NCBI GenBank assembly: GCA_032718475.1
Contig: JAUCBJ010009151.1
Location: forward strand, 62,001 to 126,000
Origin: Nemertoderma westbladi
Taxonomy: Eukaryota > Animalia > Xenacoelomorpha
Direction of reading: 5' to 3'
DNA: 64,000 bases
Shown here: positions 1 to 64,000 of the stretch, piece after piece
How the letters are laid out: every line of letters starts with the position of its first letter
Position numbering within the stretch: position 1 is the first letter of the stretch
Program-made: the position numbers and the translations under genes
The notes under the pieces: model-generated
Databases searched by the model: none
What the model was told of the DNA's origin: nothing
Seen by the model: the letters and a program-made list of their open reading frames with translations, nothing else

Positions 1-2
1 AC

Positions 3-764
3 CCGGATTCCTCAAAGGTCATTTCTATTATTCGAAAATTCTTTGTTGATACTGGCGTACCCATCTACCTTCGTTCGGACGGGGGGCCACAGTTTGCGTC
101 TTCCAAATTCCGAATATTCTTAAAGCGTTGGGGTGTAAACCACGTTACCAGTACACCTTATTACCCCCAAAGTAACGGACATGCGGAGTCGGCCGTTAAA
201 TCTATTAAAACACTACTCTCAAAGATGCCGAATATTCATATCGATGCAGAAGAATTCCAGGAAGCATTATTGGAACTGAGGAACACACCCCGCAGTGATG
301 GGAAGTCCCCAAACCAACTCATATTCGGAAATAACTTACGATCACGAGTACCTACCCACCACTCTTCATTCTCTCCCCAATGGCAATTGGATGCCGAAGA
401 ATTGGATTCTAAACGAAATATTATTAGGGATAAAGTAGAAACATATTATAACCACGGGTCGAAAAACTTACCACCATTCAAAGTTGGAGACAAAGTCAGA
501 GTACAGAATATGAAGTCCAAACGATGGGACATAGTTGGAGATATTATTGGCGTTGGTGCGCGACGCGATTACATGGTTAAATTACCATCCGGTTGAACCT
601 ATTGGCGAAATCGCAGGTTTATACGGCCATATAAGGAACCGGAAAATTACTCTCAGTCTCGAAGTGAATCTATGGTAGACTCACAATCCCCCGAACCGGA
701 AGTTACACCATTGCGACGCAGTCAACGTAACGCTCCTAAACATGTTACTTTTAATTTGGATTAA
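3..764 (+). pseudogene. pol: Gypsy integrase (rve core plus C-terminal region), partial, with one in-frame stop at 594-596
   Basis: The frame of ORF 225..596 is open upstream to the window edge and continues past TGA as TYWRNRRFIRP to TAA 762-764; the TGA is probably a mutated CGA. Confidence 0.85.
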
Positions 765-818
765 AAAACTAACTCTGATGTTTGAACTTTGAAAAAAAAA
801 AAAAAAAAAAAAAAAAGT

Positions 819-1028
819 TGTTATATCCTTATAGGCCATGCCGGATACTGTCTTGGGTGACGGGTTGGACTATGTATGTACAGCAGTACTGATATATCTA
901 CATAGCTATTGTATCTGTACCAGGCTAGCAATACTAGCACTGGACCCAATGATGACTGATATTATATTATACATTATATATATTATGACCTCATATATTA
1001 TATTACATATATGGTTGGGAACACATCA
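819..1028 (+). repeat. Probable 3' LTR of the Gypsy element (~210 bp)
   Basis: Starts TGTT just after the purine tract and ends AACA (1023) or CATCA (1028) at the satellite. The partner LTR is outside the window, so the end is uncertain by a few bp. Confidence 0.55.
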
Positions 1029-1483
1029 CTCGTGTAGCCACTGTTATACCAACTGGTAATCGCTGCACTTATGAAGCCACTGTTATACTGACCAGTAATC
1101 ACTGCACTCGAGTAGCCACTGTTACACCGACCAGTAATCGCTGCACTCGTGTAGCCACTGTTATACCAACTGGTAATTGGTGCACTCATTTAGCCACTGT
1201 TATACCAACCTGTAATCGATGCACTCGTGTAGCCACTATTATACCGACCGGTATTTGCTACACTCATTTAGCCATTGTTATACCAACCAGTAATCGCTGC
1301 ACTCGTTTAGCCACTGTTATACCGACTGGTAAAAGCTACACTCGTGTTGCCACTGTTACACCAACTGGTAATCGCTGCACTCGTGTAGCCACTGTTATAC
1401 CGACAAATAATTGCTGCACTCATGTAGCCACTGTTATACCAACCGTTAATCGCTGCACTCATGTAGCCACTGTTATACCAACT
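1029..1483. repeat. 39-bp satellite, block 1
   Basis: Tandem ACTCGTGTAGCCACTGTTATACCAACCGGTAATCGCTGC variants, period 39. Confidence 0.97.
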
Positions 1484-1654
1484 TTTTTTTTTTTACGGTT
1501 TTTTATTTTTTAATAACGAAAATAATCCATTAACATTGTAACTACGTAGCCTAATGCAAGAGTAGTATTCGTCACCACCCGTCACCAAGCAACAGTACCG
1601 CACTTTGTACAGTTAGGCCTACTGCAGTACTGTTTGGATCAAGCTGCCCACAGT

Positions 1655-4600
1655 TTACGATTGAACCGGAGTTGCGGTTGCTGTGTCAGCATTTGACAGC
1701 GTGATGGAGGTCTCCGCAATTTCGTGGTGAACCGGACGTCTGCTTGAGGAGCGGGACCCACGAAGGCACATTAGAGAAGATCTCAGAAGAGAGAAACTCA
1801 GTTGCCTCCGCGTCCATGACACACATTCCGGGTAGCTGATTCCACGTTTGTCCGCAATCTTTAGGGACAACCGCTTCACGAACTGCTGTGTTGTCGGCGC
1901 CATCCCTCCAAATGCAGAGAATATGAGGGGTGTAAAAGTCGATAACTCGACTTCACGGATACGCTCCTCATATTTTAGCTGCTTCCGTCGCTCGTGGTAT
2001 TGATGGGCTTCCTCTAACTTCATTGCCGCATTGGTTTCTGCCAGCGGGTTAAATACGGAAACATCGATAAAAGTTTTCTGATAGCGACTACCCCAAAACC
2101 CCGATACCGATACGTCGAGTCTGGCCTGCTGATCTGTTGTTGTAGAACGGTAGTTGAACGTTTCTCCCGTTAGCGTTTGCAATACCGGTTCGACCGCTAC
2201 GTTGTGGGCCACCTCGGAAAGCGCGTTGGCAATGAAATCCCTAATCTCGTTGTGCCGTATTGAAGGATATCCTCCAGTGGGGCACGAAAGGACGTGTGTT
2301 GCAGAAAATCGCACACCGCAGACACAACGAGAGGGGAGAGATTTCGGTTGCCACCCATACCGGAGACACACTGCATCCCGGAACTCTTCTTTCGAGAGGT
2401 GAGTATGATGTAGGGTTACTGGTTTGCAATTCAGCCAGGCTGACGCACCTTTCTCTGTTACAAGCTCGGATAGGTTCTGTTGGTATGCTGGTAGGTTATT
2501 ATAAACACGTTCCCTCTTTTCTTTCAGACCAACAATTGCTTCACACTTAATCTTATGGGCGATTACCTTCTGCGCCTCCAAGATCTCCGGCATATCTTCC
2601 TCGGTTCCAGCGGTGGTAAACGGTTCACATATAAGCCGAGAGTTGGCATATTGGGATTCAAGGTCAGATGGTAACGGAATTCCCAGACCACCGAGCCTGG
2701 TTGGTAAGGAAAACAAGTGACGCTCCTCGGATGTCAGGGAAGGCCGATCGACAAGGCGGCACAGTAAACTATTTACCGTTTTCTCGAGTTTATCCAACTG
2801 GTTCGCTGCCTCCGGTAAAACACGCGCGAGGAAACGCCATCGGCACGACAGCCCGAAACTCAAGCCTGCATACGCGCAATGCGGGTCAACATCCGCTATA
2901 CGGCCTAGTCGTGCGACCTCAGCTGCGAATTCCACCACCTTTTTCTCGATAAACTCCTCTCTAAAGGAGTCCGTTCCGATCACACTGCCGAGAAATTCTG
3001 CTCCTGTGTCGTCGATTACGATTTGGGTTCCTGCAAAGACTGCTCTTGCCTCTTCTACCTTCTTAGGTTTAACAATGAGGGTACATTTAGTTGGGTTTGG
3101 ATGGTACCCATATAACGGTCCTCTGCTGGATACTATGTCCCAGAACTTTCTGAGTTCCTCAAAGGTTCCGGCAGCGTTCCCATCATCAGCAAACCATTTC
3201 TGGGTGGCGGTGCAGGCTCCTCCTAACTCCTCTATTAATGGCGTTAAACCAGTAGCAAACATTGGCATTGCTACTGGGTCGCCCTGGGTTGATCCTTCTT
3301 GTGAGAGAATAGTCTCACCCCCAACAAAGAGGCGGGAAGGTCTAGAATAGCAATTAATTACCATCGTTTCTAAGGATGGACACACTTTCCCGATATTATG
3401 AATCGCGGCCTCTCTGTTCAGTGCATTAAAGGCATTCGATGCATCTATCTGTAGGACTGCATCACACTCTTCTGAGGCAAAAGCATCACTTATACTGTGT
3501 ATAGCGTGCTCTATGCCAGATTTCTGACCCATACAGAGCTGCGTAGTACCCCCAATAGCCTGTAGATCATCCCCAATACATCGCATTACCGCCTTGCCGA
3601 TTATCCGTCGTAGTACCTCCCCAATACCGATAGGACGCACCCCTGGACACTTATCGAGGGCCAATAAACGTGCCGATAGGAGAGAGGATAGACCCCCTGG
3701 CGGTAGCACCCCTTGCGCCATTTGCTTAGCGAGATTTGCTATTTCATAGCAAAGATCTGTAGAATGAGTGCGGAACTTGGTTGCTATATGTTTCCACCCT
3801 TGTACGTCAAGCCCAGAGGGACCTGCGGCCTTCCCCCTCATAGCTAGGATGGTAGACACAATGACGCCACTGTCAATCTTTTCAAATACCACGCTATGGT
3901 ATGGCGGGGCTCGTCTGTATTCCTTAAGCAGGACCGAGGAATCGGCCGATGCTGCGACGGGGTGTTTCTCCACCAGTGCTTCGCGAACTGTCTTGGTGGC
4001 ACCATCCTTATCCTTGAAAGTATAGTTAAGGTCTAGAGGTGCCCCTCTGCTAAGCTCACCAAGGCATCTTGTTGCTGCAGTCACATTTCCGGTTAGCATA
4101 TGTTTCGTAAACTGTTTCTGTAATGCTGAATCCTTGGAGTCACGGTTCCGACGCCTGGGCAGATGCGCCTGTATTGCCTGAGCCTCCGCCACTAAGCATG
4201 AAAAATTCCCATGTTTCCATTCGATCAACCTCCGTTCAAGAATTTTTCTATGAGTCGCGGTGGTGGATGATCTACTCGGTTTCTGTAAAAGCAGTGCCGG
4301 CATAATCATTAATGCCGACAAAGCGCAATTCTGTAGTGGAGATCCCCCAGTGTACAACCTAAGGAGACAGGACATTTCAGATACAAAGTCCCTTCCAACC
4401 GCCCCCAATGGCACTAGAAACAGATTCGCTCTCCAATGTACTACCGTGTCATATGCCACCGCGATGGAGCTCTCAAGCTGATGGGTGACTAAATGGTCCC
4501 AACGTCTTGCTATTCGCGTAGTGGCGACGTGGACGTTCGTAGACTGAGTAGCGGCAACGTGGGCGTTCGCAGACTGATTGGTGGCGACCTGGGCGTACGT

Positions 4601-5308
4601 AGACTGATTGGTGGTGACCTGGGCGTCCATAGACTGATTGGTGGCGACCTGGGCGTCAGTAGACTGAGTGGCGGCGACCTGGGCGTCCGTAGACTGATTG
4701 GTGGCGACCTGGGCGTCAGTAGACTGAGTGGCGGCGACCTGGGCGTCCGTAGACTGATTGGTGGTGACCTGGGCGTCCATAGACTGATTGGTGGCGACCT
4801 GGGCGTCAGTAGACTGATTGGTGGCGACCTGGGCGTCAGTAGACTGAGTGGCGGCGACCTGGGCGTCCGTAGACTGATTGGTGGTGACCTGGGCGTCCAT
4901 AGACTGAGTGGCGGCGACCTGGGCGTCCATAGACTGAGTGGCGGCGACCTGGGCGTCCGTAGACTGAGTGGCGGCGACCAGGGCGTCCGTAGACTGAGTT
5001 GAGGCGATGTGGGCGCCCGTAGACTGAGTGGCGGCGACGTGGGCGTCCATAGACTGAGTGGCGGCGACGTGGGCGTCCGTAGACTGATTGGTGGCGACCT
5101 GGGCGTCCGTAGACTGAGTGGCGGCGAGACTAGTATGATCCTGAGTTTTAAGAGGAGAGTGTTCCAATAAATAGTCCATGACCCCGTAGCCGTCCGACCT
5201 ATTGTAGAGCCTTGCTGGCGATGTGGCAGAGTCTGGACAGATGTTGGCACTAATTTTGGGCGTTGCCGGTGACGTCAAAGTTCCACCTGCTGTTAACGTC
5301 GTAGATAA
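1655..5308 (-). CDS. RT-RLE polyprotein, uninterrupted, open up to the 5' junction
   Basis: GVRPIGIGEVLRRIIGK, QIDASNAFN, GSTQGDP, WFADDG (RT); CVCG..HVLSC zinc knuckle; RHNEIRD, RLDV..FIDV..KQLKY (RLE). The annotated start is a TTG and the frame stays open (LSTTLTAGGT) to the satellite junction. Confidence 0.9.
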   Translation of the reverse strand, partial: LSTTLTAGGTLTSPATPKISANICPDSATSPARLYNRSDGYGVMDYLLEHSPLKTQDHTSLAATQSTDAQVATNQSTDAHVAATQSMDAHVAATQSTGAHIASTQSTDALVAATQSTDAQVAATQSMDAQVAATQSMDAQVTTNQSTDAQVAATQSTDAQVATNQSTDAQVATNQSMDAQVTTNQSTDAQVAATQSTDAQVATNQSTDAQVAATQSTDAQVATNQSMDAQVTTNQSTYAQVATNQSANAHVAATQSTNVHVATTRIARRWDHLVTHQLESSIAVAYDTVVHWRANLFLVPLGAVGRDFVSEMSCLLRLYTGGSPLQNCALSALMIMPALLLQKPSRSSTTATHRKILERRLIEWKHGNFSCLVAEAQAIQAHLPRRRNRDSKDSALQKQFTKHMLTGNVTAATRCLGELSRGAPLDLNYTFKDKDGATKTVREALVEKHPVAASADSSVLLKEYRRAPPYHSVVFEKIDSGVIVSTILAMRGKAAGPSGLDVQGWKHIATKFRTHSTDLCYEIANLAKQMAQGVLPPGGLSSLLSARLLALDKCPGVRPIGIGEVLRRIIGKAVMRCIGDDLQAIGGTTQLCMGQKSGIEHAIHSISDAFASEECDAVLQIDASNAFNALNREAAIHNIGKVCPSLETMVINCYSRPSRLFVGGETILSQEGSTQGDPVAMPMFATGLTPLIEELGGACTATQKWFADDGNAAGTFEELRKFWDIVSSRGPLYGYHPNPTKCTLIVKPKKVEEARAVFAGTQIVIDDTGAEFLGSVIGTDSFREEFIEKKVVEFAAEVARLGRIADVDPHCAYAGLSFGLSCRWRFLARVLPEAANQLDKLEKTVNSLLCRLVDRPSLTSEERHLFSLPTRLGGLGIPLPSDLESQYANSRLICEPFTTAGTEEDMPEILEAQKVIAHKIKCEAIVGLKEKRERVYNNLPAYQQNLSELVTEKGASAWLNCKPVTLHHTHLSKEEFRDAVCLRYGWQPKSLPSRCVCGVRFSATHVLSCPTGGYPSIRHNEIRDFIANALSEVAHNVAVEPVLQTLTGETFNYRSTTTDQQARLDVSVSGFWGSRYQKTFIDVSVFNPLAETNAAMKLEEAHQYHERRKQLKYEERIREVELSTFTPLIFSAFGGMAPTTQQFVKRLSLKIADKRGISYPECVSWTRRQLSFSLLRSSLMCLRGSRSSSRRPVHHEIAETSITLSNADTATATPVQS
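4521..5127 (-). repeat. 30-bp in-frame tandem repeat (~20 copies) encoding (ATQSTDAQVA)-like decapeptides
   Basis: GGGCGTCCGTAGACTGATTGGTGGCGACCT units aligned at period 30. Confidence 0.95.
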
Positions 5309-5309
5309 A

Positions 5310-8300
5310 ATACCAACTGGTAATCACTGCACTCGTGTAGCCACTGTTACACCAACTGGTAATTGCTGCACTCATGTTGCCACTGTTATACCAACCGGTA
5401 ATCGCTGCACTTGTGTTGCCACTGTTACACCAACTGGTAATCGGTGCACTCGTTTAGCCACTGTTATACCAACCAGTAATCGCTGCACTCATGTAGCCAG
5501 TATTATACGACCGGTAAATGCTACACTCGTTTAGCCACTGTTATACCAACCGGAAATCGCTGCACTCGTGTAGCCACTGTTATACCAACCAGTAATCGCT
5601 GCACTCGTGTAGCCACTGTTATACCGACCGGTAATCGCTGCGCTTATGTAGCCACTGTTATACTGACCAGTAATCACTGCACTCGTGTAGCCACTGTTAC
5701 ACTGGCCAGTAATCGCTGCACTCGTGTAGCCACTGTTATACCAACTGGTAATCGGTGCACTCGTTTAGCCACTGTTATACCAACCGGTAATCGCTGCACT
5801 CATGTAGCCACTGTTATACCAACTGGTAATCACTGCACTCGTGTAGCCACTGTTACACCAACTGGTAATTGCTGCACTCATGCAGCCACTGTCATACCGA
5901 CTGGTAATCGCTGCACTCGTGTAGCCACAGTTATACCAACCAGTAATCGCTGCACTTGTGTAGCCACTGTTATACCAACCGGTAAATGCTACACTCGTTT
6001 AGCCACTGTTATACCGACCGGATATCTGCACTCGTGTAGCCACTGTTATACCGACCGGTAATCGCTGCACTCATGTAGCCACTGTTATACCTACCAGTAA
6101 TCGCTGCACTTGTGTAGCCACTGTTATACCAACCGGTAATTGCTGCACTCGTGTAGCCACTGTTATACCAAAGCGGTAATCGCTGCACTAGTGTAGCCAC
6201 TGTTATACTGACCAGTAATCGCTGCACACGTTTAGCCACTGTTAAACCAACCGGTAATCGCTGCACTCGTGTAGCCACTGTTATACCGACCAGTAATCAC
6301 TGTACTCGTGTAGCCACTGTTATACCAACCAGTAATTGCTGCACTCATGTAGCCACTGTTATACCAAACGGAAATCGCTGCACTCATGTAGCCACTGTTA
6401 TACCAACCGGTAATCACTGCACTCGTGTTGCCACTGTTACACCAACTGGTAATTGCTGCACTAATTTAGCCACTGTTATACCGACCGTAAATCGCTGCAC
6501 TCGTGTAGCCACTGTTATACCAACTGGTAATCGGTGCACTCATTTAGCCACTGTTATACCAACCGGTAATCGCTGCACTCGTGTAGCCACTGTTACACCA
6601 ACTGGTAATTGCTGCACTCGTGCAGCCACTGTCATACCGACTGGTAATCGCTGCACCCGTGTAGCCACAGTTATACCAACCAGTAATCGATGCACTTGTG
6701 TAGCCACTGTTATACCAACCGGTAAATGCTACACTCGTTTAGCCACTGTTATACTGACCGGATATCTGCACTCGTGTAGCCACTGTTATACCGACCGGTA
6801 ATTGCTGCACTCGTGTAGCCACTGTTATACCTACCAGTAATCGCTGCACTTGTGTAGCCACTGTTATACTGACCAGTAATCACTGCACTCGTGTAGCCAT
6901 TGTTATACCAACCGGTAATTGCTGCACTCGTGAAGCCACTGTTATACCGACTGGTAAATGCTACACTCGTTTAGCCACTGTTACACCAACTGGTAATCGC
7001 TGCACTCGTGTAGCCACTGTTATAAAGACCAGTAATCACTGCACTCGTGTAGCCACTGTTACAACAACTGGTAATTGCTGCACTCGTGTAGCCACTGTTA
7101 TTCCAACCGGTAATCACTGCACTCGTGTAGCCACTGTTACACCGACCGGTATTTGCTACACTCGTTTAGCCATTGTTTTACCAACCAATAATCGCTGCAC
7201 TCGTGTAGCCACTGTTATACCCACTGGTAAAAGCTGCACTCGTGTTGCTACTGTTACACCAACTGGTAATCGCTGCACTTGTGTAGCCACTGTTATACCG
7301 ACAAATAATTGCTGCACTCGTGTAGCCACTGTTATACCAACCATTAATCGCTGCACTCATGTAGCAACTGTTATACCAACTGGTAATCACTGCACTCGTG
7401 TAGCCACTGTTACACCAACTGGTAATTGCTGCACTCGTGCAGCCACTGTCATACGGACTGGTAATCGCTGCACTCGTGTAGTCACAGTTATACCAACCAG
7501 TAATCGCTGACTTGTGTTGCCACTGTTATACCAACCGGTAATCACTGCACTCATGTAGCCACTGTTACACCAACTGGTAATCGCTGCACTCATGTAGCCA
7601 CTGTTATACCGACTAGTAATCGCTACACTCGTGTAGCCGCTGTTACACCAACTGGTAATCGCTGCACTCGTTTAGCCACTGTTATACCGACTGGTAATCG
7701 CTGCACTCGTGTTGCCACTGTTACACCAACTGGTAATCGCTGCACTCGTGTTGCCGCTGTTATACCGACCAGTAATTGCTGCACTCATGTCGCCACTGTT
7801 ATACCAACCGGTAATCGCTGCACTCGTGTATCCACTGTTATACCAAACCGGTAATCGCTACACTAGTGTAGCCACTGTTATACTGACCAGTAATCGCTGC
7901 ACTCGTTTAGCCACTGTTAAACCAACCGGTAATCACTGCACTCGTGTAGCCACTGTTATACCTACCAGTAATCACTGTACTCGTATAGCCACTGTTATAC
8001 CAACCGGTAATTGCTGCACTCATGTAGCCACTGTTATACCGAACGGAAATCACTGCACTCATGTAGCCACTGTTATACCAACCGGTAATCACTGCACTCG
8101 TGTTGCCACTGTTACACCAACTGGTAATTGCTGCACTCATTTAGCCACTGTTATACCGACCGTAAATCGCTGCACTCGTGTAGCCACTGTTATACCAACT
8201 GGTAAGCAGTGCACTCGTTTAGCCACTGTTACACCAACCGGTAATCGCTGCACTCGTGTAGCCACTGTTTTACCGACAGGTAAATGCTACATTCGTTTAG

Positions 8301-10210
8301 CCAATGTTATACCGACCGGATATCTGCACTCGTGCAGCCACTGTTATACCGACCGGTAATCGCTGCACTCGTGTAGCCACTGTTATACCGACCAGTAATC
8401 GCTGCACTTGTGTAGCCACTGTTATAATGACCAGTAATCACTGCACTCGTGTAGCCATTGTTATACCAACCGGTAATCGCTGCACTTGTGAAGCCACTGT
8501 TATACCGACTGGTAAATGCTACATTCGTTTAGCCACTGTTACACCAACTGGTAATCGCTGCACTCGTGTAGCCACTGTTATACCGACCAGTAATCACTGC
8601 ACTCGTGTAGCCACTGTTACACCAACTGGTAATTGCTGCACTCGTGTAGCCACTGTTATACCAACAGGTAATCACTTCACTCGTGTAGCCACTGTTACAC
8701 CGACCAGTAATCGCTGCACTCGTGTAGCCACTGTTATACCAACTGGTAATCGGTGCACTCGTTTAGCCACTGTTATACCAACTGGTAATCGCTGCACTCG
8801 TGTAGCCACTTTTATACTGACTGGTAATTGCTACACTCGTTTAGCCACTGTTATACCAACCAGTAATCGCTGCACTCGTGTAGCCACTGTTATACCGACT
8901 GGTAATTGCTACACTCATGTAGCCACTGTTATACTGACCAGTAATCGCTGCACTCGTGTAGCCACTGTTATACCAACCAGTAATCGCTGCACTCGTGTTG
9001 CCACTGTTACACCAACTGGTAATCGCTGCACTTGTGTAGCCATTGTTATACCAACCAGTAATCGCTGCACTCGTGTAGCCACTGTTATACCAACCAGTAA
9101 TCGCTGCACTCGTGTAGCCACTGTTATACCGACCGGTAATCGCTGCGCTTATGTAGCCACTGTTATACTGACCAGTAATCACTGCACTCCTGTAGCCACT
9201 GTTACACCGACCAGTAATCGCTGCACTCGTGTAGCCACTGTTATACCAACTGGTAATCGGTGCACTCATTTAGCCACTGTTAGACCAACCGGTAATCGCT
9301 GCACTCGTGTAACCACTGTTATACCGACCGGTATTTGCTACACTCATTTAGCAACTGTTATACCAACTGGTAATCGCTGCACTCGTGTAGCCACTGTTAT
9401 ACTGACTGGTAATCGCTACACTCGTGTTGCCACTGTTACACCAACTGGTAATCGCTGCACTCGTGTAGCCACTGTTATACCGACCAGTAATCGCTGCACT
9501 CGTGTAGCCACTGTTATACCAACTGGTAATTGCTACACTCGTTTAGCCACCCTTATACCGACCAGAAATTACTGCACTCGTGTAGCCACTGTTATACCAA
9601 CCGGTAATCGCTGCACTCATGTAGCGACTGTTATACCGACCGGTAAATGCTACACTCGTTTAGCCACTGTTATACCTACCAGTAATTGCTGCACTCGTGT
9701 AGCCACTGTTACACCAACTGGTAATCGCTGCACTTGTGTTGCCACTGTTACACCAACTGGTAATCGGTGCACTCGTTTAGCCACTGTTATACCAACCGGT
9801 AATCGCTGCACTCATGTAGCCACTATTATACGACCGGTAAATGCTACACTCGTTTAGCCACTGTTATACCGACCAGAAATCGCTGCACTCGTGTAGCCAC
9901 TGTTATACCAACCAGTAATCGCTGCACTCGTGTAGCCACTGTTATACTGACCGGTAATTGCTGCCTTATTTAGCCAATGTTATACTGACCAGTAATCACT
10001 GCATTCGTGTAGCCACTGTTACACCGACCAGTAATCGCTGCACTCGTGTAGCCACTGTTATACCAACTGGTAATCGGTGCACTCATTTAGCCACTGTTAT
10101 ACCAACCGGTAATCGCTGCACTCGTGTAGACACTGTTATACCGACCAGTATTTGCTACACTCGTTTAGCCACTGTTATACCAACCAGTATCGCTGCACTC
10201 GTGTAGCCAC
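5310..10210. repeat. 39-bp satellite, block 2
   Basis: Continuous 39-bp array with occasional 38/40-bp variant monomers. Confidence 0.97.
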
Positions 10211-10342
10211 TGATGAATTATTTCACTATAGGATAGCATTAGTAGTATAACGTAAAAACTTTCGAAAATCCGACGCATTTTGATTAAGTCACAGTAATGT
10301 AATATGCCTACTCATATCAGTACACATAAAACCCCTAGTTAA

Positions 10343-10429
10343 TCTCGTGGCGTAGTGGTCAGATGGTTAAGGCATTGGTTGCATTACATAGGTTACGAGT
10401 TCGAATCCCAGTCGGGAAATTTGCATTTT
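10343..10429 (+). ncRNA. tRNA-like Pol III module (A box, B box) inside the BEL-1 LTR; second copy at ~30051-30137
   Basis: TGGCGTAGTGG and TGGTCAGATGGTTAAGG (D-arm/A-box-like), GAGTTCGAATCCC (T-arm/B box), flanking TCTCG/CGGGA pairing, T4 run downstream. No clean anticodon arm, so not called a functional tRNA. Confidence 0.65.
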
Positions 10430-10464
10430 GGGGCAATTTATTTTCATTTCATACAATTTGACAA

Positions 10465-10603
10465 ACCAATGAGGTGCGTACAACACATGGAACGATGAGT
10501 TAGGCCAATCATAGGGCATGGAATATCTTATTGCTCCAATGTGAGGCCATGGAATACTCTAGAAAGTTCTAGTAGATTCTATGTCCCAGATTTAGTATAT
10601 AAA
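10465..10603 (+). promoter_or_regulatory. LTR Pol II promoter: three CCAAT boxes, heat-shock-element-like array (10552-10579), TATA box (10596-10603)
   Basis: CCAAT..CATGGAA three times; GAA-ta-CTC-ta-GAA-ag-TTC-ta-GTA-ga-TTC; TATATAAA. Same motifs in the 3' LTR (30260-30311). Confidence 0.6.
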
Positions 10604-12416
10604 GGGCTGGTTTGCCTTTGGTTATCACTTATCTCTCTACACCATTCTTAGTTAGTACAACTTACGGTTCACTACTCTTGTTAAACTTGATTCATTCAGT
10701 TTATTATGTTTCTTGTTGAAACTATTTGGCAATTCTGTTTGATAAAGTTTTGTAAACTGTAAATATACTATAAACTTCTGAACATGTTTTTCTGCATTTG
10801 TCCAACTTTGGGACAGCAAAGCATCAGGAAGATGGCCGCCTAGACCGTTAGGCCGTCAGCAACGCAGGGAAAGGATGTCCACAACACGCTAGCGCCCACA
10901 TTAGCTTAGACCGCGCACCCCCTTCGCCCTTCGAAATGCTCCACTCGCCATGCAGCGCCCTCTTTATGAGGAAGGTAAGACTTTGTTTGATGCCCTTGCC
11001 CGCCGTAAGACCTATAGATCAGGGTAAGCGTGACGCCGCAAATTTAGGATCAAATAACTATATTTTGGCAGAACCCCCCCCCCCCCCCCCCCCCCCCCTT
11101 GTCAGTAGTACGAACCCCTGGGTTACCTGTATACCTCACAGGTGCGAATTATTGCCATTCGTCAGTACGCGAGTACACATTAGGTACGGACAGCATATGT
11201 TCCATAATTTAGTGATTCGTAGTACTGACTGTTTGGTACCGGTTCGCTTTGTAGAGCATACATTAGTACCCTACCCCCGCCTGAAGTTAGTTATTTGATC
11301 AGGCAAGGAGTATTTCTGCTACCGGCACACTGCTTGGCCTAGGGAGGTTTTATTAATATCCTACCGCGCCTTGCCACGTACTGATAGGTATTGCTGCTAA
11401 CTACCGCAGCAACAAAGTTCTAGAATCAAATTTGTATACCAGATCAGCTAACGTACAGTAGCAATTAACCCCTATTTCTTATCTTACAACCAGAATCTGG
11501 TATTTGTGCCTATCACGGGTGTAGTTACTAACACCGTGGTTGCCCAGTTGAGTTGTGGATAGGAAGAAGAGAGCTTTGACATCATTTGTAAGTATAAAGC
11601 TCTACAAAACGCGACTAGCTTATTTTAGTAGCTAGCGCACGGTATTATTTCGGTCAGAGAATTACCAAAACCTAGTAAATGATATACACCAAAATTGTTT
11701 TATTGTAACACACCCACACACACACGCCCTAAAACATATTTACCCTTAGAGTTCCTACTAGATAGCGCAATTTAGATTTAGGCAGAATTTATCTGTATTT
11801 GTAAATTAGGATCAGATATTTAGTTACGGCAAGGGAGCATTTCATCTTCGTTATTAAACTGTTGTTTTTCTGCGCATCAGTTATTGTTACATTTAGGTAC
11901 GACCTCTTTTAGGCTGATTCAGACAGGGGGATCAGTATTGTTACGCTAGGTCCGTAACCAACCTAGCTCGTATATAAACCATATAAATCACACCGCGGCA
12001 AGTTACTGTATTTAGGACTGTCAGCGATAGTTAGGATTCGCTGCGCGGGGATTGTTTTCCCGTGAGTTTGGTCTGTTACTGTAACTGTACATCTGCCATA
12101 CCGGTTAGAGGACAGGTATCCTTTTGTCTAGTACGTAGGCATTAGACCCGCCCACGTACATAGAATAGACACCAGGCTCTGCTCCTCGCCAGTAGTAGTT
12201 TGTGTATTGTATCTGTTTGTTTAGATATCCTGGACTGGGATTTGTTGTCAGATACTGTACGAGCCCGTTCCATTACTAGAGTCTTACAGTAAGATACATC
12301 GTTACTAGGATCTGGTAAGCGGTATACTACTGGACTTTACGGATAGAGATATTCTATAGCTTCGTATTTGTAGATTTGTAGGCTGTAGGGTAGTTCCTAC
12401 CGTAGAGGACACAACA

Positions 12417-12426
12417 GTGAGGTATA
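12417..12426 (+). promoter_or_regulatory. Non-tRNA primer-binding position GTGAGGTATA, complementary to LTR-internal TATACCTCAC (11130-11139)
   Basis: No TGG start next to the LTR; exact 10-nt reverse complement present in both LTR copies (11130-11139, 30835-30844). Confidence 0.7.
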
Positions 12427-13444
12427 TTTTATTTTATGAAAGTGAGAGATATACTTTGCAGTGGTATATGTTTGTTTACCTCACAACAGTGAGGTATATT
12501 TTATTAAATATCTTAACTGAAAGTGCGTGCGCACTTTACAGTGAGATATATATATATAAATATATATTGTTAGCTATTGTAAAAGTAGGAGATATTTAAA
12601 AATTTAAGGTTAGTAAAATTTAGTAATTTGTAGAACGTCCCCTGCTTCAGTAGCCTTTTAGGGTAGCTAGTACTTTTGTATTTAATATTTGACTAGCTAA
12701 TAGTTAGTTTGTAGCAATTTGTTTTACGCCGTGTGTGTGCGGTGTTACTTTTCGGTACTTGAAAAGGTACATAGGGTTTAAAGACCAAGTTGTATCGGTA
12801 CCTAGGAAGATTTTTCGTAGAGTAGAAGTAAAACTCTCACCTTCGACTTTTCAGGACTCAAGGACTCATTTCTGGACCGCTTCGAGGATTAGACCGCTTT
12901 TCGCAAAGTTTGGGAGACAAAAAATTCGTCCGCACCGCCGAAAACGGAACGACCCACGTCCGGTTTGTATTTGGGAATTTGTACGACTGGAAGATCAAAG
13001 GAACGTAAGTTTTACGACTCGTGTCGTTCAAACTTAAGAAAGCACAGTAGTACTCAAAATTTGTGGGTTTCACTGTCTATTAGTAGTGTTGTTGGTACTT
13101 ATTTTCCCGTTAGACATTGCTGTTTTGCCTATTATTTGTACTTGTTGATCTACATTTTGGTAACGTATACTGTTATCTCATTTATTCGTACAAATTTAGC
13201 CAGTAGGCTAGATTATTACTTATTTTATTATATACTTTGTTAATTTTATTTGTACCGGTTAGGGTATATATATCAAGGTAAGTTTGTCATTTGGACATTT
13301 CGACATTTCGACATTCTGACTTTGTTGATTTATTTGTACCGGTTAGGGTATATATATGCTATATATATACCGAGGTAAGTTTGACATTTCAACATTCAGA
13401 TATTTTGAAATTTTATTACCCGTACTTGATGTATATAATAAGAC

Positions 13445-14055
13445 ATGAGTGACACACCCCATTCGACTCGATACCCCCCTACCGACTATGACTCGTGCGA
13501 CCCGGACAGATCGACAGTAGACGAACCGAGAAGGAGAACCCGAGATTCTACCGATGTCACACCGCGTGCGTCGCCGGTACCCCGAACGGAAATACCGGAA
13601 GCCGCAACGCGTGGCGACGGCAGAATCGAAGATTTCCTTACCGTCCCGCAGACCAGATCGCGGGAACCGGACATGGTAAGTTCGACTGGAAGCCAGGAGA
13701 ACGTTATTAGGAGTATAGGAGGACACATGGCCCAGATTACTCGGAACCTCGGAGAAGGTTTTCGCTTTTTACGCGAATTAACCACCCCGATGTCGAGATA
13801 CGAGTTCTACACCTTACAGGTAAGGATAGAAAGTAGGGTACATGCCTCCGTAGATAAACTTAAAGGTTTACACGAACTTGCAGAGTTGCGTGGCGACAAC
13901 TTTACTCAAAGATAATAGATAAGTTGGTAAGTGCGAGAGAAAGCCTTATCCAGTTTAAGTCAGTAATAAGATTGGCTCAACAGGAGCAGTTCGACCAACT
14001 GCTAGGTGAGTCAGTTTCGGACGCGTTGTTACAACCCGAAGAGGAAGAAGAGTTT
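13445..14055 (+). pseudogene. gag: BEL-1 gag N-terminal part (frameshift near 13910), interrupted by a LINE
   Basis: ATG 13445; after a frameshift reads IIDKLVSARE...LLQPEEEEEF. Removing 14056-18141 joins it in frame to LRRCGVPIEEP of ORF 18070..21126. Confidence 0.75.
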
Positions 14056-17000
14056 AAGTTTTTTTTTAAGTTTATTGTTATTTATAGGAAAATGTTATAA
14101 TTAGAACCATCACCAAAGCACAGTTTAGTTGTAATGGAATAAAAAGAAAAAGAAAAAGAAAATGTGTATGCAGTGTGCGAGGCGGTGGGTTGGTAAGGGT
14201 TGCAGCAATAGCCAGGCTAGTCGTGGCTGCCAACCGACCAAGGGTAAATGTACTGTATATGTAACTAAGTATTATATATTTGAAAAAAGATAAAATAAGA
14301 ACTGTTATAAACCTTTAATAATTGTTGGTCAGGATCACAAGGAAATATAATAATTTAATTAACCATTTTACAATACACTGTAGTGAAGAAACAGTCCAGT
14401 CGCAGTGTATGTGAGAAGGAAATATAATAAGATAGAGCCAGACATATAGGGAGATATTGTGTAATGTATTATTATGACGTTACGTCATGTGTTCAAATAG
14501 GTATGTTTTAAATTGACGTTTAAATGAAAATTTAGATTTGCTAATAATTAGACTAGAGGGGAGACTGTTCCACAATACTGGCCCAGTGACTGATAATCCT
14601 TGGTGTGCTACATTGAGACGGGTTAACGGTACTACGAATTTGCCTAAAGTAGATGAACGTATATAAATCAATATCAGACAATTTAGTAAAAAAATTTGAA
14701 AGAGGGTGATTATTAGAAGATTTTGATATATCGAACATTAACTGGCCTAATTGTAATTCAAATATAGATTCGATTGGCAAAACATTTAGTGATTTGTAAA
14801 GTGGCACAGAGTGAGCCCGGTAGTCACTAAATGTTATGCAACGCAAGATTTTATTAACTTTAATTCTTAGTGGACGTGTTATTAATTTGCAGGCAGTACC
14901 CCAAGCAAGAATTCCAGAAGTGATGTAAGGATTAATTAAAGTATAATACGTAAAATTTGGCTTGGGAAAAAGTGTCTTAATTTATAAAAAAGTCCGGAGG
15001 ATCTAGATTAAGGATGTAATTTATATGCGTTTTCCAGCTCAAATTGTCATCGATAAAGATACCTAAGTACTTAGTGCTATTTACCTTAGTAATTTCATTG
15101 GCTTTAATTTTAACTTTCGGTAGTCCAAGGCAGTTTTTGTTACTAAAAATAGAGTATTCTGTTTTACTAAGATTAAGTGATAATGAGTTGTCTATAAGCC
15201 AGTCCGAAATTTTTTCCAGTTCAGTGTTTGTGTTGTTAATCAATAATTTTAAGTCTGAATTGAAGCACAGTAACGTCGTATCGTCGGCAAATAAAGTTGT
15301 CAAAAATTTGGATGCGTCCGGTAAGTCGTTCACATATAAAAGAAACAGCAATTGTGAAAGGACTGAACCCTGGGGCGTTCCGCAGGTTACCGGAAGAGTG
15401 GGTGAGATTATGCCATTTAAGGATACTGATTGTGTACGGTCTGTTAGAAAACTCCTAAGTAAAGTCTGGGGGGTGCCTCGAATTCCGTAAGATTCTAATT
15501 TTTTAAATAAGGGAGAGTGGTTCAGCGTATCAAACGCTTTTTTTAAATCTAGATAAATTACGCAGATAGATTCTTTTGAGTCAAGGTGAAATCAAATTTT
15601 TTCTGTAATTGTTAGAATAGCCGAAGCCGTAGAAATCCTCTTTCGAAAACCGAATTGTGATGCAGTCAAAATACAGAAACGATCTAAATAAGATTGGAGC
15701 TGTGAGTATATAACCTGTTCTAGAATTTTTGTAAAAACTGGCAATAATGATATTGGCCTATAGTTATTAGAATCTAGTGGATCACCCCCCTTAAAACATG
15801 GGATTATTTTAGATTGTTTAAGAGAAACTGGATAATGACCTGTTGTGATACATAGGTTAAATAAATATGCCAGATGAGGTGCAATGTGTTCAGCAGCAAT
15901 TTTTAATAATTTACTGGGAAAGTTGTCATTAGTAGCGCTGTTTTCATTTATTTGTAAAAGTAGGTAGTGAATTTCAGCTACAGAAGTTTCAATAAGAGTA
16001 AATGAATTCGAGTGTCGATGGTTAATGTGGCGGGTAGGGCATCGGTTAGATCGGGGTATTGTACTGGCAAGTTTTGGTCCAATAGTTGAAAAATGTTCGT
16101 TGAAAATAGATGCTATTTTATGGGGATCAGACGTTATTTTTGCCCCTACTTCTGTTCTGAAAGCAATTTTGGTAGGGCTTAGGGATTTCTTATTTTTGTG
16201 TAATACAGAGTTAATTACAGACCATGTCTTGCGCATATTTCCTTTGTTTTTTAAATATTCTTGATTATAGAATGATTTTTCAGCGGCTCTGATTACAGTC
16301 GTTAAATTATTACGATATGTTTTATAGGCTTTTTGGGTTTCAGAACACGGTGATTTAATATATTTTTCATATAATTTATTTTTTTTAGAAATTGATTTAA
16401 TTAGCAAAGGAGTTAGCCATGGTTTGCGTGCAATTTTTCTTTTTGTAATTATTTTTTTAGGTAAGTGTTTTTGGCATAATTGATCAAAAGAATTGTAAAA
16501 AATGTCGAATTTTTTATCTGTCGGTATATTATGTGATCGGTAAGCTGCGAGAGGTGGTAATGAAAGGTCGAGCAAAAAACTAAGTTAAATTTGCTATAAT
16601 CATAGCACATTTTAGTATTGGGCTGTTTGAAAAAAGCAGAATAATTATGAAATAACGCAAATGTTCCAAGGTGGTCTGTTGTGCCAATTTCTGATAAAAA
16701 AACGCCGGCAGTAGTAAAATCATTCGTAATATTAGTAATAATATGGTCAAGCGTTGAATTAGCACCGTGTACAATTCGAGTGGGTTTTATTATTAATTGG
16801 GAAAATCCGTATGATGAAAGTATCTGTAAGTATCGTGCACTATATGATGTCATTTTGTTTAAGTTAACATTGAAGTCACCAGTGAGGACGATATCTATAT
16901 TTTTATCAGATACTTTCGCCAATGCGGGTTCTAGAATATTTATAAAATTATTGTAATTGACAGATGGGGGTCTGTATATTACACCTAACACTAAGGACTT

Positions 17001-18138
17001 CTTGTTGGATTTTTTAATTTGGATCCATTTATTATGAATTCCCGACACAGTCAAGTCGTCTCGTTCCGTAAAGGTTAGCGTATCCTTAATGTAAATTCCC
17101 ACACCCCAACCGGAGCCTGAGGAACGTCCCTCTGGTCTGTCTGATAGTAGCGGTCCTACATAGTTGTCAAGTTTTAATTTACAGTGATTGTCTTTAGCAC
17201 CTACTAATGTGTCAGTAAAAGTGATAACATCAAAATCTTCGTCTAATGTACTTAAAAATTCAGCAGTGTAAGAAAGATTATTGTTTAGACTTCTACAATT
17301 TAGGTGATATACAGAAAAAGAGTTATGATGAGAACCTATACGCTCGATTTCACTGTTAAATTTAGTATCATTATAGTATTCGCTATTTCGCGCTAAATTT
17401 TGAATGTTATTATCCGGATCAATAGTAGCAAAACTAGGATTATCAGCATTTTCGTTGAGCAAGTATAAATCGTCGGAAATTCCGAAAATATCATAGTCGT
17501 TAGACGGAATATCGCTAAAAGGAAAAATCCCATGTAAACAAAAAATGCAGTAGTGACTCGTAAAAAACTGAGACTGTTCAAGCTCTGCGGTTTCTCCATA
17601 TGTCAGGCAAGTTCCACACTGCTGGTGATAACTGTTTCTACACACCGCGCATAAAATGGTATTATCGTTATTTTTGAATCCTGAAAAACAGAGAGCACAT
17701 GAATTACTACAATTAGAGTTCGTATCAATCTTCCCACCTGCAATAATGCCTCAGCTGACAGCCTGCACACTGCATACTGTCGCTTAATACAATGTATATA
17801 TATTATACACTATGTTATAATATATAATATTAATAAATCAGTACATCCCGTTAAGCCCTGACCATATATGGGCCACTAGTGATATTGTAAGTCAGTTAAA
17901 TTAATTCTGTAAATTATTCCAAGAGTTAATAATAATTTGAATTGCCTTTCTGGATGACCAGATTAGGGGTTTCCTAGGATCCTATGCGTATTAATTTCCA
18001 TCACAGTCCAGAGAGTTATAAGGATTTAAAGAGGGAGTAATTGGCGAACTATTCTGGCGTTGTTGGAAGGTGGTAACGGCGTCGATTTCGTCGACAACAA
18101 TCTACTGCCTGGATGGGAGATTAGGGACGCTCACCAAT
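14056..18138 (-). mobile_element. CR1/L2-group (Crack/Daphne-like) LINE nested in BEL-1 gag
   Basis: AT-rich block with PHD-APE-RT coding remnants; 3' end AATAAACTTAAAAAAAAACTT on minus; only TTT duplicated at the junctions (14053-55 and 18139-41). Confidence 0.85.
14480..17750 (-). pseudogene. LINE ORF2: PHD finger, APE endonuclease and reverse transcriptase; multiple frameshifts/stops
   Basis: CALC..CAVC..HQQC..CIFC (PHD); YHLNCRSL, GVIYRPP, GDFNVNL, TLDHII, TDH (APE); NYRPISLLP, QFGFRK, GTPQGSVL, LFADDTT (RT) across ORFs 16449..17645, 15592..16575, 14977..15351, 14553..14846 and 14480..14671. Confidence 0.9.
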
Positions 18139-18141
18139 TTT

Positions 18142-21126
18142 CTTCGTAGATGCGGCGTACCGATTGAAGAACCGGAAGTGGAACCGCGAGGGACGACGGA
18201 AGTTCTTACTACGGAAGGCTCGCGAGCCTACCAAAATCCACCAATGGATAGATCATTCGTTAGCATGCGGAGCGACATTGGCGACATTAGTAGAACAGCG
18301 TCTGTAATTACTCGACAACAACAGGAGGTTGCACGCCGACAACAAGTCGTCGAGGAAGAAGCGCAACAGTGGATGGCACAGATCGCCATCGAGGGAGAGA
18401 AACAACGTAGAGAAGATGAGACGAGAATTGCGCAACTCAAGGCGCAAGCCGAAGTCGAAGCATCGGAGATGAGAAGATTAGCACGACAGAAAGAGGCATC
18501 TGACGCACGTGCTCAGTTGGAGGCACGGCAAATAAAATCACGTTTAGCTATACAGGAAGCAGAGTTAGCGGCACAACAACAAGTAGCGGATCGACTCGAA
18601 AGGGAGATGCAACTACAGTTCGAACTAAATCGTAGATCGCGCGAGGCAGCGAACGCGCAAGCGTACCTTGAACTCGACGCGAGAGATAGATCTATAAGAT
18701 CGCGAGCTGGACACGACTTGTCTGCCCTGGATCGCATGGAAGCTCGATATCGCGGAATTCAGAAGCGAATCGAGGAAGGAAGTGTGGGAGCGATAGATCG
18801 AGGAGAGGAGTTCATCGAGGATTACTGTAAACGTTTTCCCCAAGTTATTCCTATGCTCAAACCCACGACTCCGATAAAACCAGTCTTTGTTACGAAACCT
18901 AAGGAAATAACACCTGTGCGCTCGACGCAAGGTAGCAGGTTTGTTGTGACGGAAATACCGCAACCTAGGGCGACTTCATCGCCAATTTTAGCAGGTAACG
19001 TAACTAGTCCACCTACAGTAAGTCGTAGTCTACTTGTAGGAAGAGAGGAACCTGCGTTTATGACAATTAAACAGGTAAGTAAGCCATTAGTAGTTAAACC
19101 TGTGACGTGCTGTGCGAACCCAGTTATTTATAGACCGACTACGAAACCCGACTACTTTACTCGACCTTTGACACAATGTTCGACACAACCTACGACTTCG
19201 TGGAAGGCTTGCGAGCCTGCCGAACAACGGAGGAGAACGGATGTGGGTAGTACCCACGGGATCGAACAACGTTTAACGAGACCTACGACTTCGTGGAAGG
19301 CTTGTGAGCCTACCGAACGACGGAGAACCGTAGATTCTGGACCCCAACGAGTGAGACAAAAGGTAATACGCCGGACGCGAACATGCCAGCCACCTTATCC
19401 GGACGACAGCGACTCATCCAGTGACTCGGAGTCGACGGAACGGGAAATATTCCGTACTGGAGCGGCAGCGACAGCGGATTACAAACGAGAGGAACGATCG
19501 ACGAACCCCTACATCGACAATCCTCCACGAGAAACACCCCAGCAGAAACCCACGTTGCAACCAGTGGAAACGATCAGCGCCAAACAGTTCGCCGAGATGA
19601 CGGACCGACTAGCTCAACTCGAAGAACGACTTGAAGCGCAACCGTCGGATCAATCACGAACCAGCGTGAAGTTAGAACAACCTAGACAACATCGACCACC
19701 AAGGCGAGAACAGGAGACTAGACAGACTCCGACACATCGAGAAGAAGATCCCGTTAATAATTCCTACCGACGAACAACACGCGGAAGGGAACGACTGGAC
19801 GACGCCACCGAACAGGGACGCGGACAGTTGGATTTGGTTAGTGAGATTGCGAAATTCGGGGCTAGACACGGATTACCGGCACAGCAACCGCCGAAGTTCT
19901 CTGGCAACGCGAAACACTGGCGCACACTGGTAGACTACATAGAGTCCCAGATCACTAAGTGTGCTTTCACCTCGACGGAGAAGTTTAATTACTTGCTCCT
20001 AGTCCAGTCTGGTGAGCCGAAAGGATTAGCGGAAACCTTTATTGGTGTTCCCGATGCCTTTGAGTTGGCGTACGACCGTTTGTATTCGATTTACGGCGGT
20101 AACGTCGCCATAGCTAAATCCATTATCGAAGACCTCTGTAGAGGAGGCAGCATTTCGAAACCGATCGATCTTCTACGACTCGCGGACGAAATAAAAAACG
20201 CTATAGGGACTTTACGGTCCATTGGACAACTCGAGTACGCTAACGCACCGACGGTTCTCATCAGGATAATCAGTCGACTTCATCATCGACTTCGACGAAA
20301 ATGGCGACGCATCGAGTACCAGCGTGAAGAGGCCGGCGGGCTATTAAAACTCACCGACGTCTATCAACTGATTTCGCGGGAGGCCGTTATCGAGACTCAA
20401 TCGAATTATACTGATCATCATATCGGGACAGAAGGGATAGCTATTTCTGCGCCGACTCGGACTAAACCGTTTCCGACGAACGCGAAAGCCGTTACCTACA
20501 ACACCCCTACTGAGACTTCTAAAGTACTGACGCCTATCGGCACCATGCAGCCACGACAACAGTTGCCGGCGGACTTTATGGGATGCTCATATTGCGAGCG
20601 GGACGGCAGAAACCATAGCGGACATAAACTTCGTGGATGTCGCGCTTTTAAAGAGTTAGGAATCGAGGAGAGGAGACTCCAAATCCAATCTTTAGATTCT
20701 TGCTGGAGATGTACCAAGCCAGGACACGTCCGGAAGGATTGCCCGAGCGACGATACATGTCCTCTGTATGGACGTAACCATGACACGTTACTTCACACTA
20801 CTAGTCATACTCCGACCAGACGCTTTCGACGAGAGCATCCAGATAAAGCGGCTAGATGCGACGCTCCTCACAGAACTAGAACTAGAACTAGAACGCTCCT
20901 CACACAGAACCAATTGAAAGGGTTTAGCGTGATTCCTATAAAGATTACTGGAACCCGAGGGAGCAAGCGTATATACGCTATCTTAGACTCTGCGTCATCA
21001 CACAGTTATGTCGACGAACAAGTAGCTGACGTGGTTACGGACATGAGTCACGGTAAGACTGCTCAGTATACTGTTGGACGGGCCGAATATGAACAATTAC
21101 CTCATGGGAGTCCTAATGAGTTTTAG
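18142..21126 (+). pseudogene. gag: BEL-1 gag (coiled coil, DUF1759-like, three Cys/His knuckles) plus start of aspartic protease
   Basis: LPAQQPPKFSGNAKHW, LRRKW, CSYC..H..C, CWRCTKPGHVRKDC, HDTLLH; protease YAILDSASSHSYV; truncated by an internal deletion near 21060. Confidence 0.88.
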
Positions 21127-24100
21127 ACAACGCAAAGTGGCTTTCACCTGTGACGTAGAGGCCATGTTTCACCAGGTTAAGGCTTTGGAGCGGGACAGGG
21201 ACAGCTTGAGGTTTCTTTGGTATCCGGACGGAAATTTAGAACTTCCGCCAGAAACTTACCAAATGCAGGTAAGGGTCTTCGGAGCCAGGGACAGCCCCAA
21301 CTGCACCATGTACGCCTTAAAGCAGACCGCATTGGACAGACGAGACCAATTTGACCCAGAAGTAGTTCGGACAGTGGAACGAGATTTCTACGTGGATGAC
21401 GGCCTCAAAAGTTGTGACACTTTGGAGCCTGCTACAACCGTAGCACATCAACTCCAGGATTGTCTCGCTGAGGGCGGATTCCACCTGACGAAGTTCGCTT
21501 CCAACGAACCCGAACTGGTGAACTCATTTGACCCGACGGATCGTAGTGGAGGTGACTTAGACTTAGACCTAGAACCTCTGCCAACGACCAAAGTATTAGG
21601 ACTTAGTTGGGACCCTAACACCGACAATTTTAGGGTACGTGTAAGGTCCAACGACCAGACTAGACCTCTCACTAAGAGGACTTGCTTATCGACCATGAGT
21701 CGATTGTATGACCCATTGTGTTTCATTAGTCCAGTGATCCTACATGCTAGGATCATACTCCGCAGCATTTGGCAAGCCGGACTGGAATGGGACGATCCCA
21801 TCCCAGAAAAGTTAGCTGAGCAATGGAGGGACTGGGAAGCCCAACTGACGTTCCTACAAGACTATACCATACCAAGGGTATACTTTCCTTTGCAGACCAC
21901 CTTTCCTGCCGATTTAGAGCTTCACAGCTTTAGTGACGCTAGCAAGGATGGATTGGGGGTTACCTTATACCTTAGACGACAAGTGACATCGGACGGCTAC
22001 GATGTGTCTCTCGTTACTTCTAGGGCTAGAACAATGCCGTTGAAGTATATGACTGTACCTCGTGGAAAGCTGCAAGCCGGGACGATATCCACCGATATTG
22101 TCAGTCTAGTTCAACGCGAGCTGGAGGCTAACTTGAAGGTCACATATTGGACAGATGCGACGTTGGTACTTTGGTACATAAACAACAAAGCATTTGAGTT
22201 CAAGACTTTCGTAGCCAACAGACGGGCTGAAATATTAGACCGGTCGCTCAAACAAGATTGGCATCACTGTCCAGGGAAGCTGAACCCAGCTGACATCGCG
22301 TCGCGGGGGATGCAACCGCTTGACTTTTGTAAACCAGACAATAAATCCTTTTGGTTTAGAGGACCCGATTTCCTACAGCAACCATCAGACGAATGGCCAC
22401 CGTTATTCGACGCGACAACCAACACCATACCAGAGGGTGCCAAGATAAAAATCGACAAGGTTGTCTAATCCAAAGCGAAAGCCAACGCCAAGGTCAAGAG
22501 GAAACAAGGACGGACGAAATCTGATGACCTGGATGCCAGACCTGACATTACACCAGACGTCTCACCAGAATCTCAACCAGACGCTCGCATGAATCTTTCG
22601 TCGGATGTTCCACGGGAGATTTCACCAGATGTTTCGCCGGATTGTTCACCAGATTACTAGCCAGATTATTCACCAGAAGCGACACCAGATTGTTCTCCGG
22701 ATTGCTCGCCAGATTGTTTTATGGAACTCTCGACAGAATGTTTACAGGACGTCTCACCAGACTTTCCACCAGACATCTCGACAGACTGTCCACCAGACTT
22801 TGGACCAGACTTTCTGACAGAAGTTAAGCCAGACTTTCTTTGGGACCGACGACAGGACATTTCGCCGGATGTTCCGCGCTATGTCTCACCAGACTGTTCA
22901 CCGGACGCTTCACCAGACTGTCTACTAGACACTCCAGTAGAAGACCCATTGGAGCGGACTATTAGAAACTTACCGAATTTGACTTCTTTCTCTTTGGACG
23001 ACAAAGGTGTGGCCACAGCGATCACACTCCGCTCAAAGAAGGTACTTGACTTACCACCTACAGGTAAACGTGTGACTAAGGTTAGGAAGCTTACAGGCTC
23101 ACAGGAACACACTGGCACTGTGGAGTTGAAACCGTTACTGTCAGTCGACTCACTAGAAGCGGACGGTAAAGGTAAGACCGTGGAGATTGACATACTTGGG
23201 GACTCAGACAAACCTATCGGAAGGCCCGTGGGCCTACCAAGTCCAGACAAGTATCCACACTATGACTATACCTTACCTGATGACGTCACCAACACTTACG
23301 TTGACAGGATAGTGAACCTAACTAGATCATGGACTGACGCGTGCCGCAAGTTAGCATGGCTCAAACGTTTGAGATAATATTCCAGAGGCAAACGCGATTT
23401 CCTAGAGGACTTACCTTAAAGGAAGTTGGTCATTATGAAGTTGATATCATTAGACATTATCAATTGCGATATTTCGCACGAGAGTTCACAGCGATCAACC
23501 AAGGTAAACAGATTAAGTCTTCACCGATTTTGAGTTGGAGTCCGATTATTTACCGGGGCTTACTTTGCCACAAGTCCAGACTCCAAAACATCGACTTTGC
23601 ACTAGACTTTAGGTATCCTATCACCATACCGCAACACCATGAATTACAGCGCGCTATGATACTGGACGCACATGTACAACTCAAACACGTGGGTAGACAC
23701 CACTGTCTATCACACTTACGATCGAGGTTTGTACTGATTAGACCTAGTAAGGCACTGAGTTCGGTAACACGGAACTGTATGATTTGTAAGAAGGTGCACA
23801 CGAGGATAGGACACCAAGAAATGAGTGAACTACCACTAGCGAGATTACAGGCATTTAGACCCCCTTTCACTGAGACAGGGATAGACAGTTTTGGACCCAT
23901 AATCGCGAAACGCGGAAGGGTACAGGTAAAATGTTGGGGATTGATCTTCACTTGCATGGCCAGCAGAGCTGTCCATATAGAGCGTGTGACAGATTTGACC
24001 ACCAATGCCTTTATCCTAGCCTTACGGCGATTTATCGCTAGACGTGGATTGGTCAAATCCATCTATTGCGACCAAGGGACAAATATTGTGGGTGCACGGA

Positions 24101-24807
24101 ACGAAATAACCAGAGCTTTAAAGAAGTTGGACCAAAACCAGATTTCCGAGGAACTACATCCTCACCGTATTGTTTGGTATTTTAATACTCCAGACAGTCC
24201 GTGGAGAGGCGGCGTTTGGGAAAGGCTGATTGGTTCAATTAAGACAGCTATGGCTAAAGTAATACCAACGCAACACATATTAACAGACGACCAACTGACG
24301 ACGTTACTAATAGAAATCGAAGCAGTTTTAAACACTAGACCGATCGCTTTGATCCCAGACAATAACGACGCCCAGTTTGCCTTGACACCAGCGCACCTGC
24401 TTATGCAGGCGCCGACGACATTGTTGCCCATTTCGGTACCCGTTAATAGCGACGGATACGGCAACAAAGCTTGGAAAATCACTCAATTACTTGCAAATAA
24501 ATTCTGGGAAATATGGCAGAAATATTATTTGCCCTCTATTTCGACGAGAACCTCTTGGTATCTTAATACCCGATGTTTGAGACGTGGTGACCACGTTTTA
24601 TTGGCTGAAGCCAATCTGAAAAGACGGTTTTGGCTGACTGGAGTCATTTTGACCACGCACCCTACATCTGGTGTAGTGAGAACAGTTACTGTAAGGACTA
24701 TCGACGGTCGTACCATAGACAGACCTGTACAACGTCTCGTGCTCCTTGAGGAGACTAGAAACGAGACAGGTGACGACTACAAACCTCCACCCAATATTAG
24801 TAAATAG
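21074..24807 (+). pseudogene. pol: BEL-1 pol: RT (N-terminus deleted), Pao RNase H, low-complexity linker, integrase
   Basis: LLDGPNMNN, DVEAMFHQV, FYVDDGL (RT); HSFSDASKDG, YWTDAT, NPADIASRG (RH); H..H..CMIC, GIDSFGP, CDQGTN, GGVWERLIGSIK (IN); stops at 22466-68 and ~22660, frameshift ~23375. Confidence 0.93.
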
Positions 24808-25527
24808 AGATGTGGGACCTTTGTTGGCCGCCACATAGACCTACCGTATTTAGTAATTTAGCATTTTGTATTACTGTATGTGCATTTGTAATCCTCTTCA
24901 CTGTAGATAGAGACAGCAGTGGAATTCCATTGTCTTTATATGTGAACATGGAGGGTAGTACCCTTATGTATCACATAGGAGCGGGATTGTGTGTACAGTA
25001 GGAATGGAATTCCACTTGGAACCCACAAGTGAGACAATTTTTCAAAAATTATTAGACAAATCCATTTAGTTGGATTTAAATTTAAGAAAAATGATTCTCC
25101 AGTGAATGCGAATTCTAGAATACAGCTAGATAAAAATTAAAATTGGGGAGGACAAGAGCGGATGGAAGGCTTGCGAGCCTACCGATAAATAAAATTTTTT
25201 TTTGGAAAAGTAGTCGTGTCTGCTATTATTTAGACCGAATTAATTCTCGACTGCATTATTTCTTTGGGAATGTAGTTTGGGAAATTAAAAGGTGAGTATT
25301 TTAGACTCGCGGCTAGTTTACCCGGAATTCGTTTTTTATCGGCACATTTTTTTGGATTAGGAGCCAGTGCGAAATCACGCGAACCCGAAGTCATTAGGCA
25401 AATGGGTTGGGGTTTTAGAGCAAAGTTGAGCCAAAAGCCAACAAACTCTAAGTCACCTCACATCTAACCTCTATTTTGTGCTTCATCTAGTAGAAACATA
25501 ACGATATGTAACCATATATACGCGTAT

Positions 25528-28500
25528 ATGATGGCGGAGAAGATTTATAAGGAGTTACGTCAAGGGTTTATGCAGGAACAAGAGCACCAGGCGCCGTTTA
25601 ATCGTTATGGAGCTAAAAACTTTAGTGTGTTTGGAGTGGAGAGTATGGCTAGGAGTACAGCCAAGCTCGCTAAATCCAAGGCGGACCCGAATGTTACGCG
25701 ACAGCGATTGGACGCTTATAACAAAAGAACGGAGGAATTACCCGCGGAGTTCAATGCGTTATATCCTTACGACGCGTTATGCGATGCTAGTGACATTTGC
25801 GAGGATCCAGACACCGAAATACGCCGATTATATCATATGCTGCAATATTTGACGGTAAATGAACCCTTACCTGCAGCCAGAGACGAATTTGAAGGAATGC
25901 ATCTTTATAGATGCGCTTGAGGGGCGGATCCAGAGACAAAGGATGCGTTCTCCATATACAAACTGTTTTATAAATGTGGAGCATGTATGCGCGAGCAAGA
26001 CAGCGCGATTCCTATGCGGTTGAACTCGGAGAACCCCGAGCCGATATTAGCGCGATGCTCATACCACCAAAGTCTACGTTACCAAGAAGGCGGATACCCT
26101 TTGACGAATCCGTATCATTCATTTAAAATGAGTGGACCGAACGCGGGTGAGATCGTTATTTATGAACCTAAGTTAGTCGAACCAGACGTCTACAGCATGG
26201 TAGTGGACGAATCTAACAAGTCGACGCAAGAGAAACGGGAAGCTTTGAGCCTCTACAGGGCGTACAAGGCGTACGAGAAAGGCGAGATCAAGGAGTTCGG
26301 CGGAAGGCTCGCGAGCCTACCATTCTATTGGATATCCCACGATCAAACCGAACCTAAGGAGATGACACCCGAGCTCTTCGATAGTATCACCTTTGCTCAG
26401 CGTTTGTCGCAGAGACTACAGATACCTCATGTCGAGATGACGCGAGAACCTCAACCCCATTCTGCTGGAATGATAGTACCGGTTGCGAGACCAACTAGTT
26501 TTCCTATTAGTATACCGACCCGGAAGGAGACAACTTACGAGATCCCTATAGTTGAACACCCGGAGATCATTTCGAACCTGGATTTCATCCCATCGGTTAC
26601 CTATGGTGATGTGTTAGAATCAGCCGAGTTGCGTAGAACAATAGTTCAGAAAATCGTACGCAACGTGCCTCCACATATTACGGACTTTAAGGAAGTGGAT
26701 CGCACAGGGACGGATATCGCACCTTGTATCTTGCGAGGATATCTGACGAGAACTATTCGATTATGGATCGGAGTCGGAACATTTGAGACCGACACCGACA
26801 TCGCGACCAATTGGACCGGTAAACCTATTAGTTTCGATGATGAAAAGTCGATTGGGAGAATTTGGAACCCTACCGACGATTTACTCGACGATTGGGACGT
26901 GACTAGCCGATCTCTGAAGGAGATTGGTTACATGTTTTACGATATTGAAGGAGGAAGCCACCAGCAAAGCGTCACTTCGAAGACTATACAGATTAGAGCA
27001 CCAGATGGCGTGTTACATGTCTTCAGCCGACAAAGAAGCGATAGAAAGATGCCTATGCCGGAAGGAACGACGCAAAGACACGCGATGATAAAACGGATAG
27101 TTAAATCTATGGATCTGGCTTGTAGCATAGAAGCTAGGATGTTGCCAAAGGCCGTGCGAGACGTTGTGTTAGACAAAAGCATTGTCAAGATCGGATCCGG
27201 TGTACGGGATGACCTTATTAGCGACTTTGCAGGGATGCCCAGGGGAGAGGATCGATTGCCTACGCCGTACGTGGATACTAGACCATTGTTGCTTTGGGCT
27301 ATCGAGCAAGGATACTTTAGAGAGTATAACACGCTAAAAACTGGGACGGGTTATATCTCATATCTAATGTTCAGTTGGGATTATAAGGAGAGTAAGAGGA
27401 GCAAATACACGGACGTATACGGAGAGGGAGACACTCCCGACATAAACGAGTTCGAGTCACAGCTAAAGTTGCGAGGTTGCGTGTACTGGGCGATTGCTTC
27501 ACCTCCGCGAATAATCTTACAATACTACTTGGCGATAGAATCTTCGGTCAACGTCTGCTTCATCGCCGATGTTGTGTCTAGGGCTCTAAAGCGACATCCG
27601 TTATGTCTCGGTGAAGGACATACCTTTTACGACGGAGGAAGGACGCATACTGATGTATTCCTACGATTTCTCCAACCCTTTTATAACACCGATGCGCACT
27701 GCGAAGTTTTCACGCGAGCAGGACTTAGCGTTTTCAGGGACGTCAATCTCACTCACGCAGGAAGCCTAGTTGACAGACCGTCGATGTTAACGTTAGTACC
27801 CTATGACGGGGAACGCCACGCGGAATTCGAAGGCCCGGAAGGATCCTGGAAGGCTCGCGAGCCTACCGCCCATCACGACGATGTGGATCCGACCGAGTTG
27901 GCGCTAATAGACGAACCGTTGCGGCAACTATTAGAAATAGAGGAGAATCTTCCGAGGAAGACGCGAACTGAGATACGCGTGTTGGAGAAAAGCGATGCCA
28001 TGGTTTGTGTACAACCCACGGAGACGAACATACCGACTGACCCGGATGATGAGAATTATCACGTGGACGGTAGCGCTCGCCCCATCGGAGATCTTATCTA
28101 TGAGCGAGTTTGGTACCCTGCCAACACTATTTGTGGCAGATGCGGGGCAACTGGCCACCACGCAAAGAAATGCGGAGCGAAACACATATCTCTACCGGAC
28201 TAGGTATGCAACTGGTGCGGGGATCAGCGTTCGCACACTTTCTACACTTGCTGGTGTTTCGTGGCGCAGTGCACGTATTGTAATATTAAAGGCCATAGGG
28301 CGTCCGAATATCAACTTAGAGACGTTCCCTATGAGCATATGTCAGTTAAAATCGTTCGACAGCTATTCGACCATTGGGAGAATCTAGCAGACGAGCATGT
28401 ATCAACGCAGCGACGCCGTTTCCCTATTAGAGCACACTTAGGATTTTGGGCCGTAAACCCTCTCATAATGTCGAAGGAAGGATACGTGTCGGCTATGCCT

Positions 28501-29285
28501 CAATACGACGAACTTTTGGAGGTGCTGGATTTATTGCCACTGGAGAGCGGATTTAAAGTTGTGCGGGACTACTTCTACAGGTACACCCCGACAACAAGAA
28601 TACTTGGAACTTTCAAACTGTGGTGAACAAGATTACCGCCGGGGAATTCGACAAATTGCGAGTTGAACAGCGGAATCGAGGAGCCTGGCATTCGATAGCT
28701 TGGGCATACAGGAGCGCATTTTATCACAAACTCGTAACCTCGTGCATTCTAGACGAGACCGACGTTTTGCGTGAGACTGGCTTCAAGGCCACGCCGTTAG
28801 CTGAAAAGACGCGTCACCCACAGGATGATCCGCAACTTCGTATACTCAGAGCCCAAAAGGCCAGACAAGAGATAAAGAAAGTAGTAAATGTCGCCGAGAG
28901 GACGACATCAAAGTCGCAAATCCGGATGACTCGGGGCACGGTTTCCCTTGCTAGAGAACCACGCGGAGGGACAGGATACGCTTTGCCGGAACCCATTAGG
29001 ATTCAAACGACATCAGAGAGCGAGGTGTCAACGGACGGAATGGTCCCACCCTTTCGACTTCCTCCCAGCATTGTAGAAACTCGATCCGATGTTAATCCGA
29101 CAGTTGGAATCGGACGAGGATTTAGAGGACTGAGCGCACGACGGATGTTCGAGACTCCCGTCGTCCCATTTCCTAGCGTTTTGGAACCACCGACAACTCG
29201 ACACCGAAGTCCGAGTCCAGTTCGATCTCGACCTCCACCCAGTCGTACTAGAGGACGTGGACGAGCCCGTTCGGCCAAGGAATAG
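25528..29285 (+). pseudogene. BEL-1 extra 3' ORF: DEDDy 3'-5' exonuclease-like domain, three CCHC knuckles, basic/Pro-rich tail
   Basis: ORFs 25528..25920, 25987..28203 and 28261..28626 share one frame (two in-frame stops), then frameshift to 28620..29285. Motifs GYMFYDIEG, IQIRAPDG, LPKAVRDVVLDKSIVKIGSGVRDD, YVDT, YLAIE; CGRC..H..C, CNWC..H..C, CTYC..H. Confidence 0.75.
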
Positions 29286-29918
29286 GAAAGAGAAAAGAAG
29301 GAAGGCTTGCAAGCCTACCGATTTTAATGTTTGTATTGGACATTATATTTGGGATTTATATTTGGGATTTATATTGGGATACTATATCGAACATTGAGTT
29401 TGGAGGAGCGAGATAGAGAAGGAAGGCTTGCGAGCCTACCGTTAGCAATTAGTGCTCAGGAGAAGACATCCAGACCAGCAGGACGAACTATTGAGATCGT
29501 CAGGAGGACACTTTAAGACTTATTTGAAAGATTTTAGCGCATTATGTTTATTTTATATTTAGACTGATTTAATTTGGTGGAAGTTTATTATGTGTATTTA
29601 CAATATATAAAACTTGTTGAAAGATTTGAAATTATTTGTTCGATTCGTTTTGATTTATTTCGTTCTGATTTGTTTAATTTGTTTATCTCGATAACCGAAA
29701 GCCTTTTTTTGTATTTTATGCACTAAAGTTGATTGGTAAATTTGTATTTTGTATGTATGATTGATTATATTTACGCCGTACCTGCAATATTAAGTATGCA
29801 ATAATTAGATAGTGATTATTTTATATTTTAGGCCCTACCAGTAGATTTAGAAGTATTTGTAAATAGTTTTGTATTTCGATTGGTGAAAACAGTCTTACTT
29901 ACTGTTTTCATGGAGCGG

Positions 29919-32121
29919 TGATGAATTATTTCACTATAGGATAGCATTTGTAGTATAACTTAAAAACTTTCGAAAATCCGACGATATTTGATTAAGTTAC
30001 AGTAATGTAATATGCCTACTCATATCAGTACACATAAAACCCCTAGTTAATTTCGTGGTGTAGTGGTCAGATGGTTAAGGTGTTGGTTGCATTACATAGG
30101 TTACGAGTTCGAATCCCAGTCGGGAAATTTGCATTTTGGGGCAATTTATTTTCATTTCATACAATTTGACAAACCAATGAGGTGCGTACAACACATGGAA
30201 CGATGAGTTAGGCCAATCATAGGGCATGGAATATCTTATTGCTCCAATGTGAGGCCATGGAATACTCTAGAAAGTTCTAGTAGATTCTATGTCCCAGATT
30301 TAGTATATAAAGGGCTGGTTTGCCTTCGGTTATCACCTTATCCCTCTCTACGCCATTCTCAGTCAGCACAACTTACGGTTCACTACTCTTGTTAAACTTG
30401 ATTTATTCAGTTTATTATGTTTCTTGTTGAAACTATTTGGCAATTCTGTTTGATAAAGTTTTGTAAACTGTAAATATACTATAAACTTCTGAACATGTTT
30501 TTCTGCATTTGTCCAACTTTGGGACAGCAAAGCATCAGGAAGATGGCCGCCTAGACCGTTAGGCCGTCAGCAACGCAGGGAAAGGATGTCCACAACACGC
30601 TAGCGCCCACATTAGCTTAGACCGCGCACCCCCTTCGCCCTTCGAAATGCTCCACTTGCCATGCAGCGCCCGCTTTATGAGGAAGGTAAGACTTTGTTTG
30701 ACACCCTTGCCCACCGTAAGACCTATAGATCAGGGTAAGCGTGACGCCGCAAATTTAGGATCAAATAACTATATTTTGGCAGAACCCCCCCCCCCCCCCC
30801 CCCTTGTCAGTAGTACGAACCCCTGGGTTACCTGTATACCTCACAGGTGCGAATTATTGCCGTTCGTCAGTACGCGAGTACACATTAGGTACAGACAGCA
30901 TATGTTCCATAATTTAGTGATTCGTAGTACTGACTGTTTGGTACCGGTTCGCTTTGTAGAGCATACATTAGTACCCTACCCCCGCCTGAAGTTAGTTATT
31001 TGATCAAGCAAGGAGTATTTCTGCTACCGGCACACTGCTTGGCCTAGGGAGGTTTTATTAATATCCTACCGCGCCTTGCCACGTACTGATAGGTATTGCT
31101 ACTAACTACCGCAGCAACAAAGTTCTAGAATCAAATTTGTATACCAGATCAGCTAACGTACAGTAGCAATTAACCCCTATTTCTTATCTTACAACCAGAA
31201 TCTGGTATTTGTGCCTATCACGGGTGTAGTTACTAACACCGTGGTTGCCCAGTTGAGTTGTGGATAGGAAGGATAGAGCTTTGACGTCATTTGTAAGTAT
31301 AAAGCTCTACAAAACGCGACTAGCTTATTTTAGTAGCTAGCGCACGGTATTATTTCGGTCAGAGAATTACCAAAACCTAGTAAATGATATACACCAAAAT
31401 TGTTTTATTGTAAAACACCCACACACACACGCCCTAAAACATATTTACCATTAGAGTTCCTACTAGATAGCGCAATTTAGATTTAGGCAGAATTTATCTG
31501 TATTTGTAAATTAGGATCAGATATTTAGTTACGGCAAGGGAGCATTTCATCTTCGTTATTAAACTGTTGTTTTTCTGCGCATCAGTTATTGTTACATTTA
31601 GGTACGACCTCTTTTAGGCTGATTCAGACAGGGGGATCAGTATTGTTACGCTAGGTCCAAAACCAACCTAGCTCGTATATAAACCATATAAATCACACCG
31701 CGGCAAGTTACTGTATTTAGGACTGTCAGCGATAGTTAGGATTCGCTGCGCGGGGATTGTTTTCCCGTGAGTTTGGTCTGTTACTGTAACTGTACATCTG
31801 CCATACCGGTTAGAGGACAGGTATCCTTTTGTCTAGTACGTAGGCATTAGACCCGCCCACGTACATAGAATAGACACCAGGCTCTGCTCCTCGCCAGTAG
31901 TAGTTTGTGTATTGTATCTGTTTGTTTAAATATCCTGGACTGGGAATTGTTGTCAGATACTGTACGAGCCCGTTTCATTACTAGAGTCTTACAGTAAGAT
32001 ACATCGTTACTAGGATCTGGTAAGCGGTATACTACTGGACTTTACGGATAGAGATATTCTATAGCTTCGTATTTGTAGATTTGTAGGCTGTAGGGTAGTT
32101 CCTACCGTAGAGGACACAACA
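29919..32121 (+). repeat. BEL-1 3' LTR, preceded by a short purine tract GGAGCGG (29912-29918)
   Basis: Direct repeat of 10211-12416. Confidence 0.96.
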
Positions 32122-35100
32122 GCCACTGTTATACCAACTGGTAATCGCTGCACTCGTGTTACCACTGTTACACCAACTGGTAATCGCTGCACTCGTGTAG
32201 CCACTGTTATACCGACCATTAATCGCTGCATTCGTGTAGCCACTGTTATACCAACCGGTAATCGCTGCACTCAAGTAGCCACTGTTATACCAACTGGTAA
32301 TCACTGCACTCGTGTAGCCACTGTTACACCAACTGGTAATTGCTGCACTCGTGCAGCCACTGTCATACTGACTGGTAATCGCTGCACTCGTGTAGCCACA
32401 GTTATACCAACCAGTAATCGCTGCACTTGTGTTGCCACTGTTATACCAACCGGTAATCACTGCACTCATGTAGCCACTGTTACACCAACTGGTAATCGCT
32501 GCACTCATGTAGCCACTGTTATACCGACTAGTAATCGCTACACTCGTTTAGCCATTGTTACACCAACTGGTAATCGCTGCACTCGTTTAGCCACTGTTAT
32601 ACCGACCGGTAATCGCTGCACTCGTGTTGCCACTGTTACACCAACTGGTAATCGCTGCACTCGTGTTGCCGCTGTTATACCGACCAGTAATTGCTGCACT
32701 CATGTAGCCACTGTTATACCAACCGGTAATTGCTGCACTCGTGTAGCCACTGTTATACCAAAGCGGTAATCGCTGCACTAGTGTAGCCACTGTTATACTG
32801 ACCAGTAATCGCTGCACTCGTTTAGCCACTGTTAAACCAACCGGTAATCGCTGCACTCGTGTAGCCACTGTTATACCAACCAGTAATCACTGTACTCGTG
32901 TAGCCACTGTTATACCAACCAGTAATTGCTGCACTCATGTAGCCACTGTTATACCGAACGGAAATCGCTGCACTCATGTAGCCACTGTTATACCAACCGG
33001 TAATCACTGCACTCGTGTTGCCACTGTTACACCAACTGGTAATTGCTGCACTAATTTAGCCACTGTTATACCGACCGTAAATCGCTGCACTCGTGTAGCC
33101 ACTGTTATACCAACTGGTAATCGGTGCACTCGTTTAGCCACTGTTATACCAACCGGTAATCGCTGCACTCATGTAGCCACTGTTATACCAACTGGTAATC
33201 ACTGCACTCGTGTAGTCACTGTTACACCAACTGGTAATTGCTGCACTCATGCAGCCACTGTCATACCGACAGGTAATCGCTGCACTCGTGTAGCCACTGT
33301 TATACCGACCGGTAATCGCTGCACTCGTGTAGCCACTGTTATACCTACCAGTAATCGCTGCACTTGTGTAGCCACTGTTATACCAACTGGTAATTGCTGC
33401 ACTCGTGTAGCCACTGTTATACCAAAGCGGTAATAGCTGCACTAGTGTAGCCACTGTTATACTGACCAGTAATTGCTGCACTCGTTTAGCCACTGTTAAA
33501 CCAACCGGTAATCGCTGCACTCGTGTAACCACTGTTATACCGACCAGTAATCACTGTACTCGTGTAGCCACTGTTATACCAACCGGTAATTGCTGCACTC
33601 ATGTAGCCACTGTTATACCGAACGGAAATCGCTGCACTCATGTAGCCACTGTTATACCAACCAGTATTCACTGCACTCGTGTTGCCACTGTTACACCAAC
33701 TGGTAATTGCTGCACTAATTTAGCCACTGTTATACCGACCGTAAATCGCTGCACTCGTGTAGCCACTGTTATACCAACTGGTAATCGGTGCACTCGTTTA
33801 GCCACTGTTATACCAACCGGTAATCGCTGCACTCATGTAGCCATTGTTATACCAACCGGAAATCGCTGCACTCATGTAGCCACTGTTATACCAACTGGTA
33901 ATCACTGCACTCGTGTAGCCACTGTTACACCAACTGGTAATTGCTGCACTCGTGCAGCCACTGTCATACCGAGTGGTAATCGCTGCACTCGTGTAGCCAC
34001 AGTTATACCAACCAGTAATTGCTGCACTTGTGTAGCCACTGTTATACCAACTGGTAATCACTGCACTCGTGTAGCCACTGTTACACCAACTGGTAATTGC
34101 TGCACTCGTGCAGCCACTGTCATACCGAGTGGTAATCGCTGCACTCGTGTAGCCACAGTTATACCAACCAGTACTTGCTGCACTTGTGTAGCCACTGGTA
34201 TACCATCCGGTAAATGCAACACTCGTTTAGCCACTGTTATACCGACCGGATATCTGCACTCATGTAGCCACTGTTATACCGACCGGTAATCGCTGCACTC
34301 GTGTAGCCACTGTTATACCTACCAGTAATCGCTGCACTTGTGTAGCCACTGTTATACTGACTAGTAATCACTGAACTCGTGTAGCCATTGTTATACCAAC
34401 CGGTAATCGCTGCATTCGTGAAGCCACTGTTATAGCGACTGGTAAATGCTACACTCGTTTAGCCACTGTTACACTGACCAGTAATCGCTGCACATATGTA
34501 GCCACTATTATACCAACTGGTAATTGGTGCACTCGTTTAGCCACTGTTATACCAACCGGTAATCGCTGCACTCGTGTAGCCACTGTTAGACCAACTGGTA
34601 ATTTGTGCACTCGTTTAGCCACTGTTATACCAACTGGTAATCGCTGCACTCGTGTAGCCACTGTTTTACCGACCGATAAATGCAACACTCGTTTAGCCAC
34701 TGTTATACCGACCGGATATCTGCACTCATGTAGCCACTGTTATACCGACCGGTAATAGCTGCACTCGTGTAGCCACTGTTATACCTACCAGTAATCGCTG
34801 CACTTGTGTAGCCACTGTTATACTGACTAGTAATCACTGAACTCGTGTAGCCATTGTTATACCAACCGGTAATCGCTGCATTCGTGAAGCCACTGTTATA
34901 GCGACTGGTAAATGCTACACTCGTTTAGCCACTGTTACACCAGCTGGTAATTGCTGCACTCGTGTAGCCACTGTTATACCAACCGGTAATCACTGCACTC
35001 GTGTAGCCACTGTTACACCGACCAGTAATCGCTGCATTCGTGTAGCCACTGTTAGACCAACTGGTAATTTGTGCACTCGTTTAGCCACTGTTATACCAAC

Positions 35101-38100
35101 CGGTAATCGCTGCACTCGTGTAGCCACTGTTTTACCGACCGATAAATGCTACACTCATTTAGCCACTGTTATACCGACCGGATATCTGCACTCGTGTAGC
35201 CACTGTTATACTGACCGGTAATCGCTGCACTCGTGTAGCCACTGTTATACCTACCGGTAATCGCTGCACTTGTGTAGCCACTGTTATACTGACAAGTAAT
35301 CACTGCACTCGTGTAGACATTGTTATACCAACCGGTAATCGCTGCACTCGTGTAGCCACTGTTATACCAACTGGAAATCGGTGCACTCGTTTAGCCACTG
35401 TTATACCAACTGGTAATCGCTGCACTCGTGTAGCCACTTTTATACTGACTGGTAATTGCTACACTCGTTTAACCACTGTTATACCAACCGGTAATCGCTG
35501 CACTCGTGTAGCCACTGTTATACCGACCAGTAATTGCTGCACTCATGTAGCCACTGTTATACCAACCGGTAATCGCTGCACTTGTGTAGCCACTGTTATA
35601 CCGACTGGTAATTGCTACACTTGTGTAGCCACTGTTATGCCGACCAGTAATCGCTGCACTCGTGTAGCCACTGTTATACCGACCAGTAATTGCTGCACTC
35701 GTGTAGCCACTGTTATACCGACTGGTACTTGCTACACTTGTGTAGCCACTGTTATACCAACCGGTAATTGCTGCACTCATGTAGCCCCTGTTATACCGAA
35801 CGGAAATCACTGCACTCATGTAGCCACTGTTATACCAACCAGTAATCACTGCACACGTTTTGCCACTGTTACACCAACTGGTAATCGCTGCACTCGTGTT
35901 GCCGCTGTTATACCGACCAGTAATTGCTGCACTCATCTAGCCACTGTTATAACAACCGGTAATCGCTGCACTCGTGTAGCCACTGTTATACCAAACCGGT
36001 AATCGCTGCACTAGTGTAGCCACTGTTATACCGACCAGTAATCGCTGCACTCGTTTAGCCACTGTTAAGCCAACCGGTAATCGCTGCATTCGTGTAGCCA
36101 CTGTTATACTGACCAGTAATCACTGTACTCGTGTAGCCACTGTTATACCAACCGGTAATTGCTGCACTCATGTAGCCACTGTTATACCAAACGGAAATCA
36201 CTGCACTAGTGTAGCCACTGTTATACCAACTTGTAATCACTGCACGCGTGTTGCCACTGTTACACCAACTGGTAATAGCTGCACTCATTTAGCCACTGTT
36301 ATACCGACTGTAAATTGCTGCACTCGTGTAGCCACTGTTGTACCAACTGGTAATCGGTGCACTCGTTTAGCCACTGTTATACCAACCAGTAATCGCTGCA
36401 CTCATATAGCCACTGTTTTACCGACCGGTAAATGCTACACTCGTTTAGCTACTGTTATACCGACTGGATATCTGCACTCGTGTAGCCACTGTTATACCGA
36501 CCAGTAATCGCTGCACTTGTGTAGCCACTGTTATACTGACCAGTAATCACTGCACTCGTGTAGCCACTGTTATACCAACCAGTAATCGCTGCACTCATTT
36601 AGCCACTGTTATACCGACTGGAAATCGCTGCACTCATGTAGCCACTGTTATACCAACCAGTAATTGCTACACTCATTTAGCCACTGTTATACTGACCAGT
36701 AATCGCTGCACTCGTGTAGCCACTGTTATACTGACCAGTAATCACTGCACTCTTGTAGCCACTGTTACACAGACCAGTAATAGCTGCACTCGTTTAGCCA
36801 CTGTTATACCAACTGGTAATCTGTGCATTCGTGTAGTCACTGTTATACTGATCAGTAATCACTGCACTCGTGTAGCCATTGTTATACCGAGCAGTAATCG
36901 CTGCACTCGTCCAGCCACTGTTATACCGACTGGTAATCGCTGCACTCATGTAGCCACTGTTATACCGACCAGTAATCGCTGCACTCGTGTAGCCAGTGTT
37001 ACACCAACTAGTAATCGCTGCACTCATGTAGCCACTGTTATACCAACTGGTAATCGCTGCACTCGTGTTGCCACTGTTATACCGACCGGTAATTGCTACA
37101 CTCGTTTAGCCACTGTTATACCAACCAGAAATCACTGCACTCGTGTAGCCACTGTTATACCAACCATTAATCGCTGCACTCATGTAGCGACTGTTATACC
37201 GACCGGTAAATGCTACACTCGTTTAGCCACTGTTATACTGACCAGTAATTGCTGCACTGGTGTAGCCACTGTTACACCAACTGGTAATCGCTGCACTCAT
37301 GTTGCCACTGTTATACCAACTGGTAATCGCTGCGCTCTTGTTGCCACTGTTACACCAACAGGTAATCGGTGCACTCGTTTAGCCACTGTTATACCAACCG
37401 GTAATCGCTGCACTCATGTGGCCACTGTTATACGACCGGTAAATGCTACACTCGTTTAGCCACTGTTATACCAACCGGAAATCGCTGCACTCGTGTAGCC
37501 ACTGTTATACCAACCAGTAATCGCTGCACTCGTGTAGCCAGTGTTATACCGACCGGTAATCGCTGCGCTTATGTAGCCACTGCTATACTGACCAGTAATC
37601 ACTGCACTCGTTTAGCCACTGTTATACCGACTGGTATTTGCTACACTCATGTAGCCGCTGTTACACCGACCAGTAATCGCTGCACTCGTGTAGCCACTGT
37701 TATACCAACTGGTAATTGGTGCACTCATTTAGCCACTGTTATACCAACCTGTAATCGATGCACTCATGTAGCCACTGTTATACCGACCGATATTTGCTAC
37801 ACTCGTTTAGCCATTGTTATACCAACCAGTAATCGCTGCACTCGTGTAACCACTGTTATACCGACTGGTAAAAGCTGCACTCGTGTTGCCACTGTTACAC
37901 CAACTGGTAATCGCTGCACTCGTGTAGCCACTGTTATACCGACAAATAATTGCTGCACTCATGTAGCCACTGTTATACCAACCGTTAATCGCTGCACTCA
38001 TGTAGCCACTGTTATACCAACCAGTAATCGCTGCACTTGTGTTGCCACTGTTATACCAAACGGTAATCACTGCACTCATTTAGCCACTGTTACACCAACT

Positions 38101-39917
38101 GGTAATCGCTGCACTCATGTAGCCACTGTTATACCGACTAGTAATCGCTACACTCGTGTAGCAACTGTTACACCAACTGGTAATCACTGCACTTGTTTAG
38201 CCACTGTTATACCAACCGGTAATCGCTGCACTCGTATTGCCACTGTTACACCAACTGGTAATCGCTGCACTCGTGTTGCCGCTGTTATACCGACCAGTAA
38301 TTGCTGCACTCATGTAGCCACTGTTATACCAACCGGTAATCGCTGCACTCGTGTAGCCACTGTTATACCAAACCGGTAATCGCTGCACTAGTGTAGCCAC
38401 TGTTATACTGACCAGTAATTGTTGCACTCGTTTAGCCACTGTTAAACCAACCGGTAATCGCTGCACTCGTGTAGCCACTGTTATACTGACCAGTAATCAC
38501 TGTACTCGTATAGCCACTGTTATACCAACCGGTAATTGCTGCACTCATGTAGCCACTGTTATACCAAACGGAAATCACTGCACTCATGTAGCCACTGTTA
38601 TACCAACCGGTAATCACTGCACTCGTGTTGCCACTGTTACACCAACTGGTAATTGCCGCACTCATTTAGCCACTGTTATACCGACCGTAAATCGCTGCAC
38701 TCGTGTAGCCACTGTTATACCAACTGATAATCGGTGCACTCGTTTAGCCACTGTTACACCAACCGGTAATCGCTGCACTCATGTAGCCACTGTTTTACCG
38801 ACCGGTAAATGCTACACTCGTTTGGCCACTGTTATACCGACCGGATATCTGCACTCGTGTAGCCACTGTTATACCGACCGGTAATCGCTGCACTCGTGTA
38901 GCCACTGTTATACCGACCGGTAATCGCTGCACTTGTGTAGCCACTGTTATACTGACCAGTAATCACTGCACTCGTGTAGCCATTGTTATACCAACCAGTA
39001 ATCGCTGCACTTGTGAAGCCACTGTTATACCGACTATTAAATGCTACATTCGTTTAGCCACTGTTACACCAACTGGTAATCGCTGCACTCGTGTAGCCAC
39101 TGTTATACCGACCAGTAATCACTGCACTCGTGTAGCCACTGTTATACCAACTGGTAATTGCTGCACTCGTGTAGCCACTGTTATACCAACAGGTAATCAC
39201 TGCATTCGTGTAGCCACTGTTACACTGACCAGTAATCGCTGCACTCGTGTAGCCACTGTTATACCAACTGGTAATCGGTGTACTCATTTAGCCACTGTTA
39301 TACCAACTGGTAATCGCTGCAATCGTGTAGCCACTTTTATACTGACTGGTAATTGCTACACTCGTTTAGCCACTGTTATACCAACCAGTAATCGCTGCAC
39401 TCGTGTAGCCACTGTTATCCCGACTGGTAATTGCTACACTCGTGTAGCCACTGTTATACCGACCAGTAATCGCTGCACTCGTGTAGCCACTGTTATACCA
39501 ACCGGTAATCGCTGCGCTCGTGTTGCCACTGTTACACCAACTGGTGATCGCTGCACTTGTGTAGCCATTGTTATACCAACCAGTAATCGCTGCACTCGTG
39601 TGGCCACTGTTATACCAACCAGTAATCGCTGCACTCGTGTAGCCACTGTTATACCGACCGGTAATCGCTGCGCTTATGTAGCCACTTTTATACTGACCTG
39701 TAATCACTGCACTCCTGTAGCCACTGTTACACCGACCAGTAATCGCTGCACTCGTGTAGCCACTGTTATACCAACTGGTAATTGGTGCACTGATTTAGCC
39801 ACTGTTATACCAACCGGTAATCGCTGCACTCGTGTAGCCACTGTTATACCAACCGGTATTTGCTACACTCGTTTAGACACTGTTATACCAACCGGTAATC
39901 GCTGCACTCGTGTAGCC
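32122..39917. repeat. 39-bp satellite, block 3
   Basis: Continuous array in the same orientation as the other blocks. Confidence 0.97.
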
Positions 39918-40485
39918 TGTGATCCTGTGATCCCTATTTATCCGGTTTTGGTTATCTCGCCTACGTGTCCCCGCCATATGTGTGAAAAGAGTTCTAATGT
40001 TATTGAGTTACTCTCTGTTGTTGGATCGTATGTATAGATATATATATATAAGATAAAGTATAAGCACAGTGATTGTAATAACTGAGTGAATGAGTACCGG
40101 TAGGATGGTTGAATGATGGTGGCAGTGGACGGTGACAAGAGTTACCGTTCCGCCCTAACTGAACTGACTAACTGAGTGAATAAATGACACTGTAACTGAC
40201 AATATATTGCACTGGTTGGCCGTATTACATTACTCAGTGGATGCATGCCCCCCATTGGCTAATAACTCACTTCTCGCCTTCCATCTCTCTGGGAGTGTTT
40301 TCCCCCCCGCTACTGTTATTCTCTCTCTTGGAGGTATAACCTCTGACCCCCTTTGTGTGTTTCTTTGGGGTTTGTCATCCCCGTTTATTGGGGTGACACG
40401 AGGTTGATTGGTAATCAACCTCGTGCTCCCAATATTGCTTAAAGCTAACTTTGTAGGGTGGCTAGCGGAATTTAATTCGCTAACA
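39918..40485 (-). repeat. BEL-2 3' LTR
   Basis: TG...CA; direct repeat of 50714-51291; adjacent C-run 40486-40493 is the PPT on minus. Confidence 0.95.
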
Positions 40486-41321
40486 CTCCCCCCATGCTAC
40501 CTTCCCGGTGAGAAGATCCACCTCTAGTGCGCTACAATTCCGCTGGATCCCGATCTATCATCGGGTGTGGGATGGAGCTATTTTCTCGGAGCCTGCTTTC
40601 CAGGCCGCTCCCTATGGGTATGATATCGCTACCCCGTCTTGGTACAACTCTATCTATCTTGTACCAAGACATCTGGCATCCCATGTCGGGCCGATCGTGC
40701 GCTTCTCTCACACAACTTTTGTTTCCCCAACACTTTCACCACTAACTCCGCTCCACTTTCACCCTAACTCTTCCATACCCTCGGACCTCCTCGTCCCTCA
40801 CTCTGTCTCTTGCTTCTCCCCCCCCCCCCACACTTGAATTGCACCCGCGCTCTCTCCGCACTATTACTCAAGCCCTATCTCACCCACTCACTCCTGACGA
40901 GTCTCACCCCCCTCCTGTGCCTTTGCACTAAAGAAGTGTGATGTCTTCCAATGTCTCGTCTGTGAATTATAGTATCATAGTCTATTGGTTCCCAGTCCCA
41001 GTAGCTAATTGGAAAAGGTTATATGACTATAGTACTTACTTTGATTATATTTGTTTACTAAACTAATGATTGTTACGTACGTACATACTAATTGCACTTT
41101 TCAATTATTTAAATTACTTGAATTTGTACTTAGGAGTTCGCACGTCTCACGTGGTGCCTTCCAGGCATGCTACATTGAAGTTCTAGTTCGTTCCACCTGA
41201 CTTTGGGAACCATCTCAATTCTTTCCCTCTGTCGTCCTCCTCCCTTGGTCGTTTCCTGGCCGCTGCCGCTCCTTTGACTTTATCTCCCTTCAGACCCCTG
41301 ACCCTCGCTGTCACCTCTCTA

Positions 41322-43755
41322 CTAATCCCGGTCGTCGACTCCTTGGGCGCTGGTGTTATTGGCTCCCGGTATCGCTTCGCGGGTGGCCCCTCCGAGTGGC
41401 CCTGTTGTCTCCCCCTGGTGGCGTCCCATAGGATCACTTTCATCGCCCGCGGCACATGCTCCGCCAAGAAATCTCTGAACTCCCCTCTGTTCTGTGGTGT
41501 CCGTCCACCTGTCCAAATACCTCTGCGTATTTATCACCCCGGCATACGACGCCGCCGTCGCTACCTCCTGGTAGGTAAACGGAAGTCTCCATTTGATAAT
41601 CTCCAAGTGGGCCTCCTGGTTGATATTAAAGAAGCCCCACCGGAACTCCTGGGCCTTCATACGTTGCCGAGTCATGGCCCCGACGTCGGCCCACTCCTCG
41701 AAGATCCTAAACTTCTCTTCGTCGTCCATCCAGTCGCACTGGCGTCCGTAGTGCCCCCGGAAGCTGCACTTCGAACATCGGTTGTGCAACCGTGGACATG
41801 CCCCCATCCTGTGGCTCGACTCGCGGCAGTAGAGACAACTAGTCCCTTTCTGGAACCGGTACAGGCAGCTCCTTTCCTGGTGGGTCTGTCTCCCACAGTA
41901 ATCACAGTCGAGCACCAATGTCTCCCACCCCACGTCGTCTTTCATCCCAAGCGATCTCCGCGGTCTGTGGAGTCGCTGGTAAGCGAACTTCTGGACATTA
42001 GCGTCCCTGTCCACGTCGATCTCCTCGCCCCTCCCGGGCATCGTCTCCCCGAATACTACCCGTGGTGCCATTCCCGGTTGCTCGCCCAACCTGATGGTGC
42101 TCCCCGCGAAATCCATCGCCGGCTCCTCATGTACCCAGGCCCACTTGCCGGGTCTATCCCAGAAGGCTCTCGCCCCACTGGCCATCACCACCCTCCCGCC
42201 AACCCAGTCCGTGTCCGAGTGGCCGATCCTCCCGGTGGGCGGCATCTCTCCGAACTCGTCTTCATCCTCGTCCTCCTCTGGGAGTGGCTCCAACCCCGGT
42301 ATCCCGGTGGACCCGCTGTGTCCCTTTCCACCTTGGCTCTCGCCCGTAACTTTCCATCCTTCCAGCTCCCCTAGCCTCCTTAGCAGCTGATCGCCCTCGG
42401 CGCCCGCTGGTATGGGCGTCGTCTGCAATCCCAATGTCGACTGTTTTGGTGATCCCACCGTCCACCCTAATTCTCGCCCTAGAGACTCCCCCGAACTCCC
42501 TGACGACGTCCAACGAAGTTCGTCTAAGGCCGCCTGTTCCTCGAAGCCATAGCTCTGCGCTCTAGCTTCTTCCTCCCTTTCCTCTGCCTCTCTCCTTTCC
42601 TGTCTAGCGATTTCTTCCAATCGCTTCGCCTCTCGTCTATCCGCCTCTAGCTGCTCCCATCTCTGATATGGCGTATCTACCTCCCTGTCTACCAGATGTC
42701 AGCAGTTATAGTACACTGACTCGCCCTTCAGCCCCGGGTGGTCTACCAGACCCTCGAAAGCCGTCTTGAAGGCTCTTCTGTAGCTTAGGGGTGATCCCGA
42801 TAATAGGAATGCCATTGGTTCTTTCTCAATAACCACGGTCATGAATAGGTTAAGCAAACCCATCATTATCCTGAGGATCCTGCAGGATATATCGCTTCTG
42901 ATATACCTTTATCGCTCCTCTCCGGAATTGATACACCTCTTGTTTTCCTGGTCTCGCTCCCTACTTCAGCGAGTTTGCCAAGTCCGCTCCGTACTCCTCT
43001 CTGAACTTACTCCAGTCCATTGGTTTGTGACACACGAGCCCCATTAGCTGGCCCATCGCCACCGCTCCACAATGGCCTGAGTTCTCCACTAATCCCAGCC
43101 CGTCTGGTGCTGTCATAGCCATGTAGATCGTCTGCATATCCAGAAGGTTGGGGGTGTCCGGACCGATGATTCTCTCCGCATTGTCGCGAATCGCTGATCC
43201 CACTTTCGTCGTCGACTTCTCTCTCACTATGGTTTGCTCCACCTTTGGCAACCGGTTCAACTTCGGCTCGTCCTTCTTTCCATATGTCCCCAGATCGAAT
43301 AGGAATATATCCCCATTTGGCACGGCCAAATGTAGGAGTATTGTTCTGGTCGACCCCGCCGATCCTCTCCTCGAACCCTCCTCGTCTTCCACAGTCCCCT
43401 CATCATCTAGGACCATGTATCCTCCTCTGCTGACGGACTCTACGAACCTCTTCCAATCCTTTCTCGGTGGCTCTCTTGCGTACTTCGGAATCCCGAACTT
43501 CGCTTCGTCTCCTTTCACCACGTAGTGGAAATGCTCGAAGATCGCGTTGTCCAGCGACGGCGTCCCGTAGGTCCCGACCAGTCGCTGTTCGTGCACCTCC
43601 CTGAAATGGTCCTGTAGCGCTCGCGCTTTGTGACCTCTCTCTAACCGCTCGTAGTATCCCCTCGTCTTCTCTTCCGGATGCCTCTCGGTGAAATCCACCA
43701 GTATCTCCTTTCCTCCTAACTCCGCCTTTCTCTTTCGGACAAGCTTCCCTGCCAT
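41322..43755 (-). pseudogene. BEL-2 extra 3' ORF: DEDDy exonuclease-like domain plus three CCHC knuckles, homologous to the BEL-1 3' ORF
   Basis: GYMVLDDEG, LHLAVPNG, LPKVEQTIVREKSTTKVGSAIRDN, LLDMQ; in-frame read-through of the stop at 42961-63 gives QKRYILQD (YxxxD); ORF 41322..42620 has CDYC..H..C, CLYC..H..C, CSKC..H..C. Confidence 0.75.
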
Positions 43756-44234
43756 CTCGAACTCTCCTCAATCGCTCACCTGTAAGGTGGTGCCTTGCCA
43801 AGGCGCAGTACAGATGAGTGATAAAGTTAGGATGGTCTGTACAGTTCGACAATGGCCTATCTCTTACTTAACTCCGAGTTTTCGCCTAATTTTCCCTACT
43901 TAATTTCTAAAACTGCTAAATTGTACCCTAAATTGTAATTTTGTCCGTTACTTTAATTATGTTCCAGAATATTTTTTCTACTGTTACCATAACTTGTCTA
44001 ATTTTCTAATTCTATTTTATTTTTAATATTTAATCTAATCCTATTACTGTGCTACTACTTCTGCCAGTGGATTATTCTACTTTATAATCCGCATTCTGGC
44101 CTACTCTGTGGGCTTGTGCAGTACAACAGTATGCGTCGCGTGGCCTACACGATTTATCCAGCTGTACTCACGTGCCCCCCTCTCGCTACTCACTACTAGC
44201 TAATATTTATATTATACATGCCCTTCTACCACTA

Positions 44235-44680
44235 ACTCTTACTAACCGGTACTACGTACCCTCTTACTAACTTCTAACTAACTCTCACTAACCGGTACTA
44301 CGTACCCTCTTACTAACCTCTAACTCCCACTAACTCCTACTAACCGGTACTACGTACCCTCTTACTAACTTCTAACTCCCACTAACTCCTACTAACCGGT
44401 ACTACGTACCCTCTTACTAACCTCTAACTCCCACTAACTCCTACTAACCGGTACTACGTACCCTCTTACTAACCTCTAACTCCCACTAACTCCTACTAAC
44501 CGGTACTACGTACCCTCTTACTAACCTCTAGCTCCCACTAACTCCTACAAACCGGTTCTACGTACCCTCTTACTACTAACTAACTATCTAACTGATGGTA
44601 CTACGTACCCTCTTATTACTGACTCTTACTAACTAACTAGCGGTACTACGTACCCTCTTACTACTAACTCTTACTATCTG
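44235..44680. repeat. 52-bp tandem repeat (~8 copies of the core, outer ones degenerate) between gag-PR and the 3' ORF of BEL-2
   Basis: CTAACCGGTACTACGTACCCTCTTACTAACCTCTAACTCCCACTAACTCCTA; ACCGG recurs at 44291, 44343, 44395. Confidence 0.9.
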
Positions 44681-44920
44681 CCTACTTACACTGACTACGT
44701 ACGTACTATTACTTTCTCTTTATTTTTTTATATTTTTATTTGTATGTGGGAAGGGCGTCTCGCCCTCAATCCCACCCCCCTCAGTCCAAAACTTGAACGA
44801 CTAAACTCAACTCCACTAAGGTGCGCCCTCAAGCAGGTAATACTTCCTACCGCACCTCTACTGATCCAACTCTTTCATCTTCGCCCCCCTTTAGTCTAAC
44901 TTATTGGACGACTCAGCGAC

Positions 44921-47900
44921 CTAAGGGGTGATTCTTCCAGCAGGCAACTCCCCCACTGTCCCTGTAGGTCCTCTAATTCTCTGTCCCACTCTCCTTGTCA
45001 ATTCCAGGTCTCTTGGAATTGAACTTCCCTTCTTTAAATTTGGTAAGTGCTGCCTGCTCTCCATGTCTCTAATCTCCTCGTAGTCGTCCCTTGACGGCAA
45101 AGTGCCACCCTTCAACTCATTGTTTGGCGGTATAATGCTGCCCCTGTTGTCATCTTTACTCTTACATGCCACCTCTGCTGGCCTCCCTCTTAATATATGC
45201 ACTGGCATTAAAGGCCTCGACGACCCCCATTCGTCCTTCGGCATACACGATGTCTGCATATGTAATGCCCCCTCGCACTCTGGCAGTCCCGCATGCGTAT
45301 GCAACACGCCTCCTACTTTCCTGACTCCTTTATTATGTTTACTCATGGGCTTCTCTGCCCCTGGTCTAATCCTCTCACATCCTCTCCCTTTCCATCTTGT
45401 CTTCTTACTCGACCTCCCCCTTGTCGGTATGCCTCTCAACTGGACCGGCGTCTCTTCCAGACACTCCTCTGAACACTCCTCCGGACACTCCTCTGGACAC
45501 TCCTCCAGACTATTGTCCTCCTGACACTCCACTGGACACTCCTCCGGTTTGTCCTCCGGACATCTCGCTGTCCGCTCCTCTCCATCTCCATACCGATACT
45601 TGCTGGGACCCTTGTTCCAACCCATTGTCTCTAAATCTTCTGCATCCAAGCCATTCTCCTCTGCCCACTCTCTTGGTGTTGCTTCCACTTCTAGCTGTCT
45701 CCCCCTATCGCCCGTCTTTGGCCTCTCCTCTACCCCCTCAACAGTCCCTGGCACCATGCACCCTGAAGTCTCGGTTACACTGAATGGTATATTGGTTCTG
45801 ATTGGGCCGGTTAGCGTCCACCCGAATGGTGTTAAAATCGCCACCGGGTCACACTGCCTGTCTTCGCCGAAGACCGTTTGCATTCTCTCGTGGGCCGTCG
45901 GGCAGTCCATTCCTACTATAATGGATACCTTCCTAACGTCCACCTCTGGGATTGAGAAGTCGATACTGTCCAGGAATTTATATTGTTCGACCTCGATGTT
46001 GGTTGGCCGCCTGGCGTTGATATTTATCGACTCTATCACCTGGATGGGGTCGATGCTCGCCCCATAGTCGCATCCTGGTGCTATCGCTGCTATCGCGCAC
46101 CGTCCGGTCCTCATCTCCAGGACCTCATCTTTGCTGGAGATGGTTGTTACCGCCATTCTACTTGGCCTCGTTCTCAATCCTATCTCTTCGGCCACCCAAT
46201 TCTCGACTAATGTGAAGGCTGCTCCACTGTTGACCAGCATCAGTGTGGTCACTGATCGATTGCCTTCCCCGATCACTCGCACTGGTACTACCCCAAGTAG
46301 TACCATTCCTCTCTTCTTTTCCCCTACGGTGCTCGTTGCCATCGTCTGACCTTTACTTTGACCGAACTTAATCGGCGTTTCCTTGCATTGATTAGCTCTA
46401 TGTCCACTCATCACACATCGTGGGCAGATTTCATTTCTTCTCGCGTATTCTACCTGATCTTCCCTGGGTAGCGCTTGCCAGTACCTGCAGTTCATGGTCT
46501 GATGAAGTGCATTTGTATGTAATTGGCATTTGCTCTTTGGGTTGTAGCCATCCTTATAAAGTGCGTTGCATATCGCACTTATGTTTGTACCAAAGTCCTT
46601 ACTATTCTTATTGTTTGGGTTCGGCCTACTGGGCGTGCTGGGGTTATGTTTATTTGCGTTGTTATTTTTCCCCTGTCCGCTCCATGATGTGGTCTTACCC
46701 CCGGCTACTTGTGGACTGGCAGTCCCCTGCGTTGCTGTGTACGGCAGTGATTGTCTGAGCTTTGGCAATGCATTCGACGCGTTGTGTTCTGGTTTCGGCC
46801 TGTGGAAATGGGTCTTTGGTCCCTTTCCCAGGCTATCCTCGCTATAGACTGGGTCCGTTATTAGTTCAGATTCATAATTTAAGAAGCTCGACATTTCTTC
46901 TAAACCTGGTTCCGCACCCTTCCTGTCTCGAGTGGAGAAAGCGATCTTCCTCCACTTGTTGCGCAACCACATTGGCAGTGCCTGCGCTATCGTGGTGATG
47001 TTGTTGGACGCGTTAAGTTCGTATGGCGCGTCCAGCGTCTTTAGCACGATTAGCGCTTTCTCGACTTTAACGGGGTTATCCTGTAGGCCACCCGATTGTT
47101 ATACCTCTTAGGGTTTGCCGGATGATCTTGGCCGGGTGCCCGTATTCCCTGTCTAGTGCCCTCCATGCTGTCGTGAAGCCGCCCTCGATGCCCTGGTATT
47201 GACTCACGATGTCGTATGCTGGGCCCCCTGTATATACTTGCAGATACTTTAGGCACTCCGCTTGTGTCAAGTTCTTCATTAGTATCTCATTACTATACAT
47301 GCGCCGAAACTGTAGGTATTCTTCCGGCCTACTTCCATCGAATTTAAACGGTTCCACGGGTGGTAACTCGATCCTGGTTTTTAAGGCATCGATTAATGTA
47401 GCCATTCCCATCGCTTGCACTTCCAATGGGTTCGATGGATGCTGTATAGGTTCTCCCGTTGGGTGCGGTCCGTTCGTCCTGCCTGGCGCTTTTCTTTGAC
47501 TTGGATATATCATCGGGGGTAGCAGCCCCCTCCATATTTCGGTGTCGCACGATCTATTCTCATCCAAGGGGTTCGATATTCTTGTTCCTATTGGGTATAT
47601 TGTTGATATTGTGATGGGGGAATGTCACCCTGTCCCTCCCCCCCCCACCGGTATGTTTGGTACTGGGGTTGATGTTAATATATTGGGGCCCATGCACCTA
47701 TCCGCAATAAATCTCCCCTCCCCTGGATATATGTTATGTCCTTGCATGCTGTAGTCATACTGCTGTGCTGGTACCGGTATAGGCCTATCCACTTCTGGCC
47801 TACCTGCCGGTATGTACTCCGCGACTTCCGGGTTTAATCCCGTCGTCCATGCTATCCTATCGCCTACATTATCTCTCCCAGCATGGCCTATAGTATGTGC

Positions 47901-50654
47901 AGTAAGGCCTACAGTATGTCCTGCAGTCTGTATGTGTCGCTCGGGATCAAAGTTTAACCTTCTCGAATAATCCTCCCTGCGGCTACTGTATTCTCGATCG
48001 GCAGGTTAATCCCGTCGGGAAGTTTCTCTTCGATCCCCTCTACTGCTCTCGTCCTCCTGCCGGTACATCTTGTACCCCTCTCTCTGCGCGTAATACGCCT
48101 CGTCAGGTCGCGTCTCCCCGGGACGACGGCAATCTCCCGAAGTTCGACCCCACTGACTCTCTGTCTCCATCTCTACTACCGACGGCTCACTATCCGTCCT
48201 CACTCTCCTGTCATTCGCGACGACACTTCTTCTACTCTCTTCCCTTCTTCGTCTCTGCAGTGCAGTATCCCCGTTCGCGAGATCTCTCGTCGACCTCCCG
48301 GTTAAACTCCACTGTTCTTCTTCCCTCTTCTGATTGGGCTCGACGCTTCGTCGCCCGCCCTCTCGCGACGTCAACCTGTCTCTCTCTGCTCGATCGCACG
48401 CCGCTGGGGATACTCGCAATCCCCCTACTATTCTCCATCGCCGGGTGCTGCGGTTCACCTAATTCGCCCCGCGCATTATCCGCCGACGCCAGTGGGGCAT
48501 TCTTTGCCCCCCCTCCTCTCGCCGCTAATCTCTCGTTTTGGGGCTCCTATAGCCCCCCCCCCCCCCCCCCCCCCCCGCTCGCCACCTATCACTCCACCGC
48601 CTCTTACTTCACTTCTACACCCCTCTCTAGTCGACACACTAACCCTACTGCGGCTGGGTCTATTCACCCCCGCCTCTCCCTCTACTACTGTGTGGCCTAC
48701 CATGCCACCCTCGGGTTGACTCAACCCCGCCACTTCCTGCCTACTAACTATGTGGCCTACCAGGCCACCCTCGGGTTGACTCAACCCCGCCACTTCCTGC
48801 CTACTAACTACGTGGCCTACCAGGCCCTCATTTGCCGGGCTATGCAATGCACGTCCGCCCCGTTCATATTAATAGCACCATTACCAGTATTATCTGTTAA
48901 ATCAATTAAATCCTCCAAATCAATTAAATTATTTTGCACACCTAGATTAGAAACGGGATTATTTTGTTCGTTCGAAATAAGATTATTTGAATTATTTTGC
49001 GTAATTATATTATTTGACTTATTTTGCGTAATTATATTATTTGAATTATTTTGTAAATTCAAATTTAGATTATTTGAATTATTTTGTAAATTCAGATTTA
49101 GATTATTTGAATAATTCCCTACATTTATATTAGAATGGGTCGGATTTAAATTACTACCATCGGACAAAATGTTATTTCCTGCAACAAAGGTTTGATTAGG
49201 GTTATCCACTACGGTACTATTAATATTAACGTCTTCTACTGTATTATTATTATTACCCCCCCCCCCCCCCGCCCGCACGGTCACACCAGTCCTGGGTCTG
49301 TCGTGTGGTCCCTGTAAGTGGGGCATTAATAAACGTTTCCCTAACTCCCGGCTCCTCGTAAATACTCGAGCCAGCCTTGCTCTCTGACAGCCCCATCTGC
49401 GCCAGTTCCAGTCTGCGCCTCTGTTTGGCTTGATATTGCATAAGCCCCCTCAACCGGGCGTGCATATCATCTCACACACGCTTCCCCGTTGCCTCTCTCT
49501 CCCACTCCTCCCGCATACTATGCTCGGCCACTTCCGCCTCTCTCGCAACTCTCTCCAGTCGTCTCGCCTTGCGCTCTTTTCGCTCACTCTGCTCTCTCGC
49601 CTCACGCTCTTCACGTCTATTCTGCTCTCTCGCCTCACGCTCTTCACGTCTATTCTGCTCTCTCGCCTCACGCTCTTCTAGCTCTTTCCTTTCTATCCTC
49701 CCTATTTCCTCACACTCCTTAAAACTTCTCGCGACCTTTTCGGCTCTCTCCTCTGTTCTCTCTAGCCAGTTCTTTCTCCTTCTCTAATAGCGCACTCCCT
49801 TCTTCCAACTGTCTCTCTAATTCTCTCTGGTCTAGCACCGCCAGGTCGAGCTGGCACGCCAGATCTATTTCCATCACCCGTCTTACTTTTGCGGAGGATG
49901 TAGCAGACTTATCGGTTACGACAGACTCCCTCTGCCTTCCCGTCCTACTAACTTTCCCCCGCCTCCCGGAATTTTCTCCGACCGACGAGACCGAATCCTT
50001 GGCGTTAACCTCGGATTCGCCCTCCTGCGGTCCCCTCCAACCCACTAATTTTATTCCCCGGGCATCGACTAAGTATGGCCCTATGTACACTACACCAGGC
50101 TCCATACCCCTACATTCCCATAGTTCAAACAGTTCGCTGGCAACCCCTCTTGCTCTCTCATCGGCTAGTTCTCCCTGCCCAAAGCGCACTAAGTAATCAA
50201 AGTGTTTGTTCGACTCACCTAGCCGCTTCTCTAGCTTCACCTGGTCTATTTGGGCCCCTCCTTTGACTTCTCTTAGTTGCTTCCGGGTCGCGGCGTAGGC
50301 TCGTCGGAGTCGGTCGCTGACCCCAACGTCCTCGTCGCCGACGTCTCCTTTATCCCTCCGTGTCTGGCGTCGTACCGGCGGCCCCACCATCGCCGTTCCG
50401 ATGGGCCATCCAACGCCCTCGGCCTGTGGCTGGCTGGTGACATCGGCACGTCGACCGCCGCTGTGTGTCGACTCGTCTCTCTCCCCCCTCGACTCGTCCT
50501 CTCGTTGTAGACGGCCCCCCTCAGTTTGGATTGCCGGATCGTCCGTAGTCGATTGGTTCGGCGTCGTGGGTCGGTACCATCGCGTCGCGGTCTCGCGGAT
50601 CGTTAGATCGCCGTCCGGGGTCTGCGGCGGTGTCGTCTCTCCTTCTCGACTCAT
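44921..50654 (-). pseudogene. gag: BEL-2 gag-protease, multiply frameshifted
   Basis: ATG 50654; IELPPVEPFKFDGS (DUF1759-like), LRNKWRK, CQLH..H..C, CPRCVMSGHRANQC; protease LMLVNSGAAFTLV (catalytic D appears as N), IIVGMD, TPFGWTLTGP. Confidence 0.85.
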
Positions 50655-50703
50655 CTTTTGGCTCTTTAGTCGGTGGCTGGTAACTGTCAGTTAGTTCGGC
50701 TTG

Positions 50704-50713
50704 CTCTTGTCAC
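50704..50713 (-). promoter_or_regulatory. Non-tRNA primer-binding position GTGACAAGAG, complementary to LTR-internal CTCTTGTCAC (minus strand of 50936-50945)
   Basis: Plus strand has CTCTTGTCAC at 50704-50713 abutting the LTR and GTGACAAGAG at 50936-50945 and 40132-40141. Confidence 0.72.
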
Positions 50714-51291
50714 TGTGACGGGATCCGAGAATCCCGATTTATCCGGTTTTGGTTATCTCGCCTACGCATCCCCGCCGTGTGTGTGAAAAGAGTTCTAATG
50801 TTATTGAGTTACTCTCTGTTGTTGGATCGTATGTATAGTATATATATATATATAAGATAAAGTATTAGCACAGTGATTGTAATAACTGAGTGAATGAGTA
50901 CCGGTAGGATGGTTGAATGATGGCGGCAGTGGACGGTGACAAGAGTTACCGTTCCGCCCTAACTGAACTGACTAACTGAGTGAATAAATGACACTGTAAC
51001 TGACAATATATTGGACTGGTTGGCCGTAATACAATACTCAGTGGATGCCTGCCCCCCATTGGCTAATAACTCACTTCTCGCCTCCCATCTCTCTGGGAGT
51101 GTTTTCCCCCCCCCGCTACTGTTATTCTCTCTCTTGGAGGTATAACCTCTGACCCCCTTTGTGTGTTTCTTTGGGGTTTGTCGTCCCCGTTTATTGGGGT
51201 GACACGAGGTTGATTGGTAATCAACCTCGTGCTCCCAATATTGCTTAAAGCTAACTTTGTGGGGTGGCTAGCGGAATTGAATTCGCTAACA
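50714..51291 (-). repeat. BEL-2 5' LTR
   Basis: Direct repeat of 39918-40485 except for the terminal ~25 bp. Confidence 0.95.
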
Positions 51292-54200
51292 TAGCCACTG
51301 TTATACTGACTGGTAATCGCTACACTCGTGTTGCCACTGTTACACCAACTGGTAATCGCTGCACTTGTGTAGCCACTGTTATACCGACCAGTAATCGCTT
51401 CACTCGTGTAGCCACTGTTATACCGACTGGTAATTGCTACACTCATTTAGCCATCCTTATACCGTCCAGAAATTACTGCACTTGTGTAGCCACTGTTATA
51501 CCAACCAGTAATTGCTGCACTCATGTAGCGACTGTTATACCGACCGGTAAATGCTACACTCCTTTAGCCACTGTTATACTGACCAGTAATTGCTGCACTC
51601 GTGTATCCACTGTTACACCAACTGGTAATCGTTGCACTCATTTGCCACTGTTATACCAACCGGTAATCGCTGCACTTGTGTTGCCACTGTTACACCAACT
51701 GGTAATCGGTGCACTCGTTTAGCCACTGTTATACCAACCGGTAATCGCTGCACTCATGTAGCCACTATTATACGACCGGTAAATGCTACACTCGTTTAGC
51801 CACTGTTATACCGACTAGAAATCGCTGCACTCGTGTAACCACTGTTATACCAACCAGTAATCGCTGCACTCATGTAGCCACTGTTATACCGACCGGTAAT
51901 CGCTGCGCTTATGTAGCCACTGTTATACTGACCAGTAATCACTGCACTCGTGTAGCCACTGTTACACTGACCAGTAATCGCTGCACTCGTGTAGCCACTG
52001 TTATACCAACTGGTAATCGGTGCACTCATTTAGCCACTGTTATACCAACCGGTAATCGCTGCACTCGTGTAGACACTGTTATACCGACCGTTATTTGCTA
52101 CACTCGTTTAGCCGCTGTTATACCAACCGGTAATCGCTGCACTCGTGTAGCCATTGTTATACCGACTGGTAATCGCTGCACTCGTGTTGCCACTGTTACA
52201 CCAACTGGTAATCGCTGCACTCGTGTAGCCACTGTTATACCGACCATTAATCGCTGCATTCATGTAGCCACTGTTATACCAACTGGTAAACACTGCACTC
52301 GTGTAGCCACTGTTACACCAACTGGTAATTGCTGCACTCGTGCAGCCACTGTCATACCGACTGGTAATCGCTGCACTCGTTTAGCCACTGTTTTACCAAC
52401 TGGTAATCGCTGCACTCGTGTAGCCACTTTTATACTGACTGGTAATTGCTACACTCGTTTAACCACTGTTATACCAACCAGTAATTGCTGCACTCATGTA
52501 GCCACTGTTATACCAACCGGTAATCGCTGCACTCGTGTAGCCACTGTTATACCGACTGGTAATTGCTACACTCGTGTAGCCACTGTTATACCGACCAGTA
52601 ATCGCTGCACTCGTGTAGCCACTGTTATACCAACCGGTAATCGCTGCACTCGTGTTGCCACTGTTACACCAACTGGTAATCGCTGCACTCATGTAGCCAC
52701 TGTTATACCGACCAGTAATCGCTGCACTCGTGTAGCCACTATTATACCAACCAGTAATCGCTGCACTTGTGTAGCCACTGTTAAACTGACCAGTAATCAC
52801 TGCACTCGTGTAGCCACGGTTATACCAACCGGAAATCGCTGCACTCGTGAAGCCACTGTTATACCGACTGGTAAATGCTACACTCGTTTAGCCACTGTTA
52901 TACCGACCGGAAATCGCTGCACTCGTGTAGCCACTGTTATACCAACCGGTAATCACTGCACTCATGTAGCCACTGTTACACCAACTGGTAATCGCTGCAC
53001 TCGTTTAGTCACTGTTATACCGACCGGTAATCGCTGCACTCGTGTTGCCACTGTTACACCAACTGGTAATCAATGCACTCGTGTTGCTGCTGTTATACCG
53101 ACCAGTAATTGTTGCACTCATGTAGCCACTGTTACACCGACCAGTAATCGGTGCACTCGTTTAGGCACTGTTATACCAACCGGTAATCGCTGCACTCGTG
53201 TAGCCACTGTTTTACCGACCGGTAAATGCTACACTCGTTTAGCCACTGTTATACCGACCGGATATCTGCACTCGTGTAGCCACTGTTATACCGACCGGTA
53301 ATCGCTGCACTCGTGTAGCCACTGTTATACCGACCGGTAATCGCTGCACTTGTGTAGCCACTGTTATACTGACCAGTAATCACTGCACTCATGTAGCCAC
53401 TGTTATACCAACCGGTAATCGCTGCACTCGTGAAGCCACTGTTATACCGACTGGTAAATGCTACACTTGTTTAGCCACTGTTATACTGCCCGGAAATCGC
53501 TGCACTCGTGTAGCCACTGTTATACTGACCTGTAATTGCTAAGCTTGTTTAGCCACTGTTATACCAACCGGTAATCACTGCACTCGTGTAGCCACTGTTA
53601 TACCGACTGGTAATTGCTAAACTCGTGTAGCCACTGTTACACCGACCAGTAATCGCTGCACTCGTGTAGCCACTGTTATACCAACTGGTAATCGGTGCAC
53701 TTGTTTAGCCACTGTTATACCAACTGGTAATCGCTGCACTCATGTAGCCACTTTTATGCTGACTGGTAATTGATACACTCGATTAGCCACTGTTATACCA
53801 ACCGGTAATCGATGCACTCGTGTAGCCACGGTTATACCGACTGGTAATTGCTACACTCGTGTAGCCGCTGTTGCACCAACCGGTAATCGCTGTACTCGTG
53901 TAGCCACTGTTATACCAACCAGTAATCGCTGCACTCGTATAGCCACTGTTATACCAACTGGTAATCGGTGCACTCGTTTAGCCACTGTTACTCCAACTGG
54001 TAATCGCTGCACTCGTGTATCCAGTATTATACCAACCGGTAATCGCTACACTTGTGTAGCCACTGTTATACCGACTAGTAATTGCTGCACTCGTTTAGCC
54101 ACTGTTATACCAACTGGTAATCGCTGCACTCGTGTAGCCACTGTTACACCAACTGGTAATCGCTGCTCTTGTGTAGCCACTGTTATACCGACCAGTAATC

Positions 54201-57095
54201 GCTGCACTCGTGTAGCCACTGTTATACCAACCAGTAATCGCTGCACTCGTGTTGCCACTGTTACATCAACTGGTAATCGCTGCACTCATGTAGCCACTGT
54301 TATACGAACCGGTAATCACTGCACTTGTGTAGCCACTGTTACACCGACCAGTAATCGCTGCATTCGTGTAGCCACTGTTATACCAACTGGTAATTGGTGC
54401 ACTCGTTTAGCCACTGTTATACCAACCGGTAATCGCTGCACTCGTGTAGCCACTGTTTTACTGACCGATAAATGCTACACTCGTTTAGCCACTGTTATAC
54501 CGACCGGATATCTGCACTCGTGTAGCCACTGTAATACCGACCGGTAATCGCTGCACTCGTGTAGCCACTGTTATACCTACCGGTAATCGCTGCACTTGTG
54601 TAGCCACTGTTATACTGACCAGTAATCACTGCACTCGTGTAGCCATTGTTATACCAACTGGTAATCGCTGCACTCGTGTAGCCACTGTTATACCAACTGG
54701 AAATCGGAGCACTCATTTAGCCACTGTTATACCAACTGGTAATCGCTGCACTCGTGTAGCCACTTTTATACTGACTGGTAATTGCAACACTCGTTTAACC
54801 ACTGTTATACCAACCGGTAATCGCTGCACTCGTGTAGCCACTGTTATACCGACCAGTAATTGTTGCACTCATGTAGCCACTGTTATACCAACCGGTAATC
54901 GCTGCACTCGTGTAGCCACTGTTATACCGACTGGTCATTGCTACACTCGTGTAGCCACTGTTATACCGACCAGTAATCGCTGCACTCGTGTAGCCACTGT
55001 TATACCAACCGGTAATCGCTGCACTCGTGTAGCCACTGTTATACCGACCAGTAATCGCTGCACTCGTGTAGCCACTGTTACACCAACTGGTAATCGCTGC
55101 ACTCGTGTAGCCACTGTTATACCGACCAGTAATCGCTGCACTCGTGTAGCCACTGTTATACCAACCAGTAATCGCTGCACTTGTGTAGCCACTGTTATAC
55201 TGACCAGTAATCACTGCACTCGTGTAGCCACGGTTATACCAACCGGTAATCGCTGCACTCGTGAAGCCACTGTTATACCGACTGGTAAATGCTACACTCG
55301 TTTAGCCACTGTTATACCGACCGGAAATCGCTGCACTCGTGTAGCCACTGTTATACCGACTGGTAATTGCTACACTCGTTTAGCCACTGTTATACCAACC
55401 GGTAATCGCTGCACTCATGTAGCCACTGTTATACTGACTGGTAATTGCTACACTCGTGTAGCCACTGTTACACTGACCAGTAATCGCTGCACTCGTGTAG
55501 CCACTGTTATACCAACCGGTAATCACTGCACTCATGTAGCCACTGTTACACCAACTGGTAATAGCTGCACTCGTTTAGCCACTGTTATACCGACCAGTAA
55601 TCGCTGCACTCATGTTACCACTGTTACACCAACTGGTAATCAATGCACTCGTGTTGCCGCTGTTATACCGATGAGTAATTGCTGCACTCATGCAGCCACT
55701 GTTACACCGACCAGTAATCGGTGCACTCGTTTAGGCACTGTTATACCAACCGGTAATCGCTGCACTCCTGTAGCTACTGTTTTACCGACCGGTAAATGCT
55801 ACACTCGTTTAGCCACTGTTATACCGACCGGATATCTGCACTTGTGTAGCCACTGTTATACCGACTGGTAATCGCTGCACTCATGTAGCCACTGTTATAC
55901 CGACCGGTAATCGCTGCACTTGTGTAGCCACTGTAATACTGACCAGTAATAACTGCACTCGTGTAGCCACTGTTATACCAACTGGTAATCGCTGCACTCG
56001 TGAAGCCACTGTTATACCGACTGGTAATGCTACACTCATTTAGCCACTGTTATACCGACCAGAAATCGCTGCACTCGTGTAGCCACTGTTATACTGACCG
56101 GTAATTGCTAAGCTTATTTAGCCACTGTTATACCAACCGGTAATCGCTGCACTCGTGTAGCCACTGTTATACCGACTGGTAATTGCTACACTCGTGTAGC
56201 CACTGTTACACCGACCAGTAATCGCTGCACTCGTGTAGCCACTGTTATACCAACTGGTAATCGGTGCACTTGTTTAGCCACTGTTATACCAACTTGTAAT
56301 CGCTGCACTCATGTAGCCACTTTTGTACTGACTGGTAATTGCTACACTCGTTTAGCCACTGTTATACCAACTGGTAATCGCTGCACTCGTGTAGCCACAT
56401 TTATACCGACTGGTAATTGCTACACTCGTGTAGCCGCTGTTCCACCAACCGGTAATCGCTGTACTCGTGTAGCCACTGTTATACCGACCAGTAATCGCTG
56501 CACTCGTGTAGCCACTGTTATACCAACTGGTAATCGGTGCACTCGTTTAGCCACTGTTATACCAACTGGTAATCGGTGCACTCGTTTAGCCACTGTTACA
56601 CCAACTGATAATCGCTGCAATCGTGTATCCAGTGTTATACCAACCGGTAATTGCAGCACTCGTGTAGCCACTGTTATACCGACTAGTAATCGCTGCACTC
56701 GTTTAGCCACTGTTACACCAACTGGTAATCGCTGCACTCGTGTAGCCACTGTTACACCAACTGGTAATCGCTGTCCTTGTGTAGCCACTGTTATACCGAC
56801 CAGTAATCGCTGCACTCGTGTAGCCACTGTTATACCAACCGGTAATCGCTGCACTCGTGTTGCCACTGTTATACCAACTGGTAATTGCTGCACTCGTGTA
56901 GCCACTGTTATACCAACCAGTAATCGCTGCACCAGTGTAGCCACTGTTATACCAACCGGTAATCGCTGCACTCATGTAGCCACTGTTATACCAACTGGTA
57001 ATCACTGCACTCGTGTAGCCACTGTTACACCAACTGGTAATTGCTGCACTCGTGCAGCCACTGTCATACTGACTGGTAATTGCTGCACTCGTGTA
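51292..57095. repeat. 39-bp satellite, block 4
   Basis: Continuous array. Confidence 0.97.
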
Positions 57096-60000
57096 CTACT
57101 ACTACTAGGTCGAGCGAACTCGGACAGTGGAAATGAGATCCTTCCAGGCTTCCCGATTCTCCATAGTTGTCGCAATTTCGTTTCTCCCAAGTTCAGTATC
57201 CCTTTCAAGTTGATCTATATATGTTATGGCCGGTCGTCCACGACTACGCTTTCCATGAGTTAGTTGCCAGAGAAGTATATCTGGTATGACCTCGTCTTTA
57301 CTTCGCCAGCAGTGCCCACTGAATCTTAATCTGCGTTCACGGAGGGTGGTTGATACAGGTGGTATTGTACCATAAAGCTCGGCGTTTGTCATGTGTTGTC
57401 TCCAGCTGATGTTTAGGGCTGCCCTTAGTAGTCTTGTGTAGCAACCATCAATTCGTTGTTCAAGTGATTTAGTCAGTGTCCAGGTCTCACCCCCGTATAA
57501 AAATACACTTTCCACTGTGGCTCGAAAGAACTTAGTCTTCAGGTGCCTGGAGAGATCTGATTTCCAGATGGTATCCATTTTTGATAGAGCTACCCAAGCC
57601 TTTGCTTTCCTAACTTCTATGTCCTTTTTGCTACTCCTATCCATGATCCAAGGTACTGGAAGTCATCGACCTGCCTTAGTTGATTATTATCAATGGTTGT
57701 CAAGTTTCCATCAACATTAAAGGTCATGAATTCGGTCTTGGTAGCATTTATATGCAATCCAACCTCCTTAGCAGCCCTCTCCACTTTATTTAGTAGAAGC
57801 TGTGCATCTCCTAGCGTATTAGAGAGCAGGGCGATGTCATCCGCAAAGTCGGTGTCTGTGACTGTAGTTGCCGGATATCTACTACTTCTGCGTTCTTGAA
57901 GTGTGAATCCCAGATCTTCACCCTTTGTGGCCGTCCTCATTGCGTAATCCAGCATAATTACAAATTGTAATGGTGCTAATGTGTCACCTTGCAGTACGCC
58001 AGCCAGGATTGAGAAAAACTCAGTTTCACCATCTGGTGAGAGTACCTGCGCTTCTGTGTCACAATATAGCAATCCAATGCCAGCAACAATTACTTCTGGT
58101 ATTCCATAAGCTCTTAGGATTTCAAGCATTTTACCTCTATGGATGGAGTCGAATGCCTTCTTGAAGTCCACAAAAGTCATGACTGCGAGGAGATTCATTG
58201 ACTTAATTCCTTCAATCAGTCTCCGTAGTGCAAGTATCTGAGCTATTGTTGATCTACTTGGTCGAAATCCGTTTTGGCTCTTACGCAGTAGTTTCTCTAT
58301 GTGAGGCCTAATCCTATATAGAATCATTTTATTGTATATTTTGGCAGCTACCACAAGCAGACAGATCCCACGATAGTTTGTTGGTATACCGAGGTCTCCT
58401 TTCTTGGGGAGAGGCTTTAGTTGACCTTTAGTCCAAATTGGTGGTGGCTTTTCCCCTTTTAACATCCGGTTGCAAACATTCAATAATGGTCTATTTAGCA
58501 CTCCGGTTTTCCATACCTCCGCTGGGATTTCATCTAATCCACTCGCTTTATTATTGGACATGCTTTTAACGCTTCTTTGGAGTTCGGCAGGTGTGAAGTC
58601 CCCTGTTTCTATAGGTAGTGTCTTGTCATATATTTTCCTTGTAGGGCTGACCTCGATGTTTGGTGGCTGCCCAAGCAAGTTGCTGAAGTGATTTTTCCAC
58701 TTCCCAACACGTTCTTCGGGACTATCGGCTTTGAGGCGCCCCTTTGCACAACTTTTCCGACCAGATACCTCATTTACAGTTTGCCAGGTAAGTCTTGATT
58801 GTTGCTGTATGTGAGCAGTTGTAATTGCTTCAGTTTTATCCTGTATGTAATTTTCCTGGCTGATGTTGTAGGCCAATTTAATATCGTCCTTAGCTTTCTC
58901 AACCTTGTTAATGTTTTCGGTTGTTGGTTGTTCGGTTTTAACTTTGTAGGCTATCTTAAGATCTTCTCTCTTACAAGTAACCTCAGAGTTTTGCCATGGC
59001 ACATACTGTTTTCGTTTAGCTTTCTGGGGGATATGCCTCTTAGCTGATTCCTTGTGGGCTGTTATTATATTCTGGTATATTGAATCGGTGGATTGGTCTT
59101 CATCCATTGACTGAAGTGCTTCAAAGCGGTTTTGAACTTCTACTGTATAAGCATCCTTTACAGTTTTGTCAGTTCTGAGTTTCTCCCAGTCATAGTTGAT
59201 TTGCTTGCTTGTCCTGGGTTTGCTGGCTCTCAAACTGAGTCTGATCTCTGCAGTCACAATTCTGTGGTCCGAACCAATTAGGTTGAACGAGCTGTATGCC
59301 TCGCAGTTGATCATGCTATTTCTCCACTTTTTGTTTATAAGGATATAATCCAGTTGTGCTTTGGTTCCATTAGGGTATTGAAAGGTCCATAGCTTCCCCT
59401 TACTCTTTTCGAATGTGTTGTTTGTTGGTATCAATTCACATTCTTCCATTAGGTCGAAAAGTAAGTACCCATTTCTGTTAGAACAGGTGTTATAGGTGTA
59501 ACCCTTGATGTCTTCTGGGCCAATTTGCGCATTCAGGTCACCAGCAATGACTTTAACATTGTGTTTCGGGATGTCCTTAATAAGTCCAGTCAGTTCTTCA
59601 TAAAACTTGACTGCTTGTTCTGGCTCTGATGCATTGGTTGGACTGTAGCAACATATAACTGTTGTCTTGGGATTCCCATCAAATGTTGCGATCATAACCC
59701 TGGAATTTATAGATTCGATGTTGTTTAGGGTCTTAAGTGCAAATGGGCTTAGCAGAATTCCTACTCCACCAATTGATGCATTGGCCGAGTTTCTTACTGC
59801 TGAGCTTGTTACTAACGTCCATCCATTTCCAATGTCATTGTACTTCATGGCAGTGTCTTCATGACAAATCCGATGTTCTTGGATGCAGATGATGTCGATG
59901 TTATATTCCATTGCCAGAGCGACCATGTCACCCTGTTTGCTCTGTGCTTTCAGCGTGCGTGCGTTCATTGTAGCAATCTTTAGTGTCTTTTTACATTTCA

Positions 60001-60197
60001 ACAGGTTGGTTCTTCTTTCTTCTCTGTCTTCTGTTCCAGTAGCCAATTTATCGAACCCAGCCTGGTGTACCACTGAGGGACGCGGTCCTTGTTGACCCGG
60101 GCGACGACCGAGCCGGTACTTCTCCTGGAGGGTTCTTATACTCATATCTTTCAGTTGCGGGGGTAAACCGCTTGTGGTCGCAACTCCTACAAGCGTC
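57096..60197 (-). mobile_element. RTE-clade LINE with (TAG)n 3' tail; only TA duplicated at the junctions
   Basis: (CTA)4 at 57096-57107 on plus; single APE-RT ORF; satellite resumes in register (GTGTA|...|TAGCCACAG). Confidence 0.9.
57105..60145 (-). pseudogene. RTE APE endonuclease-reverse transcriptase, one frameshift near 57640
   Basis: IATMNARTL, CIQEHR, CYSPTN, GDLNAQIG, QLDYIL, SDHRIV; NYRGICLL, DFKKAFDSI, GVLQGDTLAP, DFADDIALL, YLGSWI; C-terminal RRLRFSGHCWR and RGRP typical of RTE. Confidence 0.92.
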
Positions 60198-63100
60198 TAG
60201 CCACAGTTATACCAACCAGTAATCGCTGCACTTGTGTTGCCACTGTTATACCGACCGGTAATTGCTGCACTCATGTAGCCACTGTTATACCGACCAGTAA
60301 TTGCTACACTCGTTTAGCCACTGTTATACCGACCGGTAATTGCTACACTCATTTAGCCACTGTTATACTGACCAGTAATTGCTGCACTCGTGTAGCCACT
60401 GTTATACTGATCAGTAATCACTGCACTCTTGTAGCCACTGTTATACCAACTGGTAATCGCTGCACTCGTATAGCCACTGTTATACCGACCAGTAATCGCT
60501 GTATTTGTGTAGCCACTGTTATACCAACTGGTAATCGCTGCACTCATGTAGCCACTGTTATACCAACAGGTAATCGCTGCACTCGTGTAGCCACTGTTAC
60601 ACCGACCAGTAATCGCTGCACTCGTGTAGCCACTGTTATACCAACTGGTAATCGGTGCACTTGTTTAGCCACTGTTATACCAACTGGTAATCGCTGCATT
60701 CATGTAGCCACTTTTGTACTGACTGGTAATTGCTACACTCGTTTAGCCACTGTTATACCAACCGGTAATCGCTGCACTCGTGTAGCCACGGTTATACTGA
60801 CTGGTAATTGCTACACTCGTGTAGCCGCTGTTCCACCAACCGGTAATCGCTGTACTCGTGTAGCCACTGTTATACCGACCAGTAATCGCTGCACTCGTGT
60901 AGCCACTGTTATACCAACTGGTAATCGGTGCACTCGTTTAGCCACTGTTATACCAACTGGTAATCGGTGCACTCGTTTAGCCACTGTTACACCAACTGAT
61001 AATCGCTGCAATCGTGTATCCAGTGTTATACCAACCGGTAATTGCTGCACTCGTGTAGCCACTGTTATACCGACTAGTAATCGCTGCACTCGTTTAGCCA
61101 CTGTTACACCAACTGGTAATCGCTGCACTCGTGTAGCCACTGTTACACCAACTGGTAATCGCTGTCCTTGTGTAGCCACTGTTATACCGACCAGTAATCG
61201 CTGCACTCGTGTAGCCACTGTTATACCAACCGGTAATCGCTGCACTCGTGTTGCCACTGTTATACCAACTGGTAATTGCTGCACTCGTGTAGCCACTGTT
61301 ATACCGACCAGTAATCGCTGCACCCGTGTAGCCACTGTTATACCAACCGGTAATTGCTGCACTCATGTAGCCACTGTTATACCAACTGGTAATCACTGCA
61401 CTCGTGTAGCCACTGCTACACCAACTGGTAATTGCTGCACTCGTGCAGCCACTGTCATACTGACTGGTAATTGCTGCACTCGTGTAGCCACAGTTATACC
61501 AACCAGTAATCGCTGCACTTGTGTTGCCACTGTTATACCAACCAGTAATCACTGCACTCATGTAGCCACTGTTACACCAAATGGTAATCGCTGCACTCAT
61601 GTAGCCACTGTTATACCGACTAGTAATCGCTACACTCGTGTAGCCACTGTTACACCAACTGGTAATCGCTGCACTTGTTTAGCCACTGTTATACCGACCG
61701 GTAATCGCTGCACTCGTGTTGCCACTGTTACACCAACTGGTAATCGCTGCACTCGTGTTGCCGCTGTTATACCGACCAGTAATTGCTGCACTCATGTAGC
61801 CACTGTTATACCAACCGATAATCGCTGCACTCGTGTAACCACTGTTATACCAAACCGGTAATCGCTGCACTAGTGTAGCCACTGTATACTGACCAGTAAT
61901 CGCTGCACTCGTTTAGCTACTGTTAAAGCAACCGGTAATCGCTGCACACGTGTAGTCACTGTTATACCAACCAGTAATCGCTGCACTCATGTAGCCACTG
62001 TTATACCGACCGGTAATTGCTACACTCATTTAGCCACTGTTATACCAACCGGTTATCGCTGCACTCGTGTAGCCACTGTTATACCAACCAGTAATCTCTG
62101 CACTCGTGTTGCCACTGTAACACCAACTGGTAATTGCTGCACTCATTTAGCCACTGTTATACCGACCGTAAATCACTGCACTCGTGTAGCCACTGTTATA
62201 CCAACTGGTAATCGGTGCACTCGTTTAGCCACTGTTATACCAACCGGTAATCGCTGCACTCGTGTAGCCACTGTTTTACCGACCGGTAAATGCTACACTC
62301 GTTTAGCCACTGTTATACCGACCAGATATCTGCACTCGTGTAGCCACTGTTATACCGACTGGTAATCGCTGCACTCGTGTAGCCACTGTTATACTGACCG
62401 GTAATCGCTGCACTTGTGTAGCCACTGTTATACTGACCAGTCATCACTGCACTCGTGTAGCCACTGTTACACCGACCAGTAGTCGCTGCACTCATGTAGC
62501 CACTGTTATACCAACTGGTAATCACTGCACTCGTGTAGCCATTGTTATACCAACCGGTAACCGCTGCACTCGTGAAACCAATGTTATACCGACTGGTAAA
62601 TGCTACACTCGTTTAGCCACTGTTACACCAACTGGTAATCGCTGCACACGTGTAGCCACTGTTATACCGACCAGTAATCACTGCACTCGTGTAGCCACTG
62701 TTACACCAACTGGTAATTGCTGCACTCGTGTAGCCACTGTTATACCAACCGGTAATCACTGCACTCGTGTAGCCACTGTTACACCGACCAGTAGTCGCTG
62801 CACTCATGTAGCCACTGTTATACCAACTGGTAATCGTTGCACTCGCTTAGCCACTGTTATACCAACTGGTAATCGCTGCACTCATGTAGCCACTTTTATA
62901 CTGACTGGTAATCGCTGCACTCGTGTAGCCACTTTTATACCGACTGCTTAATTGCTACACTCGTTTAACAACTGTTATACCAACCGGTAATCGCTGCACT
63001 CGTGTAGCCACTGTTATACCGACTGGTAATTGCTACACTCATGTAGCCACTGTTATACCGACCAGTAATAGCTGCACTCGTGTAGCCACTGTTATACCAA

Positions 63101-64000
63101 CCGGTAATCGCTGCACTCGTGTTGCCACTGTTACACCAACTGGTAATCGCTGCACTCGTGTAGCCACTGTTATACCGACCAGTAATCGCTGCACTCGTGT
63201 AGCCACTGTTATACCAACCAGTAATCGCTGCACTTGTTTAGCCACTGTTATACCGACCAGTAATCGCTGCACTCGTGTAGCCACTGTTATACCAACAAGT
63301 AATCGCTGCACTCATGTTGCCACTGTTATACCGACCAGTAATCGCTGCACTCATGTAGCTACTGTTATACCAACCGGTAATCGATGCACTCATGCAGCCA
63401 CTGTTATACCGACCAGTAATCACTGCACTCGTTTAGCCACTTTTATACCAACTGGTAATTGCTACACTCGTGTAGCCACTTTTACACCGACCAGTAATTG
63501 CTGCACTCGTGTAGCCACTGTCATACCAACTGGTAATCGGTGCATTCGTTTAGCCACTGTTNNNNNNNNNNNNNNNNNNNNNNNNNNNNNNNNNNNNNNN
63601 NNNNNNNNNNNNNNNNNNNNNNNNNNNNNNNNNNNNNNNNNNNNNNNNNNNNNNNNNNNNNACTGTTACACCAACTGGTAATCACTGCACTCGTGTAGCC
63701 ACTGTTACACCAACTTGTAATCGCTGCACTCATGTAGCCACTGTTATACCGACCAGTAATCGCTGCACTCGTGTAGCCACTGTTATACCAACCGGTAATC
63801 GCTGCAATCGTGTAGCCACTGTTATACCTACCAGTAATCGCTGCACTCGTGTAGCCACTGTTATACCAACCGGTAATCGCTGCACTTGTGTAGCCACTTT
63901 TATACCGACCGGTAATTGCTACACTCGTTTAGCCACTGTTATACCAACCAGTAATCACTGCACTTGTGTACCCACTGTTATACCGACCAGTAATCGCTGC
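60198..64000. repeat. 39-bp satellite, block 5 (spans an assembly gap)
   Basis: Continuous array to the window end. Confidence 0.97.
63562..63661. other. Assembly gap (100 N)
   Basis: Run of exactly 100 N, a typical scaffold placeholder; true array length unknown. Confidence 0.99.

Follow-up and report, generated by a model that had tools for sequence, protein, structure and literature searches.

Primer sites complementary to their own LTRs, and an exonuclease-like third gene, in BEL/Pao retrotransposons of Nemertoderma westbladi

According to the ICTV profile, reverse transcription in Belpaoviridae (BEL/Pao elements) is primed by host tRNA, through an 18-nt tRNA-Arg/Gly site (PMC8742986). 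Self-priming is described for Tf1, Tf2 and Tj1 of the Tf1/sushi group (Ty3/Gypsy) and is predicted in plant Tcn1 and TAR (Copia) (PMC6317226, PMC4600332, PMC5341516). The criterion applied in one of these sources is a run of at least 10 bases that starts 0-5 nt after the 5' LTR and matches the complement of a stretch within it (PMC6317226). A different kind of addition, a third gene encoding a DEDDy exonuclease, is reported in the Juno and Vesta LTR elements of bdelloid rotifers and the Athena/Terminons; these rotifer ORF3s have an altered acidic motif, and putative roles in 3'-end processing or in silencing have been proposed for them (PMC5408684, PMC6431247). Dada transposons also carry a DEDDy domain (PMC3706591).

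The window considered here, 64,000 nt of contig JAUCBJ010009151.1 from Nemertoderma westbladi, contains two elements, E1 and E2, that a sequence-only reading took to represent a BEL/Pao lineage in which self-priming is coupled to an exonuclease ORF. We consider it probable that E1, E2 and a wide clade of relatives would prime with their own RNA, and that the third gene (ORF3) would encode an accessory RNA-handling protein not needed for this. The presence of ORF3 in BEL/Pao, and the separability of ORF3 from the self-priming signature, are observations made on this window. The literature searched yielded no published description of such a signature in BEL/Pao.

Two decayed BEL/Pao elements

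Judged by their sequences, E1 (plus strand) and E2 (minus strand) are both decayed BEL/Pao retrotransposons, with the following parts:

10211..12416, plus: E1 5' LTR, 2206 bp, TG..CA ends
13442..13915, plus: probable N-terminal piece of E1 gag, before the LINE, assigned by position
14050..18000, minus: LINE nested in E1 gag, with PHD/RING-like start, endonuclease and RT; ends approximate
18022..24807, plus: E1 coding block from gag-protease to integrase, in several frames
18022-21126, plus: E1 gag-protease
21047-22468, plus: E1 RT/RNase H
22661-23377, plus: E1 low-complexity spacer between RT/RNase H and integrase
23338-24807, plus: E1 integrase
29919..32121, plus: E1 3' LTR, preceded by a short purine tract
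50714..51291, minus: E2 5' LTR, 578 bp, TG..CA ends
44921..50690, minus: E2 gag-protease, in pieces
39918..40485, minus: E2 3' LTR, with a G-rich purine tract before it

The two LTRs of E1 are identical at 2165 of 2200 aligned bases, and those of E2 at 549 of 568. The target duplications, 5 bp each, are GCCAC for E1 (10206-10210 and 32122-32126) and GGCTA for E2 (51292-51296 and 39913-39917), so that TG..CA ends, target duplication and purine tract, all structural traits of BEL/Pao, are found in both. Pfam matches in E1 are DUF1759, Peptidase_A17 (E 2e-39), DUF5641 and integrase H2C2, and in E2 are DUF1759 and a weak match to an aspartyl protease. The LTRs of E1 and E2 are unrelated (best blastn E 0.54). 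The sequence-only reading, which saw two BEL/Pao-type elements with unrelated LTRs, was right in this.

The gag of E1 is interrupted by the LINE of about 4 kb, near whose edge, at 14046, mapped sequencing contigs show a drop in depth and loose ends; the piece upstream of it (13442..13915) found no match in Pfam. A search of E2 for RT, RNase H and integrase found none of them. Perhaps E2 was mobilised by the enzymes of a partner, or perhaps it lost pol after insertion. E1 has 494 BEL/Pao relatives at E<=1e-20 and sits on a long branch of a quick RT tree. Host range and 38-46% RT identity place the clade probably on the Suzu/Sinbad/Sailor side, the tree itself having no named references.

Primer sites and their complements in the LTR

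No TGG, the mark of a tRNA site, occurs 0-4 nt from the 5' LTR of either element, and the ten bases that abut the LTR are the exact complement of a 10-mer inside it, both points in agreement with the earlier reading:

12417-12426, plus: E1 primer-binding site GTGAGGTATA, abutting the 5' LTR, no spacer, no TGG
11130..11139, plus: E1 candidate self-primer TATACCTCAC, second copy in the 3' LTR at 30835-30844
50713-50704, minus: E2 primer-binding site GTGACAAGAG, abutting the 5' LTR, no spacer, no TGG
50936..50945, minus: E2 candidate self-primer CTCTTGTCAC

In E1, positions 12417-12426 are the reverse complement of 11130-11139, and in E2, 50713-50704 are that of 50945-50936. When the match must begin at the base that directly follows the LTR, dinucleotide shuffles give a 10-nt complement 49 times in 10,000 for E1 and three times in 10,000 for E2. 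A looser search, which permits a spacer of 0-4 nt and splicing, leaves E2 significant (1/500 shuffles) and E1, taken alone, not significant (55/500). Splice-built primers were looked for in the two elements and not found; both primers are contiguous. The single A(A/T)TAAA of the E1 LTR lies downstream of the self-primer, which is therefore probably within R, in which case the 3' end of the RNA would carry a copy of it. In E2, pairing with the leader is predicted to continue upstream as far as about 50980 (-32.6 kcal/mol), and related LTR contigs of the E2 type have two conserved islands, one at the LTR end and the other at 50913-50980, with no variant listed among them at the ten positions of the self-primer. 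One contig from a sequencing run, counted against self-priming in E1, joins 10990 to 11172 and bypasses the E1 primer site (the intervening letters are not given). A tRNA-like stretch in the E1 LTR was dismissed, as neither ARAGORN nor Rfam scored it.

The survey of relatives covered 98 related loci, of which 18 have a definable 5' LTR end, 10 have an open one and 70 have none that could be defined. With a 0-4 nt spacer and splicing allowed, a self-complement of 10-14 nt is present in 17 of the 18 (0-13 of 500 shuffles per locus), contiguous in five and formed in 12 only after removal of a GT-AG intron, such as those predicted in L005, L008, L012, L014 and related loci. No TGG occurs 0-4 nt from the 5' LTR in any of the 18, nor in any of the 20 elements when E1 and E2 are included. 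The loci with open 5' LTR ends gave best matches of 8-11 nt, within the range of shuffles, and none was counted (L011 was not covered). An own-LTR complement of 10-14 nt is thus found in 19 of 20 elements, compared with eight of 372 swapped pairs of PBS and non-sister LTR. The letters of the primer site vary from family to family, with pairing to the element's own LTR maintained. Positive relatives are spread across the whole quick RT tree and include L012, a member of the subclade in which the gags of E1 and E2 both find their best match. The signature of self-priming noticed in the two elements therefore stands as a sequence signature, but it is not confined to them and is wider than first thought.

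The lack of a tRNA site, together with an own-LTR match at the place where copying starts, makes it likely that E1 and E2 prime with their own RNA. The transcript would fold so that a segment of the R region pairs with the site just after the LTR. This segment, which ends in AC in most members, would be spliced together in many relatives and is ready-made in E1 and E2. The element's own RT/RNase H might then cut the RNA 3' of the duplex and free the primer, as in Tf1 and Tf2, whose mechanism (PMC5341516, PMC4600332) is the basis for the proposed cut. Of 19 elements, only two have a TATA box 26-31 nt before the primer, and most have no TATA box; in E1 some 530 nt separate the primer from the nearest strong one upstream. 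The TATA-to-primer distance was thus uninformative and does not point to a primer at the very start of the RNA, as in Tf1.

Might the pairing instead be a structural or regulatory RNA element, serving packaging, dimerisation or a switch, with a host tRNA fragment or some other RNA as the true primer? The last six letters of the E2 primer, which presumably resemble the end of the anticodon arm of tRNA-Asp, were counted in favour of this idea. So were the ICTV's description of the family as tRNA-primed (PMC8742986) and the half-tRNA primers of Copia lineages (PMC6317226). However, in 19 of 20 elements the pairing begins 0-4 nt past the LTR, at the very point where a primer has to stop; the letters that pair vary by family, tracking the element's own LTR rather than a fixed tRNA; and in 12 loci a canonical GT-AG junction creates the match. 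A purely structural or regulatory role, with another RNA as the primer, is, in our estimation, distinctly unlikely.

The third gene and its distribution

ORF3 is intact in neither element, each copy being interrupted by stops or changes of frame:

25468..29285, plus: E1 ORF3 region, four pieces
26929-26952, plus: E1 ExoI-like YMFYDIEG
27187-27213, plus: E1 ExoII-like KIGSGVRDD
27520-27540, plus: E1 ExoIII-like QYYLAIE, Glu at the ExoIII acidic position
28132-28311, plus: E1 knuckles, the third without its last Cys
28366-28458, plus: E1 shared C-terminal motif
41322..43767, minus: E2 ORF3
43767-42961, minus: E2 exonuclease-like ORF
43419-43396, minus: E2 ExoI-like motif
43206-43180, minus: E2 ExoII-like motif, Asn where Asp is expected
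42903-42877, minus: E2 ExoIII-like YQKRYILQD, beyond a stop
42698-41322, minus: E2 knuckle ORF
41906-41736, minus: E2 three complete CCHC knuckles
41702-41619, minus: E2 shared C-terminal motif

These motifs are labelled ExoI-, ExoII- and ExoIII-like by comparison with known DEDDy motifs and by alignment to an RNase D profile. The sequence-only reading had described a homologous exonuclease with three CCHC knuckles, placed after pol in both elements. The homology is weak but real (0/1000 shuffles for the exonuclease-like part, 0-1/1000 for the knuckle part), while the exonuclease call is modest; three complete knuckles are found in E2 but not E1; and the position after pol holds for E1 but not for E2, where ORF3 follows no match to RT, RNase H or integrase.

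ORF3 is a plausible accessory gene of the DEDDy type, an identity to which its motifs and weak profile scores modestly point. The order ExoI D-x-E, ExoII D, ExoIII Y-x3-D is kept in both copies, with one acidic position altered in each. Against the RNase D profile (hhalign), ORF3 of E2 aligns collinearly over 122 columns at E 0.002, a score equalled by none of 100 shuffles, and that of E1 scores E 0.054, within the shuffle range (6/100); a two-row alignment of the two reaches 17.6, below the column-shuffle maximum of 27.0. An ESM Atlas feature match leads to a PF01612 cluster (0.91), with 151 of 256 features shared, under the usual 170. No match to ORF3 was found in Pfam, in PDB sequences or by HMMER searches, nor any homologue in a length-limited, word-based search over 5.8 billion proteins, in which the queries were the exonuclease part of E1 and the knuckle part of E2, or by phmmer over 1.84 billion representatives (with a 760-aa E1 piece as the only query). 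Plasmids and phages gave only matches at E 8, and viral contigs none. AlphaFold models came out at pLDDT 30 and 35, too low for use, and the fold search made with them gave no match and carries no meaning. One might conclude from the empty libraries, the E1 score and the altered acidic residues that ORF3 is something other than an exonuclease, or else a relic without catalytic activity that does no more than bind RNA, its motifs partly chance. We regard this as rather unlikely, in view of the E2 score and the Atlas features, and since the residues that two copies only 30% identical have kept are those of ExoI and ExoII, in order.

The relatives lack ORF3. By tblastn it was found in 0/80 and 0/18 related loci, and an ORF3 HMM run over six frames of the 98 loci gave a best E of 3.6. 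The gap from integrase to LTR is 53-371 nt in 14 loci, compared with 5139 nt in E1, and none of the 18 assessable relatives carries ORF3 or has space for one, in a sample whose short contigs disfavour long elements bearing it. A loose motif pattern matched in L008 and L010. Both matches were judged to be chance, since tblastn and the HMM found ORF3 at neither locus, and the gap after integrase in L008 is 203 nt. A third ORF3-bearing element was looked for, and none was found beyond E1 and E2.

The proposed coupling is thus not supported, and what was found is the outcome that the sequence-only reading had itself named as refuting it: ORF3 is absent from all 18 assessable relatives, 17 of which have the self-complement. 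Since the clade as a whole is self-complementary, finding this trait in both ORF3-bearing elements is uninformative on coupling, and self-priming is likely shared across the clade and independent of an exonuclease gene. In the E1/E2 branch specifically, ORF3 might perhaps shorten an R-containing RNA in the 3'-5' direction until it reaches the duplex, with the knuckles annealing the strands, and so replace or aid the RNase H cut. A nuclease with knuckles fits this task, both ORF3-bearing elements have a contiguous, spacer-free primer set back from the predicted start, and a primer in R would leave a copy at the RNA 3' end. But five of the relatives with the same signature and no ORF3 also have contiguous primers, each ORF3 copy deviates from DEDD at one acidic position, and DEDDy ORF3s recur in unrelated retroelements (PMC5408684). 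Also, the gags of E1 and E2 score 79-92 bits to other elements and 12.6 bits to each other, so a single coupled lineage is not demonstrated. We consider primer trimming by ORF3 very improbable; if real, it would be the first case of a retroelement encoding a dedicated nuclease for its own RT primer, a claim that we hold to be equally doubtful.

Returning to ORF3 as an accessory gene, it may encode a DEDDy-type 3'-5' RNA exonuclease, or a pseudo-enzyme, joined to RNA-binding knuckles in an Rrp6/Air-like combination. It might have been gained in the E1/E2 branch and might act on RNA 3' ends, either shielding or processing the RNA of the element or blunting small-RNA silencing.

Comparison with known systems

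E1 resembles Belpaoviridae in its gag-PR-RT-RH-IN order, BEL/Pao Pfam domains, TG..CA LTRs, 5-bp duplication and purine tract. It differs in the length of its LTR, 2.2 kb compared with 0.2-1.2 kb in the ICTV profile (PMC8742986), and the third gene of E1 and E2 is exonuclease-like, not env-like. Moreover, E1, E2 and 18 of 18 relatives are without the tRNA site of that profile, so that membership rests on pol and gag.

The E1/E2 clade is like the Tf1 type in having no tRNA site and at least 10 bases just past the 5' LTR that complement its own LTR. By its domains, however, it is BEL/Pao and not a Ty3/Gypsy chromovirus; it would work alike without being a member, and many of the BEL/Pao relatives would build the primer only by splicing. 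Clade-wide priming from the own LTR, if true, would mean that self-priming arose independently once more, in a clade spread over many animal groups, and would free these elements from the supply of tRNA and from silencing by tRNA fragments. Splice-built primers, if true, would tie replication to host splicing.

As in rotifers, the third gene is exonuclease-like, follows pol and has an altered acidic motif, the comparison being one of described features. Here, however, the host element is BEL/Pao, and the exonuclease-like part is followed by three knuckles and a conserved C-terminal motif. The orphan exonuclease-knuckle ORF3 of E1 and E2 extends to BEL/Pao the observation of nuclease cargo in rotifer elements, and suggests a repeated function in RNA-level counter-defence or processing.

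Two decayed BEL/Pao elements in a satellite array

The window consists of a 39-bp satellite array that several retroelements, four in number, interrupt.

Features of the window (coordinates, strand, description)
10211-32121, +, element 1 (E1): 2.2-kb LTRs, 98.4% identical; target duplication GCCAC
51291-39918, -, element 2 (E2): 0.57-kb LTRs, 96.7% identical; target duplication GGCTA
10206-10210, insertion-site duplication of E1
39913-39917 and 51292-51296, insertion-site duplications of E2
57096-60197 (region 57090-60200), LINE breaking the satellite at TAGCCAC
1483-5309, RT element with 8-bp duplication ATACCAAC, elsewhere in the 39-bp satellite unit
63562-63661, assembly gap, a run of 100 N within satellite

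Three of the insertions (E1, E2, LINE at 57096-60197) interrupt the satellite at the same TAGCCAC stretch. As the sequence-only reading had it, E1 and E2 are two BEL/Pao elements (Pfam assigns both) with LTRs unrelated in sequence. The coding parts of E1 (gag-protease, RT/RNase H and integrase) are spread over several frames, and a LINE of about 4 kb interrupts its gag. E2 has only gag and protease before the third gene, ORF3. The same reading placed a homologous ORF after pol in both elements; the homology holds, but it missed that E2 lacks RT and integrase, neither being found by tblastn of E2 with those of E1.

Low-complexity coding spacers of 12-nt period, similar to each other and on opposite strands, occur in E1 (22500-22930; rich in Pro-Asp-Ser, after RNase H) and E2 (45440-45610; rich in Pro-Glu-Cys, after protease). 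The U3 of both E1 LTRs contains a tRNA-like stretch (10345-10415, 30053-30123) with the look of an A-box and B-box, unmatched by ARAGORN or Rfam.

Primer sites complementary to the LTR

Neither element has a TGG after its 5' LTR. Instead, an LTR-internal segment, the putative primer, is perfectly complementary to the ten bases adjoining the LTR, and here the original description stands for both. Dinucleotide shuffles produce such a match in 49 of 10,000 cases for E1 and 3 of 10,000 for E2; under the more permissive search applied to the relatives, the E1 match by itself falls short of significance (55/500 shuffles). A longer LTR-leader duplex is predicted for E2 (-32.6 kcal/mol). In E2-related LTR contigs from three samples, the LTR end and 50913-50980 are kept while the LTR middle diverges, and no variant is listed at the ten primer positions.

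The primer-site motif recurs three to four times in the E1 leader (12417-12550), which includes a perfect hairpin (12477-12498, TACCTCAC-AACA-GTGAGGTA) that sets primer and site side by side, perhaps a record of fold-back during reverse transcription. Since contig depth is low over these repeats, they and the hairpin may be peculiar to this copy. A point against the E1 match is a contig of sequencing run X4 that apparently skips 10991-11171, including the primer site. Strong splice donors stand at LTR positions 765 and 814 of E1 (window 10970-11150). Downstream of them, a poly-C tract runs up to a CAG that lies 24 nt ahead of the primer, and CAG/GT follows the primer at two bases, so that the primer may be part of an internal exon of 36 nt.

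A search with E1 RT/RNase H gave 494 relatives; the 120 listed are 32-46% identical and show no precomputed exonuclease domain. Of the relatives, 29 were aligned with E1, and this alignment served to retrieve 98 loci: 80 from metagenomes (the best 80 among 513 confirmed) and 18 from genome assemblies. The latter (L081-L098) belong to contigs assigned to genome bins of bacteria and archaea, probably through contamination of those bins by host-animal DNA. Comparison of both LTR copies defined the 5' LTR end in 18 of the 98 (approximate in L043, L048, L065 and L090, poorly defined in L052).

No TGG lies within 0-4 nt of the 5' LTR in any of these 18, and in 17 a 10-14 nt stretch that begins 0-4 nt past the LTR is complementary to the element's own LTR. 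The complementary LTR segment is contiguous in five; in twelve it arises on joining across a GT-AG intron, 77-697 nt long.

Loci with candidate primers split by a predicted GT-AG intron in the LTR
L005, L008, L012, L014, L048, L064
L075, L081, L082, L086, L090, L097

The split primers, 11-14 nt long and with canonical GT-AG, are complete only at the exon junction; most have AC as their last two bases, and the spacer between LTR and site varies from 0 to 4 nt. Per relative, 0-13 of 500 shuffles reach the score. When LTRs were swapped, at least 10 nt matched in 8 of 372 non-sister pairs, as against 19 of 20 own pairs. Because three pairs are close sisters, the cases represent about 14 independent lineages, spread across the RT tree.

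ORF3 and its separation from the self-priming signature

ORF3 lies before the 3' LTR in both elements and is broken in both. The two copies share a motif order (D-x-E, K-x-G-S-x-x-R-D, three knuckles, a C-terminal motif), and shuffles rarely equal their similarity (0/1000 for the exonuclease-like part, 0-1/1000 for the knuckles). Of the three CCHC knuckles claimed for each, the third in E1 lacks its last Cys. Among the ExoI-III motifs, the ExoIII position is Glu in E1 and the ExoII position is Asn in E2.

By sequence, ORF3 is likely of DEDDy exonuclease type. Its Atlas feature match to a PF01612 cluster is 0.91, and E2 aligns collinearly over 122 columns with a profile built from 58 RNase D-type domains (0/100 shuffles reach the score; E 0.002). 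Against this type, E1 falls within shuffle range (6/100), and a two-row E1+E2 alignment scores below its own column shuffles. Searches of Pfam, of PDB sequences, of 5.8 billion proteins by word index and of 1.84 billion by HMMER gave no match to ORF3, and its predicted folds are too poor for fold comparison. The Atlas clusters nearest the knuckles are CCHC and Air2-like proteins, all below 0.9 and leads only.

One might expect, from the proposal of a single BEL/Pao lineage whose exonuclease may make the primer, that the two traits travel together. They do not: 17 of 18 relatives are self-complementary and ORF3 finds no match in any of the 98 loci, therefore the self-priming signature exists, and is widespread, without the exonuclease. 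In 14 loci 53-371 nt separate integrase from the 3' LTR; the figure is about 200 nt in L052 and about 400 nt in L086, compared with 5139 nt in E1. In L082 and L090, where integrase is incomplete or absent, 1076 and 775 nt are left after RT. The sequences thus show a potential for pairing, its position, its specificity for the own LTR and its independence from ORF3. E1 and E2 need not be one lineage: the gag of each scores 79-92 bits to P0012, another element, yet only 12.6 bits to that of its counterpart. Each sits on a long branch close to the subclade of P0012 and L012, and L012 has a spliced primer and no ORF3. That ORF3 helps priming in the E1/E2 branch is improbable. The reverse test covers two ORF3-bearing elements, the search having turned up no third, and the short contigs of the loci favour short elements.

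Comparison with known systems

The features of E1 and E2 are real; the proposed coupling of exonuclease and priming is not supported. Judged from sequence, Tf1-like self-priming is a rather probable mechanism in these BEL/Pao elements. Folding of the element RNA would bring R to the primer site, and the primer would be freed by RT/RNase H, by analogy with Tf2. In Tf2, RT/RNase H does free the primer (PMC5341516). Most elements with a poly(A) signal have the candidate primer upstream of it. A TATA box stands at a fitting distance in only 2 of 19 elements, too few to establish a Tf1-like primer at the 5' terminus.

Belpaoviridae are primed by tRNA according to the ICTV profile (PMC8742986), whereas E1 and E2 have no TGG and a site complementary to their own LTR. 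Neither self-priming nor an exonuclease ORF in BEL/Pao was found in the literature searched, though Repbase, GyDB or subscription journals may describe them. The best reading of ORF3 is as accessory cargo whose targets would be small RNAs or the 3' ends of RNA, and rotifer Gypsy-like elements carry cargo of the same kind. In BEL/Pao it is probably an orphan DEDDy-like knuckle ORF.

Follow-up and report, generated by a model that had tools for sequence, protein, structure and literature searches.

Introduction

According to the ICTV profile, BEL/Pao retrotransposons use as primer a tRNA-Arg or tRNA-Gly, the 3' end of which is complementary to an 18-nt site; their LTRs measure 0.2-1.2 kb and their genomes 4.2-10 kb, and their replication is termed poorly understood (PMC8742986). 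Priming without a tRNA is described elsewhere among LTR retrotransposons. In the cited sections of the reports on Tf1 and Tf2 of S. pombe, Tj1 of S. japonicus and the Tf1/sushi group, no tRNA site is present, and the site following the LTR pairs with a segment of the LTR, which is cleaved into the primer by the reverse transcriptase (RT) (PMC4600332, PMC5341516, PMC10085805). For Tf2 the same sections describe cutting of the segment, followed by its extension into the LTR end (PMC5341516), and in part of another report the end of Tf1 cDNA is described as often still carrying the primer site, copied into DNA (PMC11042837). In the parts of the literature cited, Tf1/sushi elements are described as self-priming, and the same is predicted of Tcn1 and TAR (PMC6317226, PMC4600332, PMC10085805, PMC6934838, PMC5006619). 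The prediction rule for plant TAR (Ty1/copia) and Tcn1, as worded in the section cited, is LTR complementarity of at least 10 bp located 0-5 bp past the LTR (PMC6317226). As far as these sections go, the predictions for TAR and Tcn1 imply that self-priming arose more than once.

Three BEL/Pao surveys contain no tRNA or primer-site wording in the main text, according to a word search (PMC554778, PMC3118150, PMC6238403). Neither self-priming in BEL/Pao nor a splice-built primer was found in the titles and abstract openings of a literature search that excluded subscription papers and Repbase reports. In this report, a BEL/Pao element and its relatives are compared with the systems described above.

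Structure of BEL-1

The window, i.e. the whole 64-kb stretch of DNA analysed here, is eukaryotic DNA, chiefly a 39-bp satellite and insertions. One insertion, BEL-1, is located at 10211-32121 (+) and is 21.9 kb long with a nested LINE counted in. Its main features are as follows.

10211-12416 (+): 5' LTR, 2206 bp, TG...CA ends, from the repeat pair and flanks
10596-10601 (+): TATA-like box in the 5' LTR, putative promoter
11853-11858 (+): sole AATAAA/ATTAAA-type signal in the LTR, 714 nt past the candidate primer
14977-17750 (-): nested LINE, broken, with endonuclease and RT, inside BEL-1; ends approximate
18022-21126 (+): Gag (DUF1759, zinc knuckle) and start of the protease
21047-22468 (+): C-terminal part of RT and RNase H (Peptidase_A17), lacking the N-terminal RT part
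23338-24807 (+): integrase (H2C2, DUF5641), in its own separate frame
25921-28203 (+): extra ORF, possible 3'-5' exonuclease-like domain (a lead only; ESM Atlas score 0.91)
29905-29918 (+): purine-rich tract, short and degenerate, before the 3' LTR
29919-32121 (+): 3' LTR, 98.0% identical to the 5' LTR, with the primer segment unaltered

BEL-1 shares with Belpaoviridae the two TG...CA LTRs, a 5-bp TSD (GCCAC at 10206-10210 and 32122-32126, read from the flanks), the order gag-PR-RT-RH-IN and the BEL-type domains DUF1759, Peptidase_A17 and DUF5641. The order of the Pfam matches, DUF1759, Peptidase_A17, Integrase_H2C2 and DUF5641, is that of BEL/Pao. BEL-1 differs from Belpaoviridae in its 2.2-kb LTRs, in its length of 21.9 kb including the nested LINE and in the lack of an 18-nt site for tRNA-Arg or tRNA-Gly; the nearest TGG is located 45 nt beyond the LTR end. 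BEL-1 is a defective BEL/Pao LTR retrotransposon, and its membership of BEL/Pao rests on the proteins. The pol is broken. Only the residues 1122-1581 and 1686-2129 of the 2147-aa ORF of an intact relative are matched, by pieces in different frames, and no match to this ORF is present between the protease motif (around residue 605) and residue 1122. With LTRs that are 98% identical, the BEL-1 copy is a fairly recent product of reverse transcription. Since part of the RT is missing in BEL-1, the enzyme was supplied either by an intact sister or by this copy before its decay.

Pairing between the leader and the LTR

The elements of the pairing in BEL-1 are listed below.

11129-11139 (+): candidate self-primer, ten Watson-Crick pairs and one G:U pair, in a predicted local hairpin
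12417-12427 (+): primer-binding position, GT start, offset 0
12410-12560 (+): diverged tandem duplication of about 72 nt, containing the LTR end and the primer site

The sequence GTGAGGTATA at 12417-12426 directly follows the terminal CA of the 5' LTR (12416), and it is complementary to TATACCTCAC, which is located at 11130-11139 and again at 30835-30844 in the 3' LTR. The duplex consists of ten Watson-Crick pairs, or 11 pairs including one G:U, and begins at offset 0 from the LTR end. An earlier note on this DNA had described this complementarity with its extra G:U pair and had placed its limit at the LTR boundary; both were verified. That reading had overlooked a second copy of the LTR end and primer site at 12482-12505. 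The first 24 nt are identical between the two units of the duplication, and the second primer site (12489) lies within its own 8-bp hairpin at 12477-12496. A hairpin further downstream is kept in both units with different letters.

When the LTR was shuffled 20,000 times with its dinucleotides preserved, the exact 10-mer arose in 96 cases (chance 0.005) and, at any of the offsets 0-5, in 383 (chance 0.019), so that the value of about 0.002 estimated earlier is too low. Empirical controls gave 55/15,194, 6/2,291 and 17/11,991.

A second element of the window, BEL-2, lies on the opposite strand.

50714-51291 (-): BEL-2 5' LTR, 578 bp; element 51291-39918, 5-bp TSD
50936-50945 (-): BEL-2 candidate self-primer
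50704-50713 (-): BEL-2 primer-binding position

In BEL-2, ten pairs are formed at offset 0, which was reproduced in 3 of 20,000 shuffles, and TGG was not found in the first 122 nt after the LTR. Protein similarity is confined to gag-protease; neither RT nor integrase was matched. The earlier note regarded the two sites as covarying, with GTGA and one further pair in common. GTGA (positions 1-4) is indeed common to both sites, and nothing beyond these four positions is. The LTRs of BEL-1 and BEL-2 give no blastn match, so their columns are not comparable, and the argument from covariation as first written is weak.

Both BEL-1 and BEL-2 conform to the published rule, as in each a complementarity to the LTR of 10 nt or more begins within 0-5 nt of the LTR end. 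TAR and Tcn1, to which the same rule was applied, are plant copia and gypsy elements, and no splice-built primer is described for them in the section cited. BEL-1 resembles Tf1 in the lack of a tRNA site, in the LTR complementarity and in its similar length. The primer pairing of Tf1 is 11 nt long. Tf1/sushi elements are chromoviruses of Ty3/gypsy, whereas BEL-1 has BEL-type domains and no chromodomain match in Pfam. By analogy, BEL-1 would work like Tf1 but lies outside the Tf1/sushi group.

Related families

Relatives were collected with an RT-RNase H alignment as the query. The best 80 of 569 confirmed metagenome loci, which are about 41% identical to BEL-1 in protein, form 43 families at 85% identity, and in 13 of these the LTR end is set by the repeat pair alone. 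A fixed rule was applied to the 13 families: pairing had to start at offsets 0-5 and be either contiguous or continuous over a junction between a listed donor and a YAG/AAG acceptor. The donor list was drawn up after an earlier result had been inspected.

Among these 13 families from the best 80 of 569 loci, 11 reach 11-12 Watson-Crick pairs with their own LTR at offsets 0-5. Since kin families share sites, the 13 families are not 13 independent cases; they hold nine distinct primer-site sequences, eight of which pass. Under the same rule, 11 pairs were reached in 1 of 126 downstream leader blocks and in 0 of 224 cross-family pairs. The BEL-1 score of ten Watson-Crick pairs was also attained by 8 of the 224 cross-family pairs. 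The paired site starts with GT in the 11 passing families, in BEL-1 and in BEL-2, and the primer accordingly ends with AC.

In nine families (F1, F7, F9, F10, F12, F14, F19, F30 and F35) the primer would form only once a GT-AG intron, 75-366 nt long, is removed. F20 has a contiguous primer; in F31, a contiguous and a spliced form are both present. With scores of 4 and 5, F18 and F39 fall short of the fixed rule, and each reaches 10 through a donor off the list. F39 has TGG at offset 1; TGG is absent at offsets 0-5 in the other 12 families. A narrow canonical TGG-type pattern was found in none of the best 80 of 569 loci. According to these sequences, the primer appears to be split by an intron in many relatives, and BEL-1 and BEL-2 would represent contiguous forms. 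The distance from primer to site is 1277 nt in BEL-1 versus 87-360 nt in the 13 families, and a poly(A)-type signal is located 11-254 nt beyond the primer in these families.

As the leader and the LTR come from different contigs in some families, the test was repeated with 5' LTRs on the same contig only. Ten of 14 rows reach 11-12 pairs, three reach 10, and the truncated L053 reaches 5. A looser search covered the other 30 families, seven of which gave no candidate. There, 9 of 23 families reach 11-12 pairs (six spliced and three contiguous), a count that is biased because the best of many candidates is taken per family. The contiguous cases are F26, F27 and F33, and F33 has a competing 13-nt match elsewhere. 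Scans of viral contigs returned nothing.

These results give the idea of self-priming strong comparative support at the level of sequence. The signature is strong across the family, and BEL-1, a defective element, exemplifies it less well; on its own it would be a modest case, and the weight of the case lies in the relatives.

In L004, L018, L052, L057, L027, L082 and L083, the site begins 2-5 nt past CA, and extra A is mostly present between the purine tract and the LTR start. No extra A bases are present there in the offset-0 families. This pattern suggests two styles of end processing.

Intron loss and compensatory change

L059 contains a 536-nt GT-AG intron in the LTR. The 3' LTR of L053, which belongs to the same family, lacks exactly that stretch, and its 11-nt primer is contiguous; L053 is possibly a mosaic contig (the LTR overlap is 88% identical). 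Loss with such exact GT-AG borders is what reverse transcription of a spliced RNA would be expected to leave behind.

Five further loci, L081-L085, were obtained, of which L082 and L083 have a usable LTR end and the other three have none. L082 and L083 are whole elements of about 6.9 and 7.3 kb including LTRs. Their LTR identities are 99.8% and 100%, respectively, and the intron form is present in both LTRs of each. At the homologous donor, the exon ends with TAA in one and CAC in the other, and the sites read TTA and GTG, respectively. Two homologous exon-end positions thus change together with the primer site, i.e. two compensatory changes are observed across the exon junction. Judged from these sequences, the compensatory change is real in L082 and L083, unlike that proposed from the comparison of BEL-1 with BEL-2.

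The contigs of L081-L085 were binned in bacterial metagenome-assembled genomes and are likely host DNA. L083 (1-1000 and 8269-8746) also sits in a tandem satellite with a unit of about 73 bp.

Probable position of the primer in the BEL-1 transcript

One further feature of the BEL-1 5' LTR bears on the layout of the transcript.

10975-11105 (+): candidate intron, predicted splicing; GTAAG donors at 10975, 11005 and 11024, poly-C tract, AG at 11104-11105

The motif TCAGT at 11102 had been proposed as an initiator. TCAGT occurs six times in the BEL-1 LTR, and this lack of specificity rules it out as a specific initiator. The copy at 11102 closes the poly-C tract with AG. It forms the strongest polypyrimidine-AG (acceptor-like) site of the LTR, 81-131 nt past the GTAAG donors, and a 3' splice site is no less plausible a reading of it than an initiator. 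Because 11102 resembles a splice acceptor, the layout with an internal primer is likelier. The earlier note had mentioned as a caveat that a TATA promoter at 10596 would place the primer about 500 nt inside the RNA; judged from the motifs, this caveat describes the likelier layout. Counted from the TATA at 10596, the primer would lie at a depth of about 500 nt in the unspliced RNA and about 380 nt when 10975-11105 is removed. Thus, the BEL-1 primer is probably internal to the RNA and not at the cap, unlike that of Tf1.

Neither for BEL-1 nor for BEL-2 was a spliced primer found that is better than the contiguous form. An element-encoded tRNA-like primer was also considered and rejected. A- and B-box motifs are present at 10348 and 10399, yet ARAGORN and Rfam returned no hit, and other partners form better duplexes with the primer site than this stretch of the LTR.

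Predicted RNA structure

The BEL-1 primer is predicted to lie within a hairpin, and the primer site is predicted to be locally paired as well. In whole-region folds the probability of the duplex is 0-0.18, and forcing the duplex costs 7.9 kcal/mol out of -424 for the whole fold. The net pairing energy after opening the local structure is -2.7 kcal/mol with 60-nt flanks, which falls inside the range of 12 relatives (-2.1 to -7.7 with the same flanks); with 100-nt flanks, calculated for BEL-1 only, it is +0.1. The whole-fold duplex probability of the relatives is erratic (0.00-0.98) and was rejected as an unreliable discriminator. Since the fold test spreads so widely in the relatives and the BEL-1 energy lies in their range, the negative structural results for BEL-1 are weakened.

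In the case of BEL-2, the predicted probability of the duplex is about 0.95, and pairing interrupted by loops prolongs it to about 30 nt. Tf1 needs a 'pretzel' of three duplexes around the primer-binding site; its two flanking stems were not predicted above chance, either in BEL-1 (22/100 and 30/100 shuffles) or in BEL-2 (77/300 and 230/300 shuffles).

The BEL-2 leader at 50680-50713 (-) pairs, with loops, with a stretch of about 30 nt that lies upstream of the primer in the LTR, and this pairing looks like a decayed, longer antisense copy. The 3' ends of the two BEL-2 LTRs differ (39918-39940 versus 50714-50740): where the 5' LTR has a hairpin, the 3' LTR has a short direct repeat instead.

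Proposed priming mechanism and alternatives

On the basis of these results, the following mechanism is proposed for BEL-1. In an RNA transcribed across the site, the first 10-11 bases of the leader would pair with a segment of the element's own LTR, which would likely loop back onto the site of the same RNA and form the duplex in the cell. By analogy with Tf1 and Tf2, the RNase H of the RT would likely cut the segment after its terminal AC. The RT would then extend this self-primer into the LTR end, giving minus-strand DNA without a tRNA. If the primer site is regenerated from the primer during copying, matched changes and an exact start at the LTR end would follow. We consider it very probable that the primer is an LTR-derived RNA, acting either in cis or in trans. 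For BEL-1, Tf1-like self-priming in cis is the reading that we moderately favour, from the sequence and from the analogy with Tf1.

For the wider group, a scheme with about even chances is that a large animal branch of BEL/Pao dropped tRNA priming and that the spliceosome joins two LTR exons into the primer, possibly on a separate short RNA. BEL-1 and BEL-2 would then be intron-free, hard-wired forms, as is visibly the case in L053.

The most serious alternative, which we regard as rather unlikely, is a primer acting in trans. A short LTR transcript, spliced where an intron is present and ended at the LTR poly(A) signal, would anneal to the full-length unspliced RNA. This would simply account for the intron in both LTRs of the young elements L082 (99.8%) and L083 (100%), to which the cis model fits only if the 3' copy escapes splicing. 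The poly(A)-type signals 11-254 nt after the primer in the 13 families agree with such a transcript, and no 1.3-kb loop would be required in BEL-1. However, the 3' end of the primer must still be made by cutting or trimming, the BEL-2 duplex in cis is predicted at about 0.95, and known self-priming, as described in the sections cited, is in cis (PMC4600332, PMC5341516).

It is improbable that the pairing serves as a structural or regulatory duplex of the leader, masking the site, and that a host RNA such as a half-tRNA acts as the primer. A single host RNA would keep the site constant, whereas the site differs among the nine sequence groups, BEL-1 and BEL-2, in each case in line with the LTR of the element itself; moreover, the pairing has a near-constant length (10-12) and starts 0-5 nt from the LTR end. 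These features stand against the TGG at offset 1 in F39 and the existence of half-tRNA priming in Ty1/copia lineages, as mentioned in the section cited (PMC6317226). That the BEL-1 match is due to chance or is a dead relic, in an AT-rich, duplicated and hairpin-rich leader without function, is very improbable despite the single-case chance of 0.005 (0.019 over offsets 0-5), the duplicated, locally paired leader and the broken pol, because the same geometry and GT start are found in BEL-2 and 11 of 13 relatives, the 98% identical LTRs indicate recent reverse transcription, and no alternative primer site is visible.

If the primer is self-derived, self-priming would have originated independently once more, in a third superfamily of LTR elements, and the finding calls into question the ICTV priming rule for BEL/Pao. 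A splice-formed primer, if real, would tie the replication of a retrotransposon to the splicing state of the host, with splicing switching replication on, and it would account for elements missed by tRNA-based annotation of primer-binding sites.

Phylogenetic placement and additional features

In a quick maximum-likelihood tree of 74 rows, the BEL-1 RT falls within a branch that contains all of the 43 families together with proteins mainly of marine animals; the rows from insects, spiders and nematodes lie outside it (SH-aLRT 99). In this tree, whose rows include no named clade references, BEL-1 lies on a long basal branch (2.23), so its placement is unsure.

An extra ORF follows pol in both elements (BEL-1 25921-28203 (+) and BEL-2 42961-43767 (-)), and the two are weakly alike (E 3e-4). 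The residues 230-620 of the BEL-1 ORF match 3'-5' exonuclease clusters in the ESM Atlas (0.91; PF01612 on 50% of the named cluster). For this ORF, no match was returned by Pfam, phmmer or the PDB, and the single-sequence model has a pLDDT of 29. According to the section cited, Juno and Vesta of bdelloid rotifers carry a DEDDy exonuclease as ORF3 (PMC5408684). BEL-1 resembles them, as they are described there, in that pol is followed by an additional ORF whose fold may be that of a 3'-5' exonuclease; Juno and Vesta are gypsy-like, and the assignment in BEL-1 is a lead only. A role of the extra ORF in making the 3' end of the primer is unneeded, as whole relatives of about 7 kb carry the signature.

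The first 580 bp or so of the BEL-1 LTR (10211-10790) contain their own TATA and initiator-like motifs, as judged by eye. This part may be a captured second LTR, which would account for the LTR length of 2.2 kb. The tRNA-like A and B boxes (10345-10416) are present in both BEL-1 LTRs and possibly represent the head of a SINE. Two further RT-bearing insertions are located on the minus strand within the 39-bp satellite, at 1483-5310 and about 57096-60197 of the window, and the former has a poly(A) tract at its end.

Follow-up and report, generated by a model that had tools for sequence, protein, structure and literature searches.

A 20-nt motif with a predicted hairpin fold, repeated along a BEL/Pao retrotransposon of Nemertoderma westbladi: a possible RNA tag

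The BEL/Pao element

The window analysed (64,000 nucleotides, positions 62,001 to 126,000 of contig JAUCBJ010009151.1) contained a full-length BEL/Pao element at 10211-32121, with a nested LINE and an extra 3' ORF (Table 1). The first-pass annotation had placed a repeated motif across 18213..29440 of an element with a label of its own ('BEL-1'); the motif is inside a BEL/Pao element, but the element is far larger than that range.

Two TG...CA LTRs are flanked by a 5-bp target duplication, and the coding order is that of BEL/Pao: Gag with DUF1759 and CCHC knuckles, followed by PR-RT-RH (Peptidase_A17)-IN (DUF5641), PR being recognised from the LDSAS motif only. A tRNA primer-binding site beginning with TGG is usual for BEL/Pao, not universal; we found none after the 5' LTR, where the sequence starts with GTG. 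The best integrase matches were about 40% identical, and no integrase relatives were found in viral contigs. Summed contig depth in run X1 was 14,600-68,900 for the element and 574-744 for the nested LINE, which fits a high-copy family and is not a measure of copy number. A distant BEL/Pao relative without the motif was also found in the 64-kb window; its top-ranked 7-mer looks like one motif arm and has no fixed hairpin.

Table 1. Features of the BEL/Pao element and copies of the 20-nt motif (window coordinates)
Feature	Position	Strand	Remarks
Left target-site duplication, 5 bp	10206..10210	+	within 39-bp satellite
5' LTR, TG...CA, 2206 bp	10211..12416	+	no motif copy
Primer-binding site position	12417..12427	+	without initial TGG; 10-nt complement in each LTR (11130, 30835)
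gag 5' part, ATG at 13445	13445..14052	+	stop near 13915, cut by nested LINE; gag identity inferred from position
Nested PHD/endonuclease/RT LINE, CR1/L2-like	14053..18097	-	bounds approximate; no motif copy
gag and protease start	18098..21126	+	DUF1759 capsid 19897-20310; CCHC knuckles ~20584-20800
Motif copy 1	18213..18232	+	loop CGCG; gag N-terminal region (EGSRAY)
Motif copy 2	19202..19221	+	loop UGCG; A·G replaces A·A mismatch; gag linker (WKACEP)
Motif copy 3	19295..19314	+	loop UGUG; from copy 2 by 93-bp duplication
pol: partial RT and Peptidase_A17/RNase H region	21047..22468	+	protease-RT intervening sequence apparently missing here; loose ends at 21074
Motif copy 4	23219..23238	+	loop CGUG; compensatory C8-G13; low-complexity pol linker (GRPVGLP)
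pol integrase, H2C2 and DUF5641	23338..24807	+	32-41% identity to BEL/Pao-type integrases; named ones from animals
Motif copy 5	25164..25183	+	loop UGCG; non-coding, upstream of ORF3
ORF3, broken, four pieces	25468..29285	+	core 26893-27600, probably a DEDD 3'-5' exonuclease; CCHC-like knuckles (three) ~28132-28310
Motif copy 6	26302..26321	+	loop CGCG; ORF3 (GRLASLP)
Motif copy 7	27848..27867	+	loop CGCG; exonuclease-knuckle linker of ORF3 (WKAREP)
Motif copy 8	29300..29319	+	loop UGCA, site polymorphic in family; 3' untranslated region
Motif copy 9	29421..29440	+	loop UGCG; 3' untranslated region; common to bulk of family contigs
3' LTR, 2203 bp	29919..32121	+	identical to 5' LTR at 2165/2200 aligned positions (98%)
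Right target-site duplication	32122..32126	+	same as left one

The ORF3 protein

The core of ORF3 looks like a DEDD 3'-5' exonuclease. An Atlas search returned PF01612 in 30 of 30 named matches (top score 0.93, 172 shared features, recognition 2618), and a second Atlas query gave a similar result. By eye, we also read DIE, RDD and YxAxE as candidate ExoI/II/III acidic motifs, in comparison with those of WRN. Pfam and PDB searches for the exonuclease were negative, the PDB search giving none or one chance match, and sequence homologues of ORF3 numbered 0 of 6592 candidates, 0 in the representatives library and 0 of 1312. Two AlphaFold models had pLDDT of 29 and 34, too poor for a fold search. 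For the N-terminus, which contains Cys/His residues, no Pfam match or homologue was found.

The repeated motif

In a match scan of the 64-kb window, all eight positions of the first-pass annotation matched GGAAGGCTYGYRAGCCTRCC with 0 mismatches on the + strand, in one orientation, and the translations it gave (EGSRAY, WKACEP/WKAREP and GRLASLP) are correct. The count of eight was incomplete: a ninth copy, carrying a double change from U8-A13 to C8-G13, had been missed in the pol linker. With three mismatches or fewer, 0.01 copies are expected by chance per window, and the observed count was reached in 0 of 100 shuffles. Over the whole window with filters off, the nine copies scored 34.7-40.8 bits versus 8.6 bits for the next unrelated match, and no decayed copies were found. 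The 42 kb of the window outside the element contained no copy, and neither did the nested LINE.

The copies are spread over 11.2 kb of the element interior. They represent 7 independent origins, not 9: those at 19202 and 19295 derive from the 93-bp duplication, and those at 29300 and 29421 have a 38-nt similarity in common. Orientation is identical in all copies and the asymmetry is fixed (7 independent origins, p about 0.016, two-sided as the doubled one-sided value). Fourteen motif positions are invariant across the 7 origins, with almost no flank similarity. Six of the nine copies are coding and use all three codon phases; together with the sharp copy edges (20-21 nt) and unrelated flanks, this supports the earlier view that the constraint is on nucleotides.

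No copy lies inside the conserved blocks, which occupy 34% of the region (0/9, p=0.054); the copies occur only in linkers and non-coding parts. Neither 2.2-kb LTR nor the leader has a copy (p=0.14), the first being at 18213. Target-site duplications longer than 3 nt were not found at any copy, and a single 3-mer was seen among the nine. The flank pair -1/+21 was C·A in three copies, U·G in four and A·G in two, never Watson-Crick, which is suggestive only (Fisher p=0.10).

Predicted hairpin fold

The motif is predicted to fold into a stem of 7 bp, interrupted at 3/18 by a purine-purine mismatch (A·A; A·G in copy 2), and a four-base YGYR loop. The loop is YGYG in 8/9 copies and exactly UGCG in 3/9; G10 is present in all nine and G12 in eight. 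Pairing is complete in the stem (63 of 63 cells), and one-sided changes occur only at unpaired positions (9, 11, 12 or 18). Six of the seven stem pairs are invariant, and the only stem change among the nine copies is the compensatory pair of the copy at 23219; as a single double change, reached in 66 of 500 shuffles, this covariation is not significant. The hairpin formed in 9/9 folds of 50 nt, with modest z-scores (-2.08 to +0.26). In a 220-nt context on the + strand, the hairpin probability was 0.00-0.20 for copies 2, 3 and 8, which, as we read it, probably pair with neighbours.

By computation, a self-duplex is favoured over two hairpins by 7-20 kcal/mol. In the fully extended form of the + strand, 81 of 81 cells pair (36/500 shuffles), and all copy-copy cross-pairings were between -19.8 and -34.9 kcal/mol; on the - strand the duplex is weaker for five of the nine copies. 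The first-pass annotation had argued from G:U pairs for a fully paired palindrome. This argument is weak; the varying centre is the predicted hairpin loop, and the strand asymmetry of loop changes (five C>T events, one G>A) gave p=0.22.

CpG decay is an unlikely source of the loop variation because CpG observed/expected was 0.87-1.34 in the body of the element; ordinary transition bias may be a source. Neutral change since insertion should have altered about 1.4 of the 180 motif bases, so that some variants may not be tolerated ones. An Rfam scan gave nothing at the motif and two weak snoRNA matches elsewhere.

Variation among family copies

At the 29300 site, G accounted for a depth of 420.9 out of 494.5 in run X1 and, in run X3, of 428.8 out of 793.8. 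The A that had led to this copy being described as a compensatory palindrome is thus polymorphic in the family, with G the major base in depth in both runs. One contig has a broken stem pair at 29314.

Family contigs from two studies contained tandem motif copies with four different spacers of 24-30 nt, three of them in both runs; therefore, the motif persists while the spacers turn over. Divergent contigs span the 27848 site with 0 gaps (run X4), and a divergent contig spans the 23219 site with one gap letter in 472 nt (organism B). The last motif had no variant at 4% or above and its 3' flank likewise, hence the substitution test is without power; the absence of motif substitutions among the 40 listed of 1478 substitution rows has no power either. 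Family contigs continuing into unlike sequence made up 1-3%, a weak measure that depends on seed length. Each of the 4 viral and 44 metagenome loci found by motif scans had one match only and did not resemble the element, and we read these loci as chance matches.

Interpretation of the motif

We tentatively favor the explanation that the motif is a family-specific, dispersed RNA hairpin tag whose YGYG loop is bound by the CCHC knuckles of the element for packaging. On the element RNA, the motif would fold into a small hairpin displaying G10 and G12, and the knuckles, most likely those of Gag, would bind the loop and mark the long RNA as self; the ORF3 knuckles are a second candidate reader. 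We infer that many weak sites along an RNA of roughly 16 kb or longer may be bound cooperatively by Gag, that this would favor element RNA over host RNA and solo-LTR transcripts, and that knuckle chaperoning may later turn hairpins into inter-copy duplexes. Such a tag is favored by the observed copies, which are confined to the internal region and lie outside folded domains, and by the element-encoded CCHC knuckles, whereas the lack of a copy in the 5' leader, the home of retroviral and Ty1/Ty3 signals, argues against it. The first-pass interpretation as a whole, a repeated RNA packaging/dimerisation or protein-binding signal possibly for the CCHC proteins, is partly supported.

It is unlikely, in our estimate, that the copies serve chiefly as palindromes compatible with one another, whose hairpins would kiss and form inter-copy duplexes of 14-20 bp, dimerising and compacting the very long RNA at many points. 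The complete pairing of the extended + strand form and the cross-pairing of every copy with every other, weaker on the - strand for most copies, fit this explanation, and so do HIV DIS and MoMuLV DIS-1/2, which go from hairpin to extended duplex (PMC7599994), and Ty1 PAL1/2 and Ty3 PAL6, which drive dimerisation. However, known dimer palindromes are few and located at the 5' end, the fixed A·A mismatch has a stability cost, the UGUG loop would lead to four G·U pairs, the change at 23219 cuts cross-pairing by about 5-8 kcal/mol, and the excess of C>T over G>A events lacks significance.

DNA sites bound by protein dimers are commonly palindromes whose centre varies. With a similarly low probability, the motif might be such a double-stranded DNA site, in which 4 bp separate two inverted GGWAGGCY half-sites and to which a factor of the element (VANC-like anti-silencing) or of the host would bind along the integrated copy. 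The top 7-mer among 6017 in the distant relative is the arm-like GTAGGCC (7 seen, 0.67 expected), borderline after correction for the number of words and noticed post hoc. The tandem expansion in the 3' UTR recalls VANC targets (PMC5735166), and the N-terminus of ORF3, with its Cys/His residues and no assigned domain, would also agree with a DNA-bound site. The single orientation with fixed asymmetry and the absence of copies from the LTRs and leader count against it, as does the coding location of most copies, VANC motifs being non-coding.

We consider it quite improbable that the motif is functionless, its hairpin stalling reverse transcriptase, spreading by template switching, surviving in tolerant linkers and being homogenised by palindrome-templated correction. 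Two copy pairs are indeed local duplications, the copies are restricted to linkers and non-coding parts, descent would give the same orientation, and quasi-palindrome correction is a possible source of symmetric double changes; but the invariance of fourteen positions among almost unrelated flanks, the absence from the window of the decayed copies to be expected, and the persistence of the motif among changing spacers speak against this. That the motif is a genome-wide micro-insertion (a miniature mobile palindrome) unrelated to the element is very improbable in spite of its sharp edges, since copies are absent from the 42 kb of the window outside the element and from the nested LINE, target duplications are nil beyond one 3-mer, divergent relatives span two sites without a motif-sized gap, and, as weak evidence, few family contigs run into unlike sequence.

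Extending the RNA tag explanation, we speculate, with considerable doubt, that very long LTR retrotransposons carry, for self-recognition, a family RNA barcode repeated along the whole transcript. In the present BEL/Pao lineage, a self-complementary YGYG hairpin would first recruit the knuckles and then zip copy-to-copy to dimerise and compact the RNA, the ORF3 exonuclease-knuckle fusion might read the same tag to tell own from other RNA, and sister families would each own a tag.

Comparison with known systems

Studies of RNA selection and dimerisation in LTR retrotransposons mainly concern yeast Ty1 and Ty3, with signals at the 5' end. A literature search covering a minority of the subscription journals turned up no account of this motif and none of hairpins dispersed through an LTR element. 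If the motif is a tag, packaging by dispersed signals would extend to retrotransposons, and this would suggest how very long elements stay specific; a motif of 20 nt, nine-fold and almost invariant, lends itself to direct tests with knuckle peptides and short RNAs.

A second point of interest is that two distant BEL/Pao families have a DEDD-like ORF3 with knuckles. The DEDDy ORF3 of the Juno and Vesta LTR retrotransposons of bdelloid rotifers is likewise an additional 3' ORF that resembles a DEDD-type exonuclease (PMC5408684). The present ORF3 belongs to a BEL/Pao element and is joined to three CCHC-like knuckles, and no sequence homologue was found. The words 'hairpin', 'stem-loop' and 'CCHC' have 0 occurrences in the Juno/Vesta paper (PMC5408684).

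The anti-silencing motifs of VANDAL/VANC in Arabidopsis are also family-specific, short, repeated along a transposable element and tandem-expanded (PMC5735166). They are, however, of 8-9 bp in non-coding double-stranded DNA of a DNA transposon, whereas the present motif is a 20-nt quasi-palindrome, two thirds of whose copies are coding. HIV-1 DIS, MoMuLV DIS-1/2, Ty1 PAL1/2 and Ty3 PAL6 share with it a self-complementary hairpin convertible to an extended duplex, here computed to be more stable; DIS/PAL sites are one or two, mutually different and at the 5' end, whereas here one sequence occurs nine times over an 11 kb interior.

Dispersed packaging signals with a loop motif are described for the HBV pregenomic RNA (PMC8677749, abstract). 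The signals of HBV and of single-stranded RNA viruses (MS2, enteroviruses) resemble the present motif in having many stem-loops with a common loop motif through the coding sequence of one RNA. HBV/MS2-type signals have degenerate stems and are read by capsid protein, whereas the present stem is self-complementary and hardly varies, and it is carried by an LTR retrotransposon.

In RSV, the second G of the UGCG tetraloop fits the NC zinc-knuckle pocket (PMC7599994, PMC5035970), and a change from UGCG to GAGA left Gag specificity in vitro unreduced. The present motif resembles SL-C of RSV µΨ in its predicted short stem and G-displaying tetraloop; the second loop G is invariant here, and CCHC knuckles are encoded by the element. 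In RSV there is one such loop, in the 5' leader within a three-way junction, whereas the element has nine stand-alone predicted hairpins, none of them in the leader.

Motif copies and predicted fold

The motif, a 20-nt near-palindrome carried in one orientation by a BEL/Pao LTR retrotransposon (the host element), is real and non-random. All eight copies listed by the first-pass annotation were recovered as exact matches on the forward strand, and a ninth, with two mismatches, was found at 23219; shuffled sequences gave 0.01 chance matches on average. A covariance model made from the nine copies and run over the 64 kb without filters scored them at 34.7-40.8 bits, a match by construction, and nothing beyond them and their own reverse strands exceeded 8.6 bits, so the window holds no decayed copy, and no copy lies beyond the host element. 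Because 19202/19295 and 29300/29421 are local duplicate pairs, seven independent origins are counted.

Fourteen of the 20 positions are invariant, and position 21 is always a purine, after which similarity ends. Each copy, alone or in 50 nt, is predicted to fold into a stem of two pairs and then five, separated by a 1x1 purine mismatch and capped by a four-base loop, the loop being CGCG or UGCG in three copies each and UGUG, CGUG and UGCA in the others. All stem cells pair in this predicted hairpin (63/63). The sole stem change among copies, U-A to C-G at 23219, was equalled by 66 of 500 shuffles, so the covariation is suggestive, short of proof. In 220-nt windows the hairpin probability was 0.6-1.0 for six copies and 0.00-0.20 for three of the four copies that make up the close pairs. 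All three codon phases occur among the six copies in coding sequence, and no copy falls within a conserved block (p=0.054).

Positions of the main features in the window
Feature	Position	Strand	Remarks
Host element	10211-32121		LTRs 2206 and 2203 bp
Motif copies (starts)	18213, 19202, 19295, 23219, 25164, 26302, 27848, 29300, 29421	plus	
Nested LINE	14053-18097	minus	about 4 kb, inside gag; PHD/RING-like finger before endonuclease and RT
Other LINE-type RT ORFs	1655-5323; 57617-60196		
Second LTR element	~39930-51291	minus	DUF1759; Gag and ORF3 similarity to host element
39-bp satellite	5310-10212; 32121-39917; 51292-57095; 60194-64000		covers much of the window and surrounds both LTR elements
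Exact complement of first 10 nt after 5' LTR	11130-11139; 30835-30844		within each host-element LTR
Repeat of 5' LTR end and primer-site position	12477-12505		72 nt downstream, in small hairpin
tRNA-like stretches	~10340-10420; ~30050-30125		one in each host-element LTR; no ARAGORN call
TGGAATTCCA palindromes	24918-24927; 25004-25013		between pol and ORF3
Strong splice-donor-like site	25289-25296		between pol and ORF3
Acceptor-like site	~25490		
Triloop hairpins	44229-44676; 48664-48826; 42740-42752		second element; stems differ yet pair
Low-complexity linkers	22524-22935; 45441-45574		one in each element, downstream of catalytic ORFs; 12-nt period, Cys/Pro/acidic repeats

Host element and ORF3

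The host element was assigned to BEL/Pao by DUF1759, zf-CCHC, Peptidase_A17, integrase H2C2 and DUF5641; the best of 561 integrase matches were about 40% identical. Its LTRs agree at 2165 of 2200 aligned positions and end in TG...CA, and a 5-bp duplication within the satellite borders it. This copy of the element is disrupted by stops and frameshifts, and it appears to lack sequence between protease and RT. The position directly after the 5' LTR (12417-12427) has no tRNA primer site of the TGG kind; the element may prime itself or use an unusual primer. The tRNA-like LTR stretches are possibly SINE-derived.

ORF3, the extra 3.8 kb reading frame downstream of pol, lies in four pieces and contains three CCHC-like knuckles with sub-threshold Pfam scores. 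Its core is likely a DEDD exonuclease, judging from Atlas features (30/30 named hits PF01612) and from visual inspection of motifs; searches of Pfam and PDB and for homologues were negative, and structure models were unusable. The palindromes and the donor-like and acceptor-like sites between pol and ORF3 suggest a separate, putative spliced ORF3 transcript.

Other family members

Parts of the host element are present in six public contig sets, which come from four studies and of which none is recorded as RNA; four of seven listed runs were compared over 16500-31000 and two over 29270-29470. Few contigs share the part of the 3' UTR that precedes the last copy (depth 70-880 at 29270-29388, versus 28,000-80,000 at the copy itself). 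Some members carry a single copy, and others tandem copies with four different purine-rich spacers of 24-30 nt, three of which are present in both studies; the spacers have a short purine word in common with the spacer of the host element. In divergent contigs the match starts at 29418-29419, immediately ahead of where the motif begins. Pieces with 93-95% identity cross the 27848 site with 0 gap letters and the 23219 site with 1, and a contig 88-92% identical apparently skips one gag-duplication unit. The substitution tables are without power, since variants at or above 4% are absent from the last motif and from its 3' flank alike. Pieces from a second organism, B (run X5), 93-98% identical to the host element and including the 23219 site, may reflect a close relative, a shared sample or horizontal transfer.

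Second BEL/Pao-type element

The second LTR element, which serves as an internal control, is a distant BEL/Pao relative of the host element (Gag 23% identical over 81 residues; ORF3 27% over 117 residues, pairwise E 3e-4). Its LTRs, about 560 bp, are 96% identical, and no RT/RH/IN ORF was seen in it. Its ORF3 is of the same type, exonuclease-like with three knuckles. The covariance-model scan found no copy of the 20-mer in this element, which argues that the motif is family-specific rather than host-generic. With tandem arrays masked, the element has five GG-started 5-bp triloop hairpins versus 0.55 in 150 shuffles, a pattern chosen post hoc; these are possibly the second family's own tag, and they fit family-specific RNA tags. 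Some triloop hairpins lie within 52-bp and 60-bp tandem arrays, and the background is purine-rich.

Possible function of the motif

We tentatively favour, at somewhat under even chances, the motif as an RNA tag; by analogy with RSV, the tag on the element's RNA would be recognised by the element-encoded CCHC knuckles. This reading draws on the single orientation with fixed asymmetry, variation found only at unpaired positions, a second loop G that never changes, the spread of copies throughout the transcript yet outside the LTRs, and the retention of the motif while spacers change. The low power of the substitution tables, a stem pair broken at 29314 in one contig and the polymorphic A at 29311 count against it.

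Copy-to-copy duplexes, serving dimerisation and compaction, are unlikely as the main explanation and would be compatible with the RNA tag as a later step; read as fully paired duplexes, 81/81 cells pair with G:U allowed (36/500 shuffles), and the predicted duplexes are more stable than two hairpins by 7-20 kcal/mol. A double-stranded DNA site is similarly doubtful, and in its favour the top 7-mer of the second element, GTAGGCC (7 versus 0.67), resembles the motif arm. Neutral spread is improbable. Micro-insertion is very hard to credit, and no target duplications surround the copies beyond one 3-mer.

Comparison with known systems

In the incompletely covered literature, no description was found of the motif letters, of dispersed stem-loops in LTR elements or of BEL/Pao with a DEDDy ORF3; as far as found, the motif is undescribed. 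DEDDy ORF3s have been described in rotifer LTR elements (PMC5408684), and giant LTR elements in planarians (PMC6431247). For RSV, the second G of the UGCG loop is described as occupying a knuckle pocket (PMC7599994, PMC5035970), and Gag specificity as undiminished when that loop was altered (PMC5035970). By location the motif falls outside the classical Psi, DIS/PAL (PMC11381356, PMC6844567) and VANC-target (PMC5735166) classes. In its proposed working it resembles dispersed packaging signals (PMC8677749, PMC6281560, PMC7612645), its unit being a Psi/DIS-like hairpin. The motif is a variation on an already known signal type, with a mechanism that we offer as a proposal.

Follow-up and report, generated by a model that had tools for sequence, protein, structure and literature searches.

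A gene for a predicted DEDD-type exonuclease at the env position of a BEL/Pao-type retrotransposon of Nemertoderma westbladi

Third open reading frames (ORFs) of BEL/Pao retrotransposons are described as env-like, and the ICTV profile of the Belpaoviridae gives a genome of 4.2–10 kb and LTRs of 0.2–1.2 kb (PMC8742986). Among LTR retrotransposons, a DEDD-type ORF3 has, as far as found, been described before only in bdelloid Gypsy elements. The bdelloid Juno and Vesta (Ty3/Gypsy) and Athena/Terminon elements resemble the locus reported here in that a DEDD-type exonuclease gene occupies the env slot of an LTR retrotransposon; as described, the bdelloid DEDDy ORF3 likewise has no transmembrane segment, nor a coiled coil, its tetrad is altered (DEED), and its activity is only predicted (PMC5408684). 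A DEDDy exonuclease also occurs in mobile elements of the Dada group, which are DNA transposons and are reported to carry the domain, with a full DEDD set, inserted within the DDE transposase (PMC3706591). In Trypanosoma brucei RNase D (TbRND; PDB 7c42), a cellular mitochondrial gRNA trimmer, a DEDD exonuclease is followed by an array of CCHC knuckles, without which the enzyme does not bind RNA properly or cleave it efficiently (PMC7797062). In this report, ORF3 of a BEL/Pao-type element is described from a 64-kb stretch of the Nemertoderma westbladi genome (the window). Its ExoIII change gives D-E-D-E, and, compared with the bdelloid protein by description only, it differs in the three knuckles and conserved C-terminal domain that follow the exonuclease (PMC5408684).

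Element 1 and the extent of ORF3

Element 1 (10211–32121, forward strand) is young and of BEL/Pao type, with 2.2-kb LTRs that have TG...CA ends, are 98% identical (K2P 0.0147, 1.5% divergence) and occupy 10211–12416 and 29919–32121 (both +), the latter directly preceded by a short purine run (29912–29918). It is bounded by a 5-bp target-site duplication, GCCAC (10206–10210, +, and 32122–32126), that sits within a 39-bp satellite. A probable N-terminal part of gag (13445–14057, +), placed by its position and without a Pfam match, is broken and severed by an antisense LINE with PHD/RING, endonuclease and RT domains (14058–18021, −, approximate ends), and minus this nested LINE the element measures about 17.9 kb. 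The gag-pol that follows (18022–24807, +) is broken by stops and frame changes, and its matches to DUF1759, a zinc knuckle, RT, Peptidase_A17, an integrase zinc domain and DUF5641 give the order Gag-PR-RT-RH-IN, with DUF1759, Peptidase_A17 and DUF5641 all exceeding the Pfam cut-off. A Cys-Pro-Asp repeat insert is seen near 22550–22930 within gag-pol. Element 1 therefore shares with the Belpaoviridae its LTRs, a gag-pol with BEL/Pao-specific domains and the position of a third ORF, whereas its ~18 kb and 2.2-kb LTRs lie outside the ranges given for the family and its third ORF is a predicted nuclease, not an env-like protein (PMC8742986). An integrase-based scan matched one of 46 stretches at 34% identity, and neither ORF3 nor the hairpin motif described below was seen in that stretch, which stops ~730 bp past the integrase and is uninformative about both.

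ORF3 lies between the integrase and the 3' LTR. Its first frame (25528–28626, +) has 1032 codons with stops at codons 131 and 892, and over 25528–28623 these 2 stops compare with 43 and 66 in the other two frames and agree with the age of the LTRs (0.8 expected). This copy of ORF3 is dead, as is the gag-pol of element 1. A tail in a second frame with an Arg/Ser/Pro-rich end (28557–29285, +) is open for 242 codons, for which the chance computed from composition is about 2e-5, and its attachment to ORF3 is putative. The tail has no similarity to the tails of two relatives, that of element 2 and the metagenome protein P0003 (148/500 and 396/500 shuffles reach the score), and another metagenome protein, P0002, stops close to the end of the first frame, so ORF3 may have ~1030 codons. 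The original prediction of a ~1250-codon ORF with two stops and one frameshift is thus borne out for the 1032 codons and their two stops, while the tail may not belong. The N-terminal region (25528–26856, +) is missing from the three shorter relatives, and its 440 residues found no homolog in any search, including phmmer against the PDB. A candidate splice-acceptor-like site (CTAAC, a pyrimidine run and TAG; 25468–25490, +) lies 37 nt upstream of the ORF3 ATG, and a candidate donor-like site is at 25292, both judged against the splice-site consensus.

Exonuclease, knuckles and homologs

The predicted DEDD-type exonuclease domain (26857–27603, +) is uninterrupted and is identified by motifs, profile and ESM Atlas matches. 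The ExoI, ExoII, VD and ExoIII-like motifs named in the original prediction were found in place: YDIEG (26938–26952, with the ExoI D and E within 26941–26949), GSGVRDD (27193–27213, with the ExoII D at 27211–27213), YVDTR (27268–27282) and YLAIE (27526–27540, the ExoIII Y-x3-E). A search of 1.84 billion proteins returned two sequences under E 0.001, the uninterrupted metagenome homologs P0002 and P0003, which are known here from proteins alone and both have the whole layout; exonuclease, three knuckles and conserved C-terminal domain are thus found in one order in ORF3, element 2, P0002 and P0003. In motif counts that leave out one misaligned row of alignment A4, a short element 2 segment, ExoI D-x-E is kept in all four (D-I-E, D-T-E, D-V-E and D-D-E), and the ExoII Asp, which in ORF3 lines up with that of EXD2 and WRN, in three of four, with N in element 2. 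ExoIII reads Y-x3-[DE] in all three aligned homologs: Y-x3-E in ORF3 and P0003, and Y-x3-D in P0002, which thereby carries the complete D-E-D-D(y) set. Element 2 also has Y-x3-D, though placed there by position alone. ORF3 is classed as a DEDD-type variant because its ExoIII is not Y-x3-D, and the Glu noted in place of Asp by the original prediction probably does not reflect decay, since it is also found in the uninterrupted P0003.

Evidence bearing on the predicted DnaQ/RNase H-like fold is of several kinds. An exonuclease-only profile run against 177,635 PDB sequences gave two weak matches, EXD2 (PDB 6k17; E 0.041) and WRN (PDB 2e6l; E 0.31), a third run adding actin (E 0.43), and a single-sequence phmmer search of the domain against the PDB gave none; Pfam and NCBIfam gave no exonuclease match for any of the four homologs. 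With EXD2 and WRN, the best sequence matches (E 0.04 and 0.3), the LP...IxKxG...D stretch and a downstream D align, whereas ORF3 has long insertions, no helicase and an ExoIII E. By ESM Atlas features, 24 of the 30 matches listed for ORF3 fall in a PF01612-carrying set (score 0.92; PF01612 in 18% of its members in the row shown), and the top match of P0002 is a euglenozoan PF01612 and zf-CCHC cluster (0.87), taken as a lead only. By Atlas structure, all 10 rows listed for P0002 are PF01612-bearing clusters, and its model (pLDDT 0.44) reaches a best TM of 0.73 by a 210-residue target, which is below the bar for naming a family; two AlphaFold models (pLDDT 31 and 34) gave no confident fold. The proposed WRN/EXD-like type is therefore supported by converging weak-to-moderate evidence in which no single search is significant alone, namely the Atlas features, a PDB profile led by EXD2 and WRN, the nearness of P0002 to DNA_pol_A_exo1 clusters and catalytic positions kept at ~25% likeness.

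Three Cys/His knuckles follow (28132–28311, +), with a stop between the first and the second. The first (C-x2-C-x4-H-x4-C, 28132–28173) and the second (C-x2-C-x5-H-x4-C, 28207–28251) are complete, and the third (28270–28311) has Tyr as its last ligand where the three aligned homologs have Cys, so that of three predicted zinc knuckles two stand and one is incomplete in this copy. Derivation of the knuckles from that of element 1 gag found no support (match probability 18%, not on the knuckle). The C-terminal domain (28360–28623, +; E-x2-A-D ... R ... G-F invariant in 4/4 rows) matched no known family. The profile matched the TbRND knuckles at E 0.0028, TbRND having four with a short linker and ORF3 three (PMC7797062). 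The exonuclease part of TbRND scored −1.5 bits, and TbRND is accordingly treated as an analog.

Other searches returned little. Word-index protein searches gave no match for ORF3 or for alignment A1, and P0003 matched only itself; the A1 search missed its own members, and these blank results are accordingly weak. Locus scans with A1 gave pattern matches in 130 viral and 458 metagenome stretches, none of them confirmed, and tblastn against phage gave six chance rows (E 7–8).

Element 2 and the primer site

A second BEL-type element on the reverse strand, element 2 (39918–51291), has LTRs at 50714–51291 and 39918–40485 (K2P 0.029), also with TG...CA ends, and a target duplication, TAGCC. Pfam finds gag DUF1759 and a weak protease match in it, and no RT or integrase was found. 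Its ORF3 homolog is in pieces (41325–43767, −), with the exonuclease at 42964–43767 and the knuckle and C-terminal part at 41325–42698. These two pieces match the profile at E 6e-8 and 3e-11, a profile built only from the two outside homologs at E 0.052 and 1.2e-9, and P0003 by blastp at E 3e-10 and 7e-12. The gag proteins of the two elements are 23% identical, and divergence of the element 2 ORF3 (22–27% identity) is about the same.

Both elements carry the signature by which self-primed elements are recognized, at least 10 bp of LTR complement starting 0–5 bp after the 5' LTR (PMC6317226). In element 1, the primer-binding-site position (12417–12426, +) is complementary over 10 bases to the LTR of the same element at 11130–11139 (+; 3' LTR copy 30835–30844), the candidate self-primer, a pairing reached in 6/2000 shuffles and at 3/1000 downstream offsets. 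Similarly, the position in element 2 (50704–50713, −) pairs over 10 bases with positions 347–356 of its own LTR (0/300 shuffles; 1/1000 offsets). The pairing letters differ between the two elements, and cross-pairings reach only 4 and 5 bases. No TGG, as expected of the 18-nt tRNA-Arg/Gly primer site of the ICTV profile (PMC8742986), follows either 5' LTR, Rfam on 10200–13500 and ARAGORN gave no matches, and a tRNA-fragment primer is conceivable. A complement of at least 10 bp right after the 5' LTR is shared with Tf1/sushi, Tcn1 and TAR elements as described, the carrier here being of BEL/Pao type (PMC6317226, PMC4600332). In element 1, known here from DNA alone, the complement lies 300–500 nt past promoter-like motifs.

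Possible roles of ORF3

ORF3 lies inside the LTRs of element 1, keeps its catalytic positions and has no membrane features, and we consider it, with somewhat better than even confidence, to be a BEL/Pao element gene shared with a distant second element and likely encoding a knuckle-guided DEDD-type 3'-5' exoribonuclease. Position is all that favors a diverged envelope protein. As had been predicted, ORF3 has neither a signal peptide nor a membrane helix, as judged by hydropathy alone (Kyte–Doolittle, no 19-residue window above 1.6, maximum 1.48; first 40 residues at most −0.1), and with its nuclease and knuckle motifs this reading is scarcely credible. That ORF3 is a separate insertion or a recently captured host gene without a role for the element is very improbable. 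Element 1 is known here from one copy, which would leave room for such an event, but ORF3 sits within the LTR pair and the target duplication, no repeat pair flanks it, protein searches found no close cellular homolog, and element 2 carries a homolog at the same position, which answers the objection that the region might be an insertion. Synonymous codon use in ORF3 follows element 1 gag (r 0.69, against −0.29 to 0.29 for five ORF sets of other elements), and a 20-nt hairpin motif recurs in nine same-strand copies (+; 18213, 19202, 19295, 23219, 25164, 26302, 27848, 29300 and 29421; 0.02 expected) from gag through ORF3, with two inside it, to the 3' end of element 1 and nowhere else in the window, element 2 included. 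The layout common to the homologs and element 2 indicates an old element-borne gene and not a stray insertion.

The rivals that keep ORF3 as an element gene differ in what the protein would do. The same exoribonuclease could serve counter-defense, degrading or over-trimming piRNA, siRNA or other silencing-trigger RNA from the element, a possibility we hold as doubtful: ORF3 is a separate accessory ORF outside Gag-Pol, is kept in element 2, which lost RT and integrase, and is kin to EXD1/mut-7-type proteins described in small-RNA pathways (Atlas row 3; PMC5408684), and arenavirus ExoN is reported to suppress immune signaling (PMC7968707), but nothing within the window points to small RNAs, and element 2 may have lost pol through a late deletion confined to this single copy. 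An EXD1/Maelstrom-like RNA-binding protein with weak or no catalytic activity, a chaperone or exporter of the long RNA, would fit the ExoIII E in 2/4 homologs, the ExoII N of element 2 and the conserved knuckles and C-terminal domain, but is unlikely given the invariant ExoI D and E at about 25% identity and the full catalytic set of P0002. An exonuclease that proofreads for RT or polishes cDNA ends, permitting the unusual length of the element (~18 kb against 4.2–10 kb; PMC8742986), is decidedly improbable; it is favored by the WRN/PolA-like subfamily and by reports of ExoN accompanying large nidovirus genomes, of DEDDy ORFs in 40-kb Terminons (PMC6431247) and of DNA 3'-end processing proposed for the DEDDy domain of Dada (PMC3706591), whereas ORF3 is not fused to RT, its knuckles suggest single-stranded RNA, and a good part of the extra length consists of LTR, leader and ORF3 itself.

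Under the exoribonuclease reading, with RNA the likely substrate over DNA by analogy, ORF3 would be expressed from a spliced subgenomic message, and its knuckles would grip single-stranded RNA and, like those of trypanosome RNase D, feed it into a two-metal site. RNA 3' ends would be trimmed in this way, with digestion stalling at duplexes. The element's own RNA in the particle would be the first-ranked substrate, tentatively and with about a third of the overall probability; for example, a free 3' tail could be trimmed back to the 10-bp primer-site duplex, exposing the self-primer. That a giant tRNA-independent BEL/Pao lineage makes its primer in this way with its own zinc-knuckle 3'-5' exoribonuclease is a speculative and rather improbable extension, in which the R copy at the RNA 3' end would anneal to the primer site, leaving a tail for the enzyme to trim to the duplex. 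In Tf1-type self-priming, RNase H cuts the primer from the 5' end of the transcript (PMC6317226, PMC4600332), and the proposed route, if true, would mean priming without a tRNA and without such a cut.

A second LTR superfamily thus uses the env slot for a predicted enzyme, and a nuclease gene kept across two families at ~25% identity indicates that the bdelloid case is no rotifer oddity. Element 1 nearly doubles the BEL/Pao size range in print, and elements 1 and 2 share a covarying self-primer signature. The protein family, absent from Pfam and defined by an exonuclease, three knuckles and a C-terminal domain, has two uninterrupted natural members, which with one uninterrupted domain provide assay-ready material, and the roles of retroelement DEDD nucleases in RNA end processing, counter-silencing and RT proofreading become testable.

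Carrier and reading frame of ORF3

The env-position reading frame ORF3 starts at 25528 in element 1, a BEL/Pao-type LTR retrotransposon (10211-32121, + strand), where it lies after the integrase and before the 3' LTR, and the domains upstream of it (DUF1759, Peptidase_A17, and DUF5641, all above the Pfam cut-off) form the BEL/Pao signature. Self-comparison of the window, with the satellite masked, yielded a 2.2-kb direct repeat (10211-12416 and 29919-32121, TG...CA) with 32 differences per 2198 aligned bases between the LTRs and GCCAC on both flanks. The element spans 21.9 kb, or ~17.9 kb without an antisense LINE near the gag start; the ICTV profile gives 4.2-10 kb for BEL/Pao, with LTRs of 0.2-1.2 kb (PMC8742986). 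A 20-nt hairpin occurs in nine + strand copies from gag to the 3' end, two of them inside ORF3, with none elsewhere in the 64 kb (0.02 expected), including element 2 (a second BEL-type element), and is a candidate packaging, dimerisation, or protein-binding signal. Codon use in ORF3 correlates with that of element 1 gag (r 0.69) vs -0.29 to 0.29 for five ORF sets of neighbouring elements. The LTR pair, target duplication, shared hairpin and codon use, and a homolog in element 2 uphold the view that ORF3 belongs to the element and is not a separate insertion; nowhere does its hydrophobicity reach the level of a signal peptide or membrane helix, as the original prediction held. ORF3 is real, element-borne, and not an envelope gene.

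Several other features were seen in the element. The hairpin (18213-29440) has the form GG-A-AGGCY-loop-RGCCT-A-CC, with copies in each of the three frames and also outside coding sequence, a stem altered on two sides in the copy at 23219, and loop variants resembling CpG decay of CGCG. Cys-Pro-Asp/Glu repeats occur in the pol region of both elements (22550-22930 and about 45500-45600), and a tRNA-like segment at 30055-30125, with its copy in the 5' LTR, carries A-box- and B-box-like motifs but was not matched by ARAGORN or Rfam. The splice, Inr, YY1, and A/B-box motif calls use general consensus words.

The first frame of ORF3 runs for 1032 codons with stops at codons 131 and 892, against 43 and 66 stops in the other two frames; 0.8 stops would be expected from LTR age, and gag-pol is likewise broken. 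Of the predicted ~1250-codon frame with two stops and one frameshift, these 1032 codons and both stops stand, and the second-frame tail (28557-29285, 242 codons without a stop) is a candidate part that resembles neither of the two tails compared, those of element 2 and of the metagenome homolog P0003. Two of the three predicted zinc knuckles are complete, and the third has Tyr as its last ligand vs Cys in three homologs. A Cys/His-rich stretch in the N-terminal region (25900-26060) is a possible further metal site. An acceptor-like site 37 nt upstream of the ATG suggests expression from a spliced message, as PMC5408684 states for ORF3s generally.

Evidence for an exonuclease domain

No exonuclease match to ORF3 was obtained in Pfam, NCBIfam, or single-sequence PDB searches, and AlphaFold models gave no confident fold (pLDDT 31 and 34); the WRN/EXD-like assignment is instead supported by the convergence of several lines of evidence. 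ESM Atlas features placed 24 of 30 matches in a set bearing DNA_pol_A_exo1 (PF01612; score 0.92), which is a lead because 18% of members in the Atlas row shown carry that domain. Of 1.84 billion proteins scanned in full with HMMER, two passed at E 0.001. These are the metagenome proteins P0002 and P0003 (on contigs 7.5 and 11.3 kb long), both uninterrupted; like ORF3, each combines the exonuclease with three knuckles and a C-terminal domain in which E, A-D, R, and G-F are invariant. When the three exonuclease domains were combined into a profile, it gave two matches among 177,635 PDB sequences, namely EXD2 (E 0.041) and WRN (E 0.31), and the ExoII Asp lined up in the alignment. The ten nearest rows to the Atlas model of P0002 were all PF01612-bearing clusters, all below the naming bar. 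The knuckle part matched Lin28 and Trypanosoma brucei RNase D (TbRND).

The motifs were confirmed where they had been predicted (ExoI at 26941-26949, ExoII at 27208-27213, ExoIII ending at 27540); ExoI D-x-E is kept in 4/4 homologs and the ExoII Asp in 3/4. ExoIII reads Y-x3-E in ORF3 and Y-x3-D in P0002, and since the same Glu occurs in the intact P0003, it is probably a natural variant, one that may alter catalysis. As read from its motifs, ORF3 of element 1 is a DEDD-type variant and not a strict DEDDy member.

A second carrier and a self-primer signature

Element 2 (39918-51291, minus strand) is 11.4 kb long, has a TAGCC target duplication and LTRs that measure 578 and 568 nt (K2P 0.029), and contains a DUF1759 gag, a protease, and an ORF3 homolog; no RT or integrase was found in it. 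ORF3 profile matches fall at 42964-43767 and 41325-42698 on the minus strand; a profile from P0002 and P0003 alone recovered the knuckle piece (E 1.2e-9) and the exonuclease piece (E 0.052), and the latter (42964-43767) matched P0003 by blastp (E 3e-10). The ExoIII of element 2 is placed from its position alone; the profile match does not cover the two candidate Y-x3-D words there. The elements share no DNA similarity, with protein identities of 23% for gag and 22-27% for ORF3, and because the homolog is as diverged as gag, ORF3 is likely a long-term companion of the BEL-type lineage. At the expected pol site stand internal tandem repeats with a 52-bp unit (near 44230-44700), and the lack of RT and integrase may be either a family trait or a single deletion.

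TGG is absent after the 5' LTR in both elements, and the first 10 bases after it are perfectly complementary to a stretch of the same element's LTR (12417-12426; 50704-50713). This pairing arose in 6/2000 shuffles for element 1, duplex-energy shuffles gave 4/300 and 0/300 for elements 1 and 2, and among 1000 downstream offsets a 10-base pairing was reached at only 3 and 1. The two sites differ at 6/10 bases, cross-pairing reaches 4 and 5 bases at most, and each site pairs with its own LTR only. Both elements carry the self-primer signature described in PMC6317226, where Tf1/sushi, Tcn1, and TAR are listed among the groups that prime themselves. Splice-site-like letters (GTGA.. / ..TCAC) may account for part of the chance level. 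At 10974-11105 (LTR positions 764-895), two donor-like sites (LTR 764 and LTR 813) are accompanied by a strong acceptor-like site that ends 24 nt upstream of the candidate self-primer; an intron inside the LTR of element 1, leaving the 10-base complement unsplit, is possible. A near-copy of the LTR end and primer-site letters at 12460-12510 forms a local hairpin (TACCTCAC-AACA-GTGAGGTA), with related units at 12441 and 12540.

The surroundings (1027-64000) are 39-bp satellite arrays with at least four retroelements. The near-identical insertion points of the two BEL-type elements within the satellite unit (TAGCC / GCCAC) suggest a target preference. Two further LINE-type elements lie in the satellite (1655-5323 and 57105-60196), one with a 1222-codon RT ORF that has no Pfam endonuclease match.

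Possible role and relation to known elements

The most likely product of ORF3 would be an RNA 3'-trimming enzyme, a zinc-knuckle RNase D-type protein whose knuckles would bind single-stranded RNA, with two-metal hydrolysis at the exonuclease site and digestion that would stall at duplexes. TbRND without its knuckles is described as almost devoid of binding, with strongly reduced cleavage (PMC7797062). The element's own RNA ranks first as candidate substrate, the sole pointer to it in the window being the self-primer duplex in 2/2 carriers, and counter-silencing by the nuclease follows close behind; a dead protein that binds RNA and proofreading of reverse transcription both rank below counter-silencing.

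Terminons and two Gypsy elements of bdelloids, Juno and Vesta, are described as having DEDDy ORF3s (PMC5408684), and DNA transposons of the Dada type as having a DEDDy domain (PMC3706591). No report of a DEDD nuclease in BEL/Pao was found in searches of the open-access literature, where the slash-written 'BEL/Pao' is a poorly searchable term, and neither the BEL/Pao survey (PMC3118150, main text) nor the ICTV profile (PMC8742986) contains the word exonuclease; the supplements of PMC3118150 and PMC5408684 could bear on size range and sequence kinship. Relative to the known DEDDy ORF3s, what is new here is the other superfamily, the domain layout, the unusually large carrier, and the self-primer signature.

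What the first reader, a model, noticed from the sequence alone, without database searches (positions are those of the whole stretch)
41322..43755. BEL-2 carries a distant homolog of the same ORF, including an unnamed conserved C-terminal motif
Collinear matches (BEL-1 / BEL-2): DW.....S....GYMFYDIEG / DW.....S....GYMVLDDEG; IQIRAPDGVLHVF / LHLAVPNGDIFLF; LP..KSIVKIGSGVRDD / LP..KSTTKVGSAIRDN; YLAIE / YILQD; three knuckles with a 6-aa spacer between the second and third; then WENLADEHVSTQRRRFPIRAHLGFW / FEEWADVGAMTRQRMKAQEFRWGFF, i.e. [FW]ExxADx4Tx2Rx7[LW]GF[WF]. Conservation at this divergence implies an old, selected accessory gene. I do not recognise the last motif from any named domain.
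Basis: seen in the sequence. Interest (0 to 1): 0.8.

Follow-up and report, generated by a model that had tools for sequence, protein, structure and literature searches.

The report
Retrotransposon-borne exonuclease with zinc knuckles
Two distantly related BEL/Pao jumping genes in this DNA each carry an extra gene, kept under selection in at least one of the two families, that likely encodes an RNA-trimming enzyme with three RNA-gripping zinc knuckles, a kind of accessory gene described before in rotifer elements.

Summary
The homology is real. BEL-2 (39918-51291, minus) and BEL-1 (10211-32121, plus) are LTR-bounded elements, and each carries a long extra ORF just before the 3' LTR. The shared N-terminal block beats every shuffle (z 6-8). 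It has the motif order and spacing of a DEDDy (RNase D/WRN-type) 3'-5' exonuclease, and the ESM Atlas points to PF01612 (score 0.92). Bacterial profiles, PDB searches and two low-confidence folds did not confirm this. Three CCHC knuckles follow. The 'unnamed motif' is present as written but is borderline on its own (p 0.02-0.11), and no outside relative was found. This BEL-2 copy is broken, but its family is highly repeated and under purifying selection: 21 of 29 variants segregating among copies are synonymous, against 23-32% expected. The stop and the altered ExoII residue are private to this copy. This copy has no RT, RNase H or integrase. Best reading: a knuckle-guided RNA exonuclease accessory protein, built like trypanosome RNase D. 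DEDDy ORF3s are published for rotifer LTR elements; my searches found none in BEL/Pao. Verdict: new variant of a known kind, interest 0.5.

The parts
39918..40485 (-). BEL-2 3' LTR, ends in CA; polypurine tract directly upstream; 5-bp target-site duplication at 39913-39917 and 51292-51296 inside the 39-bp satellite
   Evidence: 21 differences in 568 aligned columns between the LTRs
50716..51291 (-). BEL-2 5' LTR, begins TG
44921..47624 (-). BEL-2 gag (DUF1759, knuckles) and aspartic protease, followed by a 12-bp-repeat acidic tail; no RT, RNase H or integrase found in this copy
   Evidence: PF03564 E 2e-8; PF13650 E 8e-4, below its cut-off; tblastn and phmmer --max with BEL-1 pol: no match
44229..44676 (-). 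52-bp tandem array upstream of the BEL-2 extra ORF; 9 copies of a 17-nt core that folds as a small hairpin on the sense strand
42877..43755 (-). BEL-2 extra ORF, N-terminal part with the likely DEDDy exonuclease: ExoI D-x-E at 43399-43407, K..ExoII site at 43180-43206, ExoIII Q-x2-Y-x3-D at 42877-42900; stop at 42961-42963 private to this copy
41907..42872 (-). BEL-2 extra ORF, middle: helix after ExoIII, then charged and acidic low-complexity linker; stop at 42699-42701
41736..41906 (-). BEL-2 extra ORF, three CCHC zinc knuckles
41628..41702 (-).
41183..41530 (-). second frame with a basic tail (15 K/R in the last 60 residues), likely the family's C-terminus after a frame break near 41500
10211..12416 (+). 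BEL-1 5' LTR (2.2 kb); 5-bp target-site duplication at 10206-10210 and 32122-32126
   Evidence: 38 differences in 2201 columns
18022..24807 (+). BEL-1 gag, RT, RNase H (PF05380) and integrase (PF18701), broken by frame shifts
25528..29285 (+). BEL-1 extra ORF (about 1250 codons) between integrase and 3' LTR; stops at 25918-25920 and 28201-28203, frame break near 28600-28626; RS/RG-rich basic tail
26872..27600 (+). BEL-1 likely DEDDy exonuclease core, open frame, with D-x-E, K+8 Asp and Y-x3-E
28132..28311 (+). BEL-1 three knuckles (third ends in Tyr; a stop lies between the first and second)
28375..28449 (+). BEL-1 post-knuckle motif
29919..32121 (+). BEL-1 3' LTR
18213..29441 (+). nine dispersed copies of a 21-nt hairpin in BEL-1, starting at 18213, 19202, 19295, 23219, 25164, 26302, 27848, 29300, 29421; all in sense orientation; two inside and three flanking the extra ORF

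Best explanation
Both elements carry a homologous third gene inside their LTRs that likely encodes an RNA 3'-5' exonuclease of the DEDDy class joined to three zinc knuckles, and it is under purifying selection in the BEL-2 family. Shown: homology, position, knuckles, motif order, selection in the BEL-2 family. Inferred: the fold and the activity. The knuckles would grip single-stranded RNA and feed its 3' end to the two-metal active site, as in trypanosome RNase D. The most likely job is trimming 3' ends of the element's own transcripts or of the host small RNAs and tails aimed at them, which would help the element escape RNA silencing. The post-knuckle motif is probably the start of a small helical domain that extends the RNA-binding module.
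For: Homology z 6-8. In both proteins, hydrophobic-D-x-E, then two hydrophobic strands, then K with the ExoII site 8 residues later, then Y-x3-D/E occur in the order and spacing seen in RNase D and NrnC (reference pattern). An unanchored profile alignment put ExoI D/E, K and the ExoII site of both longer constructs in register, though without a significant score. ESM Atlas: 23 of 30 hits are PF01612 clusters, best 0.92. A prediction made before held: the Asn at this BEL-2 copy's ExoII site is private, with 7148 of 7398 and 10804 of 10891 depth reading another letter in two studies, while the listed variants in the ExoI D and E codons are synonymous. Selection: 21 of 29 segregating variants synonymous against 0.23-0.32 expected (p 2e-8 to 1e-5), while private changes are neutral (3 of 11); pooled 27 of 36 against 6 of 19, Fisher p 0.003. 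Best PDB match of the knuckle profile is 7C45, trypanosome RNase D (E 0.002), whose CCHC domain is needed for RNA binding and efficient trimming (PMC7797062, passages). No 19-residue hydrophobic stretch above 1.5, so not env-like.
Against: No Pfam or NCBIfam exonuclease match at E 10. HMMs from 49 NrnC-like and 11 RNase D bacterial proteins gave nothing significant, nor did hhalign (probability 0.1%) or glocal scoring (z 0-0.8, and it misplaced ExoIII). PDB sequence searches with the domain found no nuclease. AlphaFold models were unusable (pLDDT 31 and 36), and Foldseek had no match at E 0.001. The Atlas hit shares 157 of 256 features, under the 170 typical of the same family, and PF01612 is on only 29% and 11% of the two best clusters' members. 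The 7C45 match covers knuckles only. BEL-1 has Glu, not Asp, at ExoIII. Selection was tested for BEL-2 only, and not within the motif. Substrate and role rest on analogy alone.
Confidence: 0.55

Rival explanations
1. The domain has the DEDD fold but works without catalysis, as an RNA-binding adaptor like EXD1, Egalitarian or Maelstrom, for transport or packaging of the element's RNA.
For: Very divergent from active families; Glu at BEL-1 ExoIII; large insertions; repeated sense-strand hairpins offer a ligand. PMC5408684 raises the inactive-DEDD parallel (discussion read).
Against: ExoI D and E are kept in both elements at about 25% identity and vary only synonymously among listed BEL-2 variants; the lost ExoII residue is private to one copy.
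Confidence: 0.15
2. The enzyme acts in replication: it trims the primer or genomic RNA, or proofreads or trims cDNA ends inside the particle.
For: DEDDy enzymes act on RNA or single-stranded DNA (PMC5408684 passage). Neither element shows the usual TGG primer site directly after its 5' LTR.
Against: It is a separate ORF, not part of pol; most BEL/Pao elements replicate without it (ICTV profile lists gag, pol, env only); the BEL-2 copy keeps it although pol is missing.
Confidence: 0.15
3. The N-terminal block is homologous between the elements but is not a DEDD domain; the acidic residues are a chance fit and the gene does something else.
For: All alignment-based tests against known DEDDy families were non-significant; shuffled proteins reach an Atlas score of 0.9 in 4-10 of 100 cases.
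Against: Five motif positions in the right order in two sequences at about 25% identity; the private-Asn prediction held; precedent for exactly this ORF3 type.
Confidence: 0.13
4. A host gene fragment was captured and carried passively.
For: Both copies in the window are broken.
Against: Purifying selection among BEL-2 copies; two families with only weak gag similarity share it at the same position.
Confidence: 0.02

Closest known systems
DEDDy exonuclease ORF3 of bdelloid rotifer LTR retrotransposons Juno and Vesta, also in Athena/Terminon elements (PMC5408684; abstract, passages and discussion read)
   Same: Extra ORF after pol with a DEDDy-type exonuclease, no transmembrane segment, function untested
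   Different: Here the carriers are BEL/Pao (PF05380, PF18701, PF03564); the ORF is much longer (about 850 and 1250 codons) with three CCHC knuckles and a basic tail; purifying selection is seen here, while the rotifer study found no significant departure from neutrality. Sequence relationship not tested: the rotifer proteins were not available.
Trypanosoma brucei RNase D, TbRND, PDB 7C45 (PMC7797062; passages read)
   Same: DEDD exonuclease followed by a run of CCHC knuckles; best PDB match of the knuckle profile (E 0.002)
   Different: Cellular enzyme with four knuckles about 30 residues after the exonuclease; here three knuckles after a linker of 170-320 residues; no sequence match over the exonuclease, so probably convergent architecture
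PF01612 DNA_pol_A_exo1 family (RNase D, NrnC, WRN, EXD2, mut-7)
   Same: Motif order and K-to-ExoII spacing; Atlas neighbours are mostly plant PF01612 clusters
   Different: No HMM match; large insertions; that the K-x-G segment is WRN/EXD2-like is recalled, not tested
Extra ORFs of Belpaoviridae (ICTV profile PMC8742986, whole text read)
   Same: Third gene between pol and the 3' LTR
   Different: The profile names only env-like third genes. I recall that some nematode Cer elements were reported with a 3'-5' exonuclease domain (Malik, Henikoff and Eickbush 2000); the paper is not held, so this is unverified and would lower novelty.

Membership tests
BEL/Pao LTR retrotransposon (Belpaoviridae) | LTRs with TG...CA ends and a short target-site duplication | tested here: met
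   both elements, 5-bp duplications
BEL/Pao LTR retrotransposon (Belpaoviridae) | BEL-type gag and pol domains in order PR-RT-RH-IN | tested here: met
   BEL-1 has PF03564, RT, PF05380, PF18701 in order (protease not scored)
BEL/Pao LTR retrotransposon (Belpaoviridae) | Same pol domains in BEL-2 | tested here: not met
   gag (PF03564) and protease only; assigned to BEL/Pao by gag; a deleted or non-autonomous copy
BEL/Pao LTR retrotransposon (Belpaoviridae) | tRNA primer-binding site after the 5' LTR | tested here: inconclusive
   no TGG directly after either LTR; host tRNAs not available
DEDDy 3'-5' exonuclease (PF01612) | ExoI D-x-E after a hydrophobic strand | tested here: met
   both elements
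DEDDy 3'-5' exonuclease (PF01612) | ExoII acidic residue 8 positions after the conserved Lys | tested here: met
   BEL-1 has Asp; this BEL-2 copy has Asn, which 97-99% of depth from other copies does not share
DEDDy 3'-5' exonuclease (PF01612) | ExoIII Y-x3-D | tested here: inconclusive
   BEL-2 Q-x2-Y-x3-D fits; BEL-1 has Y-x3-E; assigned by eye, and the blind alignment chose other residues
DEDDy 3'-5' exonuclease (PF01612) | Significant profile match to the family | tested here: not met
   only the Atlas lead; no eukaryotic WRN/EXD profile was available
DEDDy 3'-5' exonuclease (PF01612) | RNase H-like DnaQ fold | tested here: inconclusive
   pLDDT 31; EXD2 appears at rank 13 with E 0.91, which carries no weight
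DEDDy 3'-5' exonuclease (PF01612) | Metal-dependent 3'-5' activity | not testable with these tools
   needs an assay
CCHC zinc knuckle array | C-x2-C-x3..5-H-x4-C repeats | tested here: met
   below Pfam cut-offs; BEL-1's third knuckle ends in Tyr
env-like ORF3 | Transmembrane segment or signal peptide | tested here: not met
   maximum 19-residue hydropathy 1.48 and 1.39
Rotifer Juno/Vesta DEDDy ORF3 lineage | Sequence clustering with those ORF3s | not testable with these tools

The most novel reading that the evidence does not exclude
An old BEL/Pao lineage carries its own counter-silencing RNP. The knuckles and the post-knuckle domain recognise family-specific hairpins written many times into the element's RNA (nine dispersed in BEL-1 across three reading frames, nine arrayed in BEL-2), and the exonuclease removes silencing tails or small RNAs from the marked transcripts. 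The benefit is large enough that a high-copy family keeps the gene under selection even after losing pol.
Probability: 0.15. Interest if true: 0.85.

Novelty: new variant of a known kind. Interest (0 to 1): 0.5.

Why it matters
What the non-envelope third genes of LTR retrotransposons do is open. The rotifer report found DEDDy ORF3s but no sign of selection and no function. Here the ORF shows clear purifying selection, sits in a different superfamily, and has an architecture with a solved cellular parallel, so a substrate hypothesis can be tested. The repeated sense-strand hairpins give a concrete candidate ligand. If it counters RNA silencing, it would be an animal retrotransposon's own nuclease against host defence.

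Tried and rejected
No whole genome is held. Homolog searches were blank: three in the 5.8-billion collection (limited by length windows and shared words), phmmer of the 760-residue BEL-1 piece against 1.84 billion representatives, viral contigs, plasmids (one chance row each). The two metagenome loci are low-GC bacterial coiled-coil genes matched by one short word, rejected as chance. Bacterial DEDDy profiles from 60 loci gave no significant match; they proved to be NrnC and RNase D, not WRN-like, and a second sample found no WRN-like seed. Both folds were too poor to use; the wide VIA-align search never ran. Blocks seen by eye in the N-terminal extension, after ExoIII and after the last frame break were not above shuffles. 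No RNA holder listed. No Rfam or tRNA match in the window. Look-ups of earlier findings by place and sequence were empty. Literature: searches found no paper describing an exonuclease ORF in BEL/Pao; 'exonuclease' has 0 occurrences in PMC3118150, PMC8220671 and PMC2774666. One further search failed. No supplements were read; those of PMC3118150 (element sequences) and PMC5408684 could bear on novelty.

Full report
Setting. Much of the window is a 39-bp satellite interrupted by retroelements. BEL-1 spans 10211-32121 on the plus strand, with 2.2-kb LTRs differing at 38 of 2201 columns and a 5-bp target-site duplication. It has gag, RT, RNase H and integrase with BEL/Pao-type Pfam domains. BEL-2 spans 39918-51291 on the minus strand, with 570-bp LTRs differing at 21 of 568 columns, a polypurine tract and a 5-bp duplication. 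It has gag and protease, but tblastn and phmmer --max with BEL-1's pol found no RT, RNase H or integrase in it. Each element has a long extra ORF just before its 3' LTR: 25528-29285 in BEL-1, after the integrase, and 43755 to about 41183 in BEL-2.

Observation. The quoted matches are all present. The N-terminal block is homologous beyond chance (z 6.3, 0 of 2000 shuffles; core z 8.1 local and 5.8 global). The knuckle region scores z 8.0 with the motif, but with Cys and His fixed the knuckles alone fall to z 1.0. Alone it is reached by 58 of 2000 and 220 of 2000 shuffles, and by 115-293 of 3000 in local and 317-1108 of 3000 in global variants. Its place just after knuckle 3 in two homologous proteins makes it plausible, not proven. 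Both copies are broken: BEL-2 by two stops and two frame breaks, BEL-1 by two stops and one frame break.

What the N-terminal block is. Both proteins show a hydrophobic strand ending in D-x-E, two further hydrophobic strands, L-P, then K with an acidic site eight residues on, and later Y-x3-D/E. RNase D and NrnC show the same order and the same K-to-D spacing. The ESM Atlas placed the BEL-1 segment next to PF01612 clusters (23 of 30 hits, best 0.92, 157 of 256 shared features), which is a lead at the distant-relative level. Against this, Pfam, NCBIfam, PDB sequence searches, HMMs from 60 bacterial DEDDy proteins, hhalign and a glocal profile all failed to reach significance. Both folds were unusable. 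No eukaryotic WRN/EXD profile could be built. One risky prediction was testable. This BEL-2 copy has Asn at the ExoII site, so the nuclease reading required that residue to be private. It is: 7148 of 7398 and 10804 of 10891 depth in two studies read another letter there. I put the DEDD-fold assignment at about 0.85.

Selection. The BEL-2 family is highly repeated: 9114 contigs of run X1 lie on 4.1 kb, most at 90-99% identity (this is not a copy number). In 42850-43480, 40 of 46 differences at 25% share or more were shown. Of these, 29 segregate among copies, 22 of them at third positions and 21 synonymous, against a neutral expectation of 0.23-0.32 (p 2e-8 to 1e-5). The 11 private to this copy are neutral (3 synonymous). 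Adding 15 further ORF sites from the 40 of 685 rows shown gives 27 of 36 against 6 of 19 (Fisher p 0.003). The stop at 42961-42963 is private (over 99% of depth). The one contig per run that crosses 42874 in X2, X3 and X5 differs in length from this copy, and some contigs do so near 41498. So the gene was maintained while the family spread and decayed here after insertion. BEL-1 and the motif itself were not tested this way.

Mechanism. The best PDB match of the knuckle profile is trypanosome RNase D (7C45, E 0.002), a DEDD exonuclease whose C-terminal CCHC fingers bind U-rich RNA and are needed for efficient trimming (PMC7797062, passages). The match covers knuckles only, so this is a parallel in design. 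There is no transmembrane segment and both tails are basic. I infer an intracellular RNA exonuclease guided by its knuckles, acting on the 3' ends of the element's RNA or of host silencing RNAs (0.55). Rivals are an inactive RNA adaptor (0.15), a replication-trimming role (0.15), a wrong fold call (0.13) and passive capture (0.02).

A candidate ligand. BEL-1 holds nine copies of a 21-nt sequence. Eight match within one or two letters, where shuffles give none, and a ninth was found by the repeat finder. All are in sense orientation and they sit in three different reading frames and in non-coding DNA. All 63 cells of a 7-pair hairpin are paired, with one compensatory change (49 of 500 shuffles reach this), and the second loop base is always G. 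Single copies fold so but are not unusually stable (z -0.6 to -2.0). BEL-2 has a different small hairpin nine times in an array upstream of its extra ORF. These could be bound by gag, by the accessory protein, or as DNA; nothing here decides.

Comparison. DEDDy ORF3s are published for rotifer Juno and Vesta elements, with no significant departure from neutrality and no function shown (PMC5408684). Unchecked notes of this scan report Rrp6-like ORF3s in Gypsy elements of other invertebrates. The ICTV profile lists only env-like third genes for Belpaoviridae, and my searches found no BEL/Pao exonuclease ORF. I recall such a domain in nematode Cer elements from a paper that is not held; this is unverified. 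No relative of either protein was found outside the window.

Verdict. A real, selected accessory gene of two divergent BEL/Pao families, likely a knuckle-guided DEDDy exonuclease: a new variant of a known kind. Interest 0.5.

Noticed in passing
window 18213-29441: Nine dispersed, same-strand copies of a 21-nt hairpin in BEL-1, in three reading frames and in non-coding DNA, with one compensatory pair change.
   Followed up: partly
window 44229-44676: 52-bp array with nine copies of a small hairpin core directly upstream of BEL-2's extra ORF.
   Followed up: partly
window 44921-47098: BEL-2 gag-protease frame stays open for about 300 residues past the protease with no RT, RNase H or integrase; whether the whole family is non-autonomous is untested.
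   Followed up: partly
window 10206-10210 and 39913-39917: Both elements inserted within two bases of the same position of the 39-bp satellite unit, in opposite orientations; could be chance (about 1 in 8) or targeting.
   Followed up: no
window 10211-12416 and 29919-32121: BEL-1 LTRs are 2.2 kb, beyond the 0.2-1.2 kb given by ICTV; a tRNA-like stretch with a B-box lies near 30055-30125, not called by ARAGORN.
   Followed up: no
window 22528-22947 and 45441-45574: Both elements code an acidic Pro/Cys-rich segment from 12-bp repeats, between RNase H and integrase in BEL-1 and after the protease in BEL-2.
   Followed up: no
window 14553-17750 (minus): A LINE with a PHD/RING-like finger, AP endonuclease and RT-like frames is nested in BEL-1's 5' region.
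   Followed up: no
window 1655-5323 and 57617-60196 (minus): Two more RT-coding elements sit in the satellite; the first is a 1222-residue frame with a 30-bp tandem repeat.
   Followed up: no
window 12417-12430 and 50700-50715: Both 5' LTRs are followed by GTGA rather than the TGG of a tRNA primer site.
   Followed up: no
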